Shown here: positions 1 to 64,000 of the stretch, one piece after another | How the letters are laid out: the number at the start of each line of letters is the position of its first letter | Position numbering within the stretch: the stretch's first letter is position 1 | DNA from: a virus | IMG/VR virus record: IMGVR_UViG_3300020577_010320 | DNA: 64,000 nt | Strand: one strand, 5' to 3' | Notes under the pieces: generated by a model | What the model saw: only the letters and a program-made list of their open reading frames with translations | What the model was told of the DNA's origin: nothing | The model's database searches: none | Translations under genes and position numbers: made by a program

Positions 1-4
1 CTCA

Positions 5-219
5 TCACCCCTCCCCGTCGTAAGTGAACAGCTCGTTACACCCGCGGTCCGCCGCCATACGATTGATTAAGTCGTCCGGCAGGAGTCTGTACAGTGTCGG
101 GGGTATGTTGACGCCGATCGGCTTCAGGGTGATCCAACCGTAAACTCGGTCGCCGATGTTGAACCACACCGCCACACTACGGCCACAGTAAAACTGCCGG
201 TGATATCTGACGAACACGT
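5..219 (-). CDS. tandem-array small protein, LPG...ELFxYDEEG-tail family
   Basis: ends ...NELFTYDGEG*; GTG/ATG start immediately after upstream stop. Confidence 0.6.
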
Positions 220-503
220 CAGCCCTCCTCGTCGAAAACGAACAGGTCATCGTCGTGGAACACGTCCGCGCCGTTGACGTAGAACTGGCCGTACGTGTCG
301 CCGGGTAGGAGCCTAGACACAGCGAACCACGACTCGTCTGGATCCTCCTTGACGTCCCCGTCACACCCGAAGTCGCGGTACGGCACGTCGTCGACAACGT
401 AGCCGTGCTGGTTGTGTAACACGCGGGCGACGCAGACCAGACTCAGGTCTTGATAGTTGTCCCGCGACCGCCGCACGCCCTTGAAGTGAACAGTACCGAT
501 CAT
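219..503 (-). CDS. tandem-array small protein, LPG...ELFxYDEEG-tail family
   Basis: ends ...LFVFDEEG*; ATG overlaps upstream TGA (GAGGAGGGGTGATGA). Confidence 0.65.
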   Translation of the reverse strand: MIGTVHFKGVRRSRDNYQDLSLVCVARVLHNQHGYVVDDVPYRDFGCDGDVKEDPDESWFAVSRLLPGDTYGQFYVNGADVFHDDDLFVFDEEG

Positions 504-735
504 CACCCCTCCTCGTCGAAAACGAACAGGTAATCGCTCCACGACCCGAAAAGCGTCCCGGACCCGTCTTGGGCGTCCCCCGGCAGGTGCACGATTAGGC
601 GGTTATACGCCTCCGCGTTCCTCAGATTGCTCCCGGGCGGGCGGGTTCGGATGAACTGATCGCCCGAATCGCCGTACACCACGACTACACCGTAGATAGC
701 CCTAGAGCGTCGTACTAGTAGAGTTCGCCCCACGT
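503..735 (-). CDS. tandem-array small protein, LPG...ELFxYDEEG-tail family
   Basis: ends ...YLFVFDEEG*; start overlaps upstream stop. Confidence 0.6.
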
Positions 736-962
736 CAGCCCTCCTCATCGAGGGTGAACAGATCGCCAGGGTCGCTCGGCAGATCCCACCACAAGAAATG
801 CATTTGGCGGTTACGGTAGTAGTCGAACCGCGGATGGCTGTACTGAACCTCCAGCTCCCGGTCCTCGTCGTCACACGGCTGGCACTGGAGGTCCCTGACC
901 GTCGAGACGCGGATGACGTCCTGCGTCCGCTCCACGTGATACACGCGCCACACGTCGGTCAT
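735..962 (-). CDS. tandem-array small protein, LPG...ELFxYDEEG-tail family
   Basis: ends ...WWDLPSDPGDLFTLDEEG*; 75 aa from MTDVW. Confidence 0.65.
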   Translation of the reverse strand: MTDVWRVYHVERTQDVIRVSTVRDLQCQPCDDEDRELEVQYSHPRFDYYRNRQMHFLWWDLPSDPGDLFTLDEEG

Positions 963-1207
963 CACCCATCCTCGTCGAACTCGAACAGTGTGTTGTGTGG
1001 ATAGGTTACGGCTCCGGGCAAGGAGTTCCACACCCTCCTGTCTGAGCGGGTCCGGCCGCACTCGCTCACCCGTCCGGTCGGGACCACTATCACTTCGAAC
1101 CGACCCTCCCACCCATCGTACGTCGTATGGAGCACAGTCTGACCGCACAGGCAGAGCGCTGACAGCAGTTGTCGCTTAACGCAGAATAGTGACACGTTGG
1201 TACGCAC
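962..1207 (-). CDS. tandem-array small protein, LPG...ELFxYDEEG-tail family
   Basis: ends ...WNSLPGAVTYPHNTLFEFDEDG*; TGAGTG junction. Confidence 0.6.
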   Translation of the reverse strand: MRTNVSLFCVKRQLLSALCLCGQTVLHTTYDGWEGRFEVIVVPTGRVSECGRTRSDRRVWNSLPGAVTYPHNTLFEFDEDG

Positions 1208-1453
1208 TCACCCCTCCTTGTCTAGAGTAAAGAGTTCATCGTCGTACGCCTGTCGCCACCTGTACAACCAGCCGCCGGGCAGGAGCTGCCACACGCGGGC
1301 GAGTTCGGGGTCGACCCACGAAATGGAACAGTCGACGTTACAACGCCAACCTCGCAGATGGGTGTCCACTAAGGCCGCCGGCGGGTGGCTGTTTTCCACG
1401 AAGTGCGCGCTGACGCACCGTCCGAACCGACGCATGTGTGAGGTTACACTCAC
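1208..1453 (-). CDS. tandem-array small protein, LPG...ELFxYDEEG-tail family
   Basis: ends ...WQLLPGGWLYRWRQAYDDELFTLDKEG*. Confidence 0.6.
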   Translation of the reverse strand: MSVTSHMRRFGRCVSAHFVENSHPPAALVDTHLRGWRCNVDCSISWVDPELARVWQLLPGGWLYRWRQAYDDELFTLDKEG

Positions 1454-1454
1454 T

Positions 1455-1745
1455 TCACCCCTCCTCGTCGAAGACGAATAGCTCGTTACACTTCCGCGTC
1501 TCTACCTCACACCCACCGGGTAGGTTCAGCCACACGTGTCGCTGCTGACCGGCCTGGTCGCGGTACCGCAGCCAGAACGACCAGACGACGACGCACGGGT
1601 ACTCCCAGCCGGCGTGTACCCCCACCCCCTGGGGGACGTCGTGGTACCTGGAACTCTTGACGACGCTCAGCCGGACGCCGGGTTTGGACCGCCCCGGACC
1701 CCTACGGACGATGTGGGCCGCCCTGTGAACACTAACGTTCGACAC
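1455..1745 (-). CDS. tandem-array small protein, LPG...ELFxYDEEG-tail family
   Basis: ends ...WLNLPGGCEVETRKCNELFVFDEEG*. Confidence 0.6.
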   Translation of the reverse strand: MSNVSVHRAAHIVRRGPGRSKPGVRLSVVKSSRYHDVPQGVGVHAGWEYPCVVVWSFWLRYRDQAGQQRHVWLNLPGGCEVETRKCNELFVFDEEG

Positions 1746-1748
1746 CGA

Positions 1749-2072
1749 TCAGCCCTCCTCGTCGTAAGTGAACAGTTCATCGTCGACGTCTGTCGTCAAC
1801 ACGGACTGGTCTCGGAAGACCCCGCCGCCCGGTAGTAGGTGCCACACGTCGTACAATTGGGCGTCCACGAACACGTCGCGGCTGTAGATGGAGAACTCCG
1901 TCCAGTACAGCGTGACTATCGGGTCGAAACTACCGTCGACCGGTATGTAGTCCGAGAACACACACGCCGCGTCATGGCCGACCGTGATCTCGCGCGCCTG
2001 TTCCCAGCCGCGGTCGGTGCAGCTCTCCGCGTAGAAGTAGAACTGCAGCGAGGTGCGAAACACGTAGGGCAT
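1749..2072 (-). CDS. tandem-array small protein, LPG...ELFxYDEEG-tail family
   Basis: ends ...WHLLPGGGVFRDQSVLTTDVDDELFTYDEEG*; ATG 6 nt after upstream TGA, SD GAGGAGGGG. Confidence 0.65.
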   Translation of the reverse strand: MPYVFRTSLQFYFYAESCTDRGWEQAREITVGHDAACVFSDYIPVDGSFDPIVTLYWTEFSIYSRDVFVDAQLYDVWHLLPGGGVFRDQSVLTTDVDDELFTYDEEG

Positions 2073-2077
2073 CGACG

Positions 2078-2398
2078 TCACCCCTCCTCGTCGAGGACGA
2101 ACAACTCGTCGAAGGGTCCCTCGCATTGTGAGTCCGAGTCGCAGCCTCCCGGCAGAAGAGCCCAAACCCGGCACAGCTCGGCGCAAACGAAGTCGCCAGT
2201 CCGAACGACGAGATACCGCTTCACCATCGCACACGCTCCGTAGGCGCAGACCTCGCGGTACATAGTACCGTAACGCCAGAACCCCTCTACGATGTCGTGC
2301 GGATAGTGCAGTTCTGCGTCAGGGTAGGCGAAAGGCGCCATCTCATTGTAGTAGCACCAACAGTCGACGTCGGATCGACCGACCGTACAGCAGGTCAT
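2078..2398 (-). CDS. tandem-array small protein, LPG...ELFxYDEEG-tail family
   Basis: ends ...WALLPGGCDSDSQCEGPFDELFVLDEEG*; GTGATGA junction. Confidence 0.65.
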   Translation of the reverse strand: MTCCTVGRSDVDCWCYYNEMAPFAYPDAELHYPHDIVEGFWRYGTMYREVCAYGACAMVKRYLVVRTGDFVCAELCRVWALLPGGCDSDSQCEGPFDELFVLDEEG

Positions 2399-2649
2399 CA
2401 CCCCTCCTCGTCATAGACAAACAATTCCCCGCGCATGGATCCACGACACATCCGAGGCAGCAGGTTGAGCAGTACACCGGTCGGCGAAGAGCGAAACTCC
2501 TTACGCACACACTCCTGGCTCGAAAGGGGTAAATACACGAGGTGATCGCTCGTCGCCATGTGAATGCGAGTCGTCTGGCCGAACTTTTTGTAGCAGACGT
2601 AGACTCCGATCGAGAACCGTCCCCGGCCCAAGTCGAACGGCTTATTCAT
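2398..2649 (-). CDS. tandem-array small protein, LPG...ELFxYDEEG-tail family
   Basis: ends ...LNLLPRMCRGSMRGELFVYDEEG*. Confidence 0.6.
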   Translation of the reverse strand: MNKPFDLGRGRFSIGVYVCYKKFGQTTRIHMATSDHLVYLPLSSQECVRKEFRSSPTGVLLNLLPRMCRGSMRGELFVYDEEG

Positions 2650-2858
2650 CACCCCTCCTCGTCGTGAACGTAAAGGTCGGCGTACCCAGGCATCAAGCGC
2701 CACATGACGTGGTCGGCGAGTCTGTTGAGTGACACGTCGATTACATACGCTACGCACCGCGTGTCTGGCGGGCACTCACCGGCGACGGAGTCTATAACGC
2801 CACCACGGTGCCCCCGTGTGTGGACGAATCTGATCAAGACGTGGTAACGCACGGTCAC
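2649..2858 (-). CDS. tandem-array small protein, LPG...ELFxYDEEG-tail family
   Basis: ends ...WRLMPGYADLYVHDEEG*. Confidence 0.6.
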   Translation of the reverse strand: MTVRYHVLIRFVHTRGHRGGVIDSVAGECPPDTRCVAYVIDVSLNRLADHVMWRLMPGYADLYVHDEEG

Positions 2859-3145
2859 CCCTCCTCGTCGAACACGAACAACTCTCGGAGCGTGTCCCGG
2901 TCCCAGTTCGGCCTAACGCCGCCTGGCAGGTTCAGCCACACGCGTTGGTCGTCTGGGTACACGCACTGCAGCGTAGTAAGTATTTGGGGCTCGCAGTCGA
3001 TAGATGCGTCCGGGTGACGGTGTACAGCCCAGTAGATCGGTTCAACGGGTATCGTCGATGCGAACGCCGCAACCTCGACGTAGTCCGGGGTGACTACGAT
3101 TACTCGTCGCATATAACGGCGGAGTAGGTAGTTGTACACGGTCAC
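2855..3145 (-). CDS. tandem-array small protein, LPG...ELFxYDEEG-tail family
   Basis: ends ...WLNLPGGVRPNWDRDTLRELFVFDEEG*. Confidence 0.6.
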   Translation of the reverse strand: MTVYNYLLRRYMRRVIVVTPDYVEVAAFASTIPVEPIYWAVHRHPDASIDCEPQILTTLQCVYPDDQRVWLNLPGGVRPNWDRDTLRELFVFDEEG

Positions 3146-3396
3146 CCCTCCTCGTCGTGGATGTACAACTCGTTCTCGTACACACCGTGCCGGCGAACGC
3201 CTGCAGCACCTGGCAGCTTCGCGTACCACCCCACCGGCGTTTGGGGTGTACCGAGGAAGCGGTTGATGTGCGTCTTGATGAGACGCCTCCCGTGTGCGTA
3301 CGTCCAAAACGCACCCAGCTCATATGCGTCTACGTGGATCACGTCCGTGTAGTATTCGCGCGAGGGGCCCCGGCTCACGACGAGCATCAGCTTCAT
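3142..3396 (-). CDS. tandem-array small protein, LPG...ELFxYDEEG-tail family
   Basis: ends ...WYAKLPGAAGVRRHGVYENELYIHDEEG*; ATGA overlap with upstream non-family gene. Confidence 0.6.
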   Translation of the reverse strand: MKLMLVVSRGPSREYYTDVIHVDAYELGAFWTYAHGRRLIKTHINRFLGTPQTPVGWYAKLPGAAGVRRHGVYENELYIHDEEG

Positions 3397-3650
3397 ACAT
3401 CCTCCAGGTCGACGCCGTCCCACAGCTCCTTGACGTCCACCGAGAACACCCCGGAGACGCCGGTGATCGCAGCCACGTGCGCCATGTCCGCCCGCCCGTG
3501 AACCAGCCCGCAGTCCAGCACCTCGTCGACCGTCATGCCGGCCTTCGTCAGGCGGCTCACGACGCCGGCCATCTTCTCCCGCATGAACGCCGCCTCTACG
3601 AGTACGCGGACGTCCTTGACGTCCCCCGACGCCTTACGCTTCTTCGCCAC
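3393..3650 (-). CDS. hypothetical small protein (non-family insert in array)
   Basis: 85-aa ORF; GTG start with AGGAG 6 nt upstream; no DEEG tail. Confidence 0.5.
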   Translation of the reverse strand: MAKKRKASGDVKDVRVLVEAAFMREKMAGVVSRLTKAGMTVDEVLDCGLVHGRADMAHVAAITGVSGVFSVDVKELWDGVDLEDV

Positions 3651-3660
3651 GGCGACTCCT

Positions 3661-3690
3661 AAAAAGAAAAACCGTCCCGGAGGACGGTGT
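3661..3690 (-). terminator. rho-independent terminator (minus strand)
   Basis: ACCGTCC-tccg-GGACGGT hairpin followed by TTTTTCTTTTT on minus strand, directly after 3729..3947. Confidence 0.6.
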
Positions 3691-3728
3691 GTTCTGCCGC
3701 AACCATAATGACAGTTTGGGGCCGCGTG

Positions 3729-3947
3729 TTAAACGACCCGCACGTACCTACCCCTACGCCCGTCCCAGCACTCGCGGGTGATCGTCAAGCTGGCCCCGCC
3801 CTTGACCAGCCGTCTGAGCAACTCCTCGGCGTCAGCCTTGGACGCCTGCGCCTCGCCGTTGGCGGGGAATCGGTAATCGGCCCCGGTACGGTCCTTGCCG
3901 TGGACGACCCACCGGTCCGGTAGGCTCACCTCGTTGTGCTTAGCCAT
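3729..3947 (-). CDS. hypothetical small protein (non-family insert)
   Basis: 72-aa ORF MAKHNEVSLPDRW...; followed by terminator. Confidence 0.5.
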   Translation of the reverse strand: MAKHNEVSLPDRWVVHGKDRTGADYRFPANGEAQASKADAEELLRRLVKGGASLTITRECWDGRRGRYVRVV

Positions 3948-3950
3948 CGC

Positions 3951-4168
3951 TCACCCTTCTTCGTCCCATTCGAACAGTGTGAACCCGGTCGGCATTTTCA
4001 GCCACACGGCGGTCCACTCCCACTGACGCCTGCCGCCGTCGATTATGGTTATGCGGTTCGTACGGTTGCAGTACAGCGGGCGTTCTAGACTACACCAGTA
4101 CCCGTCCACACTCGCCGAGATCGAGTGCGGGGTGTTCGGGTACTCTACGTGCCAGAGCCGCGTCAAGT
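3951..4168 (-). CDS. tandem-array small protein, LPG...ELFxYDEEG-tail family
   Basis: ends ...WLKMPTGFTLFEWDEEG*. Confidence 0.55.
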
Positions 4169-4371
4169 CAACCCTCCTCGTCCAATACGAACAGCTCACC
4201 GGGGCGTTCTGGACTCCACCCGGGAAGACGGTACCACAAGTGTTGGTCGAAGTACTTCGCTGTGCGGAAATTGAACCCCACAGTAAGGGCCACGTGACTG
4301 TCCTGCACGCACGACGGGCGCGACGCCCGCAACTCAAACGCGCACCAGTACCGCTCGATATTGCAAAACAT
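4168..4371 (-). CDS. tandem-array small protein, LPG...ELFxYDEEG-tail family
   Basis: 67 aa MFCNIERYW...WYRLPGWSPERPGELFVLDEEG*; length matches overlap-start. Confidence 0.65.
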   Translation of the reverse strand: MFCNIERYWCAFELRASRPSCVQDSHVALTVGFNFRTAKYFDQHLWYRLPGWSPERPGELFVLDEEG

Positions 4372-4595
4372 CACCCCTCCGCGTCCCAAGTGAACAGGTC
4401 GCCGTAGTTTGGCAGGCTGGTCCACACGACCACCCAGGACTGAACCCAGGATCCTTCGATAATACTCCTACGGAATACGTCTAACGCGTCCAAGTCACGA
4501 AACACTACCGGCACCGGTGAAGTGTACGGTTTGGGGATGAACGCGCACCACCCGACGTGGTAGGCGTTGTAAAACTTGATTAGGCGGCTACACAC
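4371..4595 (-). CDS. tandem-array small protein, LPG...ELFxYDEEG-tail family
   Basis: ends ...WTSLPNYGDLFTWDAEG*. Confidence 0.6.
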   Translation of the reverse strand: MCSRLIKFYNAYHVGWCAFIPKPYTSPVPVVFRDLDALDVFRRSIIEGSWVQSWVVVWTSLPNYGDLFTWDAEG

Positions 4596-4598
4596 GGT

Positions 4599-4790
4599 TC
4601 AGCCATCCTCGTCCAATACGAACAACTCACTAATCCACCGCTTCGTCCACCCTGGTAGTGAGCGCCACAAGAGCTGGTCGTTCGCGTTCGAATTCAGGTA
4701 GCGAAAGTCAAGTCCAACAACGTCAAAACAGTGACCGTTGCGGTCCGCCAGGGGGCAACAATCGCAGTTCCGTGACATGTAACACACCAT
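4599..4790 (-). CDS. tandem-array small protein, LPG...ELFxYDEEG-tail family
   Basis: 63 aa MVCYMS...WRSLPGWTKRWISELFVLDEDG*. Confidence 0.65.
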   Translation of the reverse strand: MVCYMSRNCDCCPLADRNGHCFDVVGLDFRYLNSNANDQLLWRSLPGWTKRWISELFVLDEDG

Positions 4791-5047
4791 CACCCCTCCC
4801 AGTCGTAAACGAACAGTTCCGCCTCGTCCCCCCATCGGTCGAGGTAGTCGAACCCGCTGCCGCCGGGGAGAGACGTCCATACGCGCAAGAACTCACCCGG
4901 ATGGGCCCACTCTCCGCCCACGACCGTAGTACGGAGGCGACCGTAAAACCCCGTCGGGAGGAGTGTCACTTCGTGCACCAGAGCCACATACCAGTTACCC
5001 ACGTCGGGCGTGTAGTGGCGCTCCACGTATTCGAAGACGCGGGCCAT
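4790..5047 (-). CDS. tandem-array small protein, LPG...ELFxYDEEG-tail family
   Basis: ends ...WTSLPGGSGFDYLDRWGDEAELFVYDWEG*. Confidence 0.6.
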   Translation of the reverse strand: MARVFEYVERHYTPDVGNWYVALVHEVTLLPTGFYGRLRTTVVGGEWAHPGEFLRVWTSLPGGSGFDYLDRWGDEAELFVYDWEG

Positions 5048-5286
5048 CACCCTTCCTCATCGAGTACGAACAGTTCCCGTAAGTCTCTGAACCCAGGCAG
5101 GTTCCAATACAAGTCGTCAGTCCAACCGTCGTCGTCGAATCTACAGTTAGCCACAGACTCGAGGCTGACGAGAAACGTTATCGGCTGCGAGTGTCCGAAC
5201 GCGGACACCCGGAACAACACGCCCACATTTGCGTACCCGCCGGCGCAACGGCGTAAGTCCTCCACTACGGCTGGGAGCAGAGTCAT
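5047..5286 (-). CDS. tandem-array small protein, LPG...ELFxYDEEG-tail family
   Basis: ends ...WNLPGFRDLRELFVLDEEG*. Confidence 0.6.
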   Translation of the reverse strand: MTLLPAVVEDLRRCAGGYANVGVLFRVSAFGHSQPITFLVSLESVANCRFDDDGWTDDLYWNLPGFRDLRELFVLDEEG

Positions 5287-5588
5287 CATCCCTCCTCATC
5301 GAGTACGAACAAAGAAGCGTGTTGCGGCGAACAGGCGACGCCGCCCGGCAGCATGTGCCACAACTTCGTGTCTTCATACGCCTCCGCCGGCTCGGATAAA
5401 TCCTCCGAGAGAAGCCCTTTGGGAGTCACCACCCTGCGCCACCCGACGTAGCCCGAACTGCGGACCACTCTGTACACCCCGGCGCCTCGCGCCAGCGGGC
5501 ACGTCGTCACGACCAGGTGCCACTCGTACCACGCCGGGTTCGGTCTGTCGACGGCGACGTGACGGTAGTCGTAGGGCCACTGCACCAC
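5286..5588 (-). CDS. tandem-array small protein, LPG...ELFxYDEEG-tail family
   Basis: ends ...WHMLPGGVACSPQHASLFVLDEEG*. Confidence 0.6.
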   Translation of the reverse strand: MVQWPYDYRHVAVDRPNPAWYEWHLVVTTCPLARGAGVYRVVRSSGYVGWRRVVTPKGLLSEDLSEPAEAYEDTKLWHMLPGGVACSPQHASLFVLDEEG

Positions 5589-5819
5589 TCACCCCTCCTC
5601 GTCGTAAGTGAACAACTCGTCAGGGCGGGACGGGCGCCAACCCGGTAACGCCCGCCACAAACGATGCGACTCCGGACTCCAACCCGCACGACCCTCGTCG
5701 CTGCGATCGAGCGCGGCGACGACGCCGCCCAGGACAATGACGTCCTCCATGTCAATGCGGTGCCCGTCGGCCCGGTAGACGTACCAATGCGACGAGCCGC
5801 GTTCCATACGTTTGACCAT
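5589..5819 (-). CDS. tandem-array small protein, LPG...ELFxYDEEG-tail family
   Basis: ends ...WRALPGWRPSRPDELFTYDEEG*. Confidence 0.6.
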   Translation of the reverse strand: MVKRMERGSSHWYVYRADGHRIDMEDVIVLGGVVAALDRSDEGRAGWSPESHRLWRALPGWRPSRPDELFTYDEEG

Positions 5820-6019
5820 CACCCCTCCGCGTCGAAGACGAACAGCTCGTCCAGGGCGTCAAAACTCCAACCCGGTAACAGCGACCACAGCTCGCCCCGG
5901 GTTGCGGTATAACCCCACCGGACGTGCGGCGGGAAGATGATGAGGGCGAACCTGGAATCATCGAACGAATCGATCAGGCGAACCGAACGCATCGTTCGTT
6001 CCATGTAGTACGGGGTCAT
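5819..6019 (-). CDS. tandem-array small protein, LPG...ELFxYDEEG-tail family
   Basis: ends ...WSLLPGWSFDALDELFVFDAEG*. Confidence 0.6.
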   Translation of the reverse strand: MTPYYMERTMRSVRLIDSFDDSRFALIIFPPHVRWGYTATRGELWSLLPGWSFDALDELFVFDAEG

Positions 6020-6216
6020 CACCCCTCCCCGTCGAACTGATACAACTCCGCATAGTTCGGCATCGAGTCCCACACGTTACTAGCCGTGTACCTCTCCGTG
6101 TACACACTCAACGTCCGCCCGCGGTGCGGGACGTCGCCGTTGTACGCCGTGACCAAGATGATCCGCCCGCCGGCGTCGCTGCGGCGGGCGGTGCAAACGA
6201 GCTCCGTCGTAACCAT
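6019..6216 (-). CDS. tandem-array small protein, LPG...ELFxYDEEG-tail family
   Basis: ends ...WDSMPNYAELYQFDGEG*. Confidence 0.55.
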   Translation of the reverse strand: MVTTELVCTARRSDAGGRIILVTAYNGDVPHRGRTLSVYTERYTASNVWDSMPNYAELYQFDGEG

Positions 6217-6410
6217 CACCCCTCCTCGTCGCAAATGAACAAGTCACTAAGAGGATACAGACGCCAACCCGGTAAAAGCGACCACAGCACCTTATCTCTG
6301 GAGTACGCGTCCATGAGAGACGGGTACTGACGCCTGACCGAATCGACGCGTCCACACTGGTAACAGCACACCACGTAACCGTCACGCTCACGCGTCATGT
6401 ACTGTAGCAT
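6216..6410 (-). CDS. tandem-array small protein, LPG...ELFxYDEEG-tail family
   Basis: ends ...WSLLPGWRLYPLSDLFICDEEG*. Confidence 0.6.
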   Translation of the reverse strand: MLQYMTRERDGYVVCCYQCGRVDSVRRQYPSLMDAYSRDKVLWSLLPGWRLYPLSDLFICDEEG

Positions 6411-6619
6411 CACCCCTCCCCATCGAACACGAACAACTCGTCACAAGTTCCACCACCTCGGTTGTAGTCGCCCGGCAGGTTTTCCCACCAGACGGGGTAG
6501 TCCGGCAAGTGCGGGTAATACACTACGTCGACCTCCGCCAAACCCACGTACAACTCGACGCGCGGGGATGCTGACACGGAAACGTCGTAACACCTAACAA
6601 GGTCTTTGAATTGTCGCAT
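6410..6619 (-). CDS. tandem-array small protein, LPG...ELFxYDEEG-tail family
   Basis: ends ...WENLPGDYNRGGGTCDELFVFDGEG*. Confidence 0.6.
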   Translation of the reverse strand: MRQFKDLVRCYDVSVSASPRVELYVGLAEVDVVYYPHLPDYPVWWENLPGDYNRGGGTCDELFVFDGEG

Positions 6620-6831
6620 CACCCCTCCTCGTCGTAGGTGTACAGCGACTGGGCGTCGGGCAGAAGACACATCACGCCGCCCACGTCCAACAGTTTTTCG
6701 TTCGGCGCCCACACGACCATCACATCCCCGACCCTACGCCGCCAGTCGCAGTCGCTAATACGCACGACCCAGCCGGACCACCCCATCAACAAGGAGTCCA
6801 GGACCAACTCGCGCTGCAGGCTATACGTCAT
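6619..6831 (-). CDS. tandem-array small protein, LPG...ELFxYDEEG-tail family
   Basis: ends ...LLPDAQSLYTYDEEG*; TAATG overlap with HAD gene stop. Confidence 0.55.
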   Translation of the reverse strand: MTYSLQRELVLDSLLMGWSGWVVRISDCDWRRRVGDVMVVWAPNEKLLDVGGVMCLLPDAQSLYTYDEEG

Positions 6832-7352
6832 TACCTGTCGACCTCGCCGAATCGGGTGGACAGGGCGCACAACTTCTCCTCCACCGCGCGACTAACGGTA
6901 GAGATCGAAACCCAGTCGGACAGGCGGTGCGGCTCCAACGACCAGTGAATGAACGTCCCGCCGCGGGCCTCGAACCCCTCCTTGTGTCGGAGGTCGTCGT
7001 CGATCAGTACGGCCCTCGGGTGGGCGACCTGATACTTCGACACACAGAGCATGAAGTTGTCGCGCAGCTCGGGTCGGTGCTCAGCGACCCAGGCGGTCTT
7101 ACCCTCGAACACACCCCGCCGAGCACCGGGAGCCGACGGGATCTTGGTCAGCAAGAACGCGGACTCGCCGAAGTCTTGATTGACGGACCCGAGCCAGTCG
7201 CGGATTACCGGGACGAGGTACCGGTTGCCCGGAGCCGGCGGTAAGGAGGACCAGAACTTCTTGCTGGTGTACCCCTTGGTCGCCATCCTGTCCTTCAAAC
7301 GCTGGTGAGTGTCGACAAGAACTCCGTCCATGTCGATGTACACGGTGAACAC
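6831..7352 (-). CDS. HAD-superfamily 5'(3')-deoxyribonucleotidase-like hydrolase
   Basis: MFTVYIDMDGVLVD (DxDGV motif I) ... VLIDDDLRHKEGFEARGGTFIHW; 173 aa. Confidence 0.6.
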   Translation of the reverse strand: MFTVYIDMDGVLVDTHQRLKDRMATKGYTSKKFWSSLPPAPGNRYLVPVIRDWLGSVNQDFGESAFLLTKIPSAPGARRGVFEGKTAWVAEHRPELRDNFMLCVSKYQVAHPRAVLIDDDLRHKEGFEARGGTFIHWSLEPHRLSDWVSISTVSRAVEEKLCALSTRFGEVDR

Positions 7353-7874
7353 GGAAATGCCCTCCAGTTGCGATTAAACGGACTGTAACGGACGATGTGT
7401 GGTCAAGACGACCAGGAACCCATCTCAAGCCCTGGACGTCTTAAACGCGAAATATGGAGAAACGCGGTAGGAGTGGGTTGGGCGGGGGTGGAGTGGACTA
7501 CGGCGAATCCGATCGGCTGAGCTAGGTTGCGTCCTGTTTAAGATTAAACGCCCCAGGATCGACGATCTGGGTACTGGATGAAATCTGAGTCACCCTCGTG
7601 GGCTCAGTGTCTTAAAACGCGTTTAATCGCAAAACTGGGGGAGTTCCTTTATAAAGGATCTCAGTCGGTTTTTGGCGATTTTCCGTAACTCTGTAGTGTC
7701 TTTTTCCTGCTTTGAGGAAAAAGACACGGCTTTCTTCTTCTTAACCATATTTCTTAAGAAGAAGAAGAAGAAGAAAGACAGCTGCAATATATCGACGGCT
7801 CCGACGCCCCTTTTTCGACCGTCTTCGACCGGAGTGTTTACCATCTTGGTAAACTTAGGATTCTCACCAATTCC
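7353..7874. promoter_or_regulatory. AT-rich structured intergenic island with TTAAACG iterons, perfect hairpins and (AAG)n
   Basis: GATTAAACG/CGTTTAATC copies at ~7372, 7441, 7548, 7612, 7621; 12-bp perfect hairpin GTGTCTTTTTCC...GGAAAAAGACAC at 7696-7727; TTCTTCTTCTTAA...TTAAGAAGAAGAA hairpin; (AAG)6; local GC far below flanks. Confidence 0.5.
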
Positions 7875-8114
7875 TCATCCTTCCTGGTCATGAGTGTACA
7901 GCTCGTGCGGATCGTCACGACCGCCTGGCAGTAATGCAGCAAAACCTCGAGGTCCGACACCGTAACCGTATTCGAGTGCGCTGGCGACCCGCGGTGGTAC
8001 CCTCCCCACCCTGCCGCCAAGAACCCCAGGCTGGTCGCTGTCGAACCGGCGCACCTCGACTCCGTCGTAGAACCTGCTCATGCCATATGACTTGGACACG
8101 TCATCCCTCTTCAT
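7875..8114 (-). CDS. tandem-array small protein, LPG...ELFxYDEEG-tail family
   Basis: ends ...ALLPGGRDDPHELYTHDQEG*. Confidence 0.55.
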   Translation of the reverse strand: MKRDDVSKSYGMSRFYDGVEVRRFDSDQPGVLGGRVGRVPPRVASALEYGYGVGPRGFAALLPGGRDDPHELYTHDQEG

Positions 8115-8343
8115 CGTAGACGAACAACTCGCACCACTGGTCCCACCATTGTTGTGAGTCGGGCATCATTTGACAGCTGCGGGCAGCGTTCCCCGGCAAC
8201 GCCTTCCAAACCGACAAGTCTTGGTTCGGTGTGACGGCCTGTGGGTGGCGCACCGTACTCAGGATGTGGCAGCCACGCGACAGCAGATACACCGCCGTCC
8301 CACCGTACTGTCGGTGTAAGGCTACGAACTGATCCACTGTCAC
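8101..8343 (-). CDS. tandem-array small protein, LPG...ELFxYDEEG-tail family
   Basis: ends ...WKALPGNAARSCQMMPDSQQWWDQWCELFVYDEEG*. Confidence 0.6.
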   Translation of the reverse strand: MTVDQFVALHRQYGGTAVYLLSRGCHILSTVRHPQAVTPNQDLSVWKALPGNAARSCQMMPDSQQWWDQWCELFVYDEEG

Positions 8344-8741
8344 CCCTCCTCGTCCCAAACGAACAAGGCTAGCACCCACTCCGTCGTCGACCCGCCCACG
8401 TGGTCTGTGGGGAGAGTGATCCAGAAGTCGACTGGAACACCTTTCGGGCGTTCTATCCAACCCGCATAGCTGACTCGACCGGTCGCTTTGTTGTGTCGGT
8501 CGAGGCAGACGCCGTCGTCGCCGCGCAGCGGACGCAGGTATTGCGGCGACCGGCCGCCGTCTACCTCGTCCCACACGAACAGCTCGTCCGGCGGGGCCCA
8601 CCCACGCGACCGGCGGTACCCTCCCGGCAGTTCTAGGGTTGACGCGTTTGCGTCGTGCTCACACACCCAGCTGGTGACGCCGTTAATGTTGCAGGTGTAG
8701 ACGCCCTCTTCGACCCGATGCATTTCGAATTCTGCAGTCAT
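8340..8741 (-). CDS. two-unit in-frame fusion of the LPG...DEEG-tail family
   Basis: internal ...LELPGG...DELFVWDEVDGG... plus terminal ...WITLPTDHVGGSTTEWVLALFVWDEEG*. Confidence 0.6.
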   Translation of the reverse strand: MTAEFEMHRVEEGVYTCNINGVTSWVCEHDANASTLELPGGYRRSRGWAPPDELFVWDEVDGGRSPQYLRPLRGDDGVCLDRHNKATGRVSYAGWIERPKGVPVDFWITLPTDHVGGSTTEWVLALFVWDEEG

Positions 8742-8986
8742 CACCCCTCCCCGTCGTTTACGTAGAGTTCGCAGAACGCGCTATCTGCGCCGCCCGCCAT
8801 CGCGCGACTGCGGTCAGCGTCGCCGGGTAGTAGCATCCAGAACGCGTCTCCCAGATGACTCACGTGCGGGTACATGACGCTTGCCTCCGGTGCGTCATCG
8901 GTGTACACCACCGAAACGAACGGGACGCCGTACTCACACACGTAGTACTCCCTCACCACGAAGTCGATGGTCTTGATGGGCATCAT
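8741..8986 (-). CDS. tandem-array small protein, LPG...ELFxYDEEG-tail family
   Basis: ends ...WMLLPGDADRSRAMAGGADSAFCELYVNDGEG*; ATGATGA junction. Confidence 0.6.
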   Translation of the reverse strand: MMPIKTIDFVVREYYVCEYGVPFVSVVYTDDAPEASVMYPHVSHLGDAFWMLLPGDADRSRAMAGGADSAFCELYVNDGEG

Positions 8987-9384
8987 CCCTCCTCGTCCCA
9001 CGCGAACAGTTCGTCGGCCTCATTGTTGCCGCCGTACCTCGGGAGTAGCATCCACAGCTCGTCGGGGACCCCGCCCGGCCTGAGGCAGCCCCCCACGAGG
9101 TCGGACCATTCCCACACCACGTTGTATCGATACAGATCGACCCCGACGTCGCTTCTGTCCGGCCACACGTACGTCAGCGAGGCGCCGCCGTCGACCTCGT
9201 CCCACACGAACAGGTCGTCCCGTCTCCCGTAACCTGGTAGGAGGCCGACGACGACGATCGATTGTTGACGGTGTGTACTTTTGTTGAGGTCGTAGCACAC
9301 CACGGTCCGGCTACAGTATGTTGGACCGCCGCCATGTGCCACCACCCCGACCCTGGTCCTGGTCAAGATGAACTCGGTCGCCAT
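8983..9384 (-). CDS. two-unit in-frame fusion of the LPG...DEEG-tail family
   Basis: internal ...LLPGYGRRDDLFVWDEVDGG... plus terminal ...WMLLPRYGGNNEADELFAWDEEG*. Confidence 0.6.
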   Translation of the reverse strand: MATEFILTRTRVGVVAHGGGPTYCSRTVVCYDLNKSTHRQQSIVVVGLLPGYGRRDDLFVWDEVDGGASLTYVWPDRSDVGVDLYRYNVVWEWSDLVGGCLRPGGVPDELWMLLPRYGGNNEADELFAWDEEG

Positions 9385-9614
9385 CATCCCTCCTCGTCGA
9401 AGACGAACAACTCGTCACAAGTCGACGGGCTGCTCCGACTACAACCGCCCGGCAACAGCTGCCACCACTCGTTCGGCTCCCAGTCCTTCAGGTGTAGGTA
9501 CGCGACGTGGTTGCCGGTCACCGCGTTCAAATCAACTTCCACGACCGGCGTGTCGTAAAACAGCGGCCGGGTGTAAATCCTTACCAACGCGTAACTCGAT
9601 TCGGTCGCCATCAT
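9384..9614 (-). CDS. tandem-array small protein, LPG...ELFxYDEEG-tail family
   Basis: ends ...WQLLPGGCSRSSPSTCDELFVFDEEG*. Confidence 0.6.
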   Translation of the reverse strand: MMATESSYALVRIYTRPLFYDTPVVEVDLNAVTGNHVAYLHLKDWEPNEWWQLLPGGCSRSSPSTCDELFVFDEEG

Positions 9615-9904
9615 CCCTCCTCGTCTAGGACGAACAGCGTCGCTTTGTCGGGGAGCAGGTACCACAGTCGCTGGTGGTCGGCCAGCCGACACGGCCGGTC
9701 CAGCTCGCCGAGCCAGGGCCTTGTCCGCCACTGACACCGGTCGTTCGACTGCAGTAAGCGGTACGCCCCGTCGTACAGCGGCGCAGACTTGGACCCGCAG
9801 GACAGCATGACCCGAAGCGTCAGCGGTCGACCGGGGCACGGCAGCGGCCTGAAGTCGATCCACCACTTAGGGCTACGGTATTTGGTCAGGTCGAACACGG
9901 TCAC
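9611..9904 (-). CDS. tandem-array small protein, LPG...ELFxYDEEG-tail family
   Basis: ends ...WYLLPDKATLFVLDEEG*. Confidence 0.6.
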   Translation of the reverse strand: MTVFDLTKYRSPKWWIDFRPLPCPGRPLTLRVMLSCGSKSAPLYDGAYRLLQSNDRCQWRTRPWLGELDRPCRLADHQRLWYLLPDKATLFVLDEEG

Positions 9905-10113
9905 CCATCCTTGTCGTAGATGAATAGTTCGTTCGAGGTGTAAAACGTGTCGTTCATCGTGTCGTGCGCGACGACGCGCAGCTGAGGCAGCGCCTGCCAC
10001 AGGTAGTCGTACTCGACGGGGATCGGCGGGACGACCTGCACCGTCTTGTTGGTCTTGGTACACGACAGCCACACGCCGTCCGTATACCTGTCGGCGAAGT
10101 CGAACACGGTCAC
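9901..10113 (-). CDS. tandem-array small protein, LPG...ELFxYDEEG-tail family
   Basis: ends ...WQALPQLRVVAHDTMNDTFYTSNELFIYDKDG*. Confidence 0.55.
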   Translation of the reverse strand: MTVFDFADRYTDGVWLSCTKTNKTVQVVPPIPVEYDYLWQALPQLRVVAHDTMNDTFYTSNELFIYDKDG

Positions 10114-10433
10114 CCCTCCTCGTCGTGGACGTAGAGCTCGGCTTCGCACTCGATACTGCTACACTTTCCGGCCCAACCCCCGGGCAGGTTCATCCACACG
10201 GCGACGAACGCGTCGTCAGACACGACGGGTTCGTGCGTCACGTGACTATCCTTAAACCACTCGGAGTCGACGAAGAAGCCGCTGACGGTCGGGGGGTCGC
10301 GGTACCAGCGTCGGGGGCGGTCGTTCGGTGAGACCCACTGGACGCCGATGTCCAGGTCGCCGTCCTCGTACGGCGGAGACAGGTCGAGTCTGAACACCCG
10401 CAAACTTTCGTCGGGTAAGCGGGGTACCATCAT
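10110..10433 (-). CDS. tandem-array small protein, LPG...ELFxYDEEG-tail family
   Basis: ends ...WMNLPGGWAGKCSSIECEAELYVHDEEG*. Confidence 0.6.
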   Translation of the reverse strand: MMVPRLPDESLRVFRLDLSPPYEDGDLDIGVQWVSPNDRPRRWYRDPPTVSGFFVDSEWFKDSHVTHEPVVSDDAFVAVWMNLPGGWAGKCSSIECEAELYVHDEEG

Positions 10434-10666
10434 CCCTCCTCGTCGTAAGTGAAGAGTTCGCTGCCGCACGGCAACCGAATGCGCGTCAGCATCAGCTGAC
10501 GGATGCCGATGTTGAAGCCTTCTTCGAGACACAACCGGATCTGGACGCTGTGCGAAATCCTCAGCCAGTCCCTCAAGAGTCTAGTGTATGCCTCAGGCCA
10601 AAGCCGCACGTCGACGTATCGAAACCCAGGCCACGGCGCGGATTCCCACGGTTTCGGCTTCATCAC
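10430..10666 (-). CDS. tandem-array small protein, LPG...ELFxYDEEG-tail family
   Basis: ends ...RLPCGSELFTYDEEG*. Confidence 0.55.
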   Translation of the reverse strand: MMKPKPWESAPWPGFRYVDVRLWPEAYTRLLRDWLRISHSVQIRLCLEEGFNIGIRQLMLTRIRLPCGSELFTYDEEG

Positions 10667-11001
10667 CCTTCCTCGTCATGGACGTAGAGTTCGGCGTCGA
10701 TCAGCCGACACTCGTCGTATATACCGCGGTCGGATCCAGGCAGTAGGTTCCACAGCCCCCAGTGTTGCCGGTTTATCCCGCAACACACGAAGTTTGAGAC
10801 GCCGTCGGGCGACACGCTGTCGCCGCCCGGGAACACCTGGCCCAGCCGTTCGCCGTTGTACCACGTCTTCGGCGTACCGTCCTCACCCAACCACTGGACG
10901 CCGACCTTGGCGTCGTCGTCATCGAATTCGTTAAATTCCGGGTCCCAGACTTCGTGTCTAAACACCCGCATTCTCACGTGCGGCGGCGGTTTCGTCATCA
11001 T
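10663..11001 (-). CDS. tandem-array small protein, LPG...ELFxYDEEG-tail family
   Basis: ends ...WNLLPGSDRGIYDECRLIDAELYVHDEEG*. Confidence 0.6.
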   Translation of the reverse strand: MMTKPPPHVRMRVFRHEVWDPEFNEFDDDDAKVGVQWLGEDGTPKTWYNGERLGQVFPGGDSVSPDGVSNFVCCGINRQHWGLWNLLPGSDRGIYDECRLIDAELYVHDEEG

Positions 11002-11288
11002 CCTTCCTCGTCGTGGACGTAGAGTTCGGAGTCGAAGGACGGGAACTCGGCGTACTGCGGGAGCAGCAGCCACACGCGGACGGCCTCCGGATCCAGGCCG
11101 ACGTACCGGTTGGTGGTGCGTGTCCCGCCCAGGCGCACAGCGACGCCCGACCAGAGCGTGTCGTTGGATATCTGGTCGTTCTGGTGTTTAGTCGCGCGTA
11201 TCAGAACTTGGCGGGGACCGATCGTCCTGTGGTGAAAGTACTCGAACACAAACCGCCTGTTGGCGGTCGTTATCCGCTCGTACATCAT
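10998..11288 (-). CDS. tandem-array small protein, LPG...ELFxYDEEG-tail family
   Basis: ends ...WLLLPQYAEFPSFDSELYVHDEEG*. Confidence 0.6.
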   Translation of the reverse strand: MMYERITTANRRFVFEYFHHRTIGPRQVLIRATKHQNDQISNDTLWSGVAVRLGGTRTTNRYVGLDPEAVRVWLLLPQYAEFPSFDSELYVHDEEG

Positions 11289-11294
11289 ACGCGG

Positions 11295-11549
11295 TCACCT
11301 CATGTAGGCGGCGTAGACCTCGATCAGCTCGAGCGCGGTGCGCTCGTCCATGTAGTACGGCTCCTGGACAGGCTCGGGGTTGACGATCGTCTTGACGGAT
11401 CGGCGGCGGACGAACCCGCCCACCAGACACGCCACGCAGACGGACAGGACCGTCGCGGCGAGCGTCGTCTCCCAGACGCCAGACGACGCTAAGTACGACG
11501 CGATCACACTAAACACGGCATCCTCCATTGGCTGTGGTTTGAAACTCAA
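11295..11549 (-). CDS. small membrane protein (non-family insert in array)
   Basis: 84 aa with hydrophobic segment ATVLSVCVACLVGGFV; no DEEG tail. Confidence 0.45.
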   Translation of the reverse strand: MSFKPQPMEDAVFSVIASYLASSGVWETTLAATVLSVCVACLVGGFVRRRSVKTIVNPEPVQEPYYMDERTALELIEVYAAYMR

Positions 11550-11788
11550 CCTTCTTCATCGTAGACGTACAGCTCGTCGCAACCTTCCTGGTACGCGTCC
11601 GGCCCGGCGCGGGCCAGGAACCAGCCGGGTAGGAGCCATACAAGGTCGTATTCGTGGGGCGGTACACACATACAATCCAAGCAATCCAGGTCGATCCACT
11701 CCGTCACCTCACCGTTGCGGGGGTCTCGAACCACCTCAACCATCGCAACTCTCGCCCGCCGCAGGCGCTTAACTGGGTCGGCCATCAC
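11546..11788 (-). CDS. tandem-array small protein, LPG...ELFxYDEEG-tail family
   Basis: ends ...WLLPGWFLARAGPDAYQEGCDELYVYDEEG*. Confidence 0.6.
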   Translation of the reverse strand: MMADPVKRLRRARVAMVEVVRDPRNGEVTEWIDLDCLDCMCVPPHEYDLVWLLPGWFLARAGPDAYQEGCDELYVYDEEG

Positions 11789-12000
11789 CCCTCCTCGTCA
11801 CGGACGAACAGTTCGGCTTCTTGGCAACTCCGAAGAGTGCCGGGAAGTCCCCATCCGGGCAGTTGACGAACGAACACCCGGTGGTCGTAACTCATGAGTC
11901 TGTCGTCTATCAAACTTATTGAGTGCAGAATAGCCGGACCGCCCGTGGAGCCGATGTACGTCGTACTCAGCCCCACGCGTATCACTTCGACCGTCATCAC
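11785..12000 (-). CDS. tandem-array small protein, LPG...ELFxYDEEG-tail family
   Basis: ends ...RQLPGWGLPGTLRSCQEAELFVRDEEG*. Confidence 0.6.
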   Translation of the reverse strand: MMTVEVIRVGLSTTYIGSTGGPAILHSISLIDDRLMSYDHRVFVRQLPGWGLPGTLRSCQEAELFVRDEEG

Positions 12001-12191
12001 CCCTCCTCGTCGTAGGTGAACAACTCACTGAACTGTCTGTCCCCATCGGAACGGACGCACGGCAGTTGGTCCCACAAGATCCAGAAGTCGTTTCCAGCCG
12101 AACCACCCCTGCCGACGATCAATTTGTCGCTATCGGACCAGGCCCACCACGCGCCGCCGCACCGTCGCAACCGCCGATAAGCTGGTCTCAC
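11997..12191 (-). CDS. tandem-array small protein, LPG...ELFxYDEEG-tail family
   Basis: ends ...WDQLPCVRSDGDRQFSELFTYDEEG*. Confidence 0.6.
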   Translation of the reverse strand: MRPAYRRLRRCGGAWWAWSDSDKLIVGRGGSAGNDFWILWDQLPCVRSDGDRQFSELFTYDEEG

Positions 12192-12703
12192 GGTACACCC
12201 CTCGGTACTGTAGTCGGGGCTATCACTCCCTGAGCCCTTGCGTCGTTTTCCCGCAGCCGTTCGAACACCCGACGCGTAGCGGCCGGGTCACCGCCGGTGT
12301 ACAAAGCCCAGGCGAAATAATGGCGGCACGCCTTGCGCCATCTGGAGTCGGGTTGCCATCCGGAGTCGCCGACGTACGGAGAGTCCGCGCCCTGAACCAG
12401 ACCGTACACTGGTACGACCAGGTAGTCGCCCAGGTGCTTGCCGTACGTGTAGTACTGGTAGCCGTTGAACCCGTACCACATCGCGTCCAGGCACGGGGCC
12501 TGGCCCCAAGAGTCCACGGTCGCCAGGCAGCCACGCCACTCGGCGACCGCGCGGGCGACGTGGATCCGCCCCAAGCGCACGGTCTTCTCGGGCGTGTCGC
12601 CGTGGAGCGGGAGTACAGCTCGGGACGCCGTCAGGATCATCTCGGCCGCGTCTCGGACGCGGAAGTCGTCGACGCCCAGCAGGAACACCAGGATCGCCGT
12701 CAT
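12188..12703 (-). CDS. hypothetical protein; paralog of 37765..38256
   Basis: MTAILVFLLGVDDFRVRDAAEMIL... vs MYIVVSVLVVALGADDFRTREAATSAL... shared N-terminal architecture and internal motifs. Confidence 0.5.
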   Translation of the reverse strand: MTAILVFLLGVDDFRVRDAAEMILTASRAVLPLHGDTPEKTVRLGRIHVARAVAEWRGCLATVDSWGQAPCLDAMWYGFNGYQYYTYGKHLGDYLVVPVYGLVQGADSPYVGDSGWQPDSRWRKACRHYFAWALYTGGDPAATRRVFERLRENDARAQGVIAPTTVPRGVP

Positions 12704-12719
12704 GTCAACCTCCTTGTGG

Positions 12720-12917
12720 TCAGCCGTCCTCGTCCAACACGAACACCTCGTACCCTGCGTCGCGGCCGGGCAGAGAGTCTATGATTCGGTTGAACCCCCC
12801 AAGCTCCCGGTCGTTAAACCTCCATGACGCAGTGCGTAAGTGGATCAGGCGTGCGGGGCGGCCGCTGTGAAGGACGGTCAGGTACGTGTAACTCTCACGC
12901 AGCACGAACCAAGTCAT
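12720..12917 (-). CDS. tandem-array small protein, LPG...ELFxYDEEG-tail family
   Basis: ends ...IDSLPGRDAGYEVFVLDEDG*. Confidence 0.55.
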   Translation of the reverse strand: MTWFVLRESYTYLTVLHSGRPARLIHLRTASWRFNDRELGGFNRIIDSLPGRDAGYEVFVLDEDG

Positions 12918-13147
12918 CACCCCTCCTCGTCGTAGGTGAAGAGTTCTCCCACAGCCCGACGGCCGTACCACCCAGGCAGGCGTTGCCACACCAGTCTGGT
13001 CCGATCATCTAAGAAGCCCAGACGACCGCCGTACACATTGTCGCACGTTAAGAACGCGTAGTACTTGTTCGTCCCAGGAACTAACAAATCGACGAACGCG
13101 TTGTCCCGGCCCATGCCGAACGCCTTGCCGGTGTAGGCGGTCATCAT
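12917..13147 (-). CDS. tandem-array small protein, LPG...ELFxYDEEG-tail family
   Basis: ends ...WQRLPGWYGRRAVGELFTYDEEG*. Confidence 0.6.
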   Translation of the reverse strand: MMTAYTGKAFGMGRDNAFVDLLVPGTNKYYAFLTCDNVYGGRLGFLDDRTRLVWQRLPGWYGRRAVGELFTYDEEG

Positions 13148-13374
13148 CCCTCCTTGTCGTAGGTGAACAGGTCGTCGTTGGTCGGCAGGTCGCTGTACAC
13201 GGTGCCCACGATCTGGACGTGGTCGTCGTACGGCTTCAGGCCGATCGTCTCCGTGTGCCCGACCTGCTCGTACCGCCCGACGCCGTCGCCTCGGTACCGG
13301 CGTACGACGACGCACGTCTTACCATACCAGTAGGGCAGACGACGCAGCGCGATCACCGGTGAGTACGCGCTCAT
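13144..13374 (-). CDS. tandem-array small protein, LPG...ELFxYDEEG-tail family
   Basis: ends ...YSDLPTNDDLFTYDKEG*. Confidence 0.55.
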   Translation of the reverse strand: MSAYSPVIALRRLPYWYGKTCVVVRRYRGDGVGRYEQVGHTETIGLKPYDDHVQIVGTVYSDLPTNDDLFTYDKEG

Positions 13375-13604
13375 CACCCCTCCCCGTCGTAGGCGAACAG
13401 TTCGCGATCCCTGGTACACCCGGAACGCACGTCGAAGCCGCCGGGCAGTCTGTCTACGAACGAGTAAACGTCGTCGGTCAGAACCCTGACCGGCTGCAGC
13501 GTCACAAGGGGCCCGAGCCCCATCCAAGTATCACCGATCCTGCGATACACGCACATCTGGTTGGACGACGCCCACCGGCGTAGCGATAACGGTTCGGCCA
13601 TCAC
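13374..13604 (-). CDS. tandem-array small protein, LPG...ELFxYDEEG-tail family
   Basis: ends ...VDRLPGGFDVRSGCTRDRELFAYDGEG*. Confidence 0.6.
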   Translation of the reverse strand: MMAEPLSLRRWASSNQMCVYRRIGDTWMGLGPLVTLQPVRVLTDDVYSFVDRLPGGFDVRSGCTRDRELFAYDGEG

Positions 13605-13840
13605 CCCTCCTCATCGTAGGTGAATAGCTCGTCGCGCCCCAACGTAATGAGTCTCCCGTCACTGCGCCGACGATTGCTGCCTGGAAGCTTGTCGATTAGA
13701 GTTCGCAACGAATCAGCGATCCACCGCTGCTCCACGTTCTGTAGTCTTAGCCCCTGGCACGTGTGGAGTGTACAGTCCTGCCAGTACCAGTGTACGTCGA
13801 TCGCGTCGTACATCCCTCTGGTTACACTTATGTACATCAC
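13601..13840 (-). CDS. tandem-array small protein, LPG...ELFxYDEEG-tail family
   Basis: ends ...IDKLPGSNRRRSDGRLITLGRDELFTYDEEG*. Confidence 0.6.
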   Translation of the reverse strand: MMYISVTRGMYDAIDVHWYWQDCTLHTCQGLRLQNVEQRWIADSLRTLIDKLPGSNRRRSDGRLITLGRDELFTYDEEG

Positions 13841-14106
13841 CCCTCCTCGTCGTAAGTAAAGAGTTCACACACCGGCCCGAAGTCGCCGCCTGGCAGGCGA
13901 CACCATACCTGGCGGAGTTCGTAGCTCACGTAGCGGACGTCGGGGCCGAAGTCTACACGGGCAGGCGACCAGGTTAGGTAGGATTCAGCCACTCCCAAGT
14001 CCACGCGCGGGAGCGTGGGCGGCTTCGTGTGGCGTATTAGGACCCAGCGTCTGTGCTCAGTAATGCCGCACCTCCCACATGATGTAGTTCCGGCCGGGTA
14101 GGACAC
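13837..14106 (-). CDS. tandem-array small protein, LPG...ELFxYDEEG-tail family
   Basis: ends ...WCRLPGGDFGPVCELFTYDEEG*; 5' end uncertain (overlaps next ORF). Confidence 0.55.
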   Translation of the reverse strand: MSYPAGTTSCGRCGITEHRRWVLIRHTKPPTLPRVDLGVAESYLTWSPARVDFGPDVRYVSYELRQVWCRLPGGDFGPVCELFTYDEEG

Positions 14107-14620
14107 CCAGGCACCTATCGAACACGGACAGTTCCAGCACGTGGTCCGGGTACAGGTCCAACAGGTCCTGCACGTCGTCCCACCCGTTCTCGTTCAGCAC
14201 GCCCTTGAGCTTGGCGACCGCGGCGACCCCGCTCAGGGTCGGTTCGGGCTTGAGCATGATCTGGCGCCAGTTGTACCCGAGCGGCGGACGCGTGTGGCCG
14301 ACGATCTCCAACCCGTAAGTAGTCCTCACGACGTCCCCCTGCCACAGGGTCGGGTACAGGGCCGACACCATCGCGCTGATATTGACGCCGGCCGACCGGA
14401 ACTCGGGCGAGTCGGCGACCTGAGAGACGTCGGCGGTGGGGACGTTGAGACGGAGGGGCCCGCCCGGCTTGAGAGTCCGGACGCCCCAGAGGTCGTAGCG
14501 TGCTGCCGCCGCGGACTTTCCCCAAGCATCGACGGAGAAGAACTGCTCGATCGTGTTACCGAGCAAGCCCGCGGACAGCAGGCGGTACATCGTGGTCTTG
14601 TCTGTGATCGGACTGCGCAT
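14057..14620 (-). CDS. hypothetical protein
   Basis: 187-aa ORF, no recognisable motif; possible later start at MYRLL (14590). Confidence 0.4.
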   Translation of the reverse strand: MRSPITDKTTMYRLLSAGLLGNTIEQFFSVDAWGKSAAAARYDLWGVRTLKPGGPLRLNVPTADVSQVADSPEFRSAGVNISAMVSALYPTLWQGDVVRTTYGLEIVGHTRPPLGYNWRQIMLKPEPTLSGVAAVAKLKGVLNENGWDDVQDLLDLYPDHVLELSVFDRCLGVLPGRNYIMWEVRHY

Positions 14621-14819
14621 CTACCTGTTCCTGAATCAACAACGCGTCGCGCGGCGTCCGGTAAAGGACGACGTTCCACGCCGCTCTCTCGGCCTCGAGC
14701 CTTACACGCCGTTTTTCGGCTTGGCGGTCGGACTCGACGAATAAAAAGCACGCGAGGGCCAGGCATGTCAGCCAGGACCCCGCGTGCGCCAGGTAGTGCG
14801 TAACGACCTCGGGCGTCAT
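14556..14819 (-). CDS. small membrane protein (hypothetical)
   Basis: MTPEVVTHYLAHAGSWLTCLALACFLFV...; ATG directly after upstream TAG; overlaps 14057..14620 by ~35 nt so one of the two may be wrong. Confidence 0.35.
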   Translation of the reverse strand: MTPEVVTHYLAHAGSWLTCLALACFLFVESDRQAEKRRVRLEAERAAWNVVLYRTPRDALLIQEQVDAQSDHRQDHDVPPAVRGLAR

Positions 14820-14820
14820 G

Positions 14821-15228
14821 CTAGACCGGCGTCTGAGTTGTGGCGCGGGTCCGGACCCTACCCAGGACGTCCTCCACATACCGGCGTCCCCGACGCTGCA
14901 GCCGGTTGAGTTGCGAATCCACCTGCGTCTGCGGGATCCGTAACGCTCCCTTGTGGCCCATGTACGGCGCAGTCACCAGACGGCAGACGGCGCTCCGCCA
15001 TCCGTTGACGATCAACCCTCCCACCCGGGCGCGGATGTGCGACAACTTCATCCTGTCGTCGACGCGCCAGTCGTGGACGACGCGGTCGACGATGCTCGGA
15101 ACGTTCTCGGCGTACCAGGCGTCGGCGTACGCCTCGAGCCGGCGTAACAACTCGGCTTCACTGGTTCTAAGGAACGAGTCCATCCGTTCCGCGGCCTTTT
15201 CGAGGGGCGTCATTACTTCTCCTCTCAA
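14821..15228 (-). CDS. hypothetical protein, 'ADAWY' motif; paralog of 15656..16003
   Basis: LEAYADAWYAENVPSIVDRVVHDW vs AEFADAWYTDVGPQLLRTALSA. Confidence 0.5.
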   Translation of the reverse strand: MRGEVMTPLEKAAERMDSFLRTSEAELLRRLEAYADAWYAENVPSIVDRVVHDWRVDDRMKLSHIRARVGGLIVNGWRSAVCRLVTAPYMGHKGALRIPQTQVDSQLNRLQRRGRRYVEDVLGRVRTRATTQTPV

Positions 15229-15266
15229 CGGTACAGACTCTAGACTGTAGTTTTGCGGAGCTCACA

Positions 15267-15578
15267 TCAAGCCACCACGGCGTCTCGAGCCTTCAACCGT
15301 TTGCTTGCGTTATAGTACTCGACCCGCTTCGCCGCGGCCGCCGTCCGGTTTCTGGTCTTAGGCCGACGCTTGCGGATCGACCAGTTGGCGGCGCAGACGT
15401 AGGTGTACGGGCGGCCCCGGGTGTAAACGTCGTAGGGCCGGTAACCCTCGTTCGTGTACCACGACAGGAACACCCGCCCGCGGACCTCGTCTACGAACGC
15501 GACGAGGGCGGACATCCCCTGCTGGTCTTTCTGGACGTAGTCGCCCTTTTCCAGGGCGTCGAACTCCTCACGCGTCAC
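15267..15578 (-). CDS. hypothetical basic protein
   Basis: 103-aa ORF, Lys/Arg-rich C-terminus. Confidence 0.45.
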   Translation of the reverse strand: MTREEFDALEKGDYVQKDQQGMSALVAFVDEVRGRVFLSWYTNEGYRPYDVYTRGRPYTYVCAANWSIRKRRPKTRNRTAAAAKRVEYYNASKRLKARDAVVA

Positions 15579-15655
15579 GAGCGCCCCCTGTAATTGAAGG
15601 TGTCAGTTGGTCGCCAGGTAGTGCGTAACGACCTGGGACATCCTACCCCTACGGT

Positions 15656-16003
15656 TTACTGCTTGTCCTGGCTGGCGACGACGTCGTCGACGGCTCTCTT
15701 GATCAGAACGGCCGCGGACCGCTCGAACAGGCGGTTGATCTCGCTCCTAGCGTCCTTGGCGGCCGCCGGCAGCCAACCACCGAGGAAGTCGCGGTGGTTG
15801 GCGTTGACACGGTCGCGAGCGTCGTTCCACCCGGAGTACGTGAGCTCGATGTGGCGGCGCATCGCGCCGGACGCACTCAGCGCCGTACGCAGCAGTTGCG
15901 GGCCGACGTCGGTGTACCAGGCGTCGGCGAATTCGGCGATCAGTTTGGCGCGGTCGGCGCCGGCCTCCAGCAGGGCTTTGGCCAGTTCTTTCGGCTCGGT
16001 CAT
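15656..16003 (-). CDS. hypothetical protein, 'ADAWY' motif paralog
   Basis: start trimmed to MTEPKELAK (ATG 16001-16003) with AGGGGTGGG upstream; track ORF 5' extension runs through terminator hairpin. Confidence 0.5.
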   Translation of the reverse strand: MTEPKELAKALLEAGADRAKLIAEFADAWYTDVGPQLLRTALSASGAMRRHIELTYSGWNDARDRVNANHRDFLGGWLPAAAKDARSEINRLFERSAAVLIKRAVDDVVASQDKQ

Positions 16004-16082
16004 GTCCCACCCCTGTGTAGATTGTTTCCCTCGGTTCACGGAATGATGACAGTCAGGGGTCGGCGATTTAGTGCATCGACGC

Positions 16083-16115
16083 CTAAAGAAACGGCCCCCG
16101 TGTAGGGGGCCGTTC
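16083..16115 (-). terminator. rho-independent terminator (minus strand)
   Basis: GGCCCCC-gtgta-GGGGGCC hairpin then TTTCTTT on minus strand, immediately after stop of 16120..17388. Confidence 0.55.
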
Positions 16116-16119
16116 GGAG

Positions 16120-17388
16120 TCAACTCAGCTTCGGGTAGGACCCCTCGTAGTCGTCCCCGGTGGCGAGGAACGTGTGCTCCTCGATCGGGCCGTACTTAGG
16201 GTCGATGAAGTACACTTCCTGGCCGGGGACCGCCACCTCCCCGAACCGCGCCAGGCCGTGCTCCGTCGTGCCGATCAGCGACCGGTTCACGAACGTCGTC
16301 GTGCCGTTGATCTCGGCCACCAGCCGCCGGTGCCAGTGCCCGAACAGCACGATGTCGAGCGGCATACCGGCCCGCGCGTGCGTCGTCGACATGCAGTTCA
16401 CGCTGTGGACCATCGAGTACCCGATGGTGCCCAACTGCTTGCGGAGCGCGTCGCCGTGGCCCTGGTACACGCGGTACCCGGCGACGTCGTACAGTGAGAA
16501 CAACCCGTCCGCGATGTTGAACTCCACGTTCCTCTGATCGCGGAGCATGTGCTTGGCGAACGTGTAAATGCCCCAGTCGTAGGAGTCGTTCGGGGCCTTC
16601 GGGTCGGGCCCCTTGAGGCGGTCGTTCCGGCGGCCGTGGTTGCCGACGGTGCAGTGGACCCGGACCTTCCGGAACCGGCCGGCCAGGTCGCGGAGCACCT
16701 GCGCGAACAGGCCGCCGCACTCGATCATGGCGTGCATGGGCGTCGCCGCGTCGGTGTGCTTGTGTAGGTCGTGGATGGTGCCGGTGGCGAAGTCGCCGTT
16801 GGCCGCCACTACCAGCTCCGGGTAGGTGAATCGACCGGACGCCTCCAGGTCGTCGATCCGGGCCAGGAACGACTTGACGACCCGGTAGGCGCGGCGGTGC
16901 GTCTCGGCGGCGTCGTAGGAGTTCAGACCCATGACGCGGGCCGAGTCGACCTTCTCGGCGTAGTGCCAGTCGGACAGGTGGAGGATGACGCCGACCTGCT
17001 TGGCGGTCGTGGACGGCCGCCGCGGCGTCACCGTCCGGACCGGCGGGAGGGTGAGGTGCCGGGTGTTCGCCTCGAGTTTCCGCTCGAACCACTCACGGAA
17101 GGCGAGCTCGCGGACCGCGTCCTTCAGCTCCTCCTCGTGTAGCCGCCGCCGGGACTTGTCCAGCTCGGCGGCCACCGGGTCATAGGCCGCCGTTTCCGGC
17201 TGGGTCTTCTTCGCCTCCTGGGCGGCCCTGAGCCGCTCCCTGACGTCCGGCGGCAGGTACTTAGCCACCGTCTTGTGACAGTGACCGAGCTTCTCCGCGA
17301 CGGACTCGACGCACGGGTCCTTGAGGAACTCCTTGATGATGCGAGTACGGGCCTTCTTGTCCAGCGTGTTGTGCGACATGCGTTCCAT
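16120..17388 (-). CDS. calcineurin-like metallophosphoesterase with N-terminal HTH-like region
   Basis: ANGDFATGTIHD ... GNHGRRNDR ... GHWHRR spacing resembles MPP motifs II-III-V; 422 aa. Confidence 0.5.
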   Translation of the reverse strand: MERMSHNTLDKKARTRIIKEFLKDPCVESVAEKLGHCHKTVAKYLPPDVRERLRAAQEAKKTQPETAAYDPVAAELDKSRRRLHEEELKDAVRELAFREWFERKLEANTRHLTLPPVRTVTPRRPSTTAKQVGVILHLSDWHYAEKVDSARVMGLNSYDAAETHRRAYRVVKSFLARIDDLEASGRFTYPELVVAANGDFATGTIHDLHKHTDAATPMHAMIECGGLFAQVLRDLAGRFRKVRVHCTVGNHGRRNDRLKGPDPKAPNDSYDWGIYTFAKHMLRDQRNVEFNIADGLFSLYDVAGYRVYQGHGDALRKQLGTIGYSMVHSVNCMSTTHARAGMPLDIVLFGHWHRRLVAEINGTTTFVNRSLIGTTEHGLARFGEVAVPGQEVYFIDPKYGPIEEHTFLATGDDYEGSYPKLS

Positions 17389-17402
17389 CTACTGTTGTGC
17401 TG

Positions 17403-17735
17403 TTACCGACCGCCGCGGTCCGCCCACGACTGGACGGAGGCCGCGGCTTCCCTGGACGAGTAGACGGAGCGAGACTGTACGGAGTACGGAGTGCGGTAGA
17501 CGACTACGGCCTCCCCGTCGCGCCAGAACTCGACGGCCAGTTCGCGGCCGCCTGGTTCGCCGAAGAGGAAGCAAACACGGGCGTCCGGGCTGACCCGGAC
17601 GCGCCTGACTTCGTGTGGAGTACTCAGACATTGTAGGAAAGCGACTGCGGCCTGCCTACACCGGTCCGAGACGGCGGCCTCGGCCCTGGCGTTGTGGTGG
17701 TCGACCAGTGTGTGGAGTTGGGCTTCGCCGACCAT
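17403..17735 (-). CDS. hypothetical protein
   Basis: 110-aa ORF between phosphoesterase and array block D. Confidence 0.4.
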   Translation of the reverse strand: MVGEAQLHTLVDHHNARAEAAVSDRCRQAAVAFLQCLSTPHEVRRVRVSPDARVCFLFGEPGGRELAVEFWRDGEAVVVYRTPYSVQSRSVYSSREAAASVQSWADRGGR

Positions 17736-17784
17736 GTCGACCTCCGGCGGGGAGGACTATGTTTACTACTTAGCCGGCGGCTCG

Positions 17785-18030
17785 TCAACCGTCCTCGTCG
17801 TAGACGAATAGGTCAAGAAACTTGAACGGAGAACGCCGACCGCCGGGTAGTGAGTCCCAGATCGTGCGGGTCGACAGTTTACGCCCACGCGACGTCCATC
17901 GCGTGCTATCGGCGTACACAAGTTGGTGATCCGGCGGGACTAGGAAGCGTACGACCATGACGACGCTGCGTACCGTACTAGATTGTCGGCGTACGCGATT
18001 CAGGCAGAACGTACCGTCGCAGAGCATCAT
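17785..18030 (-). CDS. tandem-array small protein, LPG...ELFxYDEEG-tail family
   Basis: ends ...WDSLPGGRRSPFKFLDLFVYDEDG*. Confidence 0.6.
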   Translation of the reverse strand: MMLCDGTFCLNRVRRQSSTVRSVVMVVRFLVPPDHQLVYADSTRWTSRGRKLSTRTIWDSLPGGRRSPFKFLDLFVYDEDG

Positions 18031-18266
18031 CCCTCCTCATCGAAGACGAACAACTCAGCGGCGACCCGAGGGCTCCATCCCGGTAAAGCACGGAAGACGT
18101 CGTACGTTTTGCGCCAGACGTCTTCCGGCAACAGACCTATGTTCAGGTCAATGAGCACGCTCTCACACCCACCCGCGCGCGTGTATACCTTGGCGCGGTA
18201 TCGCATTACGCCTGTCTTGTGCTGGAGAGACAGCGAGTCGCGGTACATCTTGAACGCCCGCATCAC
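18027..18266 (-). CDS. tandem-array small protein, LPG...ELFxYDEEG-tail family
   Basis: ends ...FRALPGWSPRVAAELFVFDEEG*; N-term MMRAFKMYRDSLSLQHKTGV similar to 18466..18708. Confidence 0.6.
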   Translation of the reverse strand: MMRAFKMYRDSLSLQHKTGVMRYRAKVYTRAGGCESVLIDLNIGLLPEDVWRKTYDVFRALPGWSPRVAAELFVFDEEG

Positions 18267-18466
18267 CCCTCCTCGTCGTAGGTGAACAACTCGTCCCTGC
18301 GGTAGCTCGGATTCGTGGCGTACCAGGGGCTACCTGGCAGCCGCTGCCAAACGTGTGTAAGGCCCGGTCCCTCACGAGGCAGACACAGATCCACGTCTGA
18401 TAGCCACTGACGCTCCACTACCACTACCGACACGCTCGTGAACCGATACAGCTTAAATCGCCCCAT
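18263..18466 (-). CDS. tandem-array small protein, LPG...ELFxYDEEG-tail family
   Basis: ends ...WQRLPGSPWYATNPSYRRDELFTYDEEG*. Confidence 0.6.
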   Translation of the reverse strand: MGRFKLYRFTSVSVVVVERQWLSDVDLCLPREGPGLTHVWQRLPGSPWYATNPSYRRDELFTYDEEG

Positions 18467-18708
18467 CACCCCTCCTCGTCGTAGACGAACAAGTCGGCGG
18501 CGCTCTGGATCCCCTCCCACCCCGGTAACGAGAGGAACACGTGATTCGTCGCGTGCCACACTCCTCCGGGGAGCAGATCTGCGTTTATGACGACGCGCCC
18601 CCCATCGTGCCGGCCCGTGCACATGTACACCGCGATGAGACTGTATACCCCACCCGTCCCGTACGAGAGGGACAGCGCCTGTCGGTGCATCGTGAACGAC
18701 CGCATCAC
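18466..18708 (-). CDS. tandem-array small protein, LPG...ELFxYDEEG-tail family
   Basis: ends ...FLSLPGWEGIQSAADLFVYDEEG*. Confidence 0.6.
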   Translation of the reverse strand: MMRSFTMHRQALSLSYGTGGVYSLIAVYMCTGRHDGGRVVINADLLPGGVWHATNHVFLSLPGWEGIQSAADLFVYDEEG

Positions 18709-18959
18709 CCCTCCTTATCGTGAGTGTACAATTCCTTCGAGCCGTTTGCGCCCGGTAAAAGGTACCACACCCGCCGCCACGCCGCCGCTTTAAGGTGTAC
18801 TCTTCGCGGGCTCTCTGGGTACGCCGCGAGATACGTGCTGAACGTGACGACGAACTCGCGATTGAACGATTGGTCTGTACTGTAGAGTATTACAATCTGA
18901 TTCGTCCGGACCGTGCATTGTTGCCTGGCGGCTCCTATCGTGAATCGCTGGTCGGACAT
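18705..18959 (-). CDS. tandem-array small protein, LPG...ELFxYDEEG-tail family
   Basis: ends ...WYLLPGANGSKELYTHDKEG*. Confidence 0.6.
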   Translation of the reverse strand: MSDQRFTIGAARQQCTVRTNQIVILYSTDQSFNREFVVTFSTYLAAYPESPRRVHLKAAAWRRVWYLLPGANGSKELYTHDKEG

Positions 18960-19154
18960 TCACCCCTCCTCGTCGTAGGTGAACAGTTCGGCGTCGGCGG
19001 TTACGGCGGAAAACATGAAAGTGGGCGGCATTGGGGCCGGGAGTGACGCCATTACCACACAGTAGGGCGACAAACGTATTGTCCGTGTCGCCCCCCGCCG
19101 CAGCATCACCGTGACGTACGTGTCGGTTTGGGTGCGTTGTCGGTAAAGGTTCAT
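18960..19154 (-). CDS. tandem-array small protein, LPG...ELFxYDEEG-tail family
   Basis: ends ...SAVTADAELFTYDEEG*. Confidence 0.55.
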   Translation of the reverse strand: MNLYRQRTQTDTYVTVMLRRGATRTIRLSPYCVVMASLPAPMPPTFMFSAVTADAELFTYDEEG

Positions 19155-19381
19155 CACCCCTCCCTGTCGAACAAGAATAACGACGCATCCCCGCCCGAGT
19201 CGTGTACCCCGCCGGGGAGGCGCTCCCATATGCGTTGTAACTCCATCAGGCATCCCACAGGGACCACGCCGCGCTTGTCGCAATGGATGTACAGGTTGTG
19301 GCGCACCCTGATCCACTTTCGACCCAACGGGTTATAGCCGCGGCTGCGACTTAAACGCACGGACGCCGTGTACGACATCAC
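19154..19381 (-). CDS. tandem-array small protein, LPG...ELFxYDEEG-tail family
   Basis: ends ...WERLPGGVHDSGGDASLFLFDREG*. Confidence 0.55.
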   Translation of the reverse strand: MMSYTASVRLSRSRGYNPLGRKWIRVRHNLYIHCDKRGVVPVGCLMELQRIWERLPGGVHDSGGDASLFLFDREG

Positions 19382-19554
19382 CCCTCCTCGTCGTAGGTGA
19401 ACAGTTCCTCATCCGGGTGCTTCCAGCCCGCATACCGCCCCGGGAGTTTGATGCCAATGTGGGCCCCGACGATGTTAATGATCGCGATCAGACTCTCGTC
19501 AACGGGGCGGACCAAGTACGCCCACATCAAAACGCGACGCATCCGGAAGGACAT
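19378..19554 (-). CDS. tandem-array small protein, LPG...ELFxYDEEG-tail family (first of block D)
   Basis: ends ...IKLPGRYAGWKHPDEELFTYDEEG*; ATG 19554 with GAGG 5 nt upstream. Confidence 0.55.
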   Translation of the reverse strand: MSFRMRRVLMWAYLVRPVDESLIAIINIVGAHIGIKLPGRYAGWKHPDEELFTYDEEG

Positions 19555-19564
19555 GCTCACCTCA

Positions 19565-19597
19565 GTAAGAAAAGCGGCGGCCCGAGAGGACCGCCGC
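19565..19597 (-). terminator. rho-independent terminator (minus strand)
   Basis: GCGGCGG-loop-CCGCCGC hairpin followed by TTTTCTT on minus strand, just after Thg1-like stop. Confidence 0.55.
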
Positions 19598-19610
19598 GCG
19601 GGTGTGACGA

Positions 19611-20438
19611 CTATGCGCCGACCAGATCGGCCTTGAGCACCGGGTCCTCGCCCTTGAGGAGGACGCCGACCCGGTTCGCGATTGAGTGGAGCTTGGGCAG
19701 GTTCAGCACCTGCACCTTGCTCCGCGTCACCAGCAGGTTGGGGTCCCGGCGGGCGGCGTGCTTCGACGGCAACGCCAGCAGCTCCGCCGCGTTGTACTTC
19801 TCAGTCACGGACCGCACCCCGACGTACGTGCCACGCTTGAAGAACGCGGGGTAGTCGTTCCAGTTGACGCCCATCTGGTGGAGCATCTCCTGCATCTGCG
19901 CGCCGTTCTTGCCCAGCATCTCCGACGGCCGGTAGTACACCCGCGTCGCGCTGGAGATGCTGTTCTTGGTCGCGTCCTGCTCCCGCCACAGGAACGTGTT
20001 GGCGGCCTCGTCGACGTTCGGGACGTTCCACACCCGACAGTCGAAGAACGCCGTCTTGTCCGCCTTCTCGGGGACGAACTCGGCCAGTCGCCGGTTGAAC
20101 TCCCCGGTCAGGAACGACGACAGCAGCGACGTCGTCTTCTGCACCCGTCCGGCGAACTGGGGGACGTTGGTGCGGTTGTCCAAGGTGTACCAGCACAGCG
20201 AGATCTCGTCGCTCTGCGTGTACCCCACGTTAGCGTTGAACGTCTTGACGAGCAGCTTGGTGCAGCAGACCATCAGGTCGTGCAGCCGCTCGTCGTACGG
20301 CTTCTCCAGACCGGCCGTGAACTTCGAGAAGCCCCACCCGTCCAGGCGGGCCATGACCGGAATCCGCGGCGTCATCAGCCGGCGGTCGGCCATCTGCTCG
20401 TACGACTTCATCCGGTCGCCCAGGTCGTCCTTCTGCAT
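19611..20438 (-). CDS. Thg1-like 3'-5' nucleotidyltransferase (tRNA-His guanylyltransferase family / TLP)
   Basis: VMARLDGWGFSKF ... YTQSDEISLCW ... FDCRVW ... GVNWNDYPAFFKRGTYV align with Thg1 RLDGRNFHRF / GQSDEYSFVF / FDGRVV / INYNNELPMYRKGT; start trimmed to MQKDDLGDRMKSYEQ with GGGAGGA SD. Confidence 0.8.
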   Translation of the reverse strand: MQKDDLGDRMKSYEQMADRRLMTPRIPVMARLDGWGFSKFTAGLEKPYDERLHDLMVCCTKLLVKTFNANVGYTQSDEISLCWYTLDNRTNVPQFAGRVQKTTSLLSSFLTGEFNRRLAEFVPEKADKTAFFDCRVWNVPNVDEAANTFLWREQDATKNSISSATRVYYRPSEMLGKNGAQMQEMLHQMGVNWNDYPAFFKRGTYVGVRSVTEKYNAAELLALPSKHAARRDPNLLVTRSKVQVLNLPKLHSIANRVGVLLKGEDPVLKADLVGA

Positions 20439-20458
20439 GTCGGTCCTCCCAGGGTGGA

Positions 20459-20725
20459 TCACTTCTTCAGCCGCTCGATCTCCATCCAGCCGTCGTACCA
20501 CGCGTGGCGGTAAATCGACGATTCGTCGGCGTACGGGTTGGCCGCCGCCGACACGTTGTTGAACCGGGCCGCCATGCCCTCCCGCTTCACGTCCGCGACC
20601 GTGTGGGCGTTCTGTGCGTTAATGTAGATAATCGTGATCAGGGTCGTGAGCACGAGGCCGCCGAACAGGACCAGAACGCAAGTCCCCAAGACGCGGCCGA
20701 CGCGCTCCCAGCGTACGCGGTCCAT
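20459..20725 (-). CDS. small membrane protein
   Basis: 88 aa, TM segment GTCVLVLFGGLVLTTLITIIYI. Confidence 0.45.
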   Translation of the reverse strand: MDRVRWERVGRVLGTCVLVLFGGLVLTTLITIIYINAQNAHTVADVKREGMAARFNNVSAAANPYADESSIYRHAWYDGWMEIERLKK

Positions 20726-20726
20726 A

Positions 20727-20963
20727 CTAGTGCCTCTCCTGTTTATAGTCAGACAGAGCCTGTCTGCCCCCTGTGTGCTCCGACAGGTAGCGTACGCGCG
20801 CCACGTAGAGCAGGCCGGCGTATACCAGGACGACGAACACCGTGAACGCCAGGCCGATGAGGCAGCTGGCGTTACGGACGACCCAACCGTTGGCCTGCGG
20901 TAACATCCTCACTCCTCTTATCAGACGTACCCCCAGTCGGCCCCGTACACGCTCGACGCCCAT
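20727..20963 (-). CDS. small membrane protein
   Basis: 78 aa, TM segment CLIGLAFTVFVVLVYAGLLYVA. Confidence 0.45.
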   Translation of the reverse strand: MGVERVRGRLGVRLIRGVRMLPQANGWVVRNASCLIGLAFTVFVVLVYAGLLYVARVRYLSEHTGGRQALSDYKQERH

Positions 20964-21277
20964 TCGTCCGTCGCGCCGGCCGCGTTGGAGGGCGTGTAGG
21001 ACTGGAGCACCTCGGCCGGCTCGAACTCGGCCAGGATACCCTCACGCTCCGCCTTGCCCTTGGCGCAGATCGCGCGGAAGAGGCGCCGGATCCCCGTCTC
21101 AGCGGCCTCCCGCGTCTTGTACTGGTAGCTCGTGTCAAGGACGACGCGCGTCTCATCGCCCTTGACGAACGCGTAGCCGGCCCACCCGGCCGACTTGTCC
21201 GTCCCCTGCCCGCCGACGTACTCGAAGCCGTCGACGCCGGTCTGCCGGATGAACGCCTGCGTACTCTCGCTGATCAT
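20921..21277 (-). CDS. hypothetical protein
   Basis: 118-aa ORF. Confidence 0.4.
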   Translation of the reverse strand: MISESTQAFIRQTGVDGFEYVGGQGTDKSAGWAGYAFVKGDETRVVLDTSYQYKTREAAETGIRRLFRAICAKGKAEREGILAEFEPAEVLQSYTPSNAAGATDEWASSVYGADWGYV

Positions 21278-21291
21278 CGCTTAGCCCTCAA

Positions 21292-21516
21292 TCATTTGGG
21301 GTTAGGGAACATCTTCTCCCACTGGCCGACGCCGGCCCATGTGGGCGTCCAGAAGTCGACGAGCCATTCCGGCGACTTAAGTTGACTCTCCACGAGTCGC
21401 TGACGATCGTATTCGGCCTCCGCCGCGTACCAAATGGGCTTGTCCCGGCCTGACGGGCGTCCAAGATGGAGCCACATGCGTCGCGCGATGTCGGACACCG
21501 CCTCGTGTCTGTCCAC
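21292..21516 (-). CDS. hypothetical protein
   Basis: 74-aa ORF, Trp-rich. Confidence 0.4.
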   Translation of the reverse strand: MDRHEAVSDIARRMWLHLGRPSGRDKPIWYAAEAEYDRQRLVESQLKSPEWLVDFWTPTWAGVGQWEKMFPNPK

Positions 21517-21603
21517 GTTACAGGACCTCCTCCAGCGACACCAACCCTACGCCCTCGCGGTACCGGGTTAGGTAAAACCGACTGACGATACGCCGGGTGG
21601 ACA

Positions 21604-21825
21604 TCACCCCTCCTCGTCTTGCACGAACAACGCCGTGTGGTCCGGCAACCGCACGTACCACATGTTGAAATAGTCAGAATTACTTGACGCGTGGTTGTCG
21701 TCCCACCCCGGATACTGTACAGCGCTCATCAATGATGTTGCGTCGATTTCGACGTAGAACTCGCCAGCCTTGAAGCCCTTGTGCTCGCTAGGATCGCACA
21801 TACGCCGAAGCCTGGTAACCACTGT
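21604..21825 (-). CDS. tandem-array small protein, LPG...ELFxYDEEG-tail family
   Basis: ends ...WYVRLPDHTALFVQDEEG*. Confidence 0.55.
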   Translation of the reverse strand, partial: TVVTRLRRMCDPSEHKGFKAGEFYVEIDATSLMSAVQYPGWDDNHASSNSDYFNMWYVRLPDHTALFVQDEEG

Positions 21826-22250
21826 CAGCCCTCCTCGTCCAGGACGAACAACTCGGCTTGGCCTTTGTTGCCGGGCAACGCCGACCAGACGGCGAGGGAC
21901 TGCGAGTCGGCCGTCCACCCGTTCGACGGCCCGAACCGCCGCAGCCGCGTCGGGAACACGCCTAAATACCGAATGTGACAACTGCAGTGATTGGGGTCAC
22001 GCCAGTCGGGCACGTCGCAGTGGTCTCCCAGTCGACCCACCACCTCGACGACGATCGCCGGCGCGTAACTCACACGACCTATGTTGACCCGGAACGGGTT
22101 GTCCGGCCCCAGAGACACGTGCGCGTTGAGACGCAGCCGTCGAACCGCGCGTGTGGCGCACGGGCACGCCTCGTCGAGCAGGCCGGCGTACCGGTCAAAC
22201 GTCGTCGCCCAGACCCAGAGGTCCTTCAACCAGGTTAGTAATCGCATCAC
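21825..22250 (-). CDS. tandem-array small protein, LPG...ELFxYDEEG-tail family
   Basis: 141 aa, ends ...WSALPGNKGQAELFVLDEEG*. Confidence 0.6.
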   Translation of the reverse strand: MMRLLTWLKDLWVWATTFDRYAGLLDEACPCATRAVRRLRLNAHVSLGPDNPFRVNIGRVSYAPAIVVEVVGRLGDHCDVPDWRDPNHCSCHIRYLGVFPTRLRRFGPSNGWTADSQSLAVWSALPGNKGQAELFVLDEEG

Positions 22251-22477
22251 CCCTCCTCGTCGTACGTGTAGAGTTCGTCGTCGACGTCGGCTTCCCAGTA
22301 TGCGCCGGGTAGATTACGGTAGAAGTCCGTCGGTTCTACACCTCTTAGCCTATCGAGCCGAACTTCAGAGTGACTCACGAGTGTAAGGCCGGTGCTGGTT
22401 ATGACGATGCGCATGTAAACCACGACGTTGTCGTCATTCCTGACAACACCACTCGTGTAGTACGTAGCGTGCATCAC
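22247..22477 (-). CDS. tandem-array small protein, LPG...ELFxYDEEG-tail family
   Basis: MMHATYYTSGVVRNDDNVVVYMRIVITSTGLTL...ELYTYDEEG*; near-duplicate of next gene. Confidence 0.65.
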   Translation of the reverse strand: MMHATYYTSGVVRNDDNVVVYMRIVITSTGLTLVSHSEVRLDRLRGVEPTDFYRNLPGAYWEADVDDELYTYDEEG

Positions 22478-22707
22478 CCCTCCTCGTCGTATGTGTAGAG
22501 TTCGTCTCTATCGGCACCGGACGCACGATACGCGCCGGGTAACCCACAGCAGACGTCCGGCGTTGCTACACCTCTTAGCCTCTGTAACCAAACGTCCACA
22601 CGACTCGAGAGTGTAAGGCCGGTGCTGGTTATGACGACGCGCATGTAAACCGTGACGCTGTCGTAATCTCTGACAACACCACTCGTGTAGTACGTAGCGT
22701 GCATCAC
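22474..22707 (-). CDS. tandem-array small protein, LPG...ELFxYDEEG-tail family
   Basis: MMHATYYTSGVVRDYDSVTVYMRVVITSTGLTL...ELYTYDEEG*; near-duplicate of previous. Confidence 0.65.
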   Translation of the reverse strand: MMHATYYTSGVVRDYDSVTVYMRVVITSTGLTLSSRVDVWLQRLRGVATPDVCCGLPGAYRASGADRDELYTYDEEG

Positions 22708-22910
22708 CCCTCCTCGTCGTACGCGAACAACTCAAACCTCCTATTCGGGTCCCAGCCGGGCAAGTCGAACCACGCGCGGTCGCTGCTCGATATCGCACTG
22801 TGTCTGCACGTGGCGATAACCGAGCCGAGTGCCGTGCCGAGTGCGTCGTGCAGATGCCACCGGCCGAACATCCGTTCTATCCGGTGTATCTTTACGTGTT
22901 CCACCGTCAC
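22704..22910 (-). CDS. tandem-array small protein, LPG...ELFxYDEEG-tail family
   Basis: ends ...WFDLPGWDPNRRFELFAYDEEG*. Confidence 0.6.
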   Translation of the reverse strand: MTVEHVKIHRIERMFGRWHLHDALGTALGSVIATCRHSAISSSDRAWFDLPGWDPNRRFELFAYDEEG

Positions 22911-23155
22911 CCCTCCTCATCGAACACGAACAACTCATCGACGTTAGCACCACCGGGTAGGTCGGCCCACGTGGTGTACCAGTCCGACAGCCGAGTCTCG
23001 TCCACCCGCCACCACCCCAGGGGGAGTACTGGGTGGAGGTGTCGCTTGTGAGGGATAAAGGCCGCAGACTGTCCGTGTAGCTGAATCTGGTAGTGTACGG
23101 TGACCGTGCCGCTAACTTCGCGCACGACACGAATCACATGGTACTCGGCCGTCAT
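22907..23155 (-). CDS. tandem-array small protein, LPG...ELFxYDEEG-tail family
   Basis: ends ...WADLPGGANVDELFVFDEEG*. Confidence 0.6.
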   Translation of the reverse strand: MTAEYHVIRVVREVSGTVTVHYQIQLHGQSAAFIPHKRHLHPVLPLGWWRVDETRLSDWYTTWADLPGGANVDELFVFDEEG

Positions 23156-23383
23156 TCACCCCTCCGGATCTGGAACGAACAGCTCTAGCGTCCGGTCGAA
23201 CCCCGGACTGTAATACGCCCCACCAGGCAACTTAGACCAGACCCCCCACCGGCTGGTCCGTGCACGATGTATGAGGGTGCTGTACTGTTTTTCGTCGCCG
23301 ATGGGGTGGACGACCATCGTCCAGGTCACGTCGACGCCGTAGTCGCCGCGGTACATGCGGCTTAACGTGAACGTCGCAGTCAT
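23156..23383 (-). CDS. tandem-array small protein, LPG...ELFxYDEEG-tail family
   Basis: ends ...WSKLPGGAYYSPGFDRTLELFVPDPEG*. Confidence 0.55.
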   Translation of the reverse strand: MTATFTLSRMYRGDYGVDVTWTMVVHPIGDEKQYSTLIHRARTSRWGVWSKLPGGAYYSPGFDRTLELFVPDPEG

Positions 23384-23578
23384 TCATCCCTCCTCGTCGT
23401 AGACGAACAATTCATCAAGTTTATTCGGCACCCACCCGGGAAGGAGCCTCCACGTCGAGTCACCACGACAAGGATTCACACCGAAGGCGGTGCAGCCGTC
23501 GATGCACCCGAGACGGTAACCATCGGCGTTTTCCAATCGCCAGACAGCGTGCAATCGCTCGATCGTGCGGAGCATCAC
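23384..23578 (-). CDS. tandem-array small protein, LPG...ELFxYDEEG-tail family
   Basis: ends ...WRLLPGWVPNKLDELFVYDEEG*. Confidence 0.6.
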   Translation of the reverse strand: MMLRTIERLHAVWRLENADGYRLGCIDGCTAFGVNPCRGDSTWRLLPGWVPNKLDELFVYDEEG

Positions 23579-23781
23579 CCCTCCTCATCGTAGACGAATA
23601 GAGTGGACGGCCCCGGCAACCAGTACCAGACACGGTCCGGCTCCCCTATTATAGGGTCCATCAGGAGGCGAAATTCGTTGACCACTGAGTTTACGGCGAC
23701 CGCCACAGTCACGACGCAGTAGCCGGGCCCACGTGTCACTCGTATCACGCGGTGTGAGATGAGCATTAGCGGCCTCAACAC
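23575..23781 (-). CDS. tandem-array small protein, LPG...ELFxYDEEG-tail family
   Basis: ends ...WYWLPGPSTLFVYDEEG*. Confidence 0.6.
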   Translation of the reverse strand: MLRPLMLISHRVIRVTRGPGYCVVTVAVAVNSVVNEFRLLMDPIIGEPDRVWYWLPGPSTLFVYDEEG

Positions 23782-24005
23782 GGGTTAAGGATCTCCGAGA
23801 ACTGTCCGTCAGCCCGGCGGATGAAGACTGTGCCGCCGGCCGTGACCTGTTGGTCGAGATACTGGGCGAACTCCACGAGGCGGTGGAGTTCGGTCGTCAC
23901 AGACGTGTCGGTCAGCACCGCCCGCGCCTCGATCTTCCGGAGCGTGTCGGCCCGGACCATCACAGTCAACTTGACCAGGTCTTCAAGCGGTTCGGCCACG
24001 GTCAT
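23775..24005 (-). CDS. hypothetical small protein (non-family insert)
   Basis: 76 aa MTVAEPLEDLVKL...; ATGA overlap with upstream family gene stop. Confidence 0.45.
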   Translation of the reverse strand: MTVAEPLEDLVKLTVMVRADTLRKIEARAVLTDTSVTTELHRLVEFAQYLDQQVTAGGTVFIRRADGQFSEILNPC

Positions 24006-24208
24006 CCCTCCTCGTCTAAGGTGAACAGGCTGCCGAAGTCGGGCATTTTGTTGAACCACACGTCGTACAGGTCCCGGACCCGGGGGTAGCTCGGGGTCGG
24101 CTCGTTCAGCCTGGTGAACGCGATCAGGGCCGACGGCAGGCGAGGATACCAGAACACCTCCACCACCAGCGCGTTGCCGCCGCGCTTTCGCCACACTGAC
24201 GCAGTCAT
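24002..24208 (-). CDS. tandem-array small protein, LPG...ELFxYDEEG-tail family
   Basis: ends ...WFNKMPDFGSLFTLDEEG*. Confidence 0.6.
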   Translation of the reverse strand: MTASVWRKRGGNALVVEVFWYPRLPSALIAFTRLNEPTPSYPRVRDLYDVWFNKMPDFGSLFTLDEEG

Positions 24209-24436
24209 TCACCCCTCCTCGTCTAAAGTGAACAACTCGGTCATGTCCGGTAGGGCTTTCCACAAGAGAATCATCGTGGCGTCTGACTCATTCGCCACGG
24301 ACGACTCGTAGAACTCGATGTCTTTTCTCCACCGGCGTAGTATTACTATCCGGCGGTAGAGACCGTCACAGCCGTCCGCGTACCCGTAGTCGCGTGTCAT
24401 GTGTACGCCGTCCCAGCTAGGTGCGGACACTGTCAC
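24209..24436 (-). CDS. tandem-array small protein, LPG...ELFxYDEEG-tail family
   Basis: ends ...WKALPDMTELFTLDEEG*. Confidence 0.6.
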   Translation of the reverse strand: MTVSAPSWDGVHMTRDYGYADGCDGLYRRIVILRRWRKDIEFYESSVANESDATMILLWKALPDMTELFTLDEEG

Positions 24437-24654
24437 CCCTCCTGGTCGTGTACGTACAGGTCACGCTCGTCTGGTAACGACCCCCACAGGTCCCTCATCC
24501 GCCAATCCGGGTCCTGAACGGTCAGATGCGGGAACACAAAGTCTCGGTTGGGGCCGACCGCCCAACAAACAGTGTAAACGACGTTGAATCCGTACCCGAC
24601 GTAAGACCGGTCGCGCCAAAGCGTTACGCCGCTGTGCTCGTTAGGTGACGCCAT
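24433..24654 (-). CDS. tandem-array small protein, LPG...ELFxYDEEG-tail family
   Basis: ends ...WGSLPDERDLYVHDQEG*. Confidence 0.6.
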   Translation of the reverse strand: MASPNEHSGVTLWRDRSYVGYGFNVVYTVCWAVGPNRDFVFPHLTVQDPDWRMRDLWGSLPDERDLYVHDQEG

Positions 24655-24901
24655 CACCCCTCCTTGTCGTGGACGAACAGTTCGTCGCCGTTCGGTAACA
24701 TCTCTTGAAACCACCACTGACATAGCTGAAGCATACCGGGTGACGCGTCGTTGCTCGACCACGTGCAGAATTTCACCAGGTTGTCAGTCCAGGCGCGGTC
24801 CGGGTCGGTGTATCGGCACACGATCCGGTACTGTCCGCACGATCCGGCGTCGTCGAAGAACCCTTCGTCGCGGTACATGCTCCAGCTCGTAAACCACACG
24901 T
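24654..24901 (-). CDS. tandem-array small protein, LPG...ELFxYDEEG-tail family
   Basis: ends ...FQEMLPNGDELFVHDKEG*. Confidence 0.55.
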
Positions 24902-25146
24902 CACCCCTCCCGGTCGAGTTTGAACGCGTCGCCCCCGCTCGGCAATAAGCGGAACACTCTGAACGTCTCCCAGACTTTGACCGCCCCACGCCGGTGTAAG
25001 TCGTCCAAGTGGTGGAATCGCATGGTGCTGTGACGCTTGCCGTACCGCACTACGGCCGTGTACTTGAGCATCCCTTCGGACTTAACAGTCTCGGTTGTTA
25101 CTCCGTACCACATGCGCCGGACGCTCTGCGTTCGAGACACGGTCAC
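24901..25146 (-). CDS. tandem-array small protein, degenerate tail
   Basis: ends ...FRLLPSGGDAFKLDREG*. Confidence 0.5.
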   Translation of the reverse strand: MTVSRTQSVRRMWYGVTTETVKSEGMLKYTAVVRYGKRHSTMRFHHLDDLHRRGAVKVWETFRVFRLLPSGGDAFKLDREG

Positions 25147-25412
25147 CCCTCTTCATCGTGAACGAACAGGCCGACGTCGCCAGGCAGAGACAACCACACC
25201 CGCCGGAGCTCCCACACCGCCAGCGTCGGCTTGACGCGAGAAGCGTAAAGATGAGGAAACCCGACGGACGCACAGAGACCGAAGCCCCGACCTGCAGCTT
25301 GATGTAAGCTGACGTCGAATGCGAACGGCCCGCGGCCTTGTATCGCGGTTCGGTTGAAGCGGCGGTAGAACCCGGACAGACCGCGTCTTAGCCTTATAAT
25401 ATGACACGACAT
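25143..25412 (-). CDS. tandem-array small protein, LPG...ELFxYDEEG-tail family
   Basis: ends ...WLSLPGDVGLFVHDEEG*. Confidence 0.6.
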   Translation of the reverse strand: MSCHIIRLRRGLSGFYRRFNRTAIQGRGPFAFDVSLHQAAGRGFGLCASVGFPHLYASRVKPTLAVWELRRVWLSLPGDVGLFVHDEEG

Positions 25413-25415
25413 GGG

Positions 25416-25646
25416 TCACCCCTCCCCGTCCCAGACGAACAGAGTTTTGCCGTTCGGCAGTTTGTTGATGTAGGCGTCGTGCGTCAGCAACCGGAATCTG
25501 TGCCTCCGGCCGCCCTCGTACATCGTCCCGAACCGGGAGAACGCGACGAACGCTGGTGCGGGGCCGTTCGCGAAGTCGTCGATCACGAGGACCCGAAACT
25601 CATACAGGTCACGCTCACGCGCCATGAGGTAGATCACGGCGGTCAC
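25416..25646 (-). CDS. tandem-array small protein, LPG...ELFxYDEEG-tail family
   Basis: ends ...YINKLPNGKTLFVWDGEG*. Confidence 0.6.
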   Translation of the reverse strand: MTAVIYLMARERDLYEFRVLVIDDFANGPAPAFVAFSRFGTMYEGGRRHRFRLLTHDAYINKLPNGKTLFVWDGEG

Positions 25647-25845
25647 CCCTCCTCATCGTAGGTGAACAGGTCGTCGAAGTTGGGCAGCTCGTCGAACAAG
25701 TAGCCGCGGGGGGCTTTCGTCAGGCCGCCGTTTGCGTACGGTAGTGGTGTGACGCGGACACACCACACACAACCCCAACCAGTCATAACGCCGGGCCAGC
25801 TACCGAACCAGAACCGATTCGGCCGCAATCCTAAGTGGGCGGTCA
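25643..25845 (-). CDS. tandem-array small protein, LPG...ELFxYDEEG-tail family (first of block E)
   Basis: MTAHLGLRPNRFWFG...LFDELPNFDDLFTYDEEG*; start ATG 25845 preceded by vestigial unit-end CTGTTCATACGAGGAGGGTCGGTATGA. Confidence 0.6.
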
Positions 25846-25869
25846 TACCGACCCTCCTCGTATGAACAG

Positions 25870-25900
25870 CTAAAAACAACCCGAGCCGTAGGCGCTCGGG
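25870..25900 (-). terminator. rho-independent terminator (minus strand) downstream of tRNA
   Basis: CCCGAGC-gcctacg-GCTCGGG hairpin followed by TTGTTTTTAGCT on minus strand. Confidence 0.55.
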
Positions 25901-25906
25901 CGTGAG

Positions 25907-25991
25907 TGGCGGTGCGGGCAGGAGTCGAACCTGCACGCCTGTCGGGGCGGGCCCTGAACACGGGCCTGTGTCTACACTTCACCACCGCACC
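25907..25991 (-). tRNA. tRNA gene with encoded CCA, long (type II-like) variable arm; anticodon tentatively GUU (Asn) but loop atypical
   Basis: minus strand: GGTGCGG acceptor / CCGCACC-G-CCA 3' end; T-arm GCAGG-TTCGACT-CCTGC; anticodon stem GGCCC/GGGCC with loop GUGUUCA; 15-nt variable region CGCCCCGACAGGCGU; 3-bp D stem. Confidence 0.7.
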
Positions 25992-25998
25992 GTGGTCG

Positions 25999-28635
25999 TC
26001 AGCCGACGTCCAGCGACGTCGAGTACTCGATCGTCTCCGACATGACGGTCAGCACCATCCCGTCGGCCGCCACGTAGTACGTGGCCTCGTCGGCCGCCTT
26101 GGTCTGGGCGGCCAGCTCCGGGTACTGCGTCGTCAGGTCGTCGTGGGTCAGGCCCGGCACGTCGAACTTGGCCGGCGTCATGCCGGACGCGCCCGTCGTG
26201 AACACGTACGGCTGGACCGACGTCCGGTACAGGTCGTCGAACTGGTCGGCCACGAGACGGGCCGCCTGGTCGATCGCGGACTGGGCCTCGGAGGCGTCCT
26301 CGCAGGCCGAGTACCCGCACCCGAGCACGCTGACCAGCTCGTGGGCCCCGAGCGTGGTCAGCGTGCTGGACGTGTCCCGGAGCAGCTTCTTCTCGCCCAT
26401 GAGCTGCATGAACGTGCTCACGACGACCGTCGCCAGGGCCGTGTCCGACTCGTGCCTGGCGCTCACCGCGACCTTGCTCTTCCCGCCCGTGACCCCCTCG
26501 AACCAGCCCCGCAGGGTGGTCTCCTTGGTCGGGACGGGCTTCTTGTCGACGGTGAGCGAGAAGTACTTCCGGAACAGCTCGTTCCCGGACGGCAGGTCCA
26601 GGGACGCGACGTCCACCGTCCCGATCGAGATCACGTACCCCTTGCGGAAGTCGATCAGCCCGCGCTGGACGAAATCCTGGTACGCCGGGTTGTCCTTCTT
26701 CAGCCGGACGCCCTTCGGGGCGGGCGGGTACGGGTTGGCCGACGGCGCGCTGAAGTACCCGGCCGGCGTCAGGTTCCACGCCTTGTACGCCTCCTTGGCT
26801 TCCGGGGACAGGTTGTCGGGGTCGCCGCTCTTGAGGGCGTTGAGGAACTTCATCATGACCGCCAGAGACAGCAGACGGTCGAACATGTGGCGGGTGACGC
26901 CGTGACTACCCGAGTCGTCCACGGTCACCACCGGCCGGTTTTCGAAGGAGACGACGTACGTCTCGCCGGCGAAGAAGCCGTCTTTGCCGTCCGCCTTCGT
27001 CACCGCCCCGATCCGCCGCAGGGCGTTGTACATGGGTTGGGTGTTGATCCGGATCGGCAGGCGCGGCGTGCAGACCCTGCCGTCGCCCACCAGCGTGAAC
27101 TGACGGTACGTCTGCAGCTTGGGCGCCGGCACGCCGCCCAGGTCGTCGCCGTACTTCAGGGTCTTCCCGGTGACGATGTTCTCCAGGACGACGTCCTGCA
27201 CCACCCGGAGGTTGACGGTCGCCGTGTTGCGGTTCGTCTCGAACGCCGTCGGCTTGGCCAGCTGGCCGGAGAGCGCGACGGCGCGGACCGGGTTGGGCTC
27301 GAACGTCGCCTCGCCGGCGTCGTCGACCACCCACTTCCCCTGCCGGCTCTTGAGGCCGCGGCGTTGGTACGCCTGGTACACCTCGGCCGGGTCGACGAGG
27401 AAGTCGCCCATGTGGCGCTTGAGCGTGTTGATCACGCCCATCACGGACACGCGGTCGTCCTCGCCGGCCGGGGCGTACTCGCGGCCGGTCAGGTCGCCGG
27501 CGATCAGCAGGGCGTCGAGCTCGGCGGCGAACGCGCCCAGGTCCTCCTGGTCCAGGGCGTCGCGGTACCGCTTGACCAGGGCGACGTCCTCGGAGGCGAG
27601 GAGCGCCGTCTTGGCCACGTTCAGGCGGCCGGCGGCCAGGGCGGCGCGGGCCAGGGCGTACGCCGCCTTGCCGCGCTGGGCCGCCGGGAACGCGGACTTG
27701 TCGTACTCGGCCTCGTCCGTGAACTTGAACTGGTACACCGTCGCTTCGCCCGGGGCGAGGGCCGGCACCAGCAGGTCGGCCTGCCCGCACGCGACCCGCT
27801 TGGACTGCGAGCCGGTCACCACCTGGCAGTTGAACCCCTTGGGCAGCGGGAACAGCTGGGCCGGCTCCGAGCACGTCTCCCGCAGCTTCGCCGCCGACGC
27901 GTACATGGCGTTGTACACCTCGGCCAGCGTGCCGCTCTTGACGGCCGTCCCGCCGCCGGTCGTCGCCAGGGTGCCGAGCAGGCGGACGTCGCCCCACCCG
28001 TGACAGACGGTGTTCAGGTACGCGTTCTTCTCGGCGAGGGACGCGGCGAGCCGGGTCAGCTTCCGCTCCTCGGAGGCGGACGACGGGTCGTTGAAGTACC
28101 CGTCCGTGTGCAGGACGATGCAGGTCGTCTCGTCCGGGTCGAGCGCGTCGACCGCGGCCTCCAGGGCCTGCGACGCGCAGGTCATGCACGACGCCGTGAT
28201 GCGGTCGATCGCCCGCTGCTCGGCGGAGTTGCGGGCGTTCACCTGGGAGATCGGGCTCCGGATGAACTCCTCCCGGCAGTCGCCCTGGCTGCTGTACGTG
28301 TACAGGCTGACCTTGAAGTTCGCGTCCTGCTTGTACTCGTCCACCGCCAGCAGCTTCTTGATCTCCGCCCTCATGCCCTCGATCTGGCCGTACATCGACC
28401 CCGAGCGGTCGACGATCAGGACCAGGTGGGCGACCTTGGTCTGGACCGGCGCCTCGGCCACCGCCGGCACGGCGACCTCGAACGCGTTACAGAGCACGTA
28501 CTGCAGCGCGTCGCCGTTCTGGCTGTACGTCCGGAACTTCACCGACCGCGGCACGCCGCCGGTCCTCTCCACCGCCGTCCGGTCGCCGGTCTTCGTCTTG
28601 GTGACCGGAGCCTTCGCCGTCTTCGTCTTAGCCAT
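25999..28635 (-). CDS. large von Willebrand factor A (VWA) domain protein
   Basis: LVLIVDRSGSMYG (MIDAS DxSxS) ... TCIVLHTDGYFND; start trimmed to MAKTKTAKAP (ATG 28633-28635) with AAGGGGA SD; ~878 aa. Confidence 0.7.
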   Translation of the reverse strand: MAKTKTAKAPVTKTKTGDRTAVERTGGVPRSVKFRTYSQNGDALQYVLCNAFEVAVPAVAEAPVQTKVAHLVLIVDRSGSMYGQIEGMRAEIKKLLAVDEYKQDANFKVSLYTYSSQGDCREEFIRSPISQVNARNSAEQRAIDRITASCMTCASQALEAAVDALDPDETTCIVLHTDGYFNDPSSASEERKLTRLAASLAEKNAYLNTVCHGWGDVRLLGTLATTGGGTAVKSGTLAEVYNAMYASAAKLRETCSEPAQLFPLPKGFNCQVVTGSQSKRVACGQADLLVPALAPGEATVYQFKFTDEAEYDKSAFPAAQRGKAAYALARAALAAGRLNVAKTALLASEDVALVKRYRDALDQEDLGAFAAELDALLIAGDLTGREYAPAGEDDRVSVMGVINTLKRHMGDFLVDPAEVYQAYQRRGLKSRQGKWVVDDAGEATFEPNPVRAVALSGQLAKPTAFETNRNTATVNLRVVQDVVLENIVTGKTLKYGDDLGGVPAPKLQTYRQFTLVGDGRVCTPRLPIRINTQPMYNALRRIGAVTKADGKDGFFAGETYVVSFENRPVVTVDDSGSHGVTRHMFDRLLSLAVMMKFLNALKSGDPDNLSPEAKEAYKAWNLTPAGYFSAPSANPYPPAPKGVRLKKDNPAYQDFVQRGLIDFRKGYVISIGTVDVASLDLPSGNELFRKYFSLTVDKKPVPTKETTLRGWFEGVTGGKSKVAVSARHESDTALATVVVSTFMQLMGEKKLLRDTSSTLTTLGAHELVSVLGCGYSACEDASEAQSAIDQAARLVADQFDDLYRTSVQPYVFTTGASGMTPAKFDVPGLTHDDLTTQYPELAAQTKAADEATYYVAADGMVLTVMSETIEYSTSLDVG

Positions 28636-28711
28636 GACACATCCCCTTAGTGTGCGTCGGTCGGCAACGGCGCCTCTCGACAAGTGATAGTGACACGATG
28701 CGCGGCAGAAT

Positions 28712-28957
28712 TCAGCCACCCAGGTGGGCGTACTCGTCGACGTCCAGGACGAACAGGGTTTCGTCGCGCGGGAACCCTGTGTAATTGATGTCCGCGCGCC
28801 ACCGGGTGTCAAGGGGCTGGTACTTAGGCAAGTTGCTCACCACCCTGAACACCCACCTCGGCGGACAGCCGAGGACGCCACACGAAATGTCACCCTCTAA
28901 GCCGCAGGCGCACCCCATGCGGCGGTACACCTCCATGAACCACTTCGGCTTCGACAT
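28712..28957 (-). CDS. tandem-array small protein, degenerate/extended tail
   Basis: ...RDETLFVLDVDEYAHLGG*; start MSKPKW overlapping upstream TGA. Confidence 0.45.
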   Translation of the reverse strand: MSKPKWFMEVYRRMGCACGLEGDISCGVLGCPPRWVFRVVSNLPKYQPLDTRWRADINYTGFPRDETLFVLDVDEYAHLGG

Positions 28958-29183
28958 CAGCCCTCCTCGTCGTAGGTGAACAGCGTAGTCCCGTTCGGTA
29001 ACAAACTGGAGTACACGCCGTTGACCAGGTCGTACCACGTTGTCGCGTAGGTCTCCGGTTTCACCTGTATCTCCGACAGGTCCGCATAAGCGCTGCCGTC
29101 AGTGGCGTACAGATATACCGACATGTAAGCTCTGAGATTTGTGGCTCTACACATGCGGTACTGCGTTGCCTTACGTAGCACGT
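28957..29183 (-). CDS. tandem-array small protein, LPG...ELFxYDEEG-tail family
   Basis: ends ...SSLLPNGTTLFTYDEEG*; identical 15-aa tail to next gene. Confidence 0.6.
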
Positions 29184-29446
29184 CAGCCCTCCTCGTCGTA
29201 GGTGAACAGCGTAGTCCCGTTCGGTAACAGGTGCGAACCCTTACGTCGGCGACCGCGGTCGTTGTAAGACCAGACGTATCGCCCTGGCTCCAGTCGCAAC
29301 CTGACACTTCGCCAGACGCCGTCATAGGCATAGCGTGTGTGTACTTCGCACGCGTTGGCACAGCTCCTGTTGTGCGTCTTGGCCCGCGATACCACGACCG
29401 TTTTACGGCTAGAGAGCGTCGTCCCACGATCCACAGACGTCGTCAT
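29183..29446 (-). CDS. tandem-array small protein, LPG...ELFxYDEEG-tail family
   Basis: ends ...SHLLPNGTTLFTYDEEG*. Confidence 0.6.
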   Translation of the reverse strand: MTTSVDRGTTLSSRKTVVVSRAKTHNRSCANACEVHTRYAYDGVWRSVRLRLEPGRYVWSYNDRGRRRKGSHLLPNGTTLFTYDEEG

Positions 29447-29447
29447 G

Positions 29448-29669
29448 TCAGCCCTCCGCGTCGAGCACGAACAGTTCGCTCAGGCACCCGTCGTCCGCCA
29501 CCTGGCGCGGCAGGCGTTGCAGGATCCGCTTGTACCGCTTGCTACCGCTCTTACCGGCCCCGCGTTGCTTTATCTCCGCCCAGCCGCCGTACTTGTACTC
29601 GACGTACACGCACGGCGGGTTCTTGCGAGTGTCACGAAACACGTCGGTAGTATGACGCTTACCACTCAT
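29448..29669 (-). CDS. tandem-array small protein, LPG...ELFxYDEEG-tail family
   Basis: ends ...LQRLPRQVADDGCLSELFVLDAEG*. Confidence 0.55.
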   Translation of the reverse strand: MSGKRHTTDVFRDTRKNPPCVYVEYKYGGWAEIKQRGAGKSGSKRYKRILQRLPRQVADDGCLSELFVLDAEG

Positions 29670-30048
29670 GTTCCAACCTCGCGGCCTCGGGGATGATGGC
29701 GGGCGTCTCCGCGAACTCGGCGGTGTCGCATACGAACAATTCCTGGCGGTTCGGCAGGAGGTCCCAGACCTGCCAAAAGTCCTTGGGCTTCCCCTTGAGT
29801 CGCTTCGCCTCGGCCTTGGAGATCCCCCACCGGCGGTTCTTAGGTTCGCGCATGGTGGGCGGCGCGAGTACGTAAGCGGCGTCGATGAATGACGCCATAC
29901 ATATCATCCCAGGATGACCACTGTACTCGGTCAGGTAGGACACCTCGACCATCGCCACCTCCCGCGTGCGCGCGTTCTCGTCGGCGAGCATCGGCCGCTT
30001 GGCAAACCGCCGCGCCTCGATGTACCGGCACTCCCGCACAGATTCCAT
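29659..30048 (-). CDS. family member with internal tail motif and C-terminal extension
   Basis: ...WQVWDLLPNRQELFVCDTAEFAETPAIIPEAARLEHEW*; motif internal, no DEEG stop. Confidence 0.5.
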   Translation of the reverse strand: MESVRECRYIEARRFAKRPMLADENARTREVAMVEVSYLTEYSGHPGMICMASFIDAAYVLAPPTMREPKNRRWGISKAEAKRLKGKPKDFWQVWDLLPNRQELFVCDTAEFAETPAIIPEAARLEHEW

Positions 30049-30065
30049 GAGACCCCTCCGTGACG

Positions 30066-30098
30066 CGTAAAGAAACGCGGTGCGACGGGCACCGCGTT
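30066..30098 (-). terminator. rho-independent terminator (minus strand)
   Basis: CGCGGTGC-gacgg-GCACCGCG hairpin followed by TTTCTTT on minus strand. Confidence 0.55.
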
Positions 30099-30108
30099 GT
30101 GACTCACT

Positions 30109-30249
30109 TCTGCATCTCCACCTTGAGCGACGCGCTCATCGGGGTGGGGGCCACGCCCGCGTAGTGGGCGTGGACGACGACTTTCTGGTAGCTGCAGCCG
30201 GCGCAGCTGACGATGGTGGACAGGGCGAAGGCGCGCAGGGCGTTCATGG
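30109..30249 (-). CDS. possible small lipoprotein (46 aa) not in ORF track
   Basis: MNALRAFALSTIVSCAGCSYQK... signal peptide plus lipobox-like IVSC; sits between RNA ligase and terminator. Confidence 0.3.
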
Positions 30250-30313
30250 GTCTAGTCCGTGACCAGGTAGTGTGGTTCCGTCCACAACATGGTGACAGCC
30301 CTGACCGCCCTAT

Positions 30314-31501
30314 TTACCGCCGCTTCGCGACCTTCATGGTCATGTACTCGGGCGAGATCAGCTTCAGGATCACGCGCCCGTACCGGGGGTTGTGGGTCTC
30401 GATCGTTGGCCGGATCACCAGGCCCTCGCAGACCGTCCCGGCGGCGCACCCGGGGGCCGCGGACTTCCGGTCGCTCATCGCCTCCAGCTGGGCGAAGTCG
30501 AACGGCACGTCCTCGGCGATCAGAGGGGCGGTCGGCACGCCGGCCCGGGTCAGCAGGTTGTACGCCTCCGACCCGTTCAGGAACCGACCGTCCGTGTACA
30601 CGTCGAACGCCGCGAACTTGTTGCCGTCCGGGAACCCGTACTTGACCTGGTGGGTGTTACCGTACACCTCCCCGTACACCGTCGTGCCGGGGTTGGCGGC
30701 CAGGAACGTCCACAGCTCCGTCTGCTTCTCGAAGAACTCCCAGATGCCCGCGACGCGGCCCTTCTTCTTCTCGATCTCCGCCAGCACCCGGTTGACCCCG
30801 TCGACGTTCGGGGTGCCGTCCTGGAGCTTCATATTCGCCTCCAGGTACTCGCGGGTGACGTGGTCGTAGTTGGGGTTGCGGCGGACCCAGCAGTTGCGGG
30901 ACTTGACCCAGTACCGACCGTCGTGGAAGACGACGCGATAGTTGGACCCGTCCAGCTTCTCCTGGACGAACACCGGCGTGCCCGCGTCGATCAGCGTCAT
31001 GTTGCTGCGGAGGGCGTCGACGTCGTAGTAGTCGGGCCCGGTCAAGAGGTCCGGGCCCGGCTCGTGCTCGCCTCCGATCGTGAACCCGCGTTTCTTGTGG
31101 CCGCCGGCCGTGGGGTCGTCGGCGTCGTACCGCTTCACACCCAGCCGCTCGGCCCAGTCCTCACCCACGACCGCGTCGGCCGGGGCGGGGACCAGCAGGC
31201 CGTAGCTGACGTACTTCTTCAGAAACTTGCGGGCGCGGATCCGGGCCAGGCCGTCGGAGTCGGCCTGCGGGGCCAGGAAGCCGAACTCGGGTCGGGTCGT
31301 GTCGACCACGCTGTCGGGGACGACGTACACGGCCTTGTCGACGCCGGCCCAGTCCTCGGTCCGGACGACGCAGGTGTACCCACCCACGCGGACCAGCGAC
31401 AGTGCGTCGGCGTCCTCGATCTTGGTCATCTCGAACGGCACCACCAGCGCCTGGTGGGTCGTCTTCTTGTTCAACAGCATCGGTGTGGCGGTCTCGGACA
31501 T
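30314..31501 (-). CDS. ATP-dependent RNA ligase-like nucleotidyltransferase
   Basis: motif I FVQEKLDGSNYRVVF (KxDGxN as in Rnl2/Rnl3-type ligases); 395 aa. Confidence 0.55.
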   Translation of the reverse strand: MSETATPMLLNKKTTHQALVVPFEMTKIEDADALSLVRVGGYTCVVRTEDWAGVDKAVYVVPDSVVDTTRPEFGFLAPQADSDGLARIRARKFLKKYVSYGLLVPAPADAVVGEDWAERLGVKRYDADDPTAGGHKKRGFTIGGEHEPGPDLLTGPDYYDVDALRSNMTLIDAGTPVFVQEKLDGSNYRVVFHDGRYWVKSRNCWVRRNPNYDHVTREYLEANMKLQDGTPNVDGVNRVLAEIEKKKGRVAGIWEFFEKQTELWTFLAANPGTTVYGEVYGNTHQVKYGFPDGNKFAAFDVYTDGRFLNGSEAYNLLTRAGVPTAPLIAEDVPFDFAQLEAMSDRKSAAPGCAAGTVCEGLVIRPTIETHNPRYGRVILKLISPEYMTMKVAKRR

Positions 31502-31576
31502 GTCGGCCTCGGGTAGTGTAGGGAAAAGAATCGGAAAAAGGCTCCGCGGCTGGTGTGGCCGCGGGGCGGAGAGTGG

Positions 31577-32419
31577 TTACTTACCGGCCGGGTGCATTTC
31601 CTTGAACAGCGGCATGCCGTCGGACCCGGTGGGGACGTAGACGGTCGCGCCGTGGTTCTCCTTCAGGGCCTGGATCCACAGGTAGCGCAGGTAGTTAGAG
31701 TCCAGGTCCTTCTTGATGATGGCCTGGGCGTCGGCGATGCCCTTGGCCTCGATCACCTTGGACTCGGCCTCCAACTCTTTCTGCCGCTTGTTGGTCAACC
31801 CCTCCTGCTCCTTCTGCTTGAACACGTACGCCATCCGGAGCGCGTCCTGCTCGGCCGACGCCTTGGCCTCGATCCGGGACTTGACGCTCTCCGGCAGGTG
31901 CGGCTCCTGGATCATCACCTGCTCGACGATGAAGCCCTGCGGCGCCAGGTCTTTGTTCAGGTGGGCGGTGATCTTTCGCTCCACCTCGGTCCGCGCGTCC
32001 GTGTACAGGGCCTCAGGCGCGTACTCGGCCCCGACGTCGTTCATCGCGTTCTTGAAGTACGGGTCCACCAAGACCTTCTCGTACTCCTCGCCGACGGCCG
32101 CCAGGAGCGTCGTCAGCTTGGCCGGGTCGACGCGGTACAGGAGGACGCCCTTCACCTTCACGGGCAGGCCGCCCTTGGTGGGGATCGTCATCTCCTCCTC
32201 GTTCCGCTTCGTTTGCAGGTTGATGCGGTGGACCGACTTCCACGGGAGCACCAGGTACGGGCCGCCCGGCTGCAAGGTCTGGTCGTTGATCGCGCCGAAA
32301 CTGTACATCACCCCGACCGACCCCGTCGGGATGCTGAAGCAGACGCAGGTGACCGGGAACAGGATCGCCACGACCACGGCCAGGGCGATCAGCAGGAAGA
32401 CCTTCAGCTCGCTATCCAT
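31577..32419 (-). CDS. SPFH/band-7 (prohibitin/HflC-like) membrane protein
   Basis: N-terminal TM then SPFH core ...GLPVKVKGVLLYRVDPAKL...EQDALRMAYVFKQKEQEG...AKGIADAQAII; 280 aa. Confidence 0.8.
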   Translation of the reverse strand: MDSELKVFLLIALAVVVAILFPVTCVCFSIPTGSVGVMYSFGAINDQTLQPGGPYLVLPWKSVHRINLQTKRNEEEMTIPTKGGLPVKVKGVLLYRVDPAKLTTLLAAVGEEYEKVLVDPYFKNAMNDVGAEYAPEALYTDARTEVERKITAHLNKDLAPQGFIVEQVMIQEPHLPESVKSRIEAKASAEQDALRMAYVFKQKEQEGLTNKRQKELEAESKVIEAKGIADAQAIIKKDLDSNYLRYLWIQALKENHGATVYVPTGSDGMPLFKEMHPAGK

Positions 32420-32483
32420 GTGCTACTCACATCAGGAGGGAAACGGGGGCGGAACACCCGCCCCCCGTGGACGGCTTACGCCG

Positions 32484-33209
32484 TTACTGCGACTTCTTGA
32501 ACCGCGACAGTACCTCGTCGGTCGCGGCCTCTTCGTTCAGCCTCACGACCTCGTCGCGCGGGGACCGGGTCTTGTATTCCTGGGCGTCGAGCTCCTTCTG
32601 GGCGGCCGCGGCGTAATCGGTCTGGCCGAAGTCGTCCGCGGCGTTCATCTGCGTCTCGAGCTTGCCGAGTTCGATCCGAGCCCCGGCGTCGGTGCACTTG
32701 AGGTTCTCGACCTCGAGGTCGGCCCGGAGCTTGGCCGCCCGCTTCTCGGACGCCGTCAGGGATTCCGTCGCGCGGTCGTAGGTGTCCTGACACAGCTTGA
32801 CCTGGGCTTCGGCGGCGGCCAGGTCGGCGGCCAGGCGCCGCAGCGTCGCCTCGTCGGCGTTCTTGTCGACCGCCGTCTGCACGCTGACGGTGTAAGCCTT
32901 CACGTCCTTCTTCTTCGCCTCCAGGCGGCGTAGCGACTCCTGCTGGGCGGCGTAGAACTTGGCCCGTGCCTCGTTGGCCTTGACCAGCGCCGCCTGACGG
33001 TCCTTGATGTTCTGCGACCAGTTGCTGACCACGTGGGCCGCGTCGATCTCCGCCGCCTTCTCGCCGGCCTTACCCCGCAGGGCCCGCCAGATCGAGGTCA
33101 GGAGGCCGGAGCGCAGCGCTCCGACGAACAGCAGGACCGCGGCGACCGTGAACAGAATTCCCCACAACATCGTCGTCTCCTTGGACAGGGTGAAAAGTAC
33201 CTTCCTCAC
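32484..33209 (-). CDS. PspA/IM30-like coiled-coil protein
   Basis: N-terminal hydrophobic helix then long coiled coil (ALVKANEARAKFYAAQQESLRRLEAKKKDV...); adjacent to SPFH gene. Confidence 0.5.
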   Translation of the reverse strand: MRKVLFTLSKETTMLWGILFTVAAVLLFVGALRSGLLTSIWRALRGKAGEKAAEIDAAHVVSNWSQNIKDRQAALVKANEARAKFYAAQQESLRRLEAKKKDVKAYTVSVQTAVDKNADEATLRRLAADLAAAEAQVKLCQDTYDRATESLTASEKRAAKLRADLEVENLKCTDAGARIELGKLETQMNAADDFGQTDYAAAAQKELDAQEYKTRSPRDEVVRLNEEAATDEVLSRFKKSQ

Positions 33210-33210
33210 A

Positions 33211-33417
33211 CTACAGCTTGTGCCACGTCACCAGCAGAAACGGGCCGAACCCGTACTCGTCGTGCCCTAACCCGTACTCCGCTTTGCCCCAGCACCAACA
33301 GGAGCGTTGGGGCAGGAAGTGAACGCAGCACGCCCGACCACACACCGCGAACCACACGGACACCAGCCCGGCGTGCTTGTAGAACAGGCTGTACCAGGTG
33401 CCGTCCTCAGCGCCCAT
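33211..33417 (-). CDS. small Cys/Trp-rich hypothetical protein
   Basis: 68-aa ORF filling gap, stop 2 nt before next start. Confidence 0.3.
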   Translation of the reverse strand: MGAEDGTWYSLFYKHAGLVSVWFAVCGRACCVHFLPQRSCWCWGKAEYGLGHDEYGFGPFLLVTWHKL

Positions 33418-34141
33418 CGCTGAGCACCGTGATCCGGAACTTCTCCAGGAAGTCCCCCACGTGGACGAGCAGGACCTCGCTGGCCTTGTCGACCGTCACG
33501 TACACGACCTCGTCCCGCTTGTCCTCGGCATCCGCTGGGAACTCGGCGTTGAACGTCCACAGCCGACCGAAGTCGGTGAGCGGACTGAACGGGCCGCCGA
33601 CGGCGCTAACCTCGTACCCGGCCGCCGGCCCTTGTCGGCGGAACAGGGTGTCGACGCCGCGGACGTTCATGTTCAGGACGTCCTCGGTCGGGGATCGCAC
33701 CAGGTTGTACAGCTCATCCTTGTGCTGCTTGGTGTGCGGCGCCGTGTACAGCATCTCCAGCGCCCGGCCGTCGCTCTCGACCCCGGGGACCGGGTGCTCG
33801 AAGAACCGGAGTAGGAACGGGTCCTGCGTCGGGGACGGCGAGTTCTCCGCCACGACGTAGTCGGTGAACCGGCCGCCGTTCGCCAGGTTCCGTTTGAACT
33901 GCCTCACCTCGAGGACCTGATACGCCCCCTTGTTGAACCGTGGGTGATCGATCAGGAACGTCGCCCCCTGCAACACGCCCAGCGGGTTGTACCCGTGGAG
34001 CGTCGCTGTGTCCTCCCTCGGCGGGTTAACCGAGAGGGCGATGTTGCTGGACCGGTTTGAGGCGCTGAGGCTCGCTGCGAACAACATCCAGGCGACGACG
34101 ATCACGAGGAGCACGGCGCCGAGAGCGAGAAACAGTGTCAC
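33407..34141 (-). CDS. hypothetical membrane-anchored protein
   Basis: N-terminal TM MTLFLALGAVLLVIVVAWMLFAASL; 244 aa. Confidence 0.5.
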   Translation of the reverse strand: MTLFLALGAVLLVIVVAWMLFAASLSASNRSSNIALSVNPPREDTATLHGYNPLGVLQGATFLIDHPRFNKGAYQVLEVRQFKRNLANGGRFTDYVVAENSPSPTQDPFLLRFFEHPVPGVESDGRALEMLYTAPHTKQHKDELYNLVRSPTEDVLNMNVRGVDTLFRRQGPAAGYEVSAVGGPFSPLTDFGRLWTFNAEFPADAEDKRDEVVYVTVDKASEVLLVHVGDFLEKFRITVLSDGR

Positions 34142-34166
34142 AAGCGTTCTCCAGGTTAGTGGCCGA

Positions 34167-34436
34167 TCATGAAGGTGGGTTGTCGCGGACGAACGAACTC
34201 AGTCGATCGGGGAACTTCGGACAATCGTGAACACCGCTGATGAGGTAGGACCGACCGGACGGTCGGTCCACCCAGACCCAGCGCAGTTCCGACCAACCCT
34301 GCCGCGTACCACACGACGCGCAGACGTGCGTGGTGCCGTACGGCGATCCTGTGCCGTCTGCGCGCATCTTGTCTTCACACTTTTCACGGACCTTCGTCGT
34401 CACGTCAGTAAACACGCAGCCCACGTAGGGATCCAT
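34167..34436 (-). CDS. small Cys-rich hypothetical protein
   Basis: 89 aa with CxxC-like pairs (CASCG..., GVHDCPKF). Confidence 0.4.
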   Translation of the reverse strand: MDPYVGCVFTDVTTKVREKCEDKMRADGTGSPYGTTHVCASCGTRQGWSELRWVWVDRPSGRSYLISGVHDCPKFPDRLSSFVRDNPPS

Positions 34437-34505
34437 CGTGTCTCCAGGTTAGTGGTAGATGTGGTCAGGTCCGGCTGTTGCGGTCGGGTCGGTCCCAGGC
34501 AGGGG

Positions 34506-35411
34506 TCACCGCCGGCGGAAGCGGCTCAGAGGGTTTTTTGAGCCGGCAGTCGCGTCCAGACAACTGAGTATCAGGAGCCACGTCACCGCGACAGCGACGA
34601 GGCCGAGCAAGACTGTGACGCACCACCAGGCTACCGACGATTTCTCCGGCTCGTCGTCGACTTCCTTCTCCTCAACCAGCATCGGGTTGGTCACGGCGTC
34701 GACGAACTCGTCGCTGTACATCACGTCCGGCGCGTCGGCGTTCAGCGTCGGCGGCGTGAACGTCGGATTCACCGGCGTCTTCTTGGCCTCCAGCGCGGCC
34801 AGGCGGGCGTCGAACTCTTTGTCCTTGGCCCGCAACTCGGCGGCCCGTGCCGCGTCTACGTCGTCGCGGTGGTGATAGTACCACAGCGCCCGCTCGTCGG
34901 CCGACCGCCGGCTGTCCAACAGCCACACCCAGAACAGCGTGCTGTACGGGTCGTGGTAATGAGTCACCACGGTCGATGGGACATGAACTTCCTTGTACAC
35001 CGTCTTGACGCGTTCCTCACGCTCGACGACGGTCTTGCTCGTACCGGCCGACCGCACCGCCCCCACGGACGGGGAGTTCGGCGTCACCTTCACCTCGTCT
35101 CCCTTAGGCGTCTTGAACGTCGCCTTGGGCGCTCCGGCGACGACCGACGGCGTCTTCACCGTCTTACCCAGACCAGCGACGTCGGTGTTATGCGTCGTCT
35201 TGGGGGCGGACACGAGGCTCTTGATCTCGGCCGACGTAGCCGGCCGGACCGAGAAGCTCGACTTCGTACCAGTGGACCCGGAACTGGACGTGGACGGTGT
35301 AGACGACGGTCGCGAACTCGGGGTGGAACTCGGGTTGGACGAACCGCTCTTCTGTGCGACGCCCGCACCGACCACCAACAACGCCAGGATCGATGCGTAC
35401 ACGAAACGCAT
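34506..35411 (-). CDS. secreted Ser/Thr/Pro-rich protein
   Basis: signal-like N-terminus MRFVYASILALLVVGAGVA then SSNPSSTPSSRPSSTPSTSSSGSTG low complexity; C-terminal TM. Confidence 0.55.
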   Translation of the reverse strand: MRFVYASILALLVVGAGVAQKSGSSNPSSTPSSRPSSTPSTSSSGSTGTKSSFSVRPATSAEIKSLVSAPKTTHNTDVAGLGKTVKTPSVVAGAPKATFKTPKGDEVKVTPNSPSVGAVRSAGTSKTVVEREERVKTVYKEVHVPSTVVTHYHDPYSTLFWVWLLDSRRSADERALWYYHHRDDVDAARAAELRAKDKEFDARLAALEAKKTPVNPTFTPPTLNADAPDVMYSDEFVDAVTNPMLVEEKEVDDEPEKSSVAWWCVTVLLGLVAVAVTWLLILSCLDATAGSKNPLSRFRRR

Positions 35412-35496
35412 GTTAGGGGCCTCACCGAAAGGAAAAAGAGAACCGCCCGACGCGGTTAAGCGCCGGGCGGTTACGGGTAGTACTCGTAATACGTAG

Positions 35497-35748
35497 TTAG
35501 CCGTTGCGGAGCTTGGCCTTCACCTGGTCCGCCATCTTCGCGGTGAACAGCTGGTCGAAGAGGGCGTGAGCCGTCTTGACCGCCGCGTACGCGATCGGCC
35601 GGCTGGCGGTCGCCGTCTCGAGGACGGTGAACACCGCGTCGATCACGACCTTGATGACCGCCGGGTCCAGGCCCGCGGCGGCCGCCGTGGCGGCGGAGGT
35701 GGCGACCACGACGTTGGACTCAGGAGCGAAACCAAAATTCTGCGCCAT
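35497..35748 (-). CDS. hypothetical small Ala-rich protein
   Basis: 83-aa ORF. Confidence 0.4.
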   Translation of the reverse strand: MAQNFGFAPESNVVVATSAATAAAAGLDPAVIKVVIDAVFTVLETATASRPIAYAAVKTAHALFDQLFTAKMADQVKAKLRNG

Positions 35749-35803
35749 CTTAAATCCTACCTACTCTGAACTACACGGAAACGGAACCAATCGAACGGTA
35801 GGA

Positions 35804-37276
35804 TTAACAGGCCAGAACCGCGTAGAGGTCGGCGTCCACCCGCCGAACGGGGGCCAGGTGGACGTCAGCCGAGCTCCGCCCGCAGCACGGCGGGGCCTCG
35901 GCCTTCGACTTGTCCAACATCTTCTGGATGTTGGTCACGAGCTTGTTGAAGTCGGCGGTCAGCGTGGCGAAGTCGGCCTTCGCCTTGATGTGTTCCGCCA
36001 GCTGCTTGACGTCGACGAGGACCACGGCCGCGTCGAGGCCGAGGTCCGCGAACTGCTTCTCGACCGACGAACTGCCGGTCGAGATGTTGACCACCACGCC
36101 GTTCACGTAGGTGGTCGTCACCGTGCCGGTGAACCCGGAGCCCGGGGCGGGCGGGTTGGGACCGGGAGGCACCGGCGGGGTCGGGCCAGGCGGGACCGGG
36201 GGCGTCGGGTCAGGGGTGGGGGCGGTGACGTCGCACCACATGGCCCCGAACCCGATACGGTTCGCGCCGTACGCGATCCTCATGTACCCCTGCTCACCCC
36301 ACCGCTCAGACCAGCTGTTACGCATGATCCAGTAGCCGCCGGTGCGGGCGGTGGGGTCATCCTTCCAGCCAACCAAGATGACGGCGTGGTTGATGCCACG
36401 CGACCCGGAACCCTGGAAGATGCCGCCCGAGTAGTTCGAGAACGCATTGTCGGCGGCGACCGCCACCGCCAGGGGCCCGTGGGCGTACAGAGCGCCCTTG
36501 ATCAGGTCCACACTCGGCACGTCGTCAGTGGCCCCGACGTAGCCGAAGTCCGCGATCTTCATCAGCCGGGCGGTATCGATCGATTTGCACCGACCCTCAC
36601 GCCCCTGGTACGGGCCGTAGAGTTCCGTAGTCGGCAGGCCGGTCTTCTTGGCCCACTCGAGCACGGTCTCCGGCCAGTCGCCGTTGCACCCGCCGTTGTT
36701 GCCGCAGTCGAGCGTGTACTGCTCGCTGAGGTTCAACTTCTGGCCAGCACGCCAGAAGGCCGACTCCACCACCCCGGTCCCGGCAAAGTCCCAACAGCTC
36801 CCGCAGGAACCTTGGTCCTTCACCGGCGGCACCCAGCCCTTCTCTCGCGCGTCGAACGCCGCAGGCAGGGCGACGTCCATCAACGCGGAGAGCTTCAGGC
36901 CGTTCCGCGACCAGGACTTCAGGGTCCGGGCCCGCAGGTCGGTGGGCACCATCAGGCCCTTACCCTTGGGGGGCAACGGGTCGGCGACCGGCTCGGGGAC
37001 CGGGGCGGGCTCGTCGGCCGAGCGACCGACCGCCTTGAGGTAGTCGAACCCGCCGGTGAACTTCACCGGCAGCTCGGAGACCGCGGCGACCCGTGTCGTC
37101 GGCGGCTGACCGACGGCCTCGTGACCGCCGGCAAAGAAGCCCAACAGGGCCGGCACGAACAACAGTCGAAACTTCACGTCGCTCTCCTTCGCCCAATCGT
37201 TCCTTACCACCTGCCCCCAAAGAACCCACGCCGCTGGGGGTAACACACCCCGTTGGCGCAGTTCCCGGAGGCGCAC
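35804..37276 (-). CDS. papain-like (C1A, cathepsin-like) cysteine peptidase with Pro-rich linker and C-terminal domain
   Basis: KDQGSCGSCWDFAGTGVVESAF (catalytic Cys motif QGxCGSCW), NHAVILVGW (His), WIMRNSWSERWGEQGY (Asn/Trp); PTPPVPPGPTPPVPPGPNPPAPG linker; 5' end likely shorter. Confidence 0.8.
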   Translation of the reverse strand: MRLRELRQRGVLPPAAWVLWGQVVRNDWAKESDVKFRLLFVPALLGFFAGGHEAVGQPPTTRVAAVSELPVKFTGGFDYLKAVGRSADEPAPVPEPVADPLPPKGKGLMVPTDLRARTLKSWSRNGLKLSALMDVALPAAFDAREKGWVPPVKDQGSCGSCWDFAGTGVVESAFWRAGQKLNLSEQYTLDCGNNGGCNGDWPETVLEWAKKTGLPTTELYGPYQGREGRCKSIDTARLMKIADFGYVGATDDVPSVDLIKGALYAHGPLAVAVAADNAFSNYSGGIFQGSGSRGINHAVILVGWKDDPTARTGGYWIMRNSWSERWGEQGYMRIAYGANRIGFGAMWCDVTAPTPDPTPPVPPGPTPPVPPGPNPPAPGSGFTGTVTTTYVNGVVVNISTGSSSVEKQFADLGLDAAVVLVDVKQLAEHIKAKADFATLTADFNKLVTNIQKMLDKSKAEAPPCCGRSSADVHLAPVRRVDADLYAVLAC

Positions 37277-37743
37277 GTCGCCGGTCCTTCAACGACGCCA
37301 CCACGCAGACCGCCGAACTGCACGGCACCGAGCGGCGCCATCGTCGGCAGGGCCTGTGACTGATCCTGGATCGGCACCAGGTAGCACTGCCCGTTTACAC
37401 ACACCCGGGTGTACTGTACCGGCTGCGTCGACCCAGTACTCGGCTGGCCGGCCAGGAACTCCTTGGGGATTTCCTTGGCCGGTTCGGGTTTCGGTTCGGC
37501 CGCCTTGACCGCAGTCACAGGGGCCGGCGGTCGCTCCTTGATCACCGTGCCCGCCTCGTTTCGGCGGAGAACCCAGTCCCCGTCCAAGCCGGGAATCTCG
37601 CACCGGACCTCCTTCACTGTTCCATCCTGGACCAGCTTGTACACCCGAGCGTACGCCGCTTTCGACTCCGGAGTCGGTTCGCCCCCCGTCGCCGGGGTAC
37701 ACGAAAAAAGCAGCAGGCACACCACCGTCGTGATCGTTCGCAT
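37204..37743 (-). CDS. hypothetical secreted protein
   Basis: N-terminal signal MRTITTVVCLLLFSCTPATG; 179 aa. Confidence 0.45.
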   Translation of the reverse strand: MRTITTVVCLLLFSCTPATGGEPTPESKAAYARVYKLVQDGTVKEVRCEIPGLDGDWVLRRNEAGTVIKERPPAPVTAVKAAEPKPEPAKEIPKEFLAGQPSTGSTQPVQYTRVCVNGQCYLVPIQDQSQALPTMAPLGAVQFGGLRGGVVEGPATCASGNCANGVCYPQRRGFFGGRW

Positions 37744-37764
37744 GCGTCACCTGTCTTTCTGGCG

Positions 37765-38256
37765 CTAGTAACTGTCACGACAGTTGTACAGCGCCTCGTC
37801 CGCGCGACGCAACCTCTCATACAGCCGGTGGACGACGGCCACGTCAGCCCCGTTGAGGATCGCGTTAACCGCCGCCTCGTACGACACGAACCTCCACCGC
37901 GAGTCCACGTCCCACCCCTCGGGGCCGCCGATGTCCGTGGCGCGCGTCGACGACGCACCCGAGAACAACAACGTCAACGGCCTAACCGTGTGGCCGTAGA
38001 CGTTGAGGGAGTGACCCGTCTGCGGCGACCACCACATCGTCGAGTAACAGGGCGGCAGGCCCCACGACTGAACGAGACGGTGGACACGCCGAACCCAGGC
38101 GGCGTGGACTCGCTGGAGCCGGACCGTCTGTTCCGGCGACGTGCCGTGTGCGGGCACGTCGGCGTTCAGAGTGATCAGGGCGGAGGTCGCGGCCTCTCGC
38201 GTCCGAAAGTCGTCCGCGCCCAGGGCGACGACGAGAACAGAAACTACGATGTACAT
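37765..38256 (-). CDS. hypothetical protein; paralog of 12188..12703
   Basis: shared N-terminus and overall length with 12188..12703. Confidence 0.5.
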   Translation of the reverse strand: MYIVVSVLVVALGADDFRTREAATSALITLNADVPAHGTSPEQTVRLQRVHAAWVRRVHRLVQSWGLPPCYSTMWWSPQTGHSLNVYGHTVRPLTLLFSGASSTRATDIGGPEGWDVDSRWRFVSYEAAVNAILNGADVAVVHRLYERLRRADEALYNCRDSY

Positions 38257-38283
38257 AGTACTTCACCTGGTAGTCGTGGTGAG

Positions 38284-39597
38284 TTACGCCGGCTGAGCGC
38301 TGCGCTTCAGCTCGGCCGTCTTGGCGCACATCGCCGCGACGGTGTCCAGCGTCGTCAGGTCGAGCTCTTGGAGCTGGGTCAGGACGCGGTCCTGGGCCCA
38401 GCGAATGGTCTCGTTGTACGACTGGACCTGGTTATCCAGCCGCCGCAGACGCTCGTCGTGGAAGTCCACGATGCGCTGGTGCTCGGCCTTGTACGCCTCG
38501 TACCGCGCCGCGAGGGCCTGGCGCTCGGCGACCAGCTGAGACGTTTCGACGATGGTCTCCGCGGACTCCGCCGCGTTCTCGAACACCAGGGACAGGTTCG
38601 AGTACCGAGCCGGCGGCAGCTGGGTGATCAGCGACGGCAGGTCCACGACGGCGCTGGACGGCACGTCCACGTTGCTGTCGACGACGACCGTGGCGGCCGG
38701 GTAGAGGGACGGGGTCTCGGTCACGGTGGTGGGCGCGTCCACCTGGACGGCCGTCGGCAGGACGGCGGTGGGGGCTTCGACCGGAGAGACGATGGTGTCG
38801 ACCATGATTGCAACGCTCTGACTGACCTGCGGGGCGTCGGCCTGGACGTCAGGCTCGACCGGGACGGACTCGGAGTTCACTTGGACGGTAGAGGGGCTGA
38901 GTGACTCGTTGTACGTCGACTCCGCATAGCCGGCTTTGAGCTTACGGGCGATCTCACCCATCTGGTCGGCGACGTAGTAGCCGTCGGCCGGGTGAAGGAA
39001 CAACTGGTAGCCCCAGTCGGCCGCGCGAGGGGAGAACCGGATGGTCACCCCGTCGCCGAAAGGGCTGAACAGCGAGTATTCCGCGTCGTCCACGGGCGTG
39101 TACGACGGGTCGCGGGTGAACCGCTGGGCCACGTCCACGATCCAGACCGTGGTCGCCAGGCTGTACCCGGCGGCAGTCAGGATCGCCCGGAGGGACTCGT
39201 CGACCTGATAGGCCCCGAGCTCCGCCTTGAACGCGTCGACTTTGTAGCCGGCGTCGAGCTGCTTGTCCTCGCGCCGGAAGCCGAAGTAAAGACCAGGAGC
39301 ACAGCCGCGGGTAGGTTCCGTGATGATGCCCATAGATGCTTCTGCCGTCCTCAGGTTACGGAACCGTCGTCTTCGTCCTCGAGGTAGTACTGAACGCTGA
39401 CCGGGTCGACCACGAATCTGAGGTCGCCGGCCAGCTCGACCCGCTTGTACTGCGGGGCGTCGTAATGGGATTTGTGCGCCAGCTTCCGCCGCCCGGTGTC
39501 GCCGATCGGCTGGTAAGTCTGACCCTTGCGGAGCACCTTCTTCATCAGAAATCCCACGAGTTCGAGCATGGAATAATGACGGATTTCCCCCCGTCAT
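38284..39597 (-). CDS. hypothetical protein
   Basis: 437-aa ORF, ATGA-type junction with next gene. Confidence 0.5.
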   Translation of the reverse strand: MTGGNPSLFHARTRGISDEEGAPQGSDLPADRRHRAAEAGAQIPLRRPAVQAGRAGRRPQIRGRPGQRSVLPRGRRRRFRNLRTAEASMGIITEPTRGCAPGLYFGFRREDKQLDAGYKVDAFKAELGAYQVDESLRAILTAAGYSLATTVWIVDVAQRFTRDPSYTPVDDAEYSLFSPFGDGVTIRFSPRAADWGYQLFLHPADGYYVADQMGEIARKLKAGYAESTYNESLSPSTVQVNSESVPVEPDVQADAPQVSQSVAIMVDTIVSPVEAPTAVLPTAVQVDAPTTVTETPSLYPAATVVVDSNVDVPSSAVVDLPSLITQLPPARYSNLSLVFENAAESAETIVETSQLVAERQALAARYEAYKAEHQRIVDFHDERLRRLDNQVQSYNETIRWAQDRVLTQLQELDLTTLDTVAAMCAKTAELKRSAQPA

Positions 39598-40286
39598 TTA
39601 GCCTTCAGCGGAGCCGGCGGCGTCGGCCCCGCTTGGTCCACGTAACTGCCGACGTACTGCTGCTCCGTGCCGGTCACCTCGTCGAACGCGACCTGACAGA
39701 TTTCGTCGCCGGCCCGGACGATCACCGGCGTCGTCACCGTGATCTCCAGCGTCCACTGCCGCCTGAACCCGACGTCGCCCCACCCGCCGGTCTGGTGGGA
39801 GCTCAGACCAAACCGGGCCCACGTCGACCGCCCCTCGAGCCGCGGGGCGTATTTGGTCGTCGACCCGGCGACCTCAATCGTCGACCCCAGGTACAGAACT
39901 CCCGGAAGCAGCACGTACCCGGCCGTCGGGATCGTGTACGTCGTCAGGTCCTTGGCCGGGTCAATCGGCTTCCGCGGGTCGAGCGCGTACTGGTCCACGA
40001 ACCCCTGGCACCAGGTGTCCTCCCAGGCGGACAGGGGTGGCGTCCACCCGGAGTGGGGGGACCCAGCGTAGGACCAGAGGAAGTTGGTGTACAGCAGATG
40101 ACGCTTCTGTCCGTCGACGTCGTAGTTGCTGTGCATCAACTCCAGGAACTTCAGCTGCTTGTTGTAGACCATCACCTTGTCGGCCAGCCGGAGGTTGACC
40201 GAGTTCGGGTTCACGGTGACCGGCTCGGGGTCGATGACAATCTCGCCGCTACCGCGCAACCGCATGATTTCGGGGCCGCTGAGCAT
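39594..40286 (-). CDS. dcd: dCTP deaminase / dUTPase-superfamily protein
   Basis: MLSGPEIMRLRGSGEIVIDPEPVTVNPNSVNLRL (Dcd N-term) and RLEGRSTWARFGLSSHQTGGWGDVGFRRQWTLEI matching Dcd SGRSSLARLGL...GWSG...LE. Confidence 0.7.
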   Translation of the reverse strand: MLSGPEIMRLRGSGEIVIDPEPVTVNPNSVNLRLADKVMVYNKQLKFLELMHSNYDVDGQKRHLLYTNFLWSYAGSPHSGWTPPLSAWEDTWCQGFVDQYALDPRKPIDPAKDLTTYTIPTAGYVLLPGVLYLGSTIEVAGSTTKYAPRLEGRSTWARFGLSSHQTGGWGDVGFRRQWTLEITVTTPVIVRAGDEICQVAFDEVTGTEQQYVGSYVDQAGPTPPAPLKAK

Positions 40287-40782
40287 TCCGCGCCTTCTCC
40301 TTCAACTCGACCGGACTCACCACCATCGACGTCACCTGCTCCGGCGGCAACCCGAGCCGCCGGTACAACACGTCGTCCCGCAACGCCACCAGCCGCCGGG
40401 TCCAGGCCGCGAACTCGTCGAGGGAGGTCGCGCGGTCGACGGCGTGGTGAATCACCAGGCACTGCGGCTCCAGGCAAGCCGCCAGCGGGTGCTTCCCGTT
40501 GACGACGTCCAGCTTGTAGTGAAACCCGTTGTAGAGCAGAGTCCCCTGAACACGCAGGACGACGCTAACGACCGACGCCTCATCGGCGTCAATCGGGGAG
40601 TCGCCGTTGGTCCAGCGTACGTCCGAAACGTGCGCCCCTTCGGCGGCGTCCAGCCGCCCCAGGAACGCGGCCACCCGCTCGCCGTCCAGGACGGGCAGCG
40701 GGGTTCGGCCGCGGGACTGGAAGTTGATCGCCAGCACTGCGTACATCCGGCGTCCCTCGTTGACTGTTGCTTCTCGCGTCAC
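40249..40782 (-). CDS. hypothetical protein
   Basis: 177-aa ORF. Confidence 0.4.
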   Translation of the reverse strand: MTREATVNEGRRMYAVLAINFQSRGRTPLPVLDGERVAAFLGRLDAAEGAHVSDVRWTNGDSPIDADEASVVSVVLRVQGTLLYNGFHYKLDVVNGKHPLAACLEPQCLVIHHAVDRATSLDEFAAWTRRLVALRDDVLYRRLGLPPEQVTSMVVSPVELKEKARNAQRPRNHAVAR

Positions 40783-40803
40783 GCACCAGTAGCGCCAGCA
40801 CCC

Positions 40804-41556
40804 TCAATCGTCGTCGGACGACAGACCGAAGTCCTCCGCCGGGTGGTCGGCGATCATGGCCTTCACCTCGTCCGGCAGGTTGGCGGGGATCAGGTTGCTG
40901 AAGTCGGACGTGCCGGCCCAGCTGGGGCCGCCGTTTGACGTCCAGTGGAACCACTCGACCTTGCCATCCTCGTCGGCGCACGCCGTCAGATGGTGCTCGC
41001 CGTGAGTCCACTCAAACTTCACCCGCGTCGGGGCGTCGTCGTGATAAACCAGCCGCGGGTCCGGCGTCCACAGCTTGAGGCCGCCCACCAGGTGGGAGTA
41101 CAGCTTGATCGCCGTTTCCAGGGACCGCTGGGTCAGCTTGTCGTCGAAGTACTGCTTGCCCAGCCACCTAACGACCGCGGTGCTGACTCGGACTACACCT
41201 GTCGGCGCGCCCTCGTCGAGGGTCTGCACCATCAGGAACGGCGGCGTCATTTCCGGCGGTTGCTGCATCAGGCTGGACAGGAACGGCGTCGGGTCGGTCT
41301 TGACGTCCGCCCGCGCCTGCCCAGCCCCCTTGGTCGCCAGCGCCGCCGTAACGCTGCCGACGATCGAGAGGCCGTGACCGATCGCCCGCCCCGCGAGGCC
41401 GACCGCCTCCGCCGACGCGACCGTGCCGACATGCACCGCCGCGCGGGCTACCGACACGAACTGAACCGTCGCCCACGCCGCGACGCAGCACAGGCCGGCG
41501 ACCGCGAGGTTGAACACCACGGTCGTGATCTCCACTACAGACAAGTCGAGCGTCAT
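40804..41556 (-). CDS. hypothetical membrane protein
   Basis: N-terminal TM VVFNLAVAGLCCVAAWATVQFV; 250 aa; directly downstream of E1 gene. Confidence 0.45.
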   Translation of the reverse strand: MTLDLSVVEITTVVFNLAVAGLCCVAAWATVQFVSVARAAVHVGTVASAEAVGLAGRAIGHGLSIVGSVTAALATKGAGQARADVKTDPTPFLSSLMQQPPEMTPPFLMVQTLDEGAPTGVVRVSTAVVRWLGKQYFDDKLTQRSLETAIKLYSHLVGGLKLWTPDPRLVYHDDAPTRVKFEWTHGEHHLTACADEDGKVEWFHWTSNGGPSWAGTSDFSNLIPANLPDEVKAMIADHPAEDFGLSSDDD

Positions 41557-41675
41557 GGGTCTCCAGGACTTATGGGTTAAGGGTCCGTCCGTCGCGCCTC
41601 CTCGGAAACGCTACGCCTGGCCAGCAGGAATGTCAACACCGCCGCGAACGCCATCAGCAGAGCCATCGCGCACCT

Positions 41676-41715
41676 GCCAAATAAGAGAAGCGCCGTCCGG
41701 GACGTCCCGGACGGC
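41676..41715 (-). terminator. rho-independent terminator (minus strand) after E1 gene
   Basis: 12-bp perfect stem CGCCGTCCGGGA-cg-TCCCGGACGGCG followed by CTTCTCTTATTT on minus strand. Confidence 0.55.
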
Positions 41716-41728
41716 GTGGGTTACCGAT

Positions 41729-51119: not shown

Positions 51120-53567
51120 TTACTTCTCGGAGTCGCCACCGCTCGGCGGACGCAGCTCGGGAATGATGCCGGCGTCCGGGGTGTTGCCGACGATCTTCTC
51201 CTGGAGCAGAAGGACGAGTTCGCCCAGACCCTCGAACTGCGACTGCATCTGGTCCTCGAGCGGCCCGACCTCGCTCTCGCCAAACTGCTCGGTCCAGGCG
51301 TCGATGTTCCAGTGCATGTGGGCCAACAGGTCGCCCAGGTCGCTTACCGCCTTGGATAGGCGCGTCTTCGTTTCCTGCAGCAGCGTCCCGATCCGCTTGT
51401 GCTTCACGAGGGCGGCCAGGAACGCGGTGTCGAACAACTCTCGACGACCCGAAGCGGCAGCGGTCGCAACCGACCCGAGTACGTCCCGGTCCGAGTAACC
51501 TTTATCCTCGTCCTTGCTCGGCGGCGGGGGCTCTGAGCCGTTGCCGATGCCGGGGACGTCGCCCTGGATCCCGTACGTCATCGGGTATGGGCGGTACCGG
51601 TCCTGGGCCCCGGCCCGCATCAGCATATCCTGAATCGGGATCGACACGACCGACCCGGTTTCAGTCGGCACGACGTCGTCAGCGAACGAGGCAGGAGCCG
51701 CAATCTGGTCGAACGGCATGGTCGGCGCGTTGGGCGCGTCGTCAGCCAAGTTGCGGGAATACTGGTCGGCGTACTTGACCATGAACTCGACGCGGCCGTT
51801 GGCCTTGGCCACCTTCACCAACTCTTCCACCAGTTGGGCGTCGATGCCGCGGCGAGCGATGAGCTCAAACTTGACGGCGTTGACACCAGCCAGCTTGGTC
51901 TGGTTGACGAACCACGCGTGGGCGTCTTTCTTGAGCGTAACCGCCTTGTCGCCCATCTTGTGCCGACGCGCGAACAGGTACCGCTCGGGGTCAGTGCCGT
52001 CGCCCAGCTGGAGACGCTTACCGTACGCGTCATCAATCTTCAGCAGGTGACAGCCCTGAGGTAGGTACAGCTCGTTACCGTGTAGGATCGGCTTGGACGC
52101 CTCATCGAACACCTCGACGCGCTTCTCACTATCATCCTTACGGAGCGGAACGCGGCCGTGCTGGTAGTCGGGACGGTCGACGTGCTCGACGTCGTTGGCC
52201 GCGGCCCAGAACGGCTTCTTCGAGCCGACGTACCCTAGAGCGTGAACGCACCCGTCTTCCGACTTATTGAAGGGCACGGTGGCGACAAACCCGGCACCGA
52301 AGTTGGGGTTCTCGTTCACCTTGGCGATGGCGACGAAGCTGCCGTTGGGGACGCCCTCGACCTCGTCCTTCACCTGCTGCAGGTCGTCGACCCACTTGGC
52401 GAACGCGTCGTGGTCGGCCTCGCCGGTAACCCACACGGCGTTTTGATGAGTGAGCGTCCACTTCTTATCCGACTTCCGCATGACGAACACGCGGTCGCGA
52501 GCCGGACCCCACCCGGTCAGGTGGGTGAGCACGATACACTCAGCTAGTTCGTGCCCTTCCACGAGAACCTGGTAGATGCCGTTGTTAAGCGGGTTGCGGA
52601 AGATGTCGGACCCGATGTCGACGCCGCCTACCCAGGTGACCTCGGACTTGTCCTTGGGGCCGCGGTCGTCCTTGTAGATGTCTTCCTGGTCCCGGAGCTT
52701 CTCCCACTCATCCGAGTCGAACAGCATGCCCTTGGGCGGCTTCACGTCCTTCAGGTCCCCGCGACGACGCGTGATGGTTAAAGACATGGACGTGACCTCC
52801 CCCGCCTGCTTGGCGGGGAAGGTAAACAGGTCCTTGTCGGCGGGCTTGAACAGCTCGAGAGGCTTACGCGCCTCGGCTTGCTCGGCCTTCTTAAGCGCGG
52901 CGGCCAGCTTCTCGTGGCCGTAGAACTTGTCGATCGCCTTTGCGAACCACGGGTACTTACTGGCGTACTCGCCGATGTACTCCAGGACCTCGGGGTGCGC
53001 TTCGGCCACCTTGAGCAGGTCGGGGAACGTCGGCTCCGGGACGTTGAGCTTGCCGATGGCGCGGCCGACGTCTTTCTTGATCGTGGCGAAGTCCGCAGCG
53101 TACTTAGTGGGCGGGAACTTGAGCTGCCACAGGGACGGCTGGGCCGTGTCGCGGGTGTCCGACCGCCGGCGGGCTTCCGGCGGCTCGTCGCCGCTTTCCA
53201 TAAGGAACTTGTTCACGTAGTTGTCGGACAGCGGCACCGTTTGCTTGTTCTTGGGGTCGCGGAGCTGCTCCGTCCCCTTGATGACGCCGTCCCGGTAGAA
53301 CACCGGGACATACACGATCCGCTTGCCGACCTTGAACCCGAAGACGCCGACCGCCTTGGTGTTGTCCTTGTCCTGGTCCAACACCTGAAAGCCGATCTCG
53401 TGCTTGAACAGGCCGGGAGCCTTAGCCCCCAAGAACGAACGTCCGATCGTCGCCAGGCTGTTCTCGAACGTCTGAACGTCCCCGGCGGCCAGCTTCGTCA
53501 GTTCGTACTTGCTAAGTTGAAACGACATGTCGGCGTCCGTTGCGTGAGTTTGGGGGTCGCGGGCCAT
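51120..53567 (-). CDS. large hypothetical protein (815 aa)
   Basis: long uninterrupted ORF in gene-dense minus-strand run. Confidence 0.55.
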   Translation of the reverse strand: MARDPQTHATDADMSFQLSKYELTKLAAGDVQTFENSLATIGRSFLGAKAPGLFKHEIGFQVLDQDKDNTKAVGVFGFKVGKRIVYVPVFYRDGVIKGTEQLRDPKNKQTVPLSDNYVNKFLMESGDEPPEARRRSDTRDTAQPSLWQLKFPPTKYAADFATIKKDVGRAIGKLNVPEPTFPDLLKVAEAHPEVLEYIGEYASKYPWFAKAIDKFYGHEKLAAALKKAEQAEARKPLELFKPADKDLFTFPAKQAGEVTSMSLTITRRRGDLKDVKPPKGMLFDSDEWEKLRDQEDIYKDDRGPKDKSEVTWVGGVDIGSDIFRNPLNNGIYQVLVEGHELAECIVLTHLTGWGPARDRVFVMRKSDKKWTLTHQNAVWVTGEADHDAFAKWVDDLQQVKDEVEGVPNGSFVAIAKVNENPNFGAGFVATVPFNKSEDGCVHALGYVGSKKPFWAAANDVEHVDRPDYQHGRVPLRKDDSEKRVEVFDEASKPILHGNELYLPQGCHLLKIDDAYGKRLQLGDGTDPERYLFARRHKMGDKAVTLKKDAHAWFVNQTKLAGVNAVKFELIARRGIDAQLVEELVKVAKANGRVEFMVKYADQYSRNLADDAPNAPTMPFDQIAAPASFADDVVPTETGSVVSIPIQDMLMRAGAQDRYRPYPMTYGIQGDVPGIGNGSEPPPPSKDEDKGYSDRDVLGSVATAAASGRRELFDTAFLAALVKHKRIGTLLQETKTRLSKAVSDLGDLLAHMHWNIDAWTEQFGESEVGPLEDQMQSQFEGLGELVLLLQEKIVGNTPDAGIIPELRPPSGGDSEK

Positions 53568-53603
53568 CCTAGCACACGCGACTGTTGCTTACAATGGGCG
53601 TAC

Positions 53604-53870
53604 TTACGTCACTTTACCTCTGGACTCCCGCAGGTGGGCGGCCATCTCCTGGATGTGCTGGCGCACCGCCTCAGCGTGATCGGCCGCGGACTCGTACTCC
53701 AGTACGGTGTCGTAGCAGCAATTCCGCGGACACCGCTGGCTGCCCCACGTCAGGTAGTACCAGCCGACACCGGACCAGGTGCCACGCACAACGTCCGCGT
53801 TTTCATAGCCCTCGACGATCTTGATTTCGTCCTTCGTCTTCAGGAACTCCCAAGTGCCGGATGTATCCAC
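53604..53870 (-). CDS. hypothetical small protein
   Basis: 88-aa ORF. Confidence 0.4.
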   Translation of the reverse strand: MDTSGTWEFLKTKDEIKIVEGYENADVVRGTWSGVGWYYLTWGSQRCPRNCCYDTVLEYESAADHAEAVRQHIQEMAAHLRESRGKVT

Positions 53871-53878
53871 TCGACCTC

Positions 53879-54286
53879 CTAGATCATGTACGACAACTCG
53901 ACGACACCCACGATGCTCTCGTAGTAGTCCAAGTTGTCGAACCTAATTCTCTTGTCTGCATGCCACAGCATCAGGGGGCCGCACCCGCACACGACGCCGT
54001 GTATCCCGCGGTCCGTACACTGCACCTGAAACCAGTAGTCGTTCCCATGTACCAGGGACGTCAGCGGCTGCCCTGACAGGATGAACCCGGCGTACTTAAG
54101 GTGCGTTATGGCGTGCCGATAGTACCTCGACCGGCGGATGACGTCGAGACAGTGCGTCACCACCTCCTTGTTGCTGCACACCACGGACGCGCACCCGTAA
54201 ACATCCAAGTGGGCGTCGTCGATCCGGGGTGCGTACCAGACCGACACCACGTACTGCGGCGACGTCTTGAGGGGTTGGGGGTGCAT
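53879..54286 (-). CDS. hypothetical Cys/His-rich protein
   Basis: 135-aa ORF. Confidence 0.4.
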   Translation of the reverse strand: MHPQPLKTSPQYVVSVWYAPRIDDAHLDVYGCASVVCSNKEVVTHCLDVIRRSRYYRHAITHLKYAGFILSGQPLTSLVHGNDYWFQVQCTDRGIHGVVCGCGPLMLWHADKRIRFDNLDYYESIVGVVELSYMI

Positions 54287-54645
54287 CAGTTAAAGGCCCG
54301 ACTATGACAATCGTAACACGGTCTGTGTATAACAGCGCATGCTACGCACAGCGCGGGTAACTTCGACACGAGTGTGATGTACTTGAGAGCCTGCGGGTCG
54401 TGCGTCGGGTCATAAAAACCGTCGACGACGTGGGTTACCGTCAGCTGCGGCTCCAGCTCGTCGCCGTCGTATGGGCCGGCCGGCCTCATATGAACGGAGA
54501 TCGATAGCCTCACAGGTGGGAACGGACCGCACCGACAGTTGGAACCGCTGACCTTACAGAACCGAACAACGCGACCGGAGGCGGTGGTATAAAAGTACCC
54601 ACCGCCTCCGGTCTTAGCGAGATGCGAACTCTGCGTCACACTCAC
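54286..54645 (-). CDS. hypothetical Cys-rich protein
   Basis: 119-aa ORF, multiple Cys. Confidence 0.4.
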   Translation of the reverse strand: MSVTQSSHLAKTGGGGYFYTTASGRVVRFCKVSGSNCRCGPFPPVRLSISVHMRPAGPYDGDELEPQLTVTHVVDGFYDPTHDPQALKYITLVSKLPALCVACAVIHRPCYDCHSRAFN

Positions 54646-54652
54646 CTCTCTT

Positions 54653-55180
54653 TCATTTCAGCTTCTCGAGTAGCGGGTTGAACAACGTCTTCGTAGCAGC
54701 GAACGAGTCGCCACCCTTCAGGGCCCCCTGCAGTCCCGTCATCGCCGCCAGACCCGCTGGGCCGGCAGACAACACACCTTCCGTCAGACCGGGGGCGGCG
54801 GCCCCTAGCATGCCGCCGAACATGTCCGCGCCCGTCGGACTGTTCATCTGCTTCTGTACAAAGCTGAGCGCCGTGTTGGCCGGACCCTGCCACGACTGCG
54901 GCAGATGACTCGTCGCGGATAGGAGCGGGGGGACGTTGGCTGTCAGCTTCGACGTTGCGTCGTACGCGTTCGTACCGCCCAGCGCGTTCAGCCCCTTACC
55001 GATCGGGTTACCCAACCAACCCATTGCATCAAACCCGCCGGGCTTCCCGGACGGCGGAGTAAGTGCGGGCGTAGCACCTGGCTTGGCTGCACCGGCGTTC
55101 GGCTGCATCAAGCGTGGCGGCTGCGGGACCGACGGGGTGGCCGGGGGCGGTACCGGTGGGCTAAGAAGGGGGTTGCTCAC
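54653..55180 (-). CDS. Pro-rich low-complexity protein; C-terminus similar to 57367..58140
   Basis: PPVPPPATPSVPQPP...; tail ...FAATKTLFNPLLEKLK resembles ...KTTFSKILSNLKR. Confidence 0.45.
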   Translation of the reverse strand: MSNPLLSPPVPPPATPSVPQPPRLMQPNAGAAKPGATPALTPPSGKPGGFDAMGWLGNPIGKGLNALGGTNAYDATSKLTANVPPLLSATSHLPQSWQGPANTALSFVQKQMNSPTGADMFGGMLGAAAPGLTEGVLSAGPAGLAAMTGLQGALKGGDSFAATKTLFNPLLEKLK

Positions 55181-55256
55181 GACGCCGTCCTGATGTGTAA
55201 GTGGTTGCAGCTTTTTGAGCTACAACGAAATATAATGACGCGCAAACGTCCGATAT

Positions 55257-57140
55257 TTACAGGATCGGCTTCTTAGCGGCCTGCGCGTCCCAGCCTTTCG
55301 TCTTACCCATTTCGCCGAAGTGGAGGCCCTCGGCGAGCGGCGTTACGTACGACGTCCCCTTGGGGTCGGCGACCGCGCCGCGGGCGGCGGCGGTCAACAG
55401 GTTCTTCTCAAGGCCGGACCCGAGCATCTGCGTCATCCAGTCCGAGTCGTACTTCAGGGTGTCCTGGGACCGGATCATGACGGGCGTGAAGTCCGGCGGC
55501 GACGCGTGGGTGTGGACCTGGTCCACCCCGTACTTACCCATCGTGTCCGCTACCGACCTGGTCACCTTAGTGCCGATCGTGTAGTGGAGGGCGGGGCGTT
55601 CGAGGTACTGGCCGACTGCGTGGTTAGGACGGCCAACTTGAGTTCCGGGGCGAGGTTCGTACGACGACTCAAGATTCTGGTAACTAACCACGTCCCCAGG
55701 CGCGTGATCTCCCAACTCGCGATCCACACGCACGTGATCAATAAGACCGCGAGCGACAAGCTCGATGTTACGTCGGTCTGGGTCGAAGCCCACGTCATGG
55801 GAAGTCTCCACAAAGTGTTTAAGGAACAGCCGCCTACCCTCGCCGATTCCCTTGTGGGCTACGAATTCAGCCGGGTTGGGTAGTCCGTCGGTCAGCATGT
55901 CGCCGGCTTCAACCTTGTCGCCGACCGCAACCTTGATTTTGGCGTCCGGACGAGCGTAGTGCTCGTGGCCGTTGATCGTAACGTAATGCCCACCCTGCGG
56001 AGCCGGTCGGATCTGGTCGACCGACCCTTCCTGTTGGGCGTGCAACGCACCGTCCGTGTATTCCTTGGGTACACTGAACATCCGGTCCAGTACGGGGAAG
56101 CCCTGCTGCCCCTTGGTCGCACCGGCCACGCCGCCGCCGTGCTTGGACCCGATGATCATCTGCGTCATCGGCTCGGACAACGACTGAGCGGCGGCCAAGC
56201 CCACGTAGTCGCCCTTGGGGGCGATCACTCCGCGCTCACGGATGCCGACGTCCTTACCGTAAACGCCGCCGTCCGCGGGTCCGCCGACAAGCGGACTACG
56301 GATCAGGATCTCGTCGTGCCCCTTACGCTTGAGGTCGGCCAGCACCTCACGCGTAAGGATAGTGTTTCGCTGGTGCCCGCCTATCGGGGCCGACAGTAGG
56401 GCCCCCTCGTTGGCGGGGTCGTGAGTGTCTACGGGAAGACCACGAATGCCGCCGTGCGGGTCAGGACCGTCGTCGTCAGACACGACAAGGCGGTGGCTCA
56501 GGTTGTTGAGTCGCTTACTCAGGTAGCCGCCGTCGGCCGTACCCAGCTTCGTCAGGGTGAGACTCTGCCGGGCGCCGTAGCTGCCCGCGAAGTACTCGTG
56601 GGGCCGAAGCCCTTCGGCGAACGAGTGCTGAATCGGGTACGGGACGGGGTTGTAGTTGGCATCGGCGTATAGCGTATCGCCGGCGACCAGCGACCGCAGG
56701 TTTTCCGCCTTACCTTTCGCACCACTGACAACCTGTAGGGCGAGCGGGTTGCCAGCGGCTTGGTGCTCGGCCAGGATCGTCTTCTGGAGTGGGTCCATGT
56801 ACTCCAGCGACGTCTGGATCAGCTTGGCGTCGCGCATCTTGGCGTTCAAGCTGGTGTCGCTGAGGATGGCGTGAACGCGTTGGTTGAGTTCTTCTCGGAG
56901 CTTGGTTGACTCGGGCCCGGGGTCCATGTGCTCGGGACCGAACGAGTACCCGCCGCTCATGAACCCGGCCTCGGCCGACAAGTCCGACAGCTTCTTGAAG
57001 ATCTCGCGGTACTGGTCGGGGTGGTTACGTGCGACGTACTCGGCGATCTCGGAGATGCCCTTCTTGTTCAACGCCTTGTACCGCCCACGGAGCGCGGGCG
57101 GCAGCACCTCGTCGATCATGAGTTGGCCGACCGTGGGCAT
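55257..57140 (-). CDS. multisubunit RNA polymerase beta' C-terminal portion (regions F-H homolog)
   Basis: VVSGAKGKAENLRSLVAG, TLTKLGTADGGYLSKRLNNLSHRLVV, AAQSLSEPMTQMIIGSKHGGG match beta'/Rpb1 bridge-helix/trigger-loop region motifs. Confidence 0.8.
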   Translation of the reverse strand: MPTVGQLMIDEVLPPALRGRYKALNKKGISEIAEYVARNHPDQYREIFKKLSDLSAEAGFMSGGYSFGPEHMDPGPESTKLREELNQRVHAILSDTSLNAKMRDAKLIQTSLEYMDPLQKTILAEHQAAGNPLALQVVSGAKGKAENLRSLVAGDTLYADANYNPVPYPIQHSFAEGLRPHEYFAGSYGARQSLTLTKLGTADGGYLSKRLNNLSHRLVVSDDDGPDPHGGIRGLPVDTHDPANEGALLSAPIGGHQRNTILTREVLADLKRKGHDEILIRSPLVGGPADGGVYGKDVGIRERGVIAPKGDYVGLAAAQSLSEPMTQMIIGSKHGGGVAGATKGQQGFPVLDRMFSVPKEYTDGALHAQQEGSVDQIRPAPQGGHYVTINGHEHYARPDAKIKVAVGDKVEAGDMLTDGLPNPAEFVAHKGIGEGRRLFLKHFVETSHDVGFDPDRRNIELVARGLIDHVRVDRELGDHAPGDVVSYQNLESSYEPRPGTQVGRPNHAVGQYLERPALHYTIGTKVTRSVADTMGKYGVDQVHTHASPPDFTPVMIRSQDTLKYDSDWMTQMLGSGLEKNLLTAAARGAVADPKGTSYVTPLAEGLHFGEMGKTKGWDAQAAKKPIL

Positions 57141-57142
57141 GG

Positions 57143-57364
57143 TTATACCGTGATGCGCTTTTTGACGTGGGAAGCCTTAACGCCGAGCGTGTCGAGCACC
57201 GTCTGGAAGTCGTCGTCGTTGCAGGTAGACACTAGCACGCAGTTGTCGGCGTAAGTGACAGCCACCACTACGGGGTTGCCGTGTTGGTCGCGGATGAGAA
57301 CCCGACTGGCTTCCAACGAGTCGGGGTCACGACCACCAGGCTTGAACGTCTCGACCTTCAGCAT
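57143..57364 (-). CDS. hypothetical small protein
   Basis: 73-aa ORF. Confidence 0.4.
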   Translation of the reverse strand: MLKVETFKPGGRDPDSLEASRVLIRDQHGNPVVVAVTYADNCVLVSTCNDDDFQTVLDTLGVKASHVKKRITV

Positions 57365-57366
57365 AT

Positions 57367-58140
57367 TTAGCGCTTTAGGTTGCTCAGGATCTTACTGAAC
57401 GTGGTCTTACTGTCGCTAGACGCGGCCTTGGACACCGGCGTCCCACCAGTCAGACGACGAACGAGGGCGCTACCGTCAGCCGCAGACTTAGCAGCAACCG
57501 GCGACAGACTGGGCAGCTGTTGCGCGACCTGCGACGGGGGAGCGCCAGCGGCGGCCCCACCGGGTGCCGGAGCGCCAGGTGCAGCGCCGCCAGGACCAGG
57601 AACCGGAGGCTGCATGTTCAACACCTGAGCCGCCGGCACCTCGAGTCCGAGCTTCTCAGCCAACGCAGTCAGAATCGCCTTCTGGGCAGAGATGTCGTGC
57701 ATCAGTTGATGCCAATGATGCGGCTCGACCTTAAGGCTGGCCGTAGCCGGCTTACCCCCAGGACCGGTAGCCCCACCACCCTGTTGGAGCAGCTGGAGAA
57801 TCTGATCCATCTTGGCAGCCTGCGGGTCCTGCGGCCCACCAGGGGCTCCGCCGACGTCCGGACTCGGAGCTCCGCCGGCCGCAGCGGGGTCACCGGGGGG
57901 AGGGCCCCCAGCGCCAGGCGGCGGACCGCCAGCCCCAGGAGGGGGGCCGGCGGGGGCGCCCGGAGGAGGACCGCCCGCACCCGGCGGAGCTCCACCCTGC
58001 GACGGATCACCCCCGCCGCCCATTACCATCTGCGCGACGGCCGGAGAGGGGGTGAAGGCCGCCTTCTCCGTCGCGTCCTTCCGGGCCCCCTTCAGCGTGT
58101 TGAAAAGGTCGAAAACGGTCGGGTCGAACAAGCTGGGCAT
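57367..58140 (-). CDS. Pro/Gly/Ala-rich repeat protein
   Basis: repeats GGPPPGAPAGPPPGAGGPPPGAGGPPPGD. Confidence 0.45.
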   Translation of the reverse strand: MPSLFDPTVFDLFNTLKGARKDATEKAAFTPSPAVAQMVMGGGGDPSQGGAPPGAGGPPPGAPAGPPPGAGGPPPGAGGPPPGDPAAAGGAPSPDVGGAPGGPQDPQAAKMDQILQLLQQGGGATGPGGKPATASLKVEPHHWHQLMHDISAQKAILTALAEKLGLEVPAAQVLNMQPPVPGPGGAAPGAPAPGGAAAGAPPSQVAQQLPSLSPVAAKSAADGSALVRRLTGGTPVSKAASSDSKTTFSKILSNLKR

Positions 58141-58352
58141 CGGGGCCTCAGTGGTGGTTTTGACTGCGTGTTGTCTTCTCGGTGCTCGCGTCGTCGGTCA
58201 TACTACACTAAGTCTCTCAAACGGTACAAATGGAGTTTATGCGTGGAAGACGTCACCACTTACGACGCCACGAGCTACCGACCGGGGTCAAACCCGACGT
58301 TCCAGGGTTCGACCGCCGGCCTGGACCCGACGCTCTCCCAGCAGCCGGTCTG

Positions 58353-58902
58353 GCATCTGATGACGCGATTCCTGGTTGGGGTCCTACGTCAGCACTTCGG
58401 CACGCAGGCGGCTATTGAAGACCCGGCGATGTTCAACCGGGTGTGGACTAACGCCCCGTCGTCGCCGATCACCATCGCCTCTCTGGCCGAGTGGAAGCCG
58501 CAAGACACACAGCAACGCCCGGCCATTTACGTCGACCGACTTGAACAAACCGTCGATATGAGTAAGCGATCCGTTGGTAACCAGCTGCACGGGTTGATGC
58601 CGGCGTTCTACAACACCATCTTCGACGGCAGTCACGTCGTACATTGTCTCGGCGGGCGGGAGGGTGAAGCAGAGCTGCTGGCCCACGAGGTGTGGCGACA
58701 ACTGCACGAGTTCGCCCCGCAGATTCAGAAGGAGTTGTGTCTACTCAGGTTCCTACCGGTAAAAGTCGGTAAGCGGGTGCAGTTCCAGAGCACGACCGAG
58801 CAGTACTCCGTACCCATCGAGATTATCTACGGATACCAGGAGACGTGGCGAATCAAGAATCTGAGTGAGTCTCAGCTGAACGCCATCAAGTTGAACATCT
58901 AA
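58353..58902 (+). CDS. hypothetical protein (only plus-strand gene candidate)
   Basis: plus-strand ORF ...HGLMPAFYNTIFDGSHVVHCLGG...IEIIYGYQETWRIKNL*; no minus-strand ORF in region; 5' end uncertain (58243-58429). Confidence 0.4.
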
Positions 58903-59036
58903 CGAAGCAACCCACCTCTCGGTGGGTTGAGTCGCGGACCTAAGAGTCGAACTTAGCAAACCAAGCGTATGAAACTCAGTCGAGCACCAGCCCGTCCGCG
59001 CGTTGAGTCGAATACTATAGTACTCGACTCTTAGCG
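58903..59036. other. structured convergent-intergenic element (nested stem-loops)
   Basis: CAACCCACC-tctc-GGTGGGTTG; GAGTCGA-atactatagtac-TCGACTC; outer pairing TAAGAGTCGA...TCGACTCTTA. Confidence 0.45.
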
Positions 59037-62000
59037 TCAACCCGTAATCTCGACTCTCGTATCAAAGTTGATCCTACCGGACGCAAACGCCTTGAGCGCG
59101 TCCTTGGCCGAGGCGAACTTAACGGGCGGGTTCGTCTTGTCCTCCTGGGTCGAGAGCGCGTGTAGGCCCTGCACGTACTCCATGTTTGGTAGAAAGTTGC
59201 TCGCCTTCATGGTTGCAGGGCTGAACAGGTTCTTGGACGGCAGTAGCTTGTCCTTCACCTCTTGTACCGACTTGTCTGACAGCGGCACCTGAATGGTAAA
59301 CGTGTCGCCGTCGAAGTCTGCGGCGTACGGCTTGGTCACCAGGTGGTTGATGTGTAGAGCGTCGCCAGGTACGAGCACGGGGTTGAAGCCCATCACACTG
59401 TACCTGTGCAAAGCCGGGTATCGTGTGGCCGTAACGGGGCGGTCCTTCATCTCGGCCAACAGGGCGTCTTTGGAGATCTTCTCACGCTTCTCCACGAGCT
59501 CAGCCACCTCGGCCCGCGGGATGCCCTGACGTACGAGGCGACGGACCACGAACGGGTGGTAGATCTCCCACGCCACGGACTCGGGGATGCCGATCTGGTC
59601 CATGTCTAGGTCGGGGTTCGGCAACGCCTGACCGCGACCCGAAAGGTTGGTAGGCGTACCCAGTAGCTTCTGCTGGATGTACGAAAACTTGGCCGTATCA
59701 CCGAGCAGCCGCTGGAGAATGCCCTTAACGCCCCGCTCCTTGTTCTTGGCCCCGATCGGGTCACCGAGGCCGACGGTGGCGCGAACGGCGTCGTACACAT
59801 TGAGCCGCTCGTCGCCCACGTCGTGCGTGTGCTGACTCAGGTCCTTGTACGCCTGGTTGGCCTCCATCAGCTCTTTGTAGAGCAGGTTGGCGTCGCTGAC
59901 GACCATGTCCTGGGCGCCGTGGGCTCCGGGCCGCACGGGACGCAGACCAGGGGGAAGGACCGGAACGGCGCTGAGCATCCAATCCTTCGGGTTCTGGCCG
60001 TTCTTCTCGAGCCCCTTGAGGTACCCGAGCTTACGATTGGCCTCGTCTCGCGTGGTCTTCCTGGACGACAACGCCTGGGCCCGCGTCTTCTTCAGCTCCT
60101 GGGCGACGTTCAACGTACCCAGGGCCGCACCGATCGCCTCCATACCCGTTCCAGTCGCGATCTCGTGGCGACCCGCGATGGTGTCACGGAACTGCTTCTC
60201 AGTCAGTCCTAGCAGTCGCCGGGCCGGCTCCTCGAACGCCGGGTTGAGCATCTTCTCGTGGAGGGTGATTTTACCCCACGTCCCCATCGAGTCGGTGTTG
60301 CCGAAGATGCGGTCGTCAAACAGACCGCCAGGGTAAGGGGCGCCGTTACGCGAGAAGTCCAACGTCTCGCCGTTCTTGATCTCGCGGTCACCGGCCAGCT
60401 CCTGTACGCGTTCGTTGGTCAGCGCCTTCAGATGGTACCGGCCGTCCTTATGAATCGGGTCGACGCCGGACGCCCTGAGCTCCGTGATGAACCGAGCGAA
60501 CGCCGGGGACTGCGACGGCTTGGGGGCGGGGAACCCTTGCATGTACGCCGCCCAAAACTCCTCGTTGGCGAGGCCCTTGTTCATGTGGGCGTCGTGAATG
60601 ACCTCCGTCGCGCCGTGAGAGAGCAACGCGTTGGTGTCGCCCAGAGACGCACGCATAGCCTTACCGGTCTGGCCCCGCAGCGGCTGACCCGACTCGTCGT
60701 GTCCGCCGAGCCCACGCCCCTTGGCCTTGGCCGAGGCGATGTGGTGTAGCTTCATGACGTACAGGTTGCCGACGCCGACGCCGGGGATAGGCTTACCCGT
60801 CTTTTGGTCCGTCAGCGTCTCACGGAACTTAACGCCGTGCTTGTCCATCTCCTCACGGACCCACTTACTGATGTTCCGCTGGTCGCCGTTGTCGTCGAAG
60901 TCGTTCACCGTATACGGCTGACCCCGCTTGGCGGCGATCTTACCCAGGATCGACTCGAAGATGGCCGACGGGTTGGCGCGGGAGATCGTACCAAGTGACG
61001 ACAAGATCACATCGATCGGTCGGCCCTGCTCGTCCAGCGGCATGTGGTGGTCTGGGACGACGACGCCGATGCCCTTGTTGCCGTGGCGGCCGCTCAGTTT
61101 GTCGCCGCTCTGGAACGCCATCTGCGTCCTCACCATGACGACCGGGCCGTTCGGGCCCTTGACGACGTCCGTGACCTCACCTGGGTCGTGGTGCTCCCAC
61201 GTTTCACTTACGTCGGACAGGCCGGACTTGGCGCCGCGCGACAGGCGGCCGAAGATGCCAGGCTTCTTCCGGATGCCTAGGATCATCGGGTCGCCGTAGT
61301 TGAGCTTCTGCCCAGGAAGGACGACGCCGTCGTCGTCCATCTTCTTCAACTGGTTCAGGTCGTACTTGCCGCTGAACGCCGCGACGTGGGGCCGCTTACC
61401 CAGGATCGTGTGCTCGTCCGGCTGGAGGGTGTGCTTGTACAGGTGGTCTGACGTCAGACGCTGGGCCGCCGACTGGGAGACGAGAATGGAGTCCTCATAC
61501 ACATTGCCGCGACCGCTCATGTACGCGACACGCAGATTGGCGCCGTAAGCAGCGTGCCCCTTCTCGTCGGTGTAGTTGGATCGCGCCAGCAGCTGCCCGG
61601 GGGCCACAGGGTCGCCGGGCTGAACGAGTGGGATATTGTGCAGGCCCGACTTGCGGCCGGTCGGCATGTAGTCGTGGAGCTCGTGCTTGGTCTCGGTCCC
61701 GTCCTGATATTGAACGGTGATCTCGCCGCGCTTGACTTCCTTGACGACGCCGGGCTTGTTACCCGCGTACACCGGCCCCATGTGCCGACCGTACAGCTCC
61801 TCAAACGACTTACCGGGCTGGTTGGGTACTTGGGTGCGTACGAAGGGCGCCTCCGGCTGAACGAGCGGGAGAGACTGCGTGATCATACGGCTGCCCATCG
61901 AGCTGCGATGGGCCTTGGAGTTCGACTTCAGTGGCACCATGTTGGTGAGCGGGCTGAAGCTCTGCTCCATCGTCGGCACGACGTAGTCGACCTCGTGCCG

Positions 62001-63410
62001 CGGCGCGAACGTCAGCTTACCGCGTTGGATCACGGGGATTACGGGCGCCTTGGAGTTCATAGCCCCCGGGAACGCCAGCGTCGCCTCCATCACGTCCTGC
62101 GGAGACTTGAAGATGATCTTCCCCGACTTCCGGTCCTGGAGTGGAGCGTAGATTCGCTTGTCCGTACCCAGACGCGTACCGAACGCGACACGAAGGTCGA
62201 CGCCGATCGTCTCGCTCTCAGACGTACGAGACAGGTCGATGAACGGAAACTGACCCGTACTGATCTCGCGGGCGCTCATGGGCACCGACTCGGCGTTACG
62301 CCCGATGCCGCCCTCGCCGACCTTGGTGATGCGGGCGCCGTGATCTACGTACTCCGTAGCCGCGTTACCTTCCGGACCGATCGCCAAACCGCTCTTCGTG
62401 AACAGAGCGCGGATGGCCGGGTTGAACATGCCCGGGGTAAGACGCTTGAGGTTGCCGACGTTGGTGGCCGCCCACAGCATCTTGTTCAGGATCGGGGCGG
62501 AGCGGTGGAGGCGCTCGGCGATCAGGTGTTCGGGGCCCCACACAGAACTGAACGCCGGGTTGTCACGGTCGTCCGGCGTCGTTTCGCCCCGAGCCACAGA
62601 CAGGAGCTTCTTGGTCGTGTCGAGGAGCGGGTCCTTACCGTAGTTGGTGTACTTCTTACCGAGCGTGCGTTCCATGACCCACGGGTCAAGTGGGTACTTG
62701 GATAGCTTCTCCGCCAGCACCTGTCGCTTATCGGTGCCGTCCGGGATCGCACCTGCCGGCCCCATACGCTCCCAGTACTTGTCGATGTGGTGAGGGCGGT
62801 CGGCCTTCTGGTTGACCTTGAACAGCTCCTCACCCCAGCTGTTCTTCAACTCCTCGTCCGTCGCGCCGAACGCCTTGAGCAGGGAAATCGTGGGGATCTC
62901 GGCCTGACCCACGGACGTGCGGAACACACCGGTCTCCGCGTCCAGTGCGATACGATGGGGGACGCCGGTGCCGGGGAGTAGGTTGACGTGCGCCTCAGTT
63001 CCGCCAGACCCCTTGGTACGCGTGTAAATGCCGGGGAGAAGGCGGAGCTGGTGGGAGACCGCGGAAGCGGTACCGTCCAAAACGAAAGTACCCTGGTTCG
63101 TCAGGGTGGGCACCGACGCCAACGCCATCTTCCGTCGGTCAACGATGTCGCCGGACGACTTATCCACCAACGAGAACGTGCCGTGCATCCGACGGGTCAA
63201 AGATCGGCCGCCCAGAAGTGCTTGCTTGTGCGCCGCCAGAGTGTAAGTGGCTGGGCCCGAGTAGTGCACGTCAGACAGCTGCAGTTTGTACCGCGAATTC
63301 TCGATCGGCGGCAACGACTGTACAGTCGTTAACGCGTTATCGAACACGCTGTTGCGGACGGCGGAGTGGTCGCCGAAGCGGCGCATCGGCGGTTGTTCGA
63401 ATCCGGGCAC
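59037..63410 (-). CDS. multisubunit RNA polymerase beta subunit fused to beta' N-terminal portion
   Basis: beta signatures GDKLSGRHGNKG, GNLYVMKLHHIASAKAKGRGLGG...GQTGKAMR; beta' catalytic AADFDGD (NADFDGD) ~95 aa from C-terminus; GTG start with GGAG SD. Confidence 0.85.
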   Translation of the reverse strand: MPGFEQPPMRRFGDHSAVRNSVFDNALTTVQSLPPIENSRYKLQLSDVHYSGPATYTLAAHKQALLGGRSLTRRMHGTFSLVDKSSGDIVDRRKMALASVPTLTNQGTFVLDGTASAVSHQLRLLPGIYTRTKGSGGTEAHVNLLPGTGVPHRIALDAETGVFRTSVGQAEIPTISLLKAFGATDEELKNSWGEELFKVNQKADRPHHIDKYWERMGPAGAIPDGTDKRQVLAEKLSKYPLDPWVMERTLGKKYTNYGKDPLLDTTKKLLSVARGETTPDDRDNPAFSSVWGPEHLIAERLHRSAPILNKMLWAATNVGNLKRLTPGMFNPAIRALFTKSGLAIGPEGNAATEYVDHGARITKVGEGGIGRNAESVPMSAREISTGQFPFIDLSRTSESETIGVDLRVAFGTRLGTDKRIYAPLQDRKSGKIIFKSPQDVMEATLAFPGAMNSKAPVIPVIQRGKLTFAPRHEVDYVVPTMEQSFSPLTNMVPLKSNSKAHRSSMGSRMITQSLPLVQPEAPFVRTQVPNQPGKSFEELYGRHMGPVYAGNKPGVVKEVKRGEITVQYQDGTETKHELHDYMPTGRKSGLHNIPLVQPGDPVAPGQLLARSNYTDEKGHAAYGANLRVAYMSGRGNVYEDSILVSQSAAQRLTSDHLYKHTLQPDEHTILGKRPHVAAFSGKYDLNQLKKMDDDGVVLPGQKLNYGDPMILGIRKKPGIFGRLSRGAKSGLSDVSETWEHHDPGEVTDVVKGPNGPVVMVRTQMAFQSGDKLSGRHGNKGIGVVVPDHHMPLDEQGRPIDVILSSLGTISRANPSAIFESILGKIAAKRGQPYTVNDFDDNGDQRNISKWVREEMDKHGVKFRETLTDQKTGKPIPGVGVGNLYVMKLHHIASAKAKGRGLGGHDESGQPLRGQTGKAMRASLGDTNALLSHGATEVIHDAHMNKGLANEEFWAAYMQGFPAPKPSQSPAFARFITELRASGVDPIHKDGRYHLKALTNERVQELAGDREIKNGETLDFSRNGAPYPGGLFDDRIFGNTDSMGTWGKITLHEKMLNPAFEEPARRLLGLTEKQFRDTIAGRHEIATGTGMEAIGAALGTLNVAQELKKTRAQALSSRKTTRDEANRKLGYLKGLEKNGQNPKDWMLSAVPVLPPGLRPVRPGAHGAQDMVVSDANLLYKELMEANQAYKDLSQHTHDVGDERLNVYDAVRATVGLGDPIGAKNKERGVKGILQRLLGDTAKFSYIQQKLLGTPTNLSGRGQALPNPDLDMDQIGIPESVAWEIYHPFVVRRLVRQGIPRAEVAELVEKREKISKDALLAEMKDRPVTATRYPALHRYSVMGFNPVLVPGDALHINHLVTKPYAADFDGDTFTIQVPLSDKSVQEVKDKLLPSKNLFSPATMKASNFLPNMEYVQGLHALSTQEDKTNPPVKFASAKDALKAFASGRINFDTRVEITG

Positions 63411-63807
63411 GGCGTAGCTCCGTTCGTTATTTGACTGAGCCGCATGATAGCTAAAAACAAAAGCTAAGAGCTATGTCATCTCGCGACTGTCGAGGCGGTC
63501 GCCGGGCGTATGCAGCCCTTCGCCTGTGTCCGACTACCGTCCACAGACCTGTCACCGACACGATCCAACCGAACCAACCTGCCAACCACCGTCCAACTGC
63601 TGCTCACGAGTTCCTTGGGCATGGGCACTTCTCCTCCGGTTAAAGGTCCATCACGTCATGTTCGACACGTGCTTACTGCAGGTGTTGGGTCACGGAACAT
63701 GCGAATCGGTTACTACTCGTAGCACCTTCGTACGGCCCAGTTTGATGTGGGCAAAGCAAACACGGGCCCCCGGAGGGGCCCGTTCGCGACCACGTTCCGG
63801 AGAACGC

Positions 63808-64000
63808 TTAGACTTCGACCTCGGCCGGCAGGGCGGCGGTCGACACGAAGCTGGTCTGGCTGAACTGCGTAGGTCCGACCACCCGGCCGGGGACGTACTC
63901 CGTCTCGTCGACGGAGGTCTGTTCGAGCTCGGGCGGCGGAGCGAAGTCCAGGTGGACGAACGTCCGCGTGGTGTTCTGGTCGGTGAGGACCGAGGCCAAG
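63808..64000 (-). CDS. hypothetical protein, probably 5'-truncated by window edge
   Basis: ORF runs to window end; stop at 63808. Confidence 0.3.
   Translation of the reverse strand, partial: LASVLTDQNTTRTFVHLDFAPPPELEQTSVDETEYVPGRVVGPTQFSQTSFVSTAALPAEVEV

Follow-up and report, generated by a model that had tools for sequence, protein, structure and literature searches.

An array of small genes on one strand

The source genome is uncultured, large and phage-like, with a GC content of about 62%, and the window discussed here is the whole stretch of 64,000 nucleotides that was analysed. Between positions 5 and 30048 it carries 77 minus-strand genes of one family, all co-oriented and encoding proteins of 58–141 aa, which are arranged in five blocks (Table 1). 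Members were detected by scanning all six frames from stop to stop with the regular expression L-[FY]-x-x-D-x-[ED]-G at the segment end. The strict expression returns 68 segments and a slightly looser one 74, all on the minus strand from 5 to 29669; the six-frame scan found the ending neither in the other five frames nor in the window beyond 30 kb. Three extra members with a degenerate or extended tail bring the 74 to 77, in agreement with the original prediction of about 77 genes in five co-oriented blocks. Most of the family statistics below describe the 74 canonical members and leave these three out.

Other parts of that prediction require correction. The genes had been called consecutive, but five unrelated small genes sit among the block members, and the extent of about 28 kb, or nearly half of the window, was overestimated: the summed length of the 74 genes is 18.2 kb, so the family measures about 19 kb, or roughly 30% of the window. 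Block 3 begins about 20 nt past a strong stem-loop with a T-run (19574–19597), and block 4 directly past another stem-loop with a T-run (25879–25901). The array also continues beyond position 1 of the window, where contig L018 reaches 770 bp further and holds three more members, for a total of at least 80 copies (77 in the window plus at least three outside). An assembly artefact was rejected, as the same sequence is found at 99.7–100% identity in independent assemblies of several sequencing runs.

Assignment of the genome to a phage is putative and made from gene content only, namely a phage-related multisubunit RNA polymerase, tRNA-repair genes, single-strand orientation and PHROG matches. 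No capsid, terminase or prohead protease gene was identified in the window, and the approximately 50 window ORFs scanned against Pfam include no integrase and no reverse transcriptase, the genome being incomplete. A ThiF-type E1-like gene and a JAB-motif gene lie 12–14 kb away from the array.

Table 1. Positions of the gene blocks, of individual members and of other genes mentioned in the text.
Feature	Position	Strand	Description
Block 1	5..6870	-	26 family genes; stop-proximal ends 5, 219, 503 ... 3142, 3951 ... 6619
Example junction	503..533	-	...CTG TTC GTT TTC GAC GAG GAG GGG TGA TG = L-F-V-F-D-E-E-G-stop
Unrelated small genes inside block 1	3393-3650, 3729-3947		
Block 2	7875..14106	-	21 family genes
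Double-module members	8340-8744, 8983-9387	-	134 aa each; single-module member 8741-8986 in between
Non-family genes inside block 2	~11295-11555, ~12188-12703		The former encodes a hydrophobic small protein
Block 3	17785..19554	-	8 family genes
Block 4	21604..25846	-	16 canonical members and one divergent member
Representative member, better model	23387..23575	-	63 aa
Unrelated gene inside block 4	~23775-24001		
Divergent member	24901-25152	-	Tail ...AFKLDREG (...LLPSGGDAFKLDREG)
Block 5	28712..30048	-	5 members: 3 canonical, 2 with an extension after the motif
Extended member	28712-28957	-	...ETLFVLD, then VDEYAHLGG
Canonical members of block 5	28957-29181, 29183-29446, 29448-29669	-	
Extended member	29659-30048	-	...ELFVCD, then 21 aa
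ThiF-type E1-like gene	41729-42487	as array	PF00899, E 1.2e-26
JAB-motif gene	42503-44047	as array	
Ubl-like candidate partner of E1	45809-46108		~99 aa, ending ...DGDRVMFTPKKVGGG plus an 18-aa extension

Conserved ends and variable bodies

The family ending reads [VL]-W-x2-L-P-(G)-x(4-29)-(E)-L-[FY]-[VT]-[YLFH]-D-(E)-E-G-TGA, and counts at each position in the 74 members bear out the common C-terminal peptide that had been predicted. The Pro is invariant (74/74) and is preceded by L in 70 members and M in four, with a Trp three residues before that Leu (-3) in 42/74. After a spacer of 4–29 residues (mode 4) between LP and L[FY], position -8 is Leu in 73/74 and position -7 is F in 60 or Y in 14. 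Asp at -4 and Gly at -1 occur in 74/74, and position -2 is acidic throughout (E 69, D 5). The invariant LP is encoded by every one of the six Leu and four Pro codons, which places selection on the tail at the protein level; codons vary likewise for Leu -8 (CTG 32, TTG 24, CTC 10, CTA 5, CTT 1, TTA 1), Glu -9 (GAG 26, GAA 23) and Asp -4 (GAC 60, GAT 14). Judged from this codon usage, the tail is translated and under purifying selection as protein, and the non-coding tails that the original prediction had named as an outcome against it were not found. The motif is conserved to an equal degree in 27 members from related phages. Within the window the tail occurs on no kind of protein outside the family, which is not how a portable signal would behave.

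The N-terminal bodies had been described as unrelated to each other. Pairwise comparison supports this, with 6/2701 pairs of the 74 members similar at BLASTP E≤0.01; identity is 73% in the best pair and 35–44% in the other similar pairs, and of the six, four join genes adjacent or one apart along the array. At the N-terminus itself, 72% of members do have a phi-x-phi-x-R motif at residues 5–15, compared with 27 ± 5% in shuffled sequences (maximum 42% in 1000), an enrichment of about 9 standard deviations; the Arg is near-invariant in alignments. Protein-level purifying selection thus marks the phi-x-phi-x-R strand at the N-terminus as well as [VL]-W-x2-L-P-(G) and (E)-L-[FY]-x-phi-D, and the 30–90 residues that intervene between the conserved ends differ in length and evolve almost freely. 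In composition, V, Y, W and R are enriched and A and K depleted relative to the large genes, and codon positions 1/2/3 have a GC of 0.59/0.46/0.76 in the called frame and in no other, a pattern like that of the large genes (0.64/0.46/0.87). By these sequence criteria the family genes truly code for protein, and their 77 open frames of 58–141 codons follow each other head to tail and abut exactly.

A shared fold, which the original prediction had suggested looking for, is given consistently by AlphaFold, though at moderate confidence (pLDDT 76.5 and pTM 0.55 for the better model, of the representative member in Table 1; pLDDT 65 for the other). The better model has strands at residues 2–8, 11–16 and 19–24, a short helix at 40–43 in the W-x-x-L region, and a strand at 54–58 that corresponds to ‘ELFVY’ and forms the fourth strand of a small beta-sheet, with the last four residues in coil. 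This predicted placement of ‘ELFVY’ points to the tail as a core element of one fold. Two double-module genes each have the tail twice, once internally (LPG...DELFVWDEVDGG) and once at the end, and are 40% identical over 117 aligned positions; from their layout they look like fusions of two neighbouring units following loss of a junction. In the fused and extended members, internal copies of the motif retain ELFVxD and have lost EEG.

Scanned singly, the 74 members match no family in PHROGs v4, NCBIfam 20 or PADLOC-DB 2, and Pfam-A returns only four different one-member matches (E 0.001–0.07), which we read as noise. There is no significant match for the family profile among PDB chains (best E 0.29), and no significant fold match either: the best E-value is 2 from Foldseek against PDB, with the first model, and 0.28 among BFVD viral structures. 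An exhaustive profile search of 1.8 billion proteins confines the family to the source phage and close relatives. The claim that this is no described family therefore stands for Pfam, PHROGs, NCBIfam, PADLOC and PDB, and a profile hit to a well-known family, the other outcome named against the prediction, did not occur: only the source phage lineage matched. The best reading is that the array probably encodes a novel small-domain family.

Gene junctions and turnover

All 74 canonical family genes stop with TGA, compared with TAA in eight, TGA in three and TAG in one of 12 large genes of the window. Their last three codons (GAG GAG GGN) double as a Shine-Dalgarno site for the next gene, such that GAGGAGGGG-TGA-TG comprises a ribosome-binding site and an overlapping start. 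At the example junction in Table 1, the Shine-Dalgarno sequence is GAGGAGGGG and the GTG/ATG start of the next gene overlaps the TGA. The overlaps take the forms GTGA, ATGA or TGATG (4 nt or 1 nt); 47 junctions have a 4-nt overlap and 17 a gap of 0–3 nt. With a ribosome-binding site in the gene end and a start that overlaps the stop, each block is built as one translationally coupled polycistronic unit.

The nucleotides of these codons are themselves constrained. Codon -3 encodes different amino acids (E, G, K, A, Q, W, R) and yet has G as its third base in 70/74, and the last base of the terminal Gly codon follows the next start codon, being G for GTG and A for ATG. The terminal E-E-G-stop is accounted for in part by this nucleotide constraint. 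Five members lack a closely coupled downstream start, and all five have lost the perfect GGAGG but kept D-x-[ED]-G, which suggests a separate role for the free acidic C-terminus (D-E-E-G-COOH). Such a role of its own is left unexplained by the reading of the tail as a structural core.

Identical runs of at least 20 nt common to another junction occur in 35/73 junctions; 82 junction pairs have at least 20 nt of exact identity, and one pair has 47 nt despite unrelated bodies. On contigs of a related phage, orthologues of members 3142, 1208 and 503 (stop-proximal ends) keep the same order with different genes between them, and gene content among related phages differs by whole genes. Values of dN/dS are 0.2–1.4 for bodies and 0.1–0.5 for the last 30 codons, from small counts (about 20–40 synonymous sites per pair). 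Functionless ORFs would likewise be expected to give a body dN/dS near 1, as seen in the pairs with least saturation. The three isolated SNPs that separate strains within family genes are all non-synonymous, and one family gene has a compensated double frameshift among strains.

Interpretation of the array

We propose that the family is a lineage-specific, massively amplified single small soluble domain of about 60–140 aa, probably beta-rich. Its conserved N- and C-terminal elements would make up the core of a small fold built on a beta-sheet, as modelled, and its variable middle would present a surface that differs between members. The array may have grown, and may continue to turn over, by unequal homologous recombination between near-identical 20–47 nt junctions, each event adding or removing one intact, in-frame, already translationally coupled gene; we infer this mechanism from the identity of the junctions and the differences in gene content. 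The weakest step that we infer is that the products would be a repertoire of binders or inhibitors of variable host targets, for host takeover or counter-defence. Such a repertoire would have counterparts in the ‘accordions’ of gene amplification and in other hypervariable accessory loci known from viruses. For the reading as a whole, which combines a novel small-domain family, tandem amplification and recombination, coupled operons and a host-interaction repertoire, we see about an even chance.

The tail might instead be a recognition signal acting in trans, a short linear motif (W-x2-LPG...ELFxYDEEG-COOH) read by one machine, with the array as its cargo repertoire; virion packaging or ejection, a protease or unfoldase for which the tail is a degron, export, and a host hub that binds acidic-aromatic C-termini are candidates. 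Extreme conservation at the terminus (D, G and an acidic -2 in 74/74), equal conservation in the 27 related-phage members, coil for the last four residues in the model, and D-x-[ED]-G retained where the ribosome-binding site has decayed all agree with this, and the T4 internal proteins, highly diverse save for a conserved capsid-targeting sequence, offer a precedent for the logic (Rao and Black, 2010; PMC3012670). We nevertheless consider a recognition signal unlikely. The original prediction of a conserved tag on unrelated effector bodies sits poorly with a tail found on no other protein type in the window and with an N-terminal motif that members also have in common; a detachable tag is further opposed by ‘ELFVY’ as a predicted integral strand and by the half of the signal (EEG-stop) that serves as the next gene's ribosome-binding site. 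Moreover, an internal motif is tolerated in four members, and no partner was identified. That the C-terminal peptide is specifically an address label for one machine, be it virion co-injection, the E1/JAB system or a host hub, we regard as more doubtful still. If true, the phage would deploy at least 80 different effectors by one pathway, as the phage equivalent of the effector repertoires that bacteria mark with one shared secretion signal, from an effector library kept and diversified by cassette recombination at the junction that encodes the label.

Body dN/dS values that reach 1.0–1.4, strain differences that are all non-synonymous, a tolerated compensated frameshift, the invariant TGA, a codon -3 conserved in nucleotide and not in amino acid, and identity between junctions long enough for recombination would all fit conservation that is confined to the junction as DNA or RNA. 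In that case the array would be a self-propagating coupling and recombination cassette whose ORFs are largely functionless passengers that carry ribosomes between junctions. This is decidedly improbable, given that the conserved Leu, Pro, Leu, Phe/Tyr, Asp and Glu 10–40 codons upstream vary synonymously, that a protein motif is present at the N-terminus, that composition is non-random and beta-rich with a frame-specific GC3 signal running through the bodies, that AlphaFold gives a consistent fold, and that ORFs remain open in highly diverged copies. There is very little likelihood that the family proteins are substrates of a phage ubiquitin-like machinery, in which the ThiF-type E1 would adenylate the C-terminal Gly. 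That Gly is present in 74/74, and the E1-like and JAB-motif genes are on the same strand, but they are not adjacent to the array, and a better candidate partner adjoins the E1 (Table 1). In addition, members end in E-E-G ([ED]-G) without Gly-Gly, the order b1-b2-b3-short helix-b4 in the model of moderate confidence is not that of a beta-grasp, and the ribosome-binding site together with the overlapping start also fixes the Gly codon. Least credible is an integron-like or diversity-generating system with a non-coding recombination site or targeted mutagenesis, despite the cassette-like layout of variable units parted by a conserved element of about 30 nt and the whole units by which related phages differ. 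An integron gene-cassette array was rejected because there is no non-coding attC site, the conserved element being coding, synonymously variable and in frame in all 77 units, and the ORFs scanned include no integrase; the target of a diversity-generating retroelement was rejected because they include no reverse transcriptase and the variation is wholesale, with changes of length and complete sequence replacement and not fixed-position substitutions.

Comparison with known systems

The array is an extreme case of phage gene amplification. The genomes of the jumbo phages G and 121Q each have more than 30 similar genes lined up in tandem arrays (Hua et al., 2017; PMC5646251), which are cited in a 2026 review (PMC13282480) and are read as genome expansion via tandem duplication. 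The present locus is like them in that a large phage genome has a long run of co-oriented tandem copies (>30) of a single gene. It is set apart, going by the description of those genes, by its at least 80 copies and by their divergence, since the copies in G and 121Q are described as ‘very similar’, whereas 6/2701 pairs are similar here outside the termini. In the present array, moreover, each junction combines C-terminal codons, a ribosome-binding site and an overlapping start.

In phage T4, the counter-defence gene tifA was amplified by recombination against toxIN (Srikant et al., 2022; PMC9391042). The likeness lies in a small phage gene tandemly amplified through recombination, under pressure from a host defence in the case of tifA, and this ‘accordion’ shows how arrays can arise and why selection would favour them. 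The tifA copies are, however, recent, identical and laboratory-arisen, whereas the present array is stably structured and old enough for its bodies to have diverged past recognition.

T4-type internal proteins, according to Rao and Black (2010; PMC3012670), are highly diverse, with a conserved capsid-targeting sequence, and owe their diversity to countering diverse host nucleases. As described there, they resemble the array in being diverse small phage proteins with a short conserved terminal peptide in common. The T4 capsid-targeting signal is N-terminal, comprises about 10 residues and is cut off by the prohead protease; the phi-x-phi-x-R motif of the array bears no resemblance to it. A T4-type phage has a handful of internal-protein genes, compared with about 80 here, and the main conserved part of the array proteins is C-terminal, predicted to lie in the fold, and overlaps the translation signals of the next gene.

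The multigene families (MGF) of African swine fever virus (ASFV) and the terminal gene families of poxviruses are lineage-specific tandem paralogue expansions with rapid gain, loss and divergence, and are thought to serve host interaction. They belong to eukaryotic viruses and consist of monocistronic genes for larger proteins, and are not known to have either translational coupling or such a shared terminal peptide. The array resembles them as a lineage-specific tandem expansion of paralogues.

Extent and composition of the array

Stop-to-stop segments in all six frames were screened for family endings. A strict rule (hydrophobic-[DE]-x-[EDK]-G) yielded 68 hits, all on the minus strand between positions 5 and 29448, with none in the other five frames of the window, and a looser rule (L/M/V/I-[FY]-x-x-[DE]-x-[EDK]-G) yielded 74 segments, which we take as the canonical members. 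Three members with altered ends (see table) bring the total to 77, matching the roughly 77 genes of the original prediction and its five blocks (5-6870, 7875-14106, 17785-19560, 21604-25936 and 28712-30048). The extent given there, about 28 kb or nearly half of the window, was too high: members have a median length of 76.5 aa (range 58-141), the 74 canonical genes sum to 18.2 kb, and the family as a whole occupies about 19 kb, or ~30%. Nor is the run uninterrupted, as five small genes without the motif lie inside the blocks. The TGATG after member 28957 is the start of family member 28712-28957 and not that of the VWA gene.

Identical array DNA (99.7-100% identity) is present in independent assemblies from several sequencing runs, so the array is not an assembly artefact. 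One of these contigs, L018, reaches 770 bp past window position 1 and carries three additional members there, for a total of at least 80 copies. A 28-codon ORF at 21520-21603 (minus strand), TGATG-coupled to member 21604, has a family-like beginning (MSTRRIVSRFYLTRY...) and an early stop, and may be a decayed family copy.

The tail is conserved as protein and as nucleotide sequence

Alignment of all 74 canonical genes, anchored on the stop codon, gives the tail consensus [VL]-W-x-x-L-P-(G)-x(4-29)-(E)-L-[FY]-[VT]-[YLFH]-D-(E)-E-G-stop. The Pro is invariant (74/74) and is preceded by L in 70 members or M in 4; counting back from the stop, position -8 is L in 73 of 74, -7 is F (60) or Y (14), -4 is D in 74/74, -2 is E (69) or D (5), and -1 is G in every member. 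The spacer joining the two halves of the tail varies from 4 to 29 residues with a mode of 4, and the last 12 residues have a median net charge of -4.

The tail is coding and conserved at the protein level, as originally proposed. The invariant Leu-Pro is encoded with every one of the six Leu and four Pro codons, and synonymous variation extends to Leu -8 (CTG 32, TTG 24, CTC 10, CTA 5, CTT 1, TTA 1), Glu -9 (GAG 26, GAA 23) and Asp -4 (GAC 60, GAT 14). Moreover, GC at codon positions 1/2/3 is 0.59/0.46/0.76 in the family frame versus 0.64/0.46/0.87 in the large genes of the window, and frame-shifting the family sequence moves the GC3 signature along with the frame.

The same codons carry translation signals. 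A GGAGG Shine-Dalgarno sequence lies within the final codons GAC GAG GAG GGN TGA, and 47 of the 64 junctions between family genes have a 4-nt overlap of stop and downstream start (GTGA or ATGA, in most cases with an in-frame ATG behind it, giving TGATG); at the remaining 17 the next start falls within 0-3 nt. All 74 members stop with TGA, whereas the large genes of the window favour TAA (8/12). At codon -3 the residue varies (E 55, G 6, K 5, A 3, Q 2, then W and R) while the third base is G in 70 of 74 members, and the third base of the last Gly codon follows the type of downstream start. Five members (3951, 7875, 11546, 12720 and 17785) have no closely coupled downstream start. The perfect GGAGG is gone in all five (e.g., GAA GAA GGT, GAG GAC GGC), compared with just 8 of the other 69 members, and the peptide D-x-[ED]-G is retained. 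The tail is therefore conserved at both the protein and the nucleotide level, and the two constraints are separable: because uncoupled members drop GGAGG and keep D-x-[ED]-G, selection acts on the junction (tail end, stop and next start) as a signal for translational coupling and, independently, on the C-terminal peptide. Internal copies of the motif, found in two fused double-module genes (8340-8744, 8983-9387) and in two extended members, keep ELFVxD and not EEG, which fits a structural role for ELFx-phi-D (phi, hydrophobic) and an assignment of EEG-stop to the junction.

Divergent bodies share an N-terminal motif

Once the tails are trimmed, 6 of 2701 pairs of bodies are similar at BLASTP E<=0.01, and four of the six involve genes adjacent or one apart in the array, the pattern that tandem duplication followed by fast divergence would give. 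The view that the N-terminal bodies are unrelated thus holds pair by pair but not for the family, whose members are related through a near-invariant Arg ~7-12 residues from the N-terminus. The motif phi-x-phi-x-R occurs within the first 16 residues of 72% of members, against 27 +/- 5% of shuffled bodies (maximum 42% over 1000 shuffles) and 17-28% for other 16-residue windows. Bodies are high in V (12.6%), Y (5.4%), W (2.8%) and R (10.3%), and low in A and K relative to large genes.

No member has a transmembrane-like segment. Secreted or membrane proteins were dropped on this ground, as was a sortase LPXTG signal, for which a hydrophobic anchor is lacking as well. RiPP or bacteriocin precursors were also rejected, since the conservation lies at the wrong end of the protein and the variable portion is too long.

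Structures were modelled with AlphaFold2 using paralogues as the alignment. The model of member 22910-23155 is weak (pLDDT 65, pTM 0.28) and predicts a three-strand meander, a helix over the W-rich segment and a tail without regular secondary structure. Member 23387-23575 was modelled better (pLDDT 76.5, pTM 0.55). Its residues 2-8 (where the conserved Arg lies), 11-16 and 19-24 are predicted as strands; after a loop of low confidence come a short helix over W-x-x-L (40-43) and a fourth strand made of the tail 'ELFVY' (54-58), and the final D-E-E-G is coil. Nothing significant was matched by the weaker model in PDB (Foldseek, best E 2) or by the better one among the viral predicted structures of BFVD (best E 0.28).

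Relatives and turnover

The family is undescribed, in agreement with the original prediction: the 74 members gave no family match in PHROGs, NCBIfam or PADLOC and no family-wide match in Pfam, where four different one-member hits were obtained (E 0.001-0.07), and the family profile matched no PDB sequence. Word-indexed protein searches with the profile returned the window's own proteins only. When 1.84 billion representative proteins were searched exhaustively with HMMER, 56 reached E<=0.001, comprising 43 encoded exactly in the window, 2 near-identical strain variants and 11 new sequences with the same tail. The latter lie on 1-1.7 kb contigs (runs ERR12387326, ERR12387330 and SRR21194279) that contain nothing but abutting family genes. 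On contigs of related phages we counted 27 members, 26 with a TGA stop; some are orthologues of window members 3142, 1208, 503, 9901 and 5 at 35-63% amino-acid identity. Because these orthologues keep the relative order of the window and the genes between them differ, gene content turns over in whole-gene units.

A DNA pattern of the tail had no hits in IMG/VR. A degenerate version had only nine matches, five in metagenome and four in genome collections, each of them single; we read all nine as chance, since eight lack an ORF end of the family type and the ninth (locus L008) has just one that is tail-like, standing by itself. No GenBank phage was matched by megablast of window 30-50 kb, and IMG/VR relatives sought through the exonuclease, VWA protein and RNA ligase yielded nothing. 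A candidate reached through Thg1 proved to be a jumbo phage of 36% GC that is unrelated and lacks an array. The exonuclease did lead, in a large protein database, to a distant relative (L014, a contig of SRR14194072) whose exonuclease is 53% identical; no family members occur in the 14.9 kb read of this 25 kb contig, so the family seems confined to a narrow lineage. L014 also carries an NT5C-like gene, a Peptidase_C39-like gene and methyltransferases. A literature search for the tail motif matched only electroencephalography (EEG) papers, and one for the accessions of the sequencing runs gave no match.

For alignable pairs, where counts are small, Nei-Gojobori dN/dS is 0.2-1.4 in bodies and 0.12-0.52 in the last 30 codons; three of the less diverged pairs have body dN/dS of 1.39, 1.0 and 1.04 at body dS of 0.12, 0.56 and 1.06. 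All three isolated SNPs in family genes between near-identical strains are non-synonymous. Member 11546-11788 differs from its counterparts on two contigs from other assemblies (L002 and L003) by substitutions and by a single-nucleotide deletion and insertion separated by 10 nt, which together restore the frame and rewrite ~4 spacer residues (LLPGWFLARAG to LLPGGQWWRAG). In-register exact runs of >=20 nt join 82 junction pairs drawn from 35 of 73 junctions, and one pair with unrelated bodies has 47 nt in common. Judged by these runs, junction DNA is alike enough to recombine, and we infer that recombination at junctions has probably taken place.

Genomic context

All identified genes of the window are on the minus strand. 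The RNA polymerase genes (see table) are only ~28% identical to their closest GenBank phages, Vibrio phage D69 and the Salmonella 'orphan' phage Arash, and the window therefore derives from a deep-branching, undescribed lineage of large phages. Other genes include a Mre11/SbcD-type exonuclease and a dCTP-deaminase-like protein. No capsid or terminase gene was recognised in the window, which is a large-phage-like region of accessory and early type.

Features of the window outside the canonical family members, with positions on the whole stretch
Feature	Position	Strand	Remarks
Altered-end family member	24901-25152	-	ends ...LLPSGGDAFKLDREG
Altered-end family member	28712-28957	-	...ETLFVLD then VDEYAHLGG
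Altered-end family member	29659-30048	-	...LLPNRQELFVCD then 21 residues
Stem-loop and T-run, block 3	19574-19597	-	
Stem-loop and T-run, block 4	25879-25901	-	
Stem-loop and T-run, block 5	about 30075-30100	-	
ThiF-family E1-like enzyme	41729-42487	-	PF00899 E 1.2e-26
JAMM-motif protein	42503-44047	-	514 aa; HTHPGSSAQPSSID; Prok-JAB E 0.0011, below cut-off
Cys-rich protein	44126-45733	-	535 aa; many CxxC pairs
Ubl-like candidate	45809-46108	-	~99 aa; ...IVQDGDRVMFTPKKVGGG + 18-aa extension; ThiS/MoaD-like C-terminus by eye, no Pfam hit
Separate beta-prime-C RNA polymerase subunit	55257-57140	-	627 aa
Fused beta/beta-prime-N RNA polymerase subunit	59037-63410	-	1457 aa

A terminator-like structure immediately precedes each of blocks 3, 4 and 5: a GC-rich stem-loop followed by a T-run lies 20-30 nt upstream of the first gene of each. 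Sigma-70 promoter-like sites are not enriched, and none was found at the stem-loop starts of these three blocks. Blocks 1 and 2 are separated by a ~520-bp AT-richer non-coding gap (7353-7874). In it are a hairpin of 13-bp stem (7696-7727), (CTT)n/(AAG)n as an inverted repeat, and four of the six CGTTTAA copies present in the window. The gap may serve as a cluster of promoters or have some other function, in regulation or as an origin.

An RNA-repair/tRNA theme is seen at 19611-20501, 30314-31501, 25907-25991 and 58931-59000, with a Thg1-like tRNA-His guanylyltransferase, an RNA ligase and two ARAGORN tRNA calls (Asn and Met). These calls are unconfirmed: Rfam gave no hit across the whole window, tRNA included, at gathering threshold, and the tRNA-Asn called is 85 nt long. 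An 88-aa ORF (20459-20725, minus strand) situated between the Thg1-like gene and block 4 weakly matches ribosome modulation factor (PF04957, E 8e-5; its 23 bits fall short of the 27.9-bit cut-off). Further minus-strand genes at 31577-33209 and 35804-37276 encode an SPFH/Band-7 protein adjoining a PspA/IM30-like protein, a pair of membrane-stress type, and a 490-aa papain-family cysteine protease (Peptidase_C1, E 2e-53), all unusual cargo for a phage.

From its gene content, 41729-46153 (minus strand) looks like a phage-encoded ubiquitin-like conjugation cassette of four parts. The nearest NCBIfam models to its E1-like gene are ThiF, PRTRC ThiF and SAMP E1; an identity as the tRNA ct6A dehydratase TcdA was rejected, as the TcdA score was only 24 bits (ThiF 66, SAMP E1 47). 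Ubiquitin-like conjugation is familiar mainly from bacteria, as a defence against phages.

Interpretation

The evidence best supports a reading as one novel small-domain family, tandem-amplified to at least 80 copies in translationally coupled operons. The two ends of each protein would form a conserved core, and the middle would diverge almost freely. The original prediction instead suggested a conserved tag on unrelated effectors. A tag acting in trans draws its main support from the persistence of D-x-[ED]-G where the ribosome-binding site is lost, and the prediction is thus partly supported; we nevertheless consider such a tag unlikely, because the tail is found on no other type of protein in the window, the members have an N-terminal motif too, and the tail segment is predicted as a strand. 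Less probable still is conservation of the junction alone, with functionless ORFs: it agrees with the high dN/dS but does not account for the N-terminal motif, the non-random composition or the synonymous changes at conserved positions distant from the junction.

Two further explanations we regard as very improbable. The invariant C-terminal Gly might link the family to the phage's E1-like enzyme, but a better Ubl-like candidate adjoins that enzyme and family members have no Gly-Gly. An integron-like or DGR-like mechanism is the least credible of all, given that the conserved element is coding and that neither integrase nor reverse transcriptase was seen among the ~50 ORFs of the window scanned against Pfam.

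If the reading as a single amplified family is right, one short junction would be structural C-terminus, stop, ribosome-binding site, start and recombination substrate at once, its C-terminal codons and translation signals also being the longest stretch of identity between copies. Since the junction combines all these roles, unequal crossover there would always yield an intact, framed and expressed new gene, which would simply explain both array growth and whole-gene turnover between relatives. The array would rank among the largest phage paralogue expansions reported, with at least 80 genes over ~30% of a 64-kb stretch, and would be an unusually clean case of a virus building and keeping a hypervariable protein repertoire. 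It would also offer a small natural scaffold whose termini are conserved and whose middle varies freely, and a testable system for the selective pressure behind diversification, presumably host defences. Despite its size, the family goes unseen in current family databases, and arrays fragment short-read assemblies (related ones were recovered only as short contigs), so similar expansions may be systematically missed.

Only by analogy might the family products form a host-interaction or counter-defence repertoire. Amplification of T4 tifA is driven by a defence system (PMC9391042), and the T4 internal proteins are diverse defence inhibitors with only a short terminal signal in common (PMC3012670). 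Tandem paralogue expansion in large phages is itself already known, as in the arrays of phages G and 121Q, whose function is unknown (PMC5646251). What is new here is the scale, the degree of divergence, the bipartite conserved termini and a C-terminus fused to the translation signals of the next gene.

Follow-up and report, generated by a model that had tools for sequence, protein, structure and literature searches.

In an uncultivated, high-GC, jumbo-type phage, the conserved C-terminal tail of a large tandem family of small proteins is primarily a protein motif, but its last codons have probably been chosen in addition as a Shine-Dalgarno (SD) sequence for the next cistron, the likeliest use being SD-assisted termination-reinitiation within polycistronic blocks. 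The evidence lies in the anatomy of the gene junctions, in two superimposed layers of constraint on the tail codons and in the strength of the SDs relative to those of other genes, all of which are demonstrated below.

A tandem family of small-protein genes

The window, that is, the whole stretch of 64,000 nucleotides that was analysed, carries the arrays in its first ~30 kb; the phage also encodes its own fused beta/beta' RNA polymerase. The family, an orphan one of small proteins, has at least 75 paralogous genes in tandem, all on the minus strand (as are the tails, junctions, blocks and hairpins located below) and spread over positions 5-29669. The preliminary description had placed them at 219-25870, where they are indeed found, but the true span is wider and takes in three more genes (28957-29669) whose tails end in GGC TGA, the following start either lying 1 nt further on or forming TGATG with the stop. 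The proteins have a median length of 76 aa (range 60-140 aa), and their layout runs from a weakly conserved N-terminal beta region with Arg through a variable middle to W-x-x-L-P-(G) and the C-terminal tail (E)-L-F/Y-x-x-D-E-E-G, giving the consensus W-x-x-L-P-(G)...(E)-L-F/Y-x-x-D-E-E-G-TGA. At the nucleotide level the tail motif GACGAGGAGGGGTGA occurs 71 times when up to two mismatches are allowed, where chance would give 0.42, and every match is on the minus strand; a peptide-level scan with the pattern [LVAI][FY]..D.[ED]G-stop yielded 75 ORFs on that strand and no plus-strand ORF. The C-terminal Gly is invariant (75/75) and the tail is predicted to be disordered. Searches of Pfam, PHROG, PADLOC and PDB gave no match to the family, which was found only in the source phage and a few relatives.

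These are real genes, since all 75 frames are open with a coding-like GC1/GC2/GC3 pattern, ortholog dN/dS is 0.25-0.33, and gene callers predicted the identical cistrons in independent assemblies; the proteins are under purifying selection. Most paralogs share just 28-45% identity, although one young duplicate pair (22247/22474) is 68% identical in amino acid sequence. Array content differs between related phages, with three genes in L020 and 5-6 in the window between the same two anchor genes. An identity of 99.95-100% between the arrays of four independent samples indicates that they do not turn over rapidly.

Anatomy of the junctions

Every family gene ends in TGA (75/75), in contrast to the mix of TAA, TGA and TAG that closes 18 long core genes (p=5e-9). 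The canonical junction, GAC GAG GAG GGG TGA TG (501-517), places GGAGG 4 nt upstream of an ATG whose A is also the last base of TGA, and a GTG in frame overlaps the stop codon as well (GTGA); in the variant GAC GAG GAG GGA TGA TG (8981-8997), a tandem ATG-ATG combines the ATGA and TGATG types of overlap. TGATG is present at 41/75 junctions (binomial p=1e-29), in 40 of the 75 as the hexamer RTGATG that unites both types; 23 have a GTGA or ATGA overlap alone and 11 have none. If only starts leading into an ORF of 55 codons or more are considered, the first one lies -1 to +6 nt from the stop in 70/75 cases. Overlap at most junctions, as first described, is thus borne out by tabulation, and the individual examples given near 503, 2069-2080, 8983-8986 and 24002-24005 are correct, as is the explanation that the 'RRGGVM' N-terminal extensions represent translation of the tail in the following gene's frame (CGA CGA GGA GGG GTG ATG), which is visible in stop-to-stop ORFs.

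Overlap as such is not required. Where one family gene follows another, the starts chosen lie at +2 (38 junctions), +3 (6), +4 (8), +5 (9), +6 (3) and +8 (2), so the downstream frame is inconstant (+2/+5/+8 at 49 junctions, +3/+6 at 9, +4 at 8); start offsets of -1 to +8 span all three frames, and a relative with the same family, IMGVR_UViG_3300020577_005315, uses spacers of 1-5 nt together with GGC or GGT and either TGA or TAA.

Two layers of constraint on the tail codons

The tail is selected as a peptide, and most of its conservation is at the protein level, in first and second codon positions, because Leu, Pro and Asp codons vary synonymously and D-E-E-G survives in different codons where no SD is needed. 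Leu(-8) is encoded by CTG (32), TTG (24), CTC (10) and CTA (5), codon use at L and P of the LP motif is mixed throughout, and at Asp(-4) it follows the ordinary bias. D-E-E-G is kept in other codons at array ends, inside fused genes and in the relatives L003 and L004, and the peptide persists in a distant relative.

On top of this lies a nucleotide-level SD constraint, which the comparison of synonymous and non-synonymous variation reveals in three places. Terminal Gly codons are GGG 51, GGA 12, GGC 9 and GGT 3, compared with 28/10/41/22% in gene bodies (p=5e-14), a rise in the GGG share from 28% to 68%. At -2 and -3 the Glu codons GAG:GAA stand at 115:10, versus 126:57 in gene bodies (69% GAG; p=6e-7), whereas Glu(-9), no more than six codons further upstream, gives 26:23 (p=3e-8). 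Position -3 tolerates many amino acids, yet its non-Glu codons are NNG in 24/25 cases (p=2e-10). These counts are not fully independent, as paralogs share ancestry and short-tract gene conversion could add to the uniformity.

The constraint weakens without an adjacent start codon: GGAGG is present in 94/109 tails with an adjacent start but in 4/10 without (p=0.002), and GAG:GAA falls from 177:11 to 12:6 (p=0.001), in an automated classification that misplaces the tails at 17785 and 11546 (the TTG in GGTTGA opens a spurious ORF) and whose correction strengthens the result. Tails without an adjacent start (11546, 12720, 17785, 7875 and the array ends in L003 and L004) keep D-E-E/D-G and lose GGAGG, and some serve as natural controls. 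At 11546-11560 the tail reads GAT GAA GAA GGT TGA, retaining D-E-E-G in four codons that are all non-SD synonyms, and the next gene, ~35 nt downstream, has its own GGAGGA. The tail GAC GAG GAC GGC TGA (12701-12734), which encodes DEDG without GGAGG, is followed by a separate SD, AAGGAGGT, and the ATG at 12703 of a non-family gene, and the array-terminal tail GAC GAG GAC GGT TGA (17785-17799) has lost the SD core. Two genes are fusions of two units: in one (8340-8741) the internal tail ELFVWDEVDGG (GAC GAG GTA GAC GGC GGC) lacks both SD and stop while the terminal tail is normal, and in the other (8983-9384) the internal tail is DLFVWDEVDGG (GAC GAG GTC GAC GGC GGC). The earlier proposal that a dual coding and regulatory constraint lies behind the conservation of the tail therefore holds for the stop codon, for +3/+4 and, in the final three codons, for third positions only, and not for the remainder, where conservation is protein-level.

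Strength and accessibility of the Shine-Dalgarno sequences

Predicted pairing supports the view that the D-E-E-G codons form a strong SD at a working distance from the next start, in agreement with the codon bias and the natural controls. The mean duplex energy, computed with a canonical anti-SD that may not be that of the host, is -11.9 kcal/mol for family starts, whereas core-gene starts average -4.6 and random positions -4.4. Of the three sets, 91%, 11% and 9%, respectively, reach the strong-SD threshold of -8.4 kcal/mol or lower, which puts core genes at the level of chance; as core-gene starts were crudely assigned to the first start codon in the ORF, the contrast with core genes is approximate. 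In 34 kb of core genes there are only six GGAGG-plus-start pairs. Within gene bodies, internal GGAGG is not depleted (26 observed versus 27.6 expected). At the junctions, the predicted mRNA accessibility of SD and start is no different from that of mid-gene positions, with no sign either of the sequestration that strict coupling would lead one to expect or of the openness that would go with free initiation. The coupling had been called obligatory, which goes further than can be inferred, given that SDs of about -12 kcal/mol could drive de novo initiation and that accessibility matches mid-gene values.

Blocks and chains

Family genes occur in uninterrupted runs of 3, 8, 9, 8, 6, 3, 12, 13 and at least 13, with gaps of no more than 8 nt. 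If single non-family ORFs that bridge runs with short gaps are counted in, chains of about 18, 8, 23, 15 and at least 14 cistrons result, so that the figure of up to ~30 first proposed is somewhat high for the window, although the last block continues past its edge. That block, 13 tandem genes at 5-3423, is preceded by a non-family gene (3393-3650), and its extension past the left edge is seen in L030. Another 13 genes (3951-6870) are flanked by small non-family ORFs (6831-7052 and 3729-3947) with TAATG and 3-nt junctions. A chain of 21 family genes (7875-14106; runs of 6, 3 and 12) is bridged by non-family genes at 12188-12703 and about 11295-11549, and the first of eight genes at 17785-19560 most likely starts at ATG 19554 with its own SD, GAGGTGA. 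Block E (21604-25869) comprises a leader, 17 family genes and one non-family ORF (about 23775-24005).

Strong terminator-like elements, each a hairpin plus T-run, lie at block borders: at 25901-25879, between tRNA-Asn and the block E leader; at 19597-19574, directly upstream of the 19554 block; and at 3688-3671, directly upstream of the AGGAG SD and GTG 3650 that open the last block. Sigma-70-like promoters were not found above chance. This layout suggests that the blocks may be single transcripts.

The leader of block E, CTGTTCATACGAGGAGGGTCGGTATGA (25843-25869), supplies an SD and ATG (25846) and resembles a shortened unit tail. The preliminary description read it as a vestigial unit end; the string is present on the minus strand, and such an origin is plausible, but it is not established by a single case with a conditional p of about 0.003-0.03, and the other block leaders carry no such remnant.

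Alternative explanations

If the tail were a protein motif only, with GGAGG and nearby starts arising as by-products of encoding D-E-E-G in a compact GC-rich genome and having no role in initiation, one would expect what is in fact seen at array ends, in fused genes and in L003 and L004, where the peptide is conserved though no SD is needed; GAG is in any case the commoner Glu codon, and core genes seem to initiate without an SD. It would not account for the excess of GGG at the tail over gene bodies, the near parity of GAG and GAA at Glu(-9), the third-base G at the amino-acid-variable position -3 or the disappearance of the bias where no start is adjacent, and we regard it as quite unlikely. 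Slightly less improbable, but still unlikely, is concerted evolution, in which the repeated ~27-nt ends would owe their nucleotide uniformity to recombination among them (gene conversion or unequal crossover) and not to selection for an SD. The variable array content among relatives, the young duplicates and the two fused genes all speak for recombination; however, synonymous sites in the same tails (Leu(-8), Glu(-9) and the third positions of codons -5 and -6) have not been homogenised, most paralogs are highly divergent, the near-identity of arrays among samples argues against fast turnover, and the specific loss of SD-forming codons at array ends is left unexplained.

It is highly improbable that the tail is or contains a promoter for the phage polymerase, from which the units would be transcribed separately as monocistronic mRNAs with very short leaders. 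The phage does have a multisubunit RNA polymerase, and a conserved ~27-nt element does precede every start, but conservation beyond the peptide is confined to -7, -4, -1, TGA and +3/+4, third positions -25, -16 and -13 being free; a transcript beginning downstream of the tail would lack the SD, and a relative keeps the peptide in different nucleotides. No more credible is a programmed frameshift or readthrough site at GAG GGG TGA that fuses units into polyproteins with the SD-like sequence as stimulator, even though at 54 junctions slippage by -1 on G GGG would bring the ribosome into the GTG-ATG frame of the following gene, and natural two-unit fusions exist: downstream starts occupy all three frames, relatives have GGC or GGT, TAA and spacers, and almost all units possess a start codon of their own, suitably spaced from an SD. 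A further proposal concerns the function of the peptide and not the SD, namely that these Gly-terminated proteins are substrates of a JAB-like/ThiF (E1-like) pair, as ubiquitin-like modifiers or as peptides activated through adenylation of the C-terminus. A ThiF-family gene (41729-42487; Pfam E=1e-26) does adjoin a gene with a weak Prok-JAB match (42503-44047), and every family protein ends in Gly on a tail predicted to be disordered, yet the pair is also present in L043, L044 and 50 viral loci that lack the family (a scan of 972 kb turned up none of its tails), a pattern scan did not find ThiF on the family-bearing relative, the tails end in E-G and not G-G, AF2 models show no beta-grasp fold (although a pLDDT of ~64 is too low for a firm verdict), and the fused genes tolerate an internal tail. 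We consider it very unlikely.

Comparison with known systems

Termination-reinitiation coupling is exemplified by trpE-trpD and trpB-trpA. The phage genes resemble such pairs in that they run in the same direction, overlap by -4 or -1 nt or stand a few nt apart, and carry a strong SD within the 3' codons of the upstream gene; the arrangement of the junctions is thus of a known type, an intragenic SD beside an overlapping stop and start. What differs is its stereotyped repetition along chains: one junction sequence recurs ~70 times in a row because it belongs to a C-terminal peptide conserved throughout one amplified family, a single hexamer frequently unites both types of overlap, and chains of 15-23 cistrons with putative coupling take the place of gene pairs. 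In a systematic study, overlapping ATGA/TGATG pairs with an intragenic SD were tightly coupled in 13/14 tested cases (Huber et al., 2019, PMC6728339), and some lineages use the SD mainly for reinitiation (PMC6728339). Like the 'pattern 3' lineages of that study, the phage uses SDs far more at internal junctions than at leading or core genes.

The arrays also invite comparison with other systems. Intragenic SD-like sequences stimulate recoding in prfB (+1 frameshift) and dnaX (-1 frameshift), and here too a GGAGG-type element lies inside an ORF directly before UGA; unlike those cases, the frame relation to the downstream ORF is inconstant and a start codon is always present, so the arrangement fits initiation and not recoding. 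In prokaryotic ubiquitin-like/E1/JAB systems (ThiS/MoaD-ThiF/MoeB; CBASS Cap2/Cap3) one likewise finds small proteins with a flexible tail and C-terminal Gly, and an E1-like and JAB-like pair is present in the phage genome; however, the family lacks a Gly-Gly terminus and a beta-grasp prediction, does not co-occur with the pair elsewhere, and its arrays lie at least 12 kb away from it. Large paralogous families are known from big viruses, among them the ankyrin, F-box and MORN proteins of giant viruses and the inner-body proteins of phiKZ-like phages. With these the present family shares tens of divergent paralogs in tandem blocks, a conserved scaffold or motif with variable regions, and a narrow lineage, but its proteins are very small, have no detectable homology to described families and are encoded by tightly abutting cistrons.

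Implications

In the mechanism we favour, SD-assisted termination-reinitiation, the tail codons GAC GAG GAG GGG TGA (TG) would provide a strong SD, GAGGAGG, 4-9 nt upstream of a start that overlaps TGA (RTGA and/or TGATG) or sits 1-6 nt downstream, so that a ribosome ending one cistron would already be placed on the SD and start of the next. A relay of translation through polycistronic blocks of some 8-23 cistrons would follow, and part of the initiation might still be SD-driven and de novo. A gene family of this size is unusual in a phage. Since tail, SD and start would move as one piece, a unit generated by tandem duplication or unequal crossover would be readily translatable from the outset, and this one-piece module probably eased the expansion of the family.

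Junction geometry and ribosome-binding sites

Open reading frames ending in [LVAI][FY]..D.[ED]G-stop occur 75 times on the minus strand of the window and not at all on the plus strand, as judged from a peptide-level scan, and GACGAGGAGGGGTGA, with up to two mismatches, is found 71 times, on the minus strand only, against an expectation of 0.42. The products of these genes, which we call the DEEG family, have a median length of 76 aa, and their reading frames sum to 18.4 kb, or ~29% of the window. The stop codon is TGA in 75/75, and its immediate surroundings are strongly biased toward a following start: TGATG is present at 41/75 junctions (p=1e-29), 40 of them RTGATG, a GTGA or ATGA overlap alone at 23/75, and no overlap at 11/75, so that a potential RTGA and/or TGATG overlap exists at 64/75 junctions, between neighbours that are co-directional. 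The first start codon to open a long reading frame lies from -1 to +6 relative to the stop in 70/75 cases. As the offsets extend overall from -1 to +8 and cover all three frames, the requirement is one of proximity and not of overlap.

The typical last codons, GAC GAG GAG GGG TGA, also contain a Shine-Dalgarno (SD) sequence, and the distance from the end of GGAGG is 4 nt to an ATG at +2 and 7 nt to a GTG at +5. A terminal Gly codon of the form GGR accompanies TGATG at 40 of 41 junctions, compared with 23 of the 34 others (p=8e-4). The predicted duplex at family starts averages -11.9 kcal/mol, with 91% at or below -8.4 kcal/mol, values calculated with the canonical anti-SD, which may not be that of the host. 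Tabulated in this way, the junctions bear out the central observation of the preliminary description, that gene ends encode the protein tail, the SD and the next start codon at once; the individual junctions it cited proved correct when the stop and start sequences were inspected, as did its explanation of the 'RRGGVM' N-terminal extensions as the tail element read in the frame of the next gene.

Elsewhere in the genome such sites are scarce. Among 18 long core genes, whose starts are crudely assigned, the predicted duplex at the first start codon averages -4.6 kcal/mol and 11% are strong, which is no better than random positions (mean -4.4 kcal/mol, 9% strong), and 34 kb of core genes contain only six GGAGG-plus-start combinations. 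Strong SDs thus seem to be kept for the array junctions and a small number of block leaders, with the reservation that core starts are crudely assigned. The same pattern has been described for lineages in which the SD serves mainly in reinitiation (Huber et al., PMC6728339), and this phage resembles them in having its strong SDs mostly at reinitiation-type sites. The same crude assignment of core starts applies to the suggestion that SDs may be scarce in the phage or in its host outside reinitiation sites. The two gene classes also have different GC3 values, 0.85-0.98 in long core genes (30000-64000) and ~0.6-0.89 in family genes (5-29669).

Two layers of constraint in the tail

Most family paralogs are just 28-45% identical, so that synonymous sites are effectively saturated and codon statistics in the tail are meaningful. 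When synonymous and non-synonymous variation in the last codons is compared, it is the SD-forming codons that are enriched. The terminal Gly is encoded by GGG 51 times, GGA 12, GGC 9 and GGT 3, as compared with 28, 10, 41 and 22% in gene bodies (p=5e-14), and GAG:GAA at Glu(-2,-3), counting back from the stop, is 115:10, against 126:57 in bodies (p=6e-7) and 26:23 at Glu(-9) (p=3e-8). Several residues other than Glu occur at position -3 (G, K, A, Q, R, W, P and L), and of these 25 non-Glu codons 24 have G as their last base, against 35% expected from gene bodies (p=2e-10); the third base of this codon, which is the first G of GGAGG, is therefore more conserved than the first two. To this can be added the exclusive use of TGA, since TAA, TGA and TAG are about equally frequent among the 18 long core genes (p=5e-9).

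The remainder of the tail is free at synonymous sites. Leu(-8) is encoded by CTG 32 times, TTG 24, CTC 10 and CTA 5, all synonyms are in use for the Leu and Pro of the LP motif, and the GAC/GAT ratio at Asp(-4) is the same as in gene bodies. The proposal that a dual constraint accounts for extreme nucleotide conservation of the tail therefore stands for the third positions of Gly(-1) and Glu(-2,-3) and for the stop codon, whereas the Leu, Pro and Asp codons are conserved as amino acids only.

Tails without an adjacent start

The arrays contain their own controls, in the form of tails that are not followed by an adjacent start, in which a D-E-E-G-type peptide is kept and the SD is gone. The tail at 11546 (-) reads GAT GAA GAA GGT TGA, with four synonymous changes and zero non-synonymous ones, and the gene after it has its own GGAGGA ~30 nt downstream; the tail at 12720 (-) reads GAC GAG GAC GGC and is followed by a separate AAGGAGGT and ATG. 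The SD core has likewise gone from the array ends at 17785 and 7875 (-), and from the internal tails of two fused genes at 8340-8741 and 8983-9384 (-), which read GAC GAG GTA/GTC GAC GGC GGC. An automated count that separated adjacent from non-adjacent tails found GGAGG in 94/109 versus 4/10 (p=0.002) and GAG:GAA ratios of 177:11 versus 12:6 (p=0.001). Two tails were misplaced as adjacent in this count, because a TTG inside GGTTGA opens a spurious reading frame, and correcting for them widens the contrast.

A second comparison is provided by a distant relative, IMGVR_UViG_3300020577_005315, which has 16 family members on two loci (L003 and L004). It keeps W..LP...LF..DEEG with mixed Gly codons and a stop of TGA or TAA; its starts lie 1-5 nt past the stop, as in TGACCGTG and TGACGTG, and its array ends, where the SD is likewise lost, read GAC GAA GAA GGC (L003) and GAC GAA GAG GGA (L004). 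Since the peptide is kept where the SD is missing, and in a relative with other junctions, the peptide is the primary feature. SD use is common to the relatives, and the tight RTGATG overlap is a special development in this phage and in L020-L024, which are closely related to it.

The two fused two-unit genes are paralogs of 37% identity, both with an internal ...LFVWDEVDGG.... As the internal junction is the same in both, the fusion is older than their duplication and an internal tail is tolerated.

Coupling, transcription and alternative readings

The family junctions have the overlap or spacing, and the intragenic SD, by which translationally coupled gene pairs are recognised, and they are a textbook substrate for termination-reinitiation. 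Overlapping pairs were strictly coupled in 13/14 tested cases, and the contribution of the SD to coupling ranges from none to essential (PMC6728339). The preliminary description went further and considered coupling obligatory. This cannot be deduced here, because the SDs are strong enough for independent initiation, the predicted mRNA accessibility of SD and start at junctions is the same as mid-gene, and internal GGAGG is not avoided, no depletion having been seen in gene bodies.

Other explanations of the repeated gene ends fare less well. Were the tail a signal for programmed frameshifting or readthrough, yielding a polyprotein, downstream starts should keep a fixed frame relation to the stop, yet they occur in all three frames, and the G-run/TGA context is absent in relatives. 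A non-coding repeat array, whether CRISPR-like or a series of protein-binding sites, is difficult to reconcile with the units themselves: every one is an open frame ending at the repeat (75/75 are open from junction to junction) with a coding-like GC1/GC2/GC3 pattern, a second peptide motif, W..LP, lies at variable distance from the tail, and an ortholog pair between this phage and the related contig L020 gives a dN/dS of 0.25-0.33. The position-specific conservation pattern of the tail argues against a promoter for each gene. Promoters would find no space between the genes, and sigma-70-like sites are no more frequent than chance predicts, although the phage's own RNA polymerase (RNAP) may recognise another sequence.

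The borders of the arrays bear on how they may be transcribed. Family-only runs comprise 3, 8, 9, 8, 6, 3, 12, 13 and at least 13 genes. If single small non-family bridging ORFs with gaps of no more than 16 nt are included, the chains counted in the window have ~18, 8, 23, 15 and at least 14 cistrons, which leaves the earlier figure of up to ~30 unproven. Strong terminator-like hairpins in the array are confined to block borders, with a hairpin-plus-T-run on the coding strand at 25901-25879, 19597-19574 and 3688-3671 (-). In three block leaders a GC-rich hairpin and T-run are followed directly by the SD and start of the first gene, and as the T-run abuts the SD there is no space for a promoter between hairpin and SD. 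The blocks may be read through from upstream, or promoters may lie ahead of the hairpins.

One of these leaders, at 25843-25869 (-) in front of block E (21604-25869 (-)), had been described as a vestigial unit end without a body. Its sequence, CTGTTCA-TACGA-GGAGGG-TCGGT-ATG, is as described; it can be aligned with the consensus of the tails if two small gaps are allowed, and is the sole non-tail match in the window to [CT]T[GCA]T[TA]C-N3-12-GGAGGG. About one match per strand is expected by chance, and the conditional probability, if an SD is required at this place in any case, is ~0.003-0.03. The leaders GAGGTGA-ATG (19554) and AGGAG-GTG (3650) contain no tail remnant. An origin as a vestigial unit is plausible but unproven.

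An amplified orphan protein family

Conserved columns in the family alignment extend far from the tail, and include an N-terminal Arg, a Tyr and W-x-x-L-P-(G). The sole young paralog pair has a dN/dS of ~0.8. Two AF2 models of low confidence (pLDDT ~64) have strands near the N-terminus, with a short helix around W..LP and a tail that is disordered. Searches with single members, including all 69 scanned members individually, gave no match in Pfam, PHROGs, PADLOC or PDB sequences, and tblastn against deposited phages gave none either. A profile searched against 5.8 billion proteins matched nothing but the genes of the window itself, and in an exhaustive HMMER search of 1.84 billion representative proteins the hits were confined to this phage and a few short contigs related to it. 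A degenerate DNA-pattern scan of viral contigs yielded one useful relative, IMGVR_UViG_3300020577_005315; the same scan gave 15 isolated matches in metagenome contigs, judged mostly chance (loci L006 and L009 stand apart from those judged), and 9 in 185k species genomes, judged chance. Nothing relevant to the motif or to phage tandem small-gene families was found in the literature. By these comparisons the family is an orphan.

In four samples of this one phage the array hardly varies, with 99.95-100% identity. In the interval bounded by two orthologous anchor genes, L020 has three array genes where the window, at 23298-24895, has five or six, and array units are gained and lost on a timescale of about 77-79% nucleotide divergence. 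Twelve more family members, with no match to the window, are present on L024 (8112 nt; Logan SRR8942260) from the same samples. This contig probably derives from elsewhere in the same genome or from a relative that occurs alongside this phage, and would in that case bring the family to ~90 or more members.

It is tempting to ask whether the invariant C-terminal Gly, found in 75/75 members, marks the family as an E1 substrate, as a ThiF/E1-like adenylyltransferase gene lies at 41729-42487 (-) (Pfam E=1e-26, below all NCBIfam cut-offs) and beside it, at 42503-44047 (-), a gene for a 514-aa protein with a weak Prok-JAB match. Two other loci, L043 and L044, each encode a homolog of this protein immediately upstream of ThiF, and these homologs too match Prok-JAB only weakly. 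However, the residue before the terminal Gly is Glu or Asp, not Gly, and no beta-grasp is visible in the two AF2 models, whose pLDDT of 64 is too low for exclusion. The pair is present here, and elsewhere occurs without the family: ThiF homologs were located in 50 viral loci, the JAB-like partner being sought in the window, L043 and L044, and no family members were found near ThiF homologs in 972 kb (L043, L044 and the 50 viral loci). Nor did subfamily typing and neighbour homology at the ThiF loci reveal a consistent small partner for the ThiF/JAB pair. Given this lack of co-occurrence, we retain the E1-substrate idea only as a reading of low probability.

Genomic setting

The window is ~62% GC with nearly all genes on the minus strand, and its source contig is 76,963 nt long. 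Fragments 99.95-100% identical to that contig occur in four other sequencing runs, and the window has no nucleotide match among deposited phages. An RNAP just ~28% identical to those of Salmonella phage Arash and Vibrio phage D69 is encoded in an unusual split and fused arrangement: a 1457-aa ORF at 59037-63410 (-) combines beta (Rpb2 domain 6) with N-terminal beta' (Rpb1 domains 1-2), and a separate 627-aa ORF at 55257-57140 (-) carries a beta' fragment with Rpb1 domain 5. On the strength of this multisubunit RNAP, the other gene content, the absence of a deposited match and the recurrence in other runs, we treat the window as part of an uncultivated jumbo-type phage.

Other genes include an SbcD-like exonuclease, a Thg1-like tRNA-His guanylyltransferase homolog at 19611-20462 (-), between two family blocks, and an RNA ligase (RNA_ligase plus PHA02142 OB domain) at 30314-31501 (-), the last two of which suggest a tRNA repair or editing toolkit. 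An unusually long, 85-nt tRNA-Asn(GTT) lies directly upstream of block E at 25907-25991 (-), and a tRNA-Met(CAT) at 58931-59000 (-) adjoins the RNAP gene. A papain-family (C1) cysteine protease (35804-37276 (-)), a 900-aa VWA-domain protein (25999-28812 (-)), directly downstream of a three-gene family block, and an SPFH/Band-7 and PspA-like pair (31577-33209 (-)) are uncommon phage cargo.

A 132-nt stretch at 7674-7805 (-) is 100% identical to L004 6274-6405 in the distant relative, whose proteins are otherwise ~30% identical to those of this phage. Its position is the same in the two phages, immediately downstream of the gene that ends a family block, and it contains two strong hairpins, with a (CTT)n/(AAG)n stem and GTGTCTTTTTCCT-CAAAGC-AGGAAAAAGACAC (fold z-score -3.5). 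Rfam gave only sub-threshold noise, and the element is in no other viral contig searched. A conserved terminator, an ncRNA, an ori/pac-type site and a mobile piece are all possible.

Discussion

Dual coding of the SD and the next start by the tail holds, and the interpretation built on it is partly supported. The tail is an unusually clean natural case of a peptide motif and a ribosome-binding site selected on the same nucleotides, with built-in controls in the tails at array ends, in the fused genes and in a relative whose junctions have another geometry. The arrays lend themselves to the question of how far along a 15-23-cistron mRNA termination-reinitiation can be carried, and they could show whether an otherwise SD-poor phage reserves its strong SDs for reinitiation.

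The translation mechanism at the junctions is nevertheless of a known kind, and the amplified orphan family is the more intriguing, unexplained part. One speculative and rather unlikely reading is that it forms a library of ~90 or more hypervariable small proteins with a common C-terminal 'handle' (LP...ELFxYDEEG-COOH) for docking to, or activation by, one partner, conceivably the phage's own JAB/E1-like pair, and that it is served by a dedicated SD-driven reinitiation relay not used by other genes. Were this so, the dual-coded tail would be a device for growth by unit duplication, with new members translated at once. The larger question is why so much of a 64-kb stretch is given over to one orphan family of tiny proteins that are under purifying selection and stable across samples, and that turn over between related phages.

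Follow-up and report, generated by a model that had tools for sequence, protein, structure and literature searches.

A probable three-part non-coding control region of an uncultured high-GC phage with a 132-nucleotide core shared by a second phage contig

Positions 7353 to 7874 of the window, by which we mean the whole 64-kb stretch of DNA analyzed here, are a real non-coding stretch, and probably a control region, of an uncultured high-GC phage. This island consists of three parts: a 69-nt spacer, a 132-nt AT-rich core cassette that we call E, and a 321-nt leader (Table 1). E recurs without a single difference in a second phage contig, since positions 6274 to 6405 of IMG/VR contig 3300020577_005315 (L006) match window positions 7805 to 7674 in 132 of 132 nucleotides. 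We give an even chance to the view that the island serves as a composite control region between genes. On this view, a promoter/stem-loop cassette at a module junction, similar in kind to the promoter-early stem-loop cassettes (PeSLs) of T4-type phages, is followed by a structured translational leader.

The phage has a GC content of roughly 62% and encodes its own multisubunit RNA polymerase (RNAP), the beta and beta' genes of which were detected in the window. It carries very large arrays of small paralogous genes. According to a crude GC3-based gene map, almost all genes lie on the minus strand across the 64 kb, and the gene-free stretch coincides exactly with the island (522 nt), from the TGA stop (7875-7877) of the 79-aa array gene to the GTG start (7350-7352) of the 173-aa NT5C-like gene. 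It is the longest gene-free gap of the window without a missed small gene to explain it, and it separates two translationally coupled gene blocks for which the minus strand is the coding strand. An earlier note on this DNA had described the island as the only long non-coding stretch and had placed it between the gene array and a HAD transcription unit; the gap, and its place between an array gene and the NT5C-like gene, are confirmed. Its further claim that the GC content is much lower than in the flanks holds for about 7600-7850 (38 to 49%) but not for 7353-7600, where values of 52 to 57% stand against about 60 to 65% in the flanks. The NT5C-like protein, which matched Pfam NT5C below threshold (E = 0.0024), was found in identical form on five Logan contigs.

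Table 1. Features of the island and of its two flanking genes, in the order in which the coding (minus) strand is read
Feature	Position	Strand	Basis or remark
Last gene of the upstream tandem array of small paralogues (79 aa, ...LYTHDQEG*)	7875-8114	-	ORF list; identical protein on Logan contig L005; family alignment
Spacer, array stop codon to core cassette E (69 nt)	7806-7874	-	Contains a 7-bp hairpin, GTTTACC (7836-7842)/GGTAAAC (7848-7854)
Core cassette E (132 nt, about 36-40% GC)	7674-7805	-	Identical in second phage contig
AT-rich promoter-like box GTCGATATATTG (also given as GTCGATATATT), 5' end of E	7785-7796	-	Resembles the recurrent motif TAAA-N16-GTCATWAT
Hairpin 2, (CTT)n/(AAG)n stem	7730-7777 (13-bp perfect register 7732-7744/7754-7766)		Inverted repeats and folds
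Hairpin 1, 13-bp perfect stem, 6-nt loop	7696-7727 (arms 7696-7708/7715-7727)		Inverted-repeat search
Leader (321 nt) with TTAAACG boxes, in this phage only (absent from L006)	7353-7673	-	No similarity to L006 downstream of E
Perfect 14-nt palindrome TCCTTTATAAAGGA, a small hairpin in every fold	7645-7658		Sequence and folds
Upstream arm of predicted long-range helix (CCCCCAG..GCGAUUAAACG on RNA), with the sole inverted TTAAACG box (7620-7626)	7620-7640	-	Inverted repeat, 28 nt at 75%
TTAAACG box 3 (GATTAAACGC), predicted alternative partner of 7619-7628	7542-7551	-	Inverted repeat, 15 nt at 87%; pairs in the fold of truncated transcript 7680-7530
TTAAACG box 2 (TTAAACGCG), predicted alternative partner of 7618-7626	7441-7449	-	9-nt perfect inverted repeat; pairs in the fold of truncated transcript 7680-7430
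Downstream arm of predicted long-range helix, with a TTAAACG box (7374-7380) and 4 of 6 bases of the GGAGGG Shine-Dalgarno sequence (7360-7365)	7361-7380	-	Predicted pairing
Downstream gene, 5'-3' deoxyribonucleotidase-like (NT5C/HAD, 173 aa)	6831-7352	-	PHROG 2643, E = 6e-9

Both stem-loops of E lie downstream of a promoter-like box, the resemblance of which is to a motif that recurs in the window. GTCATWAT occurs five times against 0.62 expected, and none of 100 shuffles reached five copies. All five are on the coding strand and have a TAA stop 19 to 20 nt ahead of them (four sites read TAAA, the one at 3712 reads TTAAC). They usually precede a local hairpin, which is followed by the next Shine-Dalgarno (SD) sequence and start codon; one more copy is found in the related contig L012. 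For the hairpins after the GTCATWAT sites, a minimum free energy (MFE) test did not discriminate against the GC-rich background. At E, an A-rich block (GAAAAA, 7811-7816) stands 15 nt upstream of the box, the same spacing as in the recurrent motif. The box agrees with GTCATTAT at only six of eight positions, too few to be significant by themselves, and its assignment to the motif is tentative. A scan of 6800-8600 for sigma-70 consensus promoters returned 0 sites. A second candidate motif, (C/T)ACTAC, was discarded, being confounded by Tyr-Tyr codons.

The two hairpins and the (AAG)6 tract (7756-7773) reported in the earlier note are real and above chance, as are the clustered TTAAACG boxes described below. 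Hairpin 1, which had been given a 12-bp stem, is indeed perfect and has 13 bp; the 13-bp stem of hairpin 2 around (AAG)6 was found as described, and alternative registers of it exist. Hairpin 1 is followed by a U-rich tail on the plus strand only, where it is the sole terminator-like match in 6800-8600, with 1.5 expected by chance. On the coding strand no U-tract accompanies either hairpin, which leaves no evident sign that the upstream unit ends by intrinsic termination of the classical kind. E may have promoter and terminator activity.

Comparison with L006 delimits E sharply. BLAST of the window against this contig produced alignments of 144 nt (97.9% identity) and 225 nt (84%), and apart from the neighborhood of E the flanks of the two contigs are unalignable. 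The spacer of L006 is likewise 69 nt long and is identical to that of the window at 40 of 69 ungapped positions (58%). On the other side, identity ends at 7673/7674, and the 69 positions 3' of E agree at 17 (25%), which is the random level. The genes that follow are the NT5C-like gene in the window versus an orphan 281-aa protein (p281), for which no homologue was found, and an HldE-like protein in L006. The gene content of the two phages differs exactly at E, as it would at a recombination junction, and both share a conserved intergenic composite of PeSL size (144 nt at 98%). The earlier note would have doubted the island if homologous genomes lacked it: E is present at 100% in this second genome but the leader is absent.

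E occurs once in the 64-kb window and once in the 25 kb of the L006/L012 contig, and these two identical copies are the only ones found. Exact-pattern scans of IMG/VR, JGI metagenome contigs and GTDB genomes yielded only L006, BLASTN of INPHARED and PLSDB yielded none, and self-BLAST of the island against the window revealed no second or partial copy. A degenerate DNA pattern for 'ELFxxDEEG*' was found only in the L006/L012 contig, plus single chance matches in IMG/VR and JGI. A further candidate, L010, proved to be a chance 19-mer match.

The folding of E bears on another reading of the segment. E could be a small structured non-coding RNA of about 70 to 140 nt, transcribed either from the plus strand and ending at hairpin 1 or from the minus strand with both hairpins, and its folding is more stable than that of shuffles whichever strand is taken (z = -4.2 for plus, -3.1 for minus). 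Function as an RNA would then account for the perfect conservation. In addition, E folds into a closed three-way junction on the plus strand, where hairpin 1 with GGCUUUCUUCUUCUU is terminator-like. We nevertheless consider a small RNA unlikely. No Rfam family reached its gathering score anywhere in the window, and a search at E ≤ 10 over 7250-7950 returned low-complexity sub-threshold matches only; tRNA and tmRNA scans gave none in the island. No conserved plus-strand promoter lies upstream, only 22 conserved nt preceding hairpin 1, and functional constraint alone would not yield complete identity of E beside a spacer at 58%. Recombination is the putative cause of the identity between the contigs.

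Public assemblies break at E. Logan contigs from SRR32380193, SRR8942265, SRR10761721 and SRR8942262 begin at 7703, and Logan contig L005 stops at 7776; outside E, these contigs continue without a break for as much as 8.4 kb. Each break point is 30 nt (k-1) inside an end of E, which is the mark that a repeat node leaves in a k=31 graph. These assembly-graph breaks show that E stands in at least two sequence contexts in the Logan samples, from which the other context was not recovered. An invertible segment, a hairpin telomere, a physical end and microsatellite variation were rejected as sources of the breaks, because the stretch of exact identity with L006 ends precisely 30 nt beyond each of them. 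The earlier note did not include this most informative fact about the island, that a 132-nt sub-segment alone is conserved (100%) in another contig and forms a repeat node.

The breaks could also be expected if E or the whole island marked the joint between the two ends of a linear genome that has a short terminal repeat. In T7-like phages, no non-coding region is longer than the concatemer junction, which carries short repeats, promoters and hairpin-forming sequences for concatemer processing. The island resembles such a junction in being the only long non-coding region, crossed by genes in one direction, with hairpins and short repeats alongside. It differs in its behavior in the assembly graph, an indirect argument, as a short direct terminal repeat would give a single circular de Bruijn path instead of a repeat node that overlaps its neighbors by k-1 at either side. 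In addition, the next gene of L006 begins only about 70 nt past E. No terminase or packaging gene was recognized nearby, and we rate a terminus as quite improbable.

At least two contexts in the same samples, sharp boundaries of identity and an AT-rich composition foreign to the genome would likewise suit an autonomous MITE-like element inserted independently in two phage genomes, as would the imperfect terminal complementarity provided by the closing stem of the plus-strand fold. However, in both contigs a homologous spacer of exactly 69 nt separates E from the stop codon of the final array gene. This shared location argues that E occupies the same ancestral position in the two phages and does not stem from independent insertions. 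Furthermore, the borders (GGGGC/AAAAA in the window, GGGGT/CCAAA in L006) show no target-site duplication, and no other copy was present in IMG/VR, INPHARED, PLSDB, GTDB representatives or the JGI set. Independent insertion is hence a decidedly weak contender.

A repeat node also raises the concern that the window contig is an assembly chimera joined at the 132-nt repeat, with flanks that are not physically linked, and the Logan flanks do lie on separate contigs. Indeed, in several public data sets k=31 assemblies of the phage break at E and nowhere else, which makes it a potential site of chimeric contigs. Yet one run (SRR32380193) contains the two flanks at 100% identity, each flank has members of the same small-gene family in the same orientation at similar GC, and a repeat of 132 nt should be resolvable by the paired reads and larger k of standard metagenome assemblers. 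A chimera is very unlikely in our view, and E itself would be real even if the contig were chimeric.

We now turn to the leader, in which the TTAAACG boxes are found. Exact TTAAACG occurs four times in the island (7374, 7441, 7544, and 7620 on the minus strand), the longer GATTAAACG three times (7372, 7542, and 7620 on the minus strand), and one degenerate TTAAAACG lies at 7613. The clustering and the presence of an inverted copy agree with the earlier note, but these counts fall short of the five or more copies that it listed in both orientations. It had also advised searching for the iteron elsewhere in the genome, and four of the six TTAAACG copies of the whole window fall within 253 nt, the two others lying outside this cluster. 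In dinucleotide shuffles of 7353-7673, a 7-mer at four or more copies arose in 21 of 2000 and a 9-mer at three or more copies in 7 of 2000, so the clustering exceeds that of shuffles of the local composition. The repeat unit measures 7 to 13 nt, with start-to-start spacings of 67, 103 and 76 nt between three direct copies and one inverted copy. An HMM of the array family was negative against six-frame translations of the island and strongly positive on a control region, which gives no sign that the leader is a decayed array gene.

In RNA folds of the leader, the boxes are complementary partners. The pairing of 7361-7380 with 7620-7640 is predicted with probabilities of at least 0.93, and G7365, G7364, G7362 and G7361 of the SD sequence pair with C7637-C7640 at a predicted P of 0.97 to 1.00; in this predicted fold, A7363 is bulged and G7360 lies outside the helix. 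In folds of truncated transcripts, boxes 3, 2 and 1 serve in turn as partners. The whole leader folds only modestly better than shuffles (z = -2.0). The helix is thus predicted to sequester the SD sequence of the NT5C-like gene, and the leader may exert translational control. As one inverted segment would pair with three direct copies and the longest predicted helix buries the SD sequence, the so-called iterons are best read as RNA pairing partners controlling translation and not as initiator-binding repeats.

The latter possibility, raised in the earlier note, is a replication origin at which an initiator would bind the TTAAACG iterons beside an AT-rich unwinding element with hairpins. Iteron origins, such as those of plasmids and lambda-like phages, contain several phased direct repeats of about 17 to 22 bp. 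The island shares with them a short motif clustered beside an AT-rich segment, with 38 to 47% GC at 7650-7850 within a genome of 62% GC, but its repeats lack the length, the regular spacing and the uniform orientation of iterons, and the two most extended copies form the 28-nt inverted repeat that takes in the SD sequence of the NT5C-like gene. The cumulative GC skew declines across the island with no change of trend and levels off only near 46-47 kb. The neighbors are a nucleotidase-like gene and small array genes, with no initiator or helicase among them and no Pfam or PHROG replication match, and the iteron part is absent from L006 whereas the AT-rich core is present there. Lacking a skew inflection, an initiator gene and regular long repeats, the island is not supported as an origin, which has no better prospects than a chimera.

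The least credible proposal, a leader-peptide attenuator in which a minus-strand frame (...LSFFFFFFLRNMVKKKK...) runs through E and alternative pairing of CUU/AAG with hairpin 1 senses stalling at Phe or Lys codons, can draw on a second 5' segment able to pair with the 3' arm of hairpin 1 and on a sub-threshold alignment of Rfam Phe_leader (RF01859) to minus-strand positions 7693-7794 (23.4 bits; E = 0.18 with 701 nt searched), but it is extremely improbable, as this score is far under the 55-bit gathering threshold and is driven by low-complexity UUC repeats, the ORF continues through both hairpins for 54 to 77 aa, no convincing SD sequence or start codon and no U-tract after hairpin 1 were seen on that strand, and a search of 5.8 billion proteins with the two long ORFs through E, the C-termini of which differ between the contigs, returned the window's own call or nothing.

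Among the three readings offered in the earlier note, that of a promoter/operator cluster fits best, given the location between coupled blocks, the AT-rich box and the predicted pairing of the leader with the downstream ribosome-binding site. In the composite control region that we prefer, the island would be read on the minus strand at the boundary between gene modules, from the last gene of the translationally coupled array through the spacer, E and the leader to the NT5C-like gene. E would present its AT-rich promoter-like box and then the two perfect 13-bp stem-loops, and would most likely terminate or insulate the upstream unit, start or stabilize the downstream transcript, or do both. 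Because E is identical in different genomic contexts, it could also be a homology patch for the swapping of downstream gene modules between co-occurring phages. In the leader, the inverted GCGAUUAAACGCG segment (7619-7633) would pair in turn with 7542-7551, 7441-7449 and 7372-7380, and the last and longest of these helices would hide the SD sequence of the deoxyribonucleotidase-like gene. We put forward only tentatively, and doubt more than we believe, a bolder version in which E is a portable 132-nt cassette, made of an AT-rich box recognized by a polymerase and of twin perfect stem-loops, that recombines among co-occurring RNAP-encoding high-GC phages as a fixed joint for gene-block swaps. 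This would be a PeSL-like system of module shuffling in a lineage that is not related to T4, coupled here to a leader whose three decoy partners time the translation of a nucleotide-metabolism gene.

If the above proposal is true, the TAAA-N16-GTCATWAT motif and the predicted SD-sequestering leader offer testable handles on gene regulation in this phage group, and module shuffling via promoter/stem-loop linkers is not peculiar to T4-type phages but takes place also in an uncultured RNAP-encoding high-GC clade.

The leader resembles SD-sequestering leaders, such as the expression platforms of translational riboswitches and the RNA thermometers ROSE and fourU, in that a predicted long-range helix of the 5' leader covers the SD sequence and the anti-SD strand has alternative partners. 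It differs from them in that no ligand-binding aptamer or known family was detected in this predicted structure, and three repeated alternative partner boxes are unusual. The promoter-like box has its counterpart in RNAP-encoding jumbo phages such as phiKZ and AR9, the early promoters of which are reported to have conserved AT-rich motifs of ∼10 nt centered near -10 (review PMC7598289). Here too, a multisubunit RNAP is encoded and a short AT-rich motif (GTCATWAT, five copies) recurs upstream of coding-strand genes, but its sequence differs, it is accompanied by an upstream TAAA at a fixed distance, and the version in E is degenerate.

PeSLs are conserved cassettes of ∼100 bp, composed of a promoter and a stem-loop, that mediate module shuffling in T4-type phages (Arbiol et al. 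2010, PMC2839356; Comeau et al. 2014, PMC4122927). E departs from them in several respects: in place of the strong sigma-70-like early promoter of PeSLs, with AT-rich sequence ahead of it, it has no sigma-70 consensus site, only an AT-rich box like the phage's own GTCATWAT; this box is upstream of the stem-loops, whereas the terminating stem-loop of a PeSL precedes the promoter; and one copy was seen per about 25 to 64 kb, whereas PeSLs are multi-copy and flank orphan genes, although the graph breaks indicate at least two contexts of E per sample. In addition, its phage is high-GC with its own RNAP and not T4-like. The likeness lies in the architecture and the setting, since E is a conserved intergenic composite of about 100 to 130 nt in which an AT-rich promoter region is combined with stable stem-loops, and it sits amid many small orphan genes, with an identity that stops where the neighboring modules differ, as expected of a recombination linker.

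The gene-free stretch reaches exactly from 7353 to 7874, and the earlier note had its coordinates right; it is bordered by the TGA stop of a member of a tandem array of small genes and by the GTG start of a 5'-deoxyribonucleotidase-like (NT5C-like) gene. The hairpins and AAG tract it listed are present, except that the stem at 7696-7727 has 13 bp and not 12. Its description of a low-GC island applies to 7600-7850 (38-49% GC) but not to 7353-7600 (52-57%), in a window of ~62% GC. Four of the six TTAAACG copies in the 64 kb cluster here, in both orientations; rather than five or more iterons, we found the exact 9-mer GATTAAACG three times, with a degenerate TTAAAACG at 7613. Such repetition is more than local base composition would give by chance: in dinucleotide shuffles, some 7-mer reached at least four copies in 21 of 2,000 cases and some 9-mer at least three in 7 of 2,000. 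The informative unit is a 132-nt AT-rich core, here called E, and not all 520 bp.

Features of the island and of the surrounding window
Feature	Position	Strand	Remark
Upstream neighbour	7875-8114		79-aa array gene, TGA stop at island edge
Downstream neighbour	6831-7352		173-aa 5'-deoxyribonucleotidase-like gene, GTG start at island edge
Core E	7674-7805	minus (coding)	GTCGGAGCCGTCGATATATTGCAGCTGTC, then hairpin 2 ((CUU)7...AAGAAGAAGAAAG), then hairpin 1, then CACTACAGAGTTACGGAAAATCGCC
Hairpin 1	7696-7708/7715-7727		perfect, 13 bp
Hairpin 2	7732-7744/7754-7766		perfect, 13 bp
(AAG)6	7756-7773
TTAAACG, boxes 1, 2, 3	7374, 7441, 7544	plus
TTAAACG, inverted copy	7620	minus
GTCATWAT	3705-3712, 39573-39580, 46209-46216, 48315-48322, 55232-55239	minus (coding)
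RNA polymerase beta + beta'-N	59037-63410	minus	single 1457-aa protein; Rpb2 domain 6, Rpb1 domains 1 and 2
RNA polymerase beta'-C	55257-57140	minus	separate, 627 aa; Rpb1 domain 5
Thg1-like tRNA-His guanylyltransferase	19611-20501
RNA ligase	30314-31501
tRNA-Asn(GTT)	25907-25991
tRNA-Met(CAT)	58931-59000

An exact-pattern scan of IMG/VR found E in one other contig, IMGVR_UViG_3300020577_005315 (93.5 kb; locus L006). The only segment common to L006 and the window is 7668-7810, at 97.9% identity, with an uninterrupted identical run of 132 nt (7674-7805). E was not found in deposited phages, plasmids, GTDB representative genomes, or the JGI contig set. When public assemblies were queried for the exact NT5C-like protein, four runs (SRR32380193, SRR8942265, SRR10761721, and SRR8942262) gave Logan contigs that were 100% identical to the window and shared 7703 as their first base; the Logan contig with the upstream 79-aa gene stopped at 7776. 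Both breaks lie exactly 30 nt inside the ends of E (7703-7674+1 = 30; 7805-7776+1 = 30), and Logan graphs use k=31, so that k-1 = 30. Breaks k-1 inside both ends identify E as a repeat node that, in those samples, has two or more different neighbouring sequences at either end. This arithmetic makes an invertible segment, a hairpin telomere, a physical end, or microsatellite variation unnecessary as causes of the breaks. Since the same contigs run unbroken outside E for up to 8.4 kb, and stop only in the conserved C-terminal segment of array paralogues, E is the sole exact shared segment in this neighbourhood. The gene downstream of E in L006 was absent from the four Logan samples in the protein index. 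A chimeric join at E is conceivable for the window contig, although its two flanks resemble each other and are found together in one run.

The last array gene of L006 ends exactly 69 nt before E, the same distance as in the window, which places E at the same ancestral position in both phages. Identity between the two is 40/69 (58%, ungapped) in this spacer, 100% in E, and 17/69 (25%, random) over the 69 nt past E. Thus, E is conserved far better than the homologous spacer, and its 3' border coincides with a change of gene module: the NT5C-like gene and then further array genes follow in the window, whereas L006 (6479-9905) encodes an orphan 281-aa protein, an HldE-like PfkB-kinase/cytidylyltransferase fusion, and an Mre11/SbcD-like phosphoesterase. 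These downstream genes are unrelated. No protein in the available 25 kb of the L006 contig matched the window at an E value of <1e-8, save spurious frames through E; such open frames were called as proteins nowhere else, and their C termini differ between the two contigs. Because 132 perfect nucleotides beside a 58% spacer are more than functional constraint normally gives, recent recombination or gene conversion at E would be the economical explanation. In three low-GC (34%) IMG/VR phage contigs (L007-L009, ~9540-10450), a cytidylyltransferase homologue lies directly upstream of a distant NT5C-like homologue.

In the array, more than 55 small genes (60-130 aa) follow one another in tandem on the minus strand of the left 29 kb (19-29197; e.g., 7875-13840 and 1-6870); they belong to a single family with the pattern R..W..LPG..ELFxxDEEG*, whose members are also arrayed in IMG/VR contig 3300020577_005315. 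Each gene's stop codon overlaps the next gene's start codon, and the C-terminal codons GAyGAGGAGGGnTGA double as the Shine-Dalgarno (SD) sequence and overlapping GTG/ATG start of the following gene. As these conserved codons contain the next gene's SD and start, the "protein" conservation may in part reflect a signal for translational coupling. The neighbouring minus-strand genes at ~22462 and ~22692 have near-identical opening sequences over at least 70 nt, which points to a recent tandem duplication inside the array. The 22-nt sequence GGTCGTTACGCACTACCTGGCG is present twice on the minus strand (14798 and 15623), in intergenic or gene-start regions ~825 nt apart.

On a crude GC3-based map, the minus strand carries nearly all window genes. 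We infer that the source is an uncultured phage with its own multisubunit RNA polymerase (RNAP); its beta/beta'-N arrangement is fused, whereas RNAP subunits of phiKZ-like phages are described as more finely split. No relatives were found among 50,697 deposited phage genomes (megablast with 6800-8600; tblastn with an 815-aa protein). The Thg1-like enzyme and RNA ligase, together with the window's two tRNAs, suggest a toolkit for repairing or maintaining tRNAs. Logan contig SRR32380193_1227 (34 kb; L018) begins at 63480, in an AT-rich gap 70 nt upstream of the RNAP gene. The AT-rich intergenic gap 46885-46945 (41% GC) holds a perfect 15-bp hairpin, TTAATAACGTGTACC/GGTACACGTTATTAA, and the gap 58903-59036 likewise has long clean hairpins.

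GTCATWAT occurs five times in the window against 0.62 expected, a count reached by none of 100 shuffles. All five sites lie 19-20 nt past a TAA stop (TAAA at four sites, TTAAC at 3712), and at most of them a clean local hairpin comes next, then the following SD and start codon; an MFE test of the hairpins did not discriminate against the GC-rich background. A sixth copy with the same geometry lies at L012:949, in another part of the L006 contig. In the bipartite TAAA-N16-GTCATWAT, the TAA is the upstream gene's stop codon, and the fixed 17-nt spacing of CTAAAT-like and CATTAT-like hexamers is promoter-like; the motif is a candidate for the clade's promoter consensus. In RNAP-encoding jumbo phages, early promoters reportedly carry AT-rich motifs of ~10 nt with their centre near -10, and these motifs vary between phages (PMC7598289). 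E opens with a related degenerate box, GTCGATAT, whose 6/8 match is not significant alone. An A-rich block lies upstream of this box at the same distance (GAAAA in the window, CAAAT in L006), and position 29141 of the window carries CAAAT-N15-GTCGGTAT.

E folds better than shuffles (z = -3.1 on the minus strand, -4.2 on the plus strand), and its predicted plus-strand fold is a closed three-way junction. Since the stems are perfectly Watson-Crick and both known copies identical, the functional strand and an RNA versus a DNA form are indistinguishable. Hairpin 1 has a U-rich tail on the plus strand only and is the sole terminator-like match in 6800-8600, against a chance expectation of 1.5. No Rfam family was found on E; the best sub-threshold score (Phe_leader, 23.4 bits against a threshold of 55) was driven by the UUC run. 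The most plausible reading of E, a reading rather than a result, is a promoter-like box plus 5' stem-loops. A terminal-repeat junction is possible, and so is a small RNA; among the three candidates put forward earlier, the regulatory one fares best, ahead of the small RNA and an unlikely origin.

The TTAAACG boxes sit within the 321 nt that separate E from the NT5C-like gene, a leader absent from L006. Comparison with the array family ruled out a decayed array gene. A 28-nt inverted repeat is centred on the copies at 7372-7380 and 7620-7628, and minus-strand RNA is predicted to form a helix, 7620-7640/7361-7380, in both the MFE and centroid structures (pairing probabilities of at least 0.93). 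This helix would take in four of the six bases (G7365, G7364, G7362, and G7361) of the GGAGGG SD at 7360-7365, 7 nt upstream of the GTG start. Boxes 2 and 3 are also complementary to the upstream segment of the helix, and in folds of successively longer transcripts the partner is box 3, then box 2, then box 1. The boxes may act as alternative RNA pairing partners, ending in SD occlusion; given their complementarity and sequential use, this prediction would explain the repeats better than initiator-binding iterons. The leader has no homologue, and the fold of its whole length beats shuffles by only a modest margin (z = -2.0). At 7450-7500, the plus strand has a G-rich run, C-rich in the leader RNA, that stays mostly single-stranded in the predicted fold; it contains a 14-nt direct repeat, CGCGGTAGGAGTGG/CGGGGGTGGAGTGG, spaced 20 nt. 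An iteron replication origin is unlikely, as the repeats are short, mixed in orientation, separated by uneven distances (67, 103, and 76 nt), and not conserved in L006, the neighbouring genes include no initiator or helicase, and the GC-skew check proposed in the earlier note found no change at the island, the cumulative skew falling steadily through it and levelling off only near 46-47 kb.

The closest described system to E is the PeSL of T4-type phages. Hyperplastic regions contain many PeSLs, located among orphan genes, and these provide homology for module exchange (PMC2839356, PMC4122927). E resembles them in size and composite make-up, in its setting among small orphan genes, and in a border that coincides with a module swap. 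Unlike PeSLs, E is without a sigma-70 consensus, and its box precedes the stem-loops; one copy of E was seen per region examined. Given these shared features and departures, E is filed outside the PeSL family, as an element that would work like a PeSL.

Follow-up and report, generated by a model that had tools for sequence, protein, structure and literature searches.

Two in-frame two-unit fusions in a tandem gene array of an uncultivated phage

Can two units of a tandem gene array be joined into a single reading frame when the junction between units also encodes the conserved end of the upstream protein? The question is raised by two genes, here called F1 and F2, in a 64,000-nt stretch of DNA (IMG/VR record IMGVR_UViG_3300020577_010320; hereafter the window) from what we identify as a large uncultivated phage. 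Both genes lie in an array of small paralogous genes (Table 1), the units of which normally end in a conserved tail directly followed by the stop codon. In F1 and F2 the tail stands in the middle of the frame as well as at its end. We asked whether the two genes are genuine, how they arose and what they retained of the tail.

Table 1. Coordinates of the array, the fusion genes and related features in the window
Feature	Coordinates	Strand	Description
Array	1..30048	minus	78 unit copies in 76 ORFs (HMM E < 0.01)
Fusion gene F1	8983..9387	minus	134 aa; two matches to the single-unit HMM
F1 alternative start	9384		second ATG; gives 133 aa
F1 stop	8983-8985	minus	TGA
F1 N-terminal unit, aa 1-64	9196..9387	minus	ends in internal tail LLPGYGRRDDLFVWDE
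F1 linker VDGG	9184..9195	minus	GTC GAC GGC GGC; replaces the usual EG-stop/start-MM junction
F1 C-terminal unit, aa 69-134	8986..9183	minus	HMM domain 2; canonical terminal tail LLPRYGGNNEADELFAWDEEG
Fusion gene F2	8340..8744	minus	134 aa; two matches to the single-unit HMM
F2 alternative start	8741		ATG; gives 133 aa
F2 stop	8340-8342	minus	TGA
F2 N-terminal unit, aa 1-60	8565..8744	minus	HMM domain 1; internal tail ELPGGYRRSRGWAPPDELFVWDE at its end
F2 linker VDGG	8553..8564	minus	GTA GAC GGC GGC; from the sequence and the alignment with F1
F2 C-terminal unit, aa 65-134	8343..8552	minus	HMM domain 2; canonical tail ...LALFVWDEEG
Single unit between F1 and F2	8741..8986	minus	ordinary unit
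Single unit downstream of F2	8101..8343	minus	ordinary unit
First gene of the array	29659..30048	minus	129 aa; internal tail LLPNRQELFVCD, then a 21-aa C-terminal extension
Variant unit	28712..28958	minus	non-terminal tail ...FPRDETLFVLDVDEYAHLGG before the stop; weak HMM match (E = 0.64)
Example of a normal junction	9384..9401	minus	GACGAGGAGGGATGATG; D-E-E-G codons, Shine-Dalgarno, TGA, overlapping ATG of F1

Two units in one reading frame

An HMM was built from 71 single units only, with the fusions left out. Both genes gave two domains each with this family profile (E 7e-8 to 1e-6), at 7e-8 and 1e-7 in F1 and at 7e-7 and 1e-6 in F2; the N-terminal unit of F1 was its domain 1 and covered model positions 1-53 of 55. 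When the window was scanned in all six frames, F1 and F2 were the only ORFs with two copies, each of the four copies scoring E = 7e-5 to 1.5e-3, and ORF 29662-30135 (gene 29659-30048) was the only one in which one internal copy was followed by an extension, of 21 aa. The spacing from stop to stop was 401 nt in both fusions versus 190-335 nt for ordinary units. Both genes follow one layout, namely a body, LPG…D/E-LFVWDE, VDGG, a second body, W..LP…LFxWDEEG and the stop. Their translations read ...LLPGYGRRDDLFVWDEVDGGASLTY...LLPRYGGNNEADELFAWDEEG for F1 and ...ELPGGYRRSRGWAPPDELFVWDEVDGGRSPQY...TLPTDHVGGSTTEWVLALFVWDEEG for F2, each up to the stop codon, and the terminal tails are canonical in both (LFAWDEEG and LFVWDEEG).

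The coding signature runs through the junctions. GC1/GC2/GC3 in frame 0 was ~0.6/0.45/0.75-0.86 in all four halves (pooled single units: 0.61/0.44/0.77), and the signature stayed in the same frame on either side of both junctions. The junction DNA TGGGACGAGGTNGACGGCGGC was confined to positions 8553-8573 and 9184-9204 even when three mismatches were allowed; shuffled sequence contained 0.04 matches on average.

The junctions of the array are highly repetitive, and contigs built from short reads break in this region, so that a sequencing or assembly artefact had to be considered, in which an indel at the junction or a collapse of tail repeats removed the stop and restart. Independent support was sought in the assemblies of at least three runs other than the JGI-derived window, and the same DNA and proteins were present in those of SRR32380193 (100% nucleotide identity over 4249 nt), SRR22317058 (99.94%) and SRR8942265. 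The last of these represents a slightly different strain (99.76%), and its eight mismatches and two gaps all lie outside the fusions. In Logan assemblies of other sequencing runs, the gene calls include both 133-aa products (second Met as residue 1) without any change, the exact F1 product being called in four public contigs. Moreover, an identical error would have had to occur twice to give two diverged paralogs one and the same junction, the sequence of this junction is unique and so not a mis-joined normal junction, and coding signature and profile homology both continue in frame. The weight left to an artefact is close to nil. In F1 and F2, two array units are genuinely fused in frame, and assembly error is not the cause.

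These findings bear out the original prediction, which had described both genes as two-unit in-frame fusions with an in-frame linker in place of the stop/restart element. The fusions are evident from two profile matches per frame, double length and a continuous coding signature, and the replacement from ...DEEG-stop/MM... in other units against ...DEVDGG... in the fusions. The scenario named as fatal to this reading, a sequencing error hiding a stop at the junction, is ruled out by the independent assemblies.

We also looked for signs of recoding and regulation. The junction sequence contained no in-frame stop and no slippery motif of the form X XXY YYZ, and the predicted RNA fold of the 101 nt around each junction was no more stable than that of shuffled sequence (z = 0.34 and 0.10). 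Programmed recoding, whether by frameshift or by stop read-through, was rejected as a candidate, as the stop, the slippery heptamer and the stimulatory RNA structure are all absent at the junctions. A promoter and terminator scan of positions 6500-12500 revealed nothing at the fusions, and Rfam at gathering thresholds gave no match in the window. The AlphaFold model of a fusion was unusable (pLDDT 49.5).

The tail as protein motif and translation signal

A normal unit ends in W..LPG..ELFxxDEEG, then TGA. In the DNA, the normal junction reads GAGGAGGG-TGA, with an ATG or GTG that overlaps the stop or lies within ~8 nt of it; the overlapping form is GAGGAGGGG-TGA-TG. The last codons, GAC GAG GAG GGG TGA, also serve the next gene, as its ribosome-binding site and overlapping stop/start. 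The stop codon was TGA in 74/74 canonical tails, and TAA in 8/10 large genes of the window. The final Gly was encoded by GGG or GGA in 84% of tails versus 30-38% in the background. The ELF codons were freely synonymous in the 74 tails (E, GAG 25 and GAA 23; L, CTG 31, TTG 24 and CTC 10).

The free use of synonymous codons for E and L indicates that ELF is selected as protein, and the bias in Gly codons together with the exclusive use of TGA shows that the Shine-Dalgarno sequence and the overlap of stop and start are under selection. Judged by these codon patterns, W..LPG..ELFxxD plus the acidic patch is selected at the protein level, and the GAGGAGGGG-TGA-ATG part of the tail is selected also as a coupling signal for the next gene, which was lost in the fusions.

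Both fusion genes end in a Shine-Dalgarno-stop-start junction at the 3' end (GAGGAGGGATGATG and GAGGAGGGGTGAcaGTG). Inspection of the junction sequence of the internal tails revealed neither a stop nor GGAGG, nor any start codon close by, and it is the missing Shine-Dalgarno-stop-start junction that defines these copies as fused. LP, LF and D are retained in the internal tails, with acidic residues and Gly after them (DEVDGG), and the Gly codons of these tails are the background-preferred GGC GGC. Units that are not tightly coupled to a next gene still end in D-E-[ED]-G, written in codons other than those of a Shine-Dalgarno sequence, e.g. GAA GAA GGT. From this retention of the tail in uncoupled and internal copies, we conclude that the acidic end, too, belongs to the protein motif, that the Shine-Dalgarno sequence and the stop are a nucleotide-level constraint added to it, and that the motif itself does not appear to need a free C-terminus.

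Internal tails are not confined to F1 and F2, as at least five further genes combine an internal tail with a C-terminal extension. In the first gene of the array, LFV is followed by DTAEF…, and the ATG of the next gene overlaps by 11 nt. The variant unit 28712-28958 shares the tail subtype LFV-x-D-V/L-D-E-Y with three genes of locus L131. After LFVxD, the variant unit reads DVDEYAHLGG and the three L131 paralogs DVDEY…, DLDEY… and DVDEQ…, each then with ~20 further residues. An acidic stretch after LFVxD is thus kept in the genes with non-terminal tails.

The tail had been predicted to tolerate an internal position, and both the further genes of this kind and the F1/F2 pair, the best conserved stretch of which is the internal tail, agree with that. 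Gene 29659-30048, for which an internal motif had likewise been proposed, has LLPNRQELFVCD and then 21 more residues. The same prediction called the units modular, which is fair as a description of their architecture.

Origin of the fused genes and competing explanations

For comparison of their halves with all units, each fusion was cut after DEVDGG. The best match of the N-terminal half of F1 was that of F2 (40% identity over 77 aligned columns) and the best match of the C-terminal half of F1 was that of F2 (41% over 66 aa), reciprocally in both cases. Over the full length, F1 and F2 are collinear and 38% identical (BLASTP, E = 5e-19), and the block D-[DE]-LFVWDEVDGG is common to both. These reciprocal matches and the common junction agree with the paralogy that had been claimed for the two fusions. 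The DNA alignment of the junctions proposed at the time gave a repeat that spans them: the best ungapped F1/F2 repeat (100 nt, 73% identity; 8490-8589 and 9121-9220) extends across the junction into the first part of the second body.

A W at tail position -5 occurred in all four halves versus 3/72 other units. This rare LFxWDE tail, common to the four halves, suggests that the fused units were sister copies, or else that their tails were homogenised; of these, we consider a sister relationship probable. As the halves are collinear and the junction is shared, the sequences point to a single fusion that preceded duplication, i.e. to one ancestral loss of the ribosome-site/stop/start junction from which both F1 and F2 descend. 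The two genes are two genes apart, and so are other pairs with related bodies (18466/18027, 10663/10110, 23384/22704, 4599/4168 and 1749/1208), which points to duplication in two-gene steps. The duplicated segment was probably F1 plus unit 8741-8986. Its extent is uncertain because the single units that follow the fusions (8741-8986 and 8101-8343) resemble each other only weakly, in the tail region.

The fusions have VDGG where a normal junction encodes the four residues EG+MM. Since the next gene lies one frame off at a normal junction, the fusion must have involved a small indel, presumably a frame-restoring one at the junction. Alignment of normal and fusion junctions yielded no consistent mutational path, the copies being ~60% diverged.

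We propose the following course of events. The junction between two adjacent, probably sister, units would have been destroyed once, by a small frame-restoring change that removed GGAGG, TGA and the start codon and left the VDGG linker. In place of termination and restart, the ribosome would then read through and make one two-domain protein. The fused gene would later have been duplicated, probably as a two-gene segment of fusion and following unit, and the copies would have diverged to ~40% identity while the reading frame, internal tail and linker were kept. On this basis, the fusions are probably translated as one chain and would be covalently linked pairs of units, and we infer that the internal LPG..LFVWDE was kept as part of the fold or interaction surface of the unit and not as a free C-terminal tag. 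We put the probability of the whole explanation, i.e. a lineage-specific array, a one-time loss of the junction and a later duplication, at about 0.8.

The junction has diverged less than the remainder of the two genes at synonymous sites. Between F1 and F2, pS was 0.65 overall, 0.86 in the terminal tails and 0.14 in the junction block, and codons at identical residues were identical in 9/10 cases in the junction block versus 18/40 outside (Fisher p = 0.011; small numbers). Local gene conversion could account for this and is the simplest reading, a nucleotide-level role of the junction being the alternative; the RNA folds around the junctions (z near 0) do not account for it. The low pS makes the identity of the junction a weaker argument for pure selection at the protein level.

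Alternatively, the junction was lost by accident and the fusions are neutral or decaying read-through relics, half or all of each gene being non-functional. In favour of this reading, protein database searches found no orthologous fusion in any other genome, and a frame of ~70 codons stays open by chance in ~1 in 8 cases in DNA of 62% GC (estimate from base composition). However, both copies have stayed open over 134 codons despite ~60% amino-acid divergence, all four halves match the profile and keep the conserved residues LP, LF and D, their codon-position GC is intact, and pN (0.43) is below the saturated pS (0.65). Relics are thus unlikely, although they fare better than any other alternative.

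The fusion might also be a small polyprotein that is cleaved at DEVD-GG, freeing two units. The phage encodes a candidate enzyme, a papain-family cysteine protease at 35804-37276 (Peptidase_C1, E = 2e-53), and enzymes of the papain type favour a hydrophobic P2 residue such as Val. VDGG lies outside the family motif yet is identical in both diverged copies, and cleavage would restore a free acidic tail as in other units. This argument is circumstantial; the other genes with internal tails differ after LFVxD, and the identity of the linker may merely reflect gene conversion. We regard a polyprotein as improbable.

Two sequences alone do not reveal the direction of change, so the two-unit gene might be ancestral and single units might have arisen from it by fission, gaining a stop/restart junction. 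This is very improbable in view of more than 90 single units with a homologous junction, among them those of loci L131, L136 and L135 and all 11 of the distant relative L022, whereas there are only two doubles, each most closely related to the other; a single fusion is by far the more parsimonious course. Hardly credible, too, are two independent fusions that converged on the same linker, since both halves are collinear reciprocal best matches and the 12-residue junction block is identical, down to 9/10 of its codons. One fusion followed by duplication accounts best for F1 and F2.

The array, its relatives and comparable systems

The array is interrupted by a few unrelated genes and leaves the window at position 1. 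At least 77 family genes lie within 30 kb; 74 ORFs carry a hydrophobic-x-x-D-x-x-G tail, all of them on the minus strand, with no such ORF on the plus strand, and the profile scan gave nothing credible elsewhere in the window beyond ~30,100. The units are ~60-110 aa long, with bodies so diverged that only the ends align, and the P of LP, the D and the final G are invariant. The array continues beyond the window in locus L136 and more units occur in locus L131, so that the family has more than 90 members when units outside the window are counted. A non-coding repeat array mistaken for genes was ruled out by the GC1/GC2/GC3 signature and the free synonymous variation. Loci L070, L099, L113 and L038, which came up with several matches in the scans with the junction pattern, are CRISPR arrays; they look entirely unlike the units and gave no match to the unit HMM.

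The remainder of the window is phage-like and includes a fused beta/beta' RNA polymerase, which shares 28% identity with its counterparts in Vibrio phage D69 and Salmonella phage Arash. An RNA ligase, a VWA protein and the papain-family protease are also encoded, and the array itself is interspersed with Thg1-like, RNA ligase and phosphoesterase genes. Because these RNA-repair genes sit among the units, our best guess is that the units are diversified small proteins for host interaction or counter-defence.

Searches for relatives yielded little. Neither the fusions nor representative units matched Pfam-A, PHROGs or NCBIfam (E <= 1), and the unit profile had no match among PDB sequences. An AlphaFold model of a unit (alignment of 72 paralogs; pLDDT 69) has a beta hairpin at the N-terminus and a helix at W..LP; a Foldseek search of the PDB with this model gave no fold match (best E 3.1). 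No near-identical DNA was found in GenBank phages. F1, the unit profile and a profile of F1 plus F2, searched against 5.8 billion proteins, retrieved only units of this phage or very close relatives, as did a full HMMER scan of 1.84 billion representatives with the unit profile. With the single-copy junction pattern, only chance single matches were obtained in IMG/VR. The two-copy pattern, applied to IMG/VR, JGI metagenomes and GTDB genomes, identified one real relative, L022 (IMGVR_UViG_3300020577_005315), which carries 11 units, none of them fused; a tblastx comparison of this contig with the window gave noise. The literature held nothing relevant on the motif or on a comparable phage gene family beyond a jumbo-phage review. 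As far as these searches reach, the family is without known relatives apart from the 11-unit array in L022.

More tentatively, the whole array might be a self-propagating cassette system, which we consider possible but doubtful. The ~30-35 nt tail/junction would then have three roles: protein motif, ribosome-binding site with stop/start, and microhomology for unequal recombination that adds, removes and fuses units. The fusions and the C-terminally extended variants would be visible by-products of such recombination, and ongoing gene conversion among junctions would have left its mark in the low pS of the fusion junction. With such a system, if it exists, a large phage could quickly diversify its set of more than 90 small host-interaction proteins.

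The fusions serve as a natural control for the array: GGAGG-TGA-ATG vanishes where the start of a next gene is not needed, and LPG…LFxxD plus the acidic patch stays. The internal position makes a C-terminal degron or a strict end-tag less likely and a structural or docking element more likely. For experimenters, the fusions are ready-made two-domain constructs.

Parts of this picture have counterparts in known systems. Translational coupling by overlapping stop and start codons (ATGA, TGATG), with the Shine-Dalgarno sequence inside the 3' end of the upstream gene, occurs in trpE-trpD, trpB-trpA and many phage gene clusters. The array junctions resemble these in that stop and start are coupled, the last codons are biased towards a Shine-Dalgarno sequence and the stop is always TGA. 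Unlike in coupled operons, the array junction recurs ~75 times in the same frame and is copied together with the gene, so that it has become a conserved protein tail, and the fusions are cases in which the coupling element was deleted.

Cluster K mycobacteriophages reportedly carry a conserved 13-bp motif, the start-associated sequence (SAS), immediately upstream of many start codons. SAS and the array element are alike as repeated, conserved nucleotide elements with a ribosome-binding site at many gene starts of one genome. SAS stands upstream of unrelated genes, whereas the array element is inherited with a duplicated family and codes for conserved residues.

The internal proteins of phage T4 carry an N-terminal capsid-targeting sequence that is cleaved off. 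Like this signal, the tail is a short conserved terminal peptide on variable small proteins; unlike it, the tail is C-terminal, and it is internal, or tolerated as such, in at least seven genes, which argues against a strict need for a free C-terminus.

Tandem-domain proteins arise by stop loss between adjacent paralogs, the general route to internal domain duplications and 'single-chain dimers'. F1 and F2 are similar, as adjacent related units became one polypeptide that was kept and duplicated. In this respect the fusion is a commonplace event: stop loss between tandem paralogs, followed by retention and duplication. In essentials it does not differ from the usual tandem-domain fusion; its one special feature is that the lost signals themselves coded for the conserved tail, so that the fusion separates protein-level from RNA-level constraint.

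The unusual object is the array and not the fusion, with at least 77 paralogs in 30 kb and no known homologs. Large expansions of one small protein family within the genome of a big phage have a parallel in Bacillus phage G, in which ~35 copies of a zinc ribbon were called 'unprecedented' (PMC7824862). In contrast to that zinc ribbon, the array family comprises at least 77 genes, has no recognisable fold or domain, and is chained unit to unit by a coupling junction.

Conserved stretches at the fusion junction and in an AT-rich gap of the array

In the two genes that each fuse two units in frame, F1 and F2, synonymous divergence (pS) was unevenly distributed. It was 0.14 in the junction block, compared with 0.65 over the gene pair as a whole and 0.86 in the terminal tails. 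At identical residues, 9 of 10 codons were the same within the block and 18 of 40 outside it (Fisher p = 0.011). The low pS of the junction block may result from gene conversion or from constraint at the nucleotide level.

A non-coding block, ~133 nt long and present once in the window, was also found in the AT-rich gap directly past unit 7875-8099. Its sequence recurs with 100% identity in L022, the distant relative with an 11-unit array (IMG/VR contig 3300020577_005315), where it immediately follows the last unit of that array; the flanks are only ~50% identical. No further copy was found in IMG/VR beyond the window and L022. The block contains hairpins formed by (CTT)6/(AAG)n and by GTGTCTTTTTCCT/AGGAAAAAGACAC, and every Logan contig (from independent assemblies of public sequencing runs) ends within it. 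Its sole Rfam match was Phe-leader-like and below threshold (23 bits; gathering score, 55). The block could act as a small RNA, as a terminator or as a regulatory element.

Table. Positions of the features discussed, in window coordinates unless a locus is named
Feature	Position	Strand	Details
Fusion junction block	8553-8588; 9184-9219		Low synonymous divergence
Non-coding block, ~133 nt	7674-7808	minus	Counterpart in L022 at about 6272-6406
Pairs of similar units two genes apart (examples)	18466/18027; 10663/10110; 23384/22704; 4599/4168; 1749/1208		
Sub-family with altered tail end	28712-28958; L131 922-1185, 1207-1536, 1578-1901		Tail LFV(L/P)D(V/L)DE(Y/Q)
Non-unit genes within or flanking the array	19611-20501; 16120-17388; 6831-7352; 30314-31501		
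Small ORF directly upstream of the first array gene	30105-30245	minus	Reads MNALRAFALSTIVSCAGCSYQK…
tRNA calls (ARAGORN)	25907-25991; 58931-59000		tRNA-Asn (85 nt); tRNA-Met
Papain-family cysteine protease domain	35804-37276	minus	Peptidase_C1, E = 2e-53
RNA polymerase ORFs	59037-63410; 55257-57140	minus	

Growth and diversification of the array

Where the bodies of two units in the array (window 1-30048) are still recognisably alike, the units are often spaced exactly two genes apart, which suggests that segmental duplications of two genes at a time enlarged the array. The neighbouring units 22474/22247, at 65% identity, are a recent single-unit duplicate.

Four genes, three of them at L131 (a locus outside the window with further units of the same phage), form a sub-family in which 5-20 extra residues follow the altered tail motif and replace the DEEG-stop. 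The existence of this sub-family shows that the end of the unit tail diversified more than once. Other samples yielded further units outside the window, namely those designated L135 (ERR12387326), P0029, P0015 and P0022. None is identical to a window unit, and P0029 is similar to unit 1208-1453 yet clearly diverged. We conclude that related phages with diverged versions of the array exist.

Other genes in the window

The non-unit genes in and beside the array encode a Thg1-like tRNA-His guanylyltransferase (E = 2e-30), a calcineurin-like phosphoesterase, an NT5C-like nucleotidase (a weak match) and an RNA ligase with a PHA02142 OB domain. As a group, these genes resemble a neighbourhood for RNA repair or counter-defence. 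The small ORF upstream of the first array gene looks like the putative signal peptide of a lipoprotein, including a lipobox Cys.

Since Rfam found no tRNA at gathering threshold across the whole window, the two ARAGORN calls may be weak or atypical. The strong Peptidase_C1 domain is uncommon for a phage.

One ORF of 1457 aa joins Rpb2 domain 6 to Rpb1 domains 1-2 and is thus a fused beta/beta'-like protein, while Rpb1 domain 5 sits in a separate ORF of 627 aa. Proteins of Vibrio phage D69 and Salmonella phage Arash share only ~28% identity with the fused ORF. Taken together, this arrangement and this identity suggest that the phage branches deeply and encodes a multisubunit-type RNA polymerase of its own.
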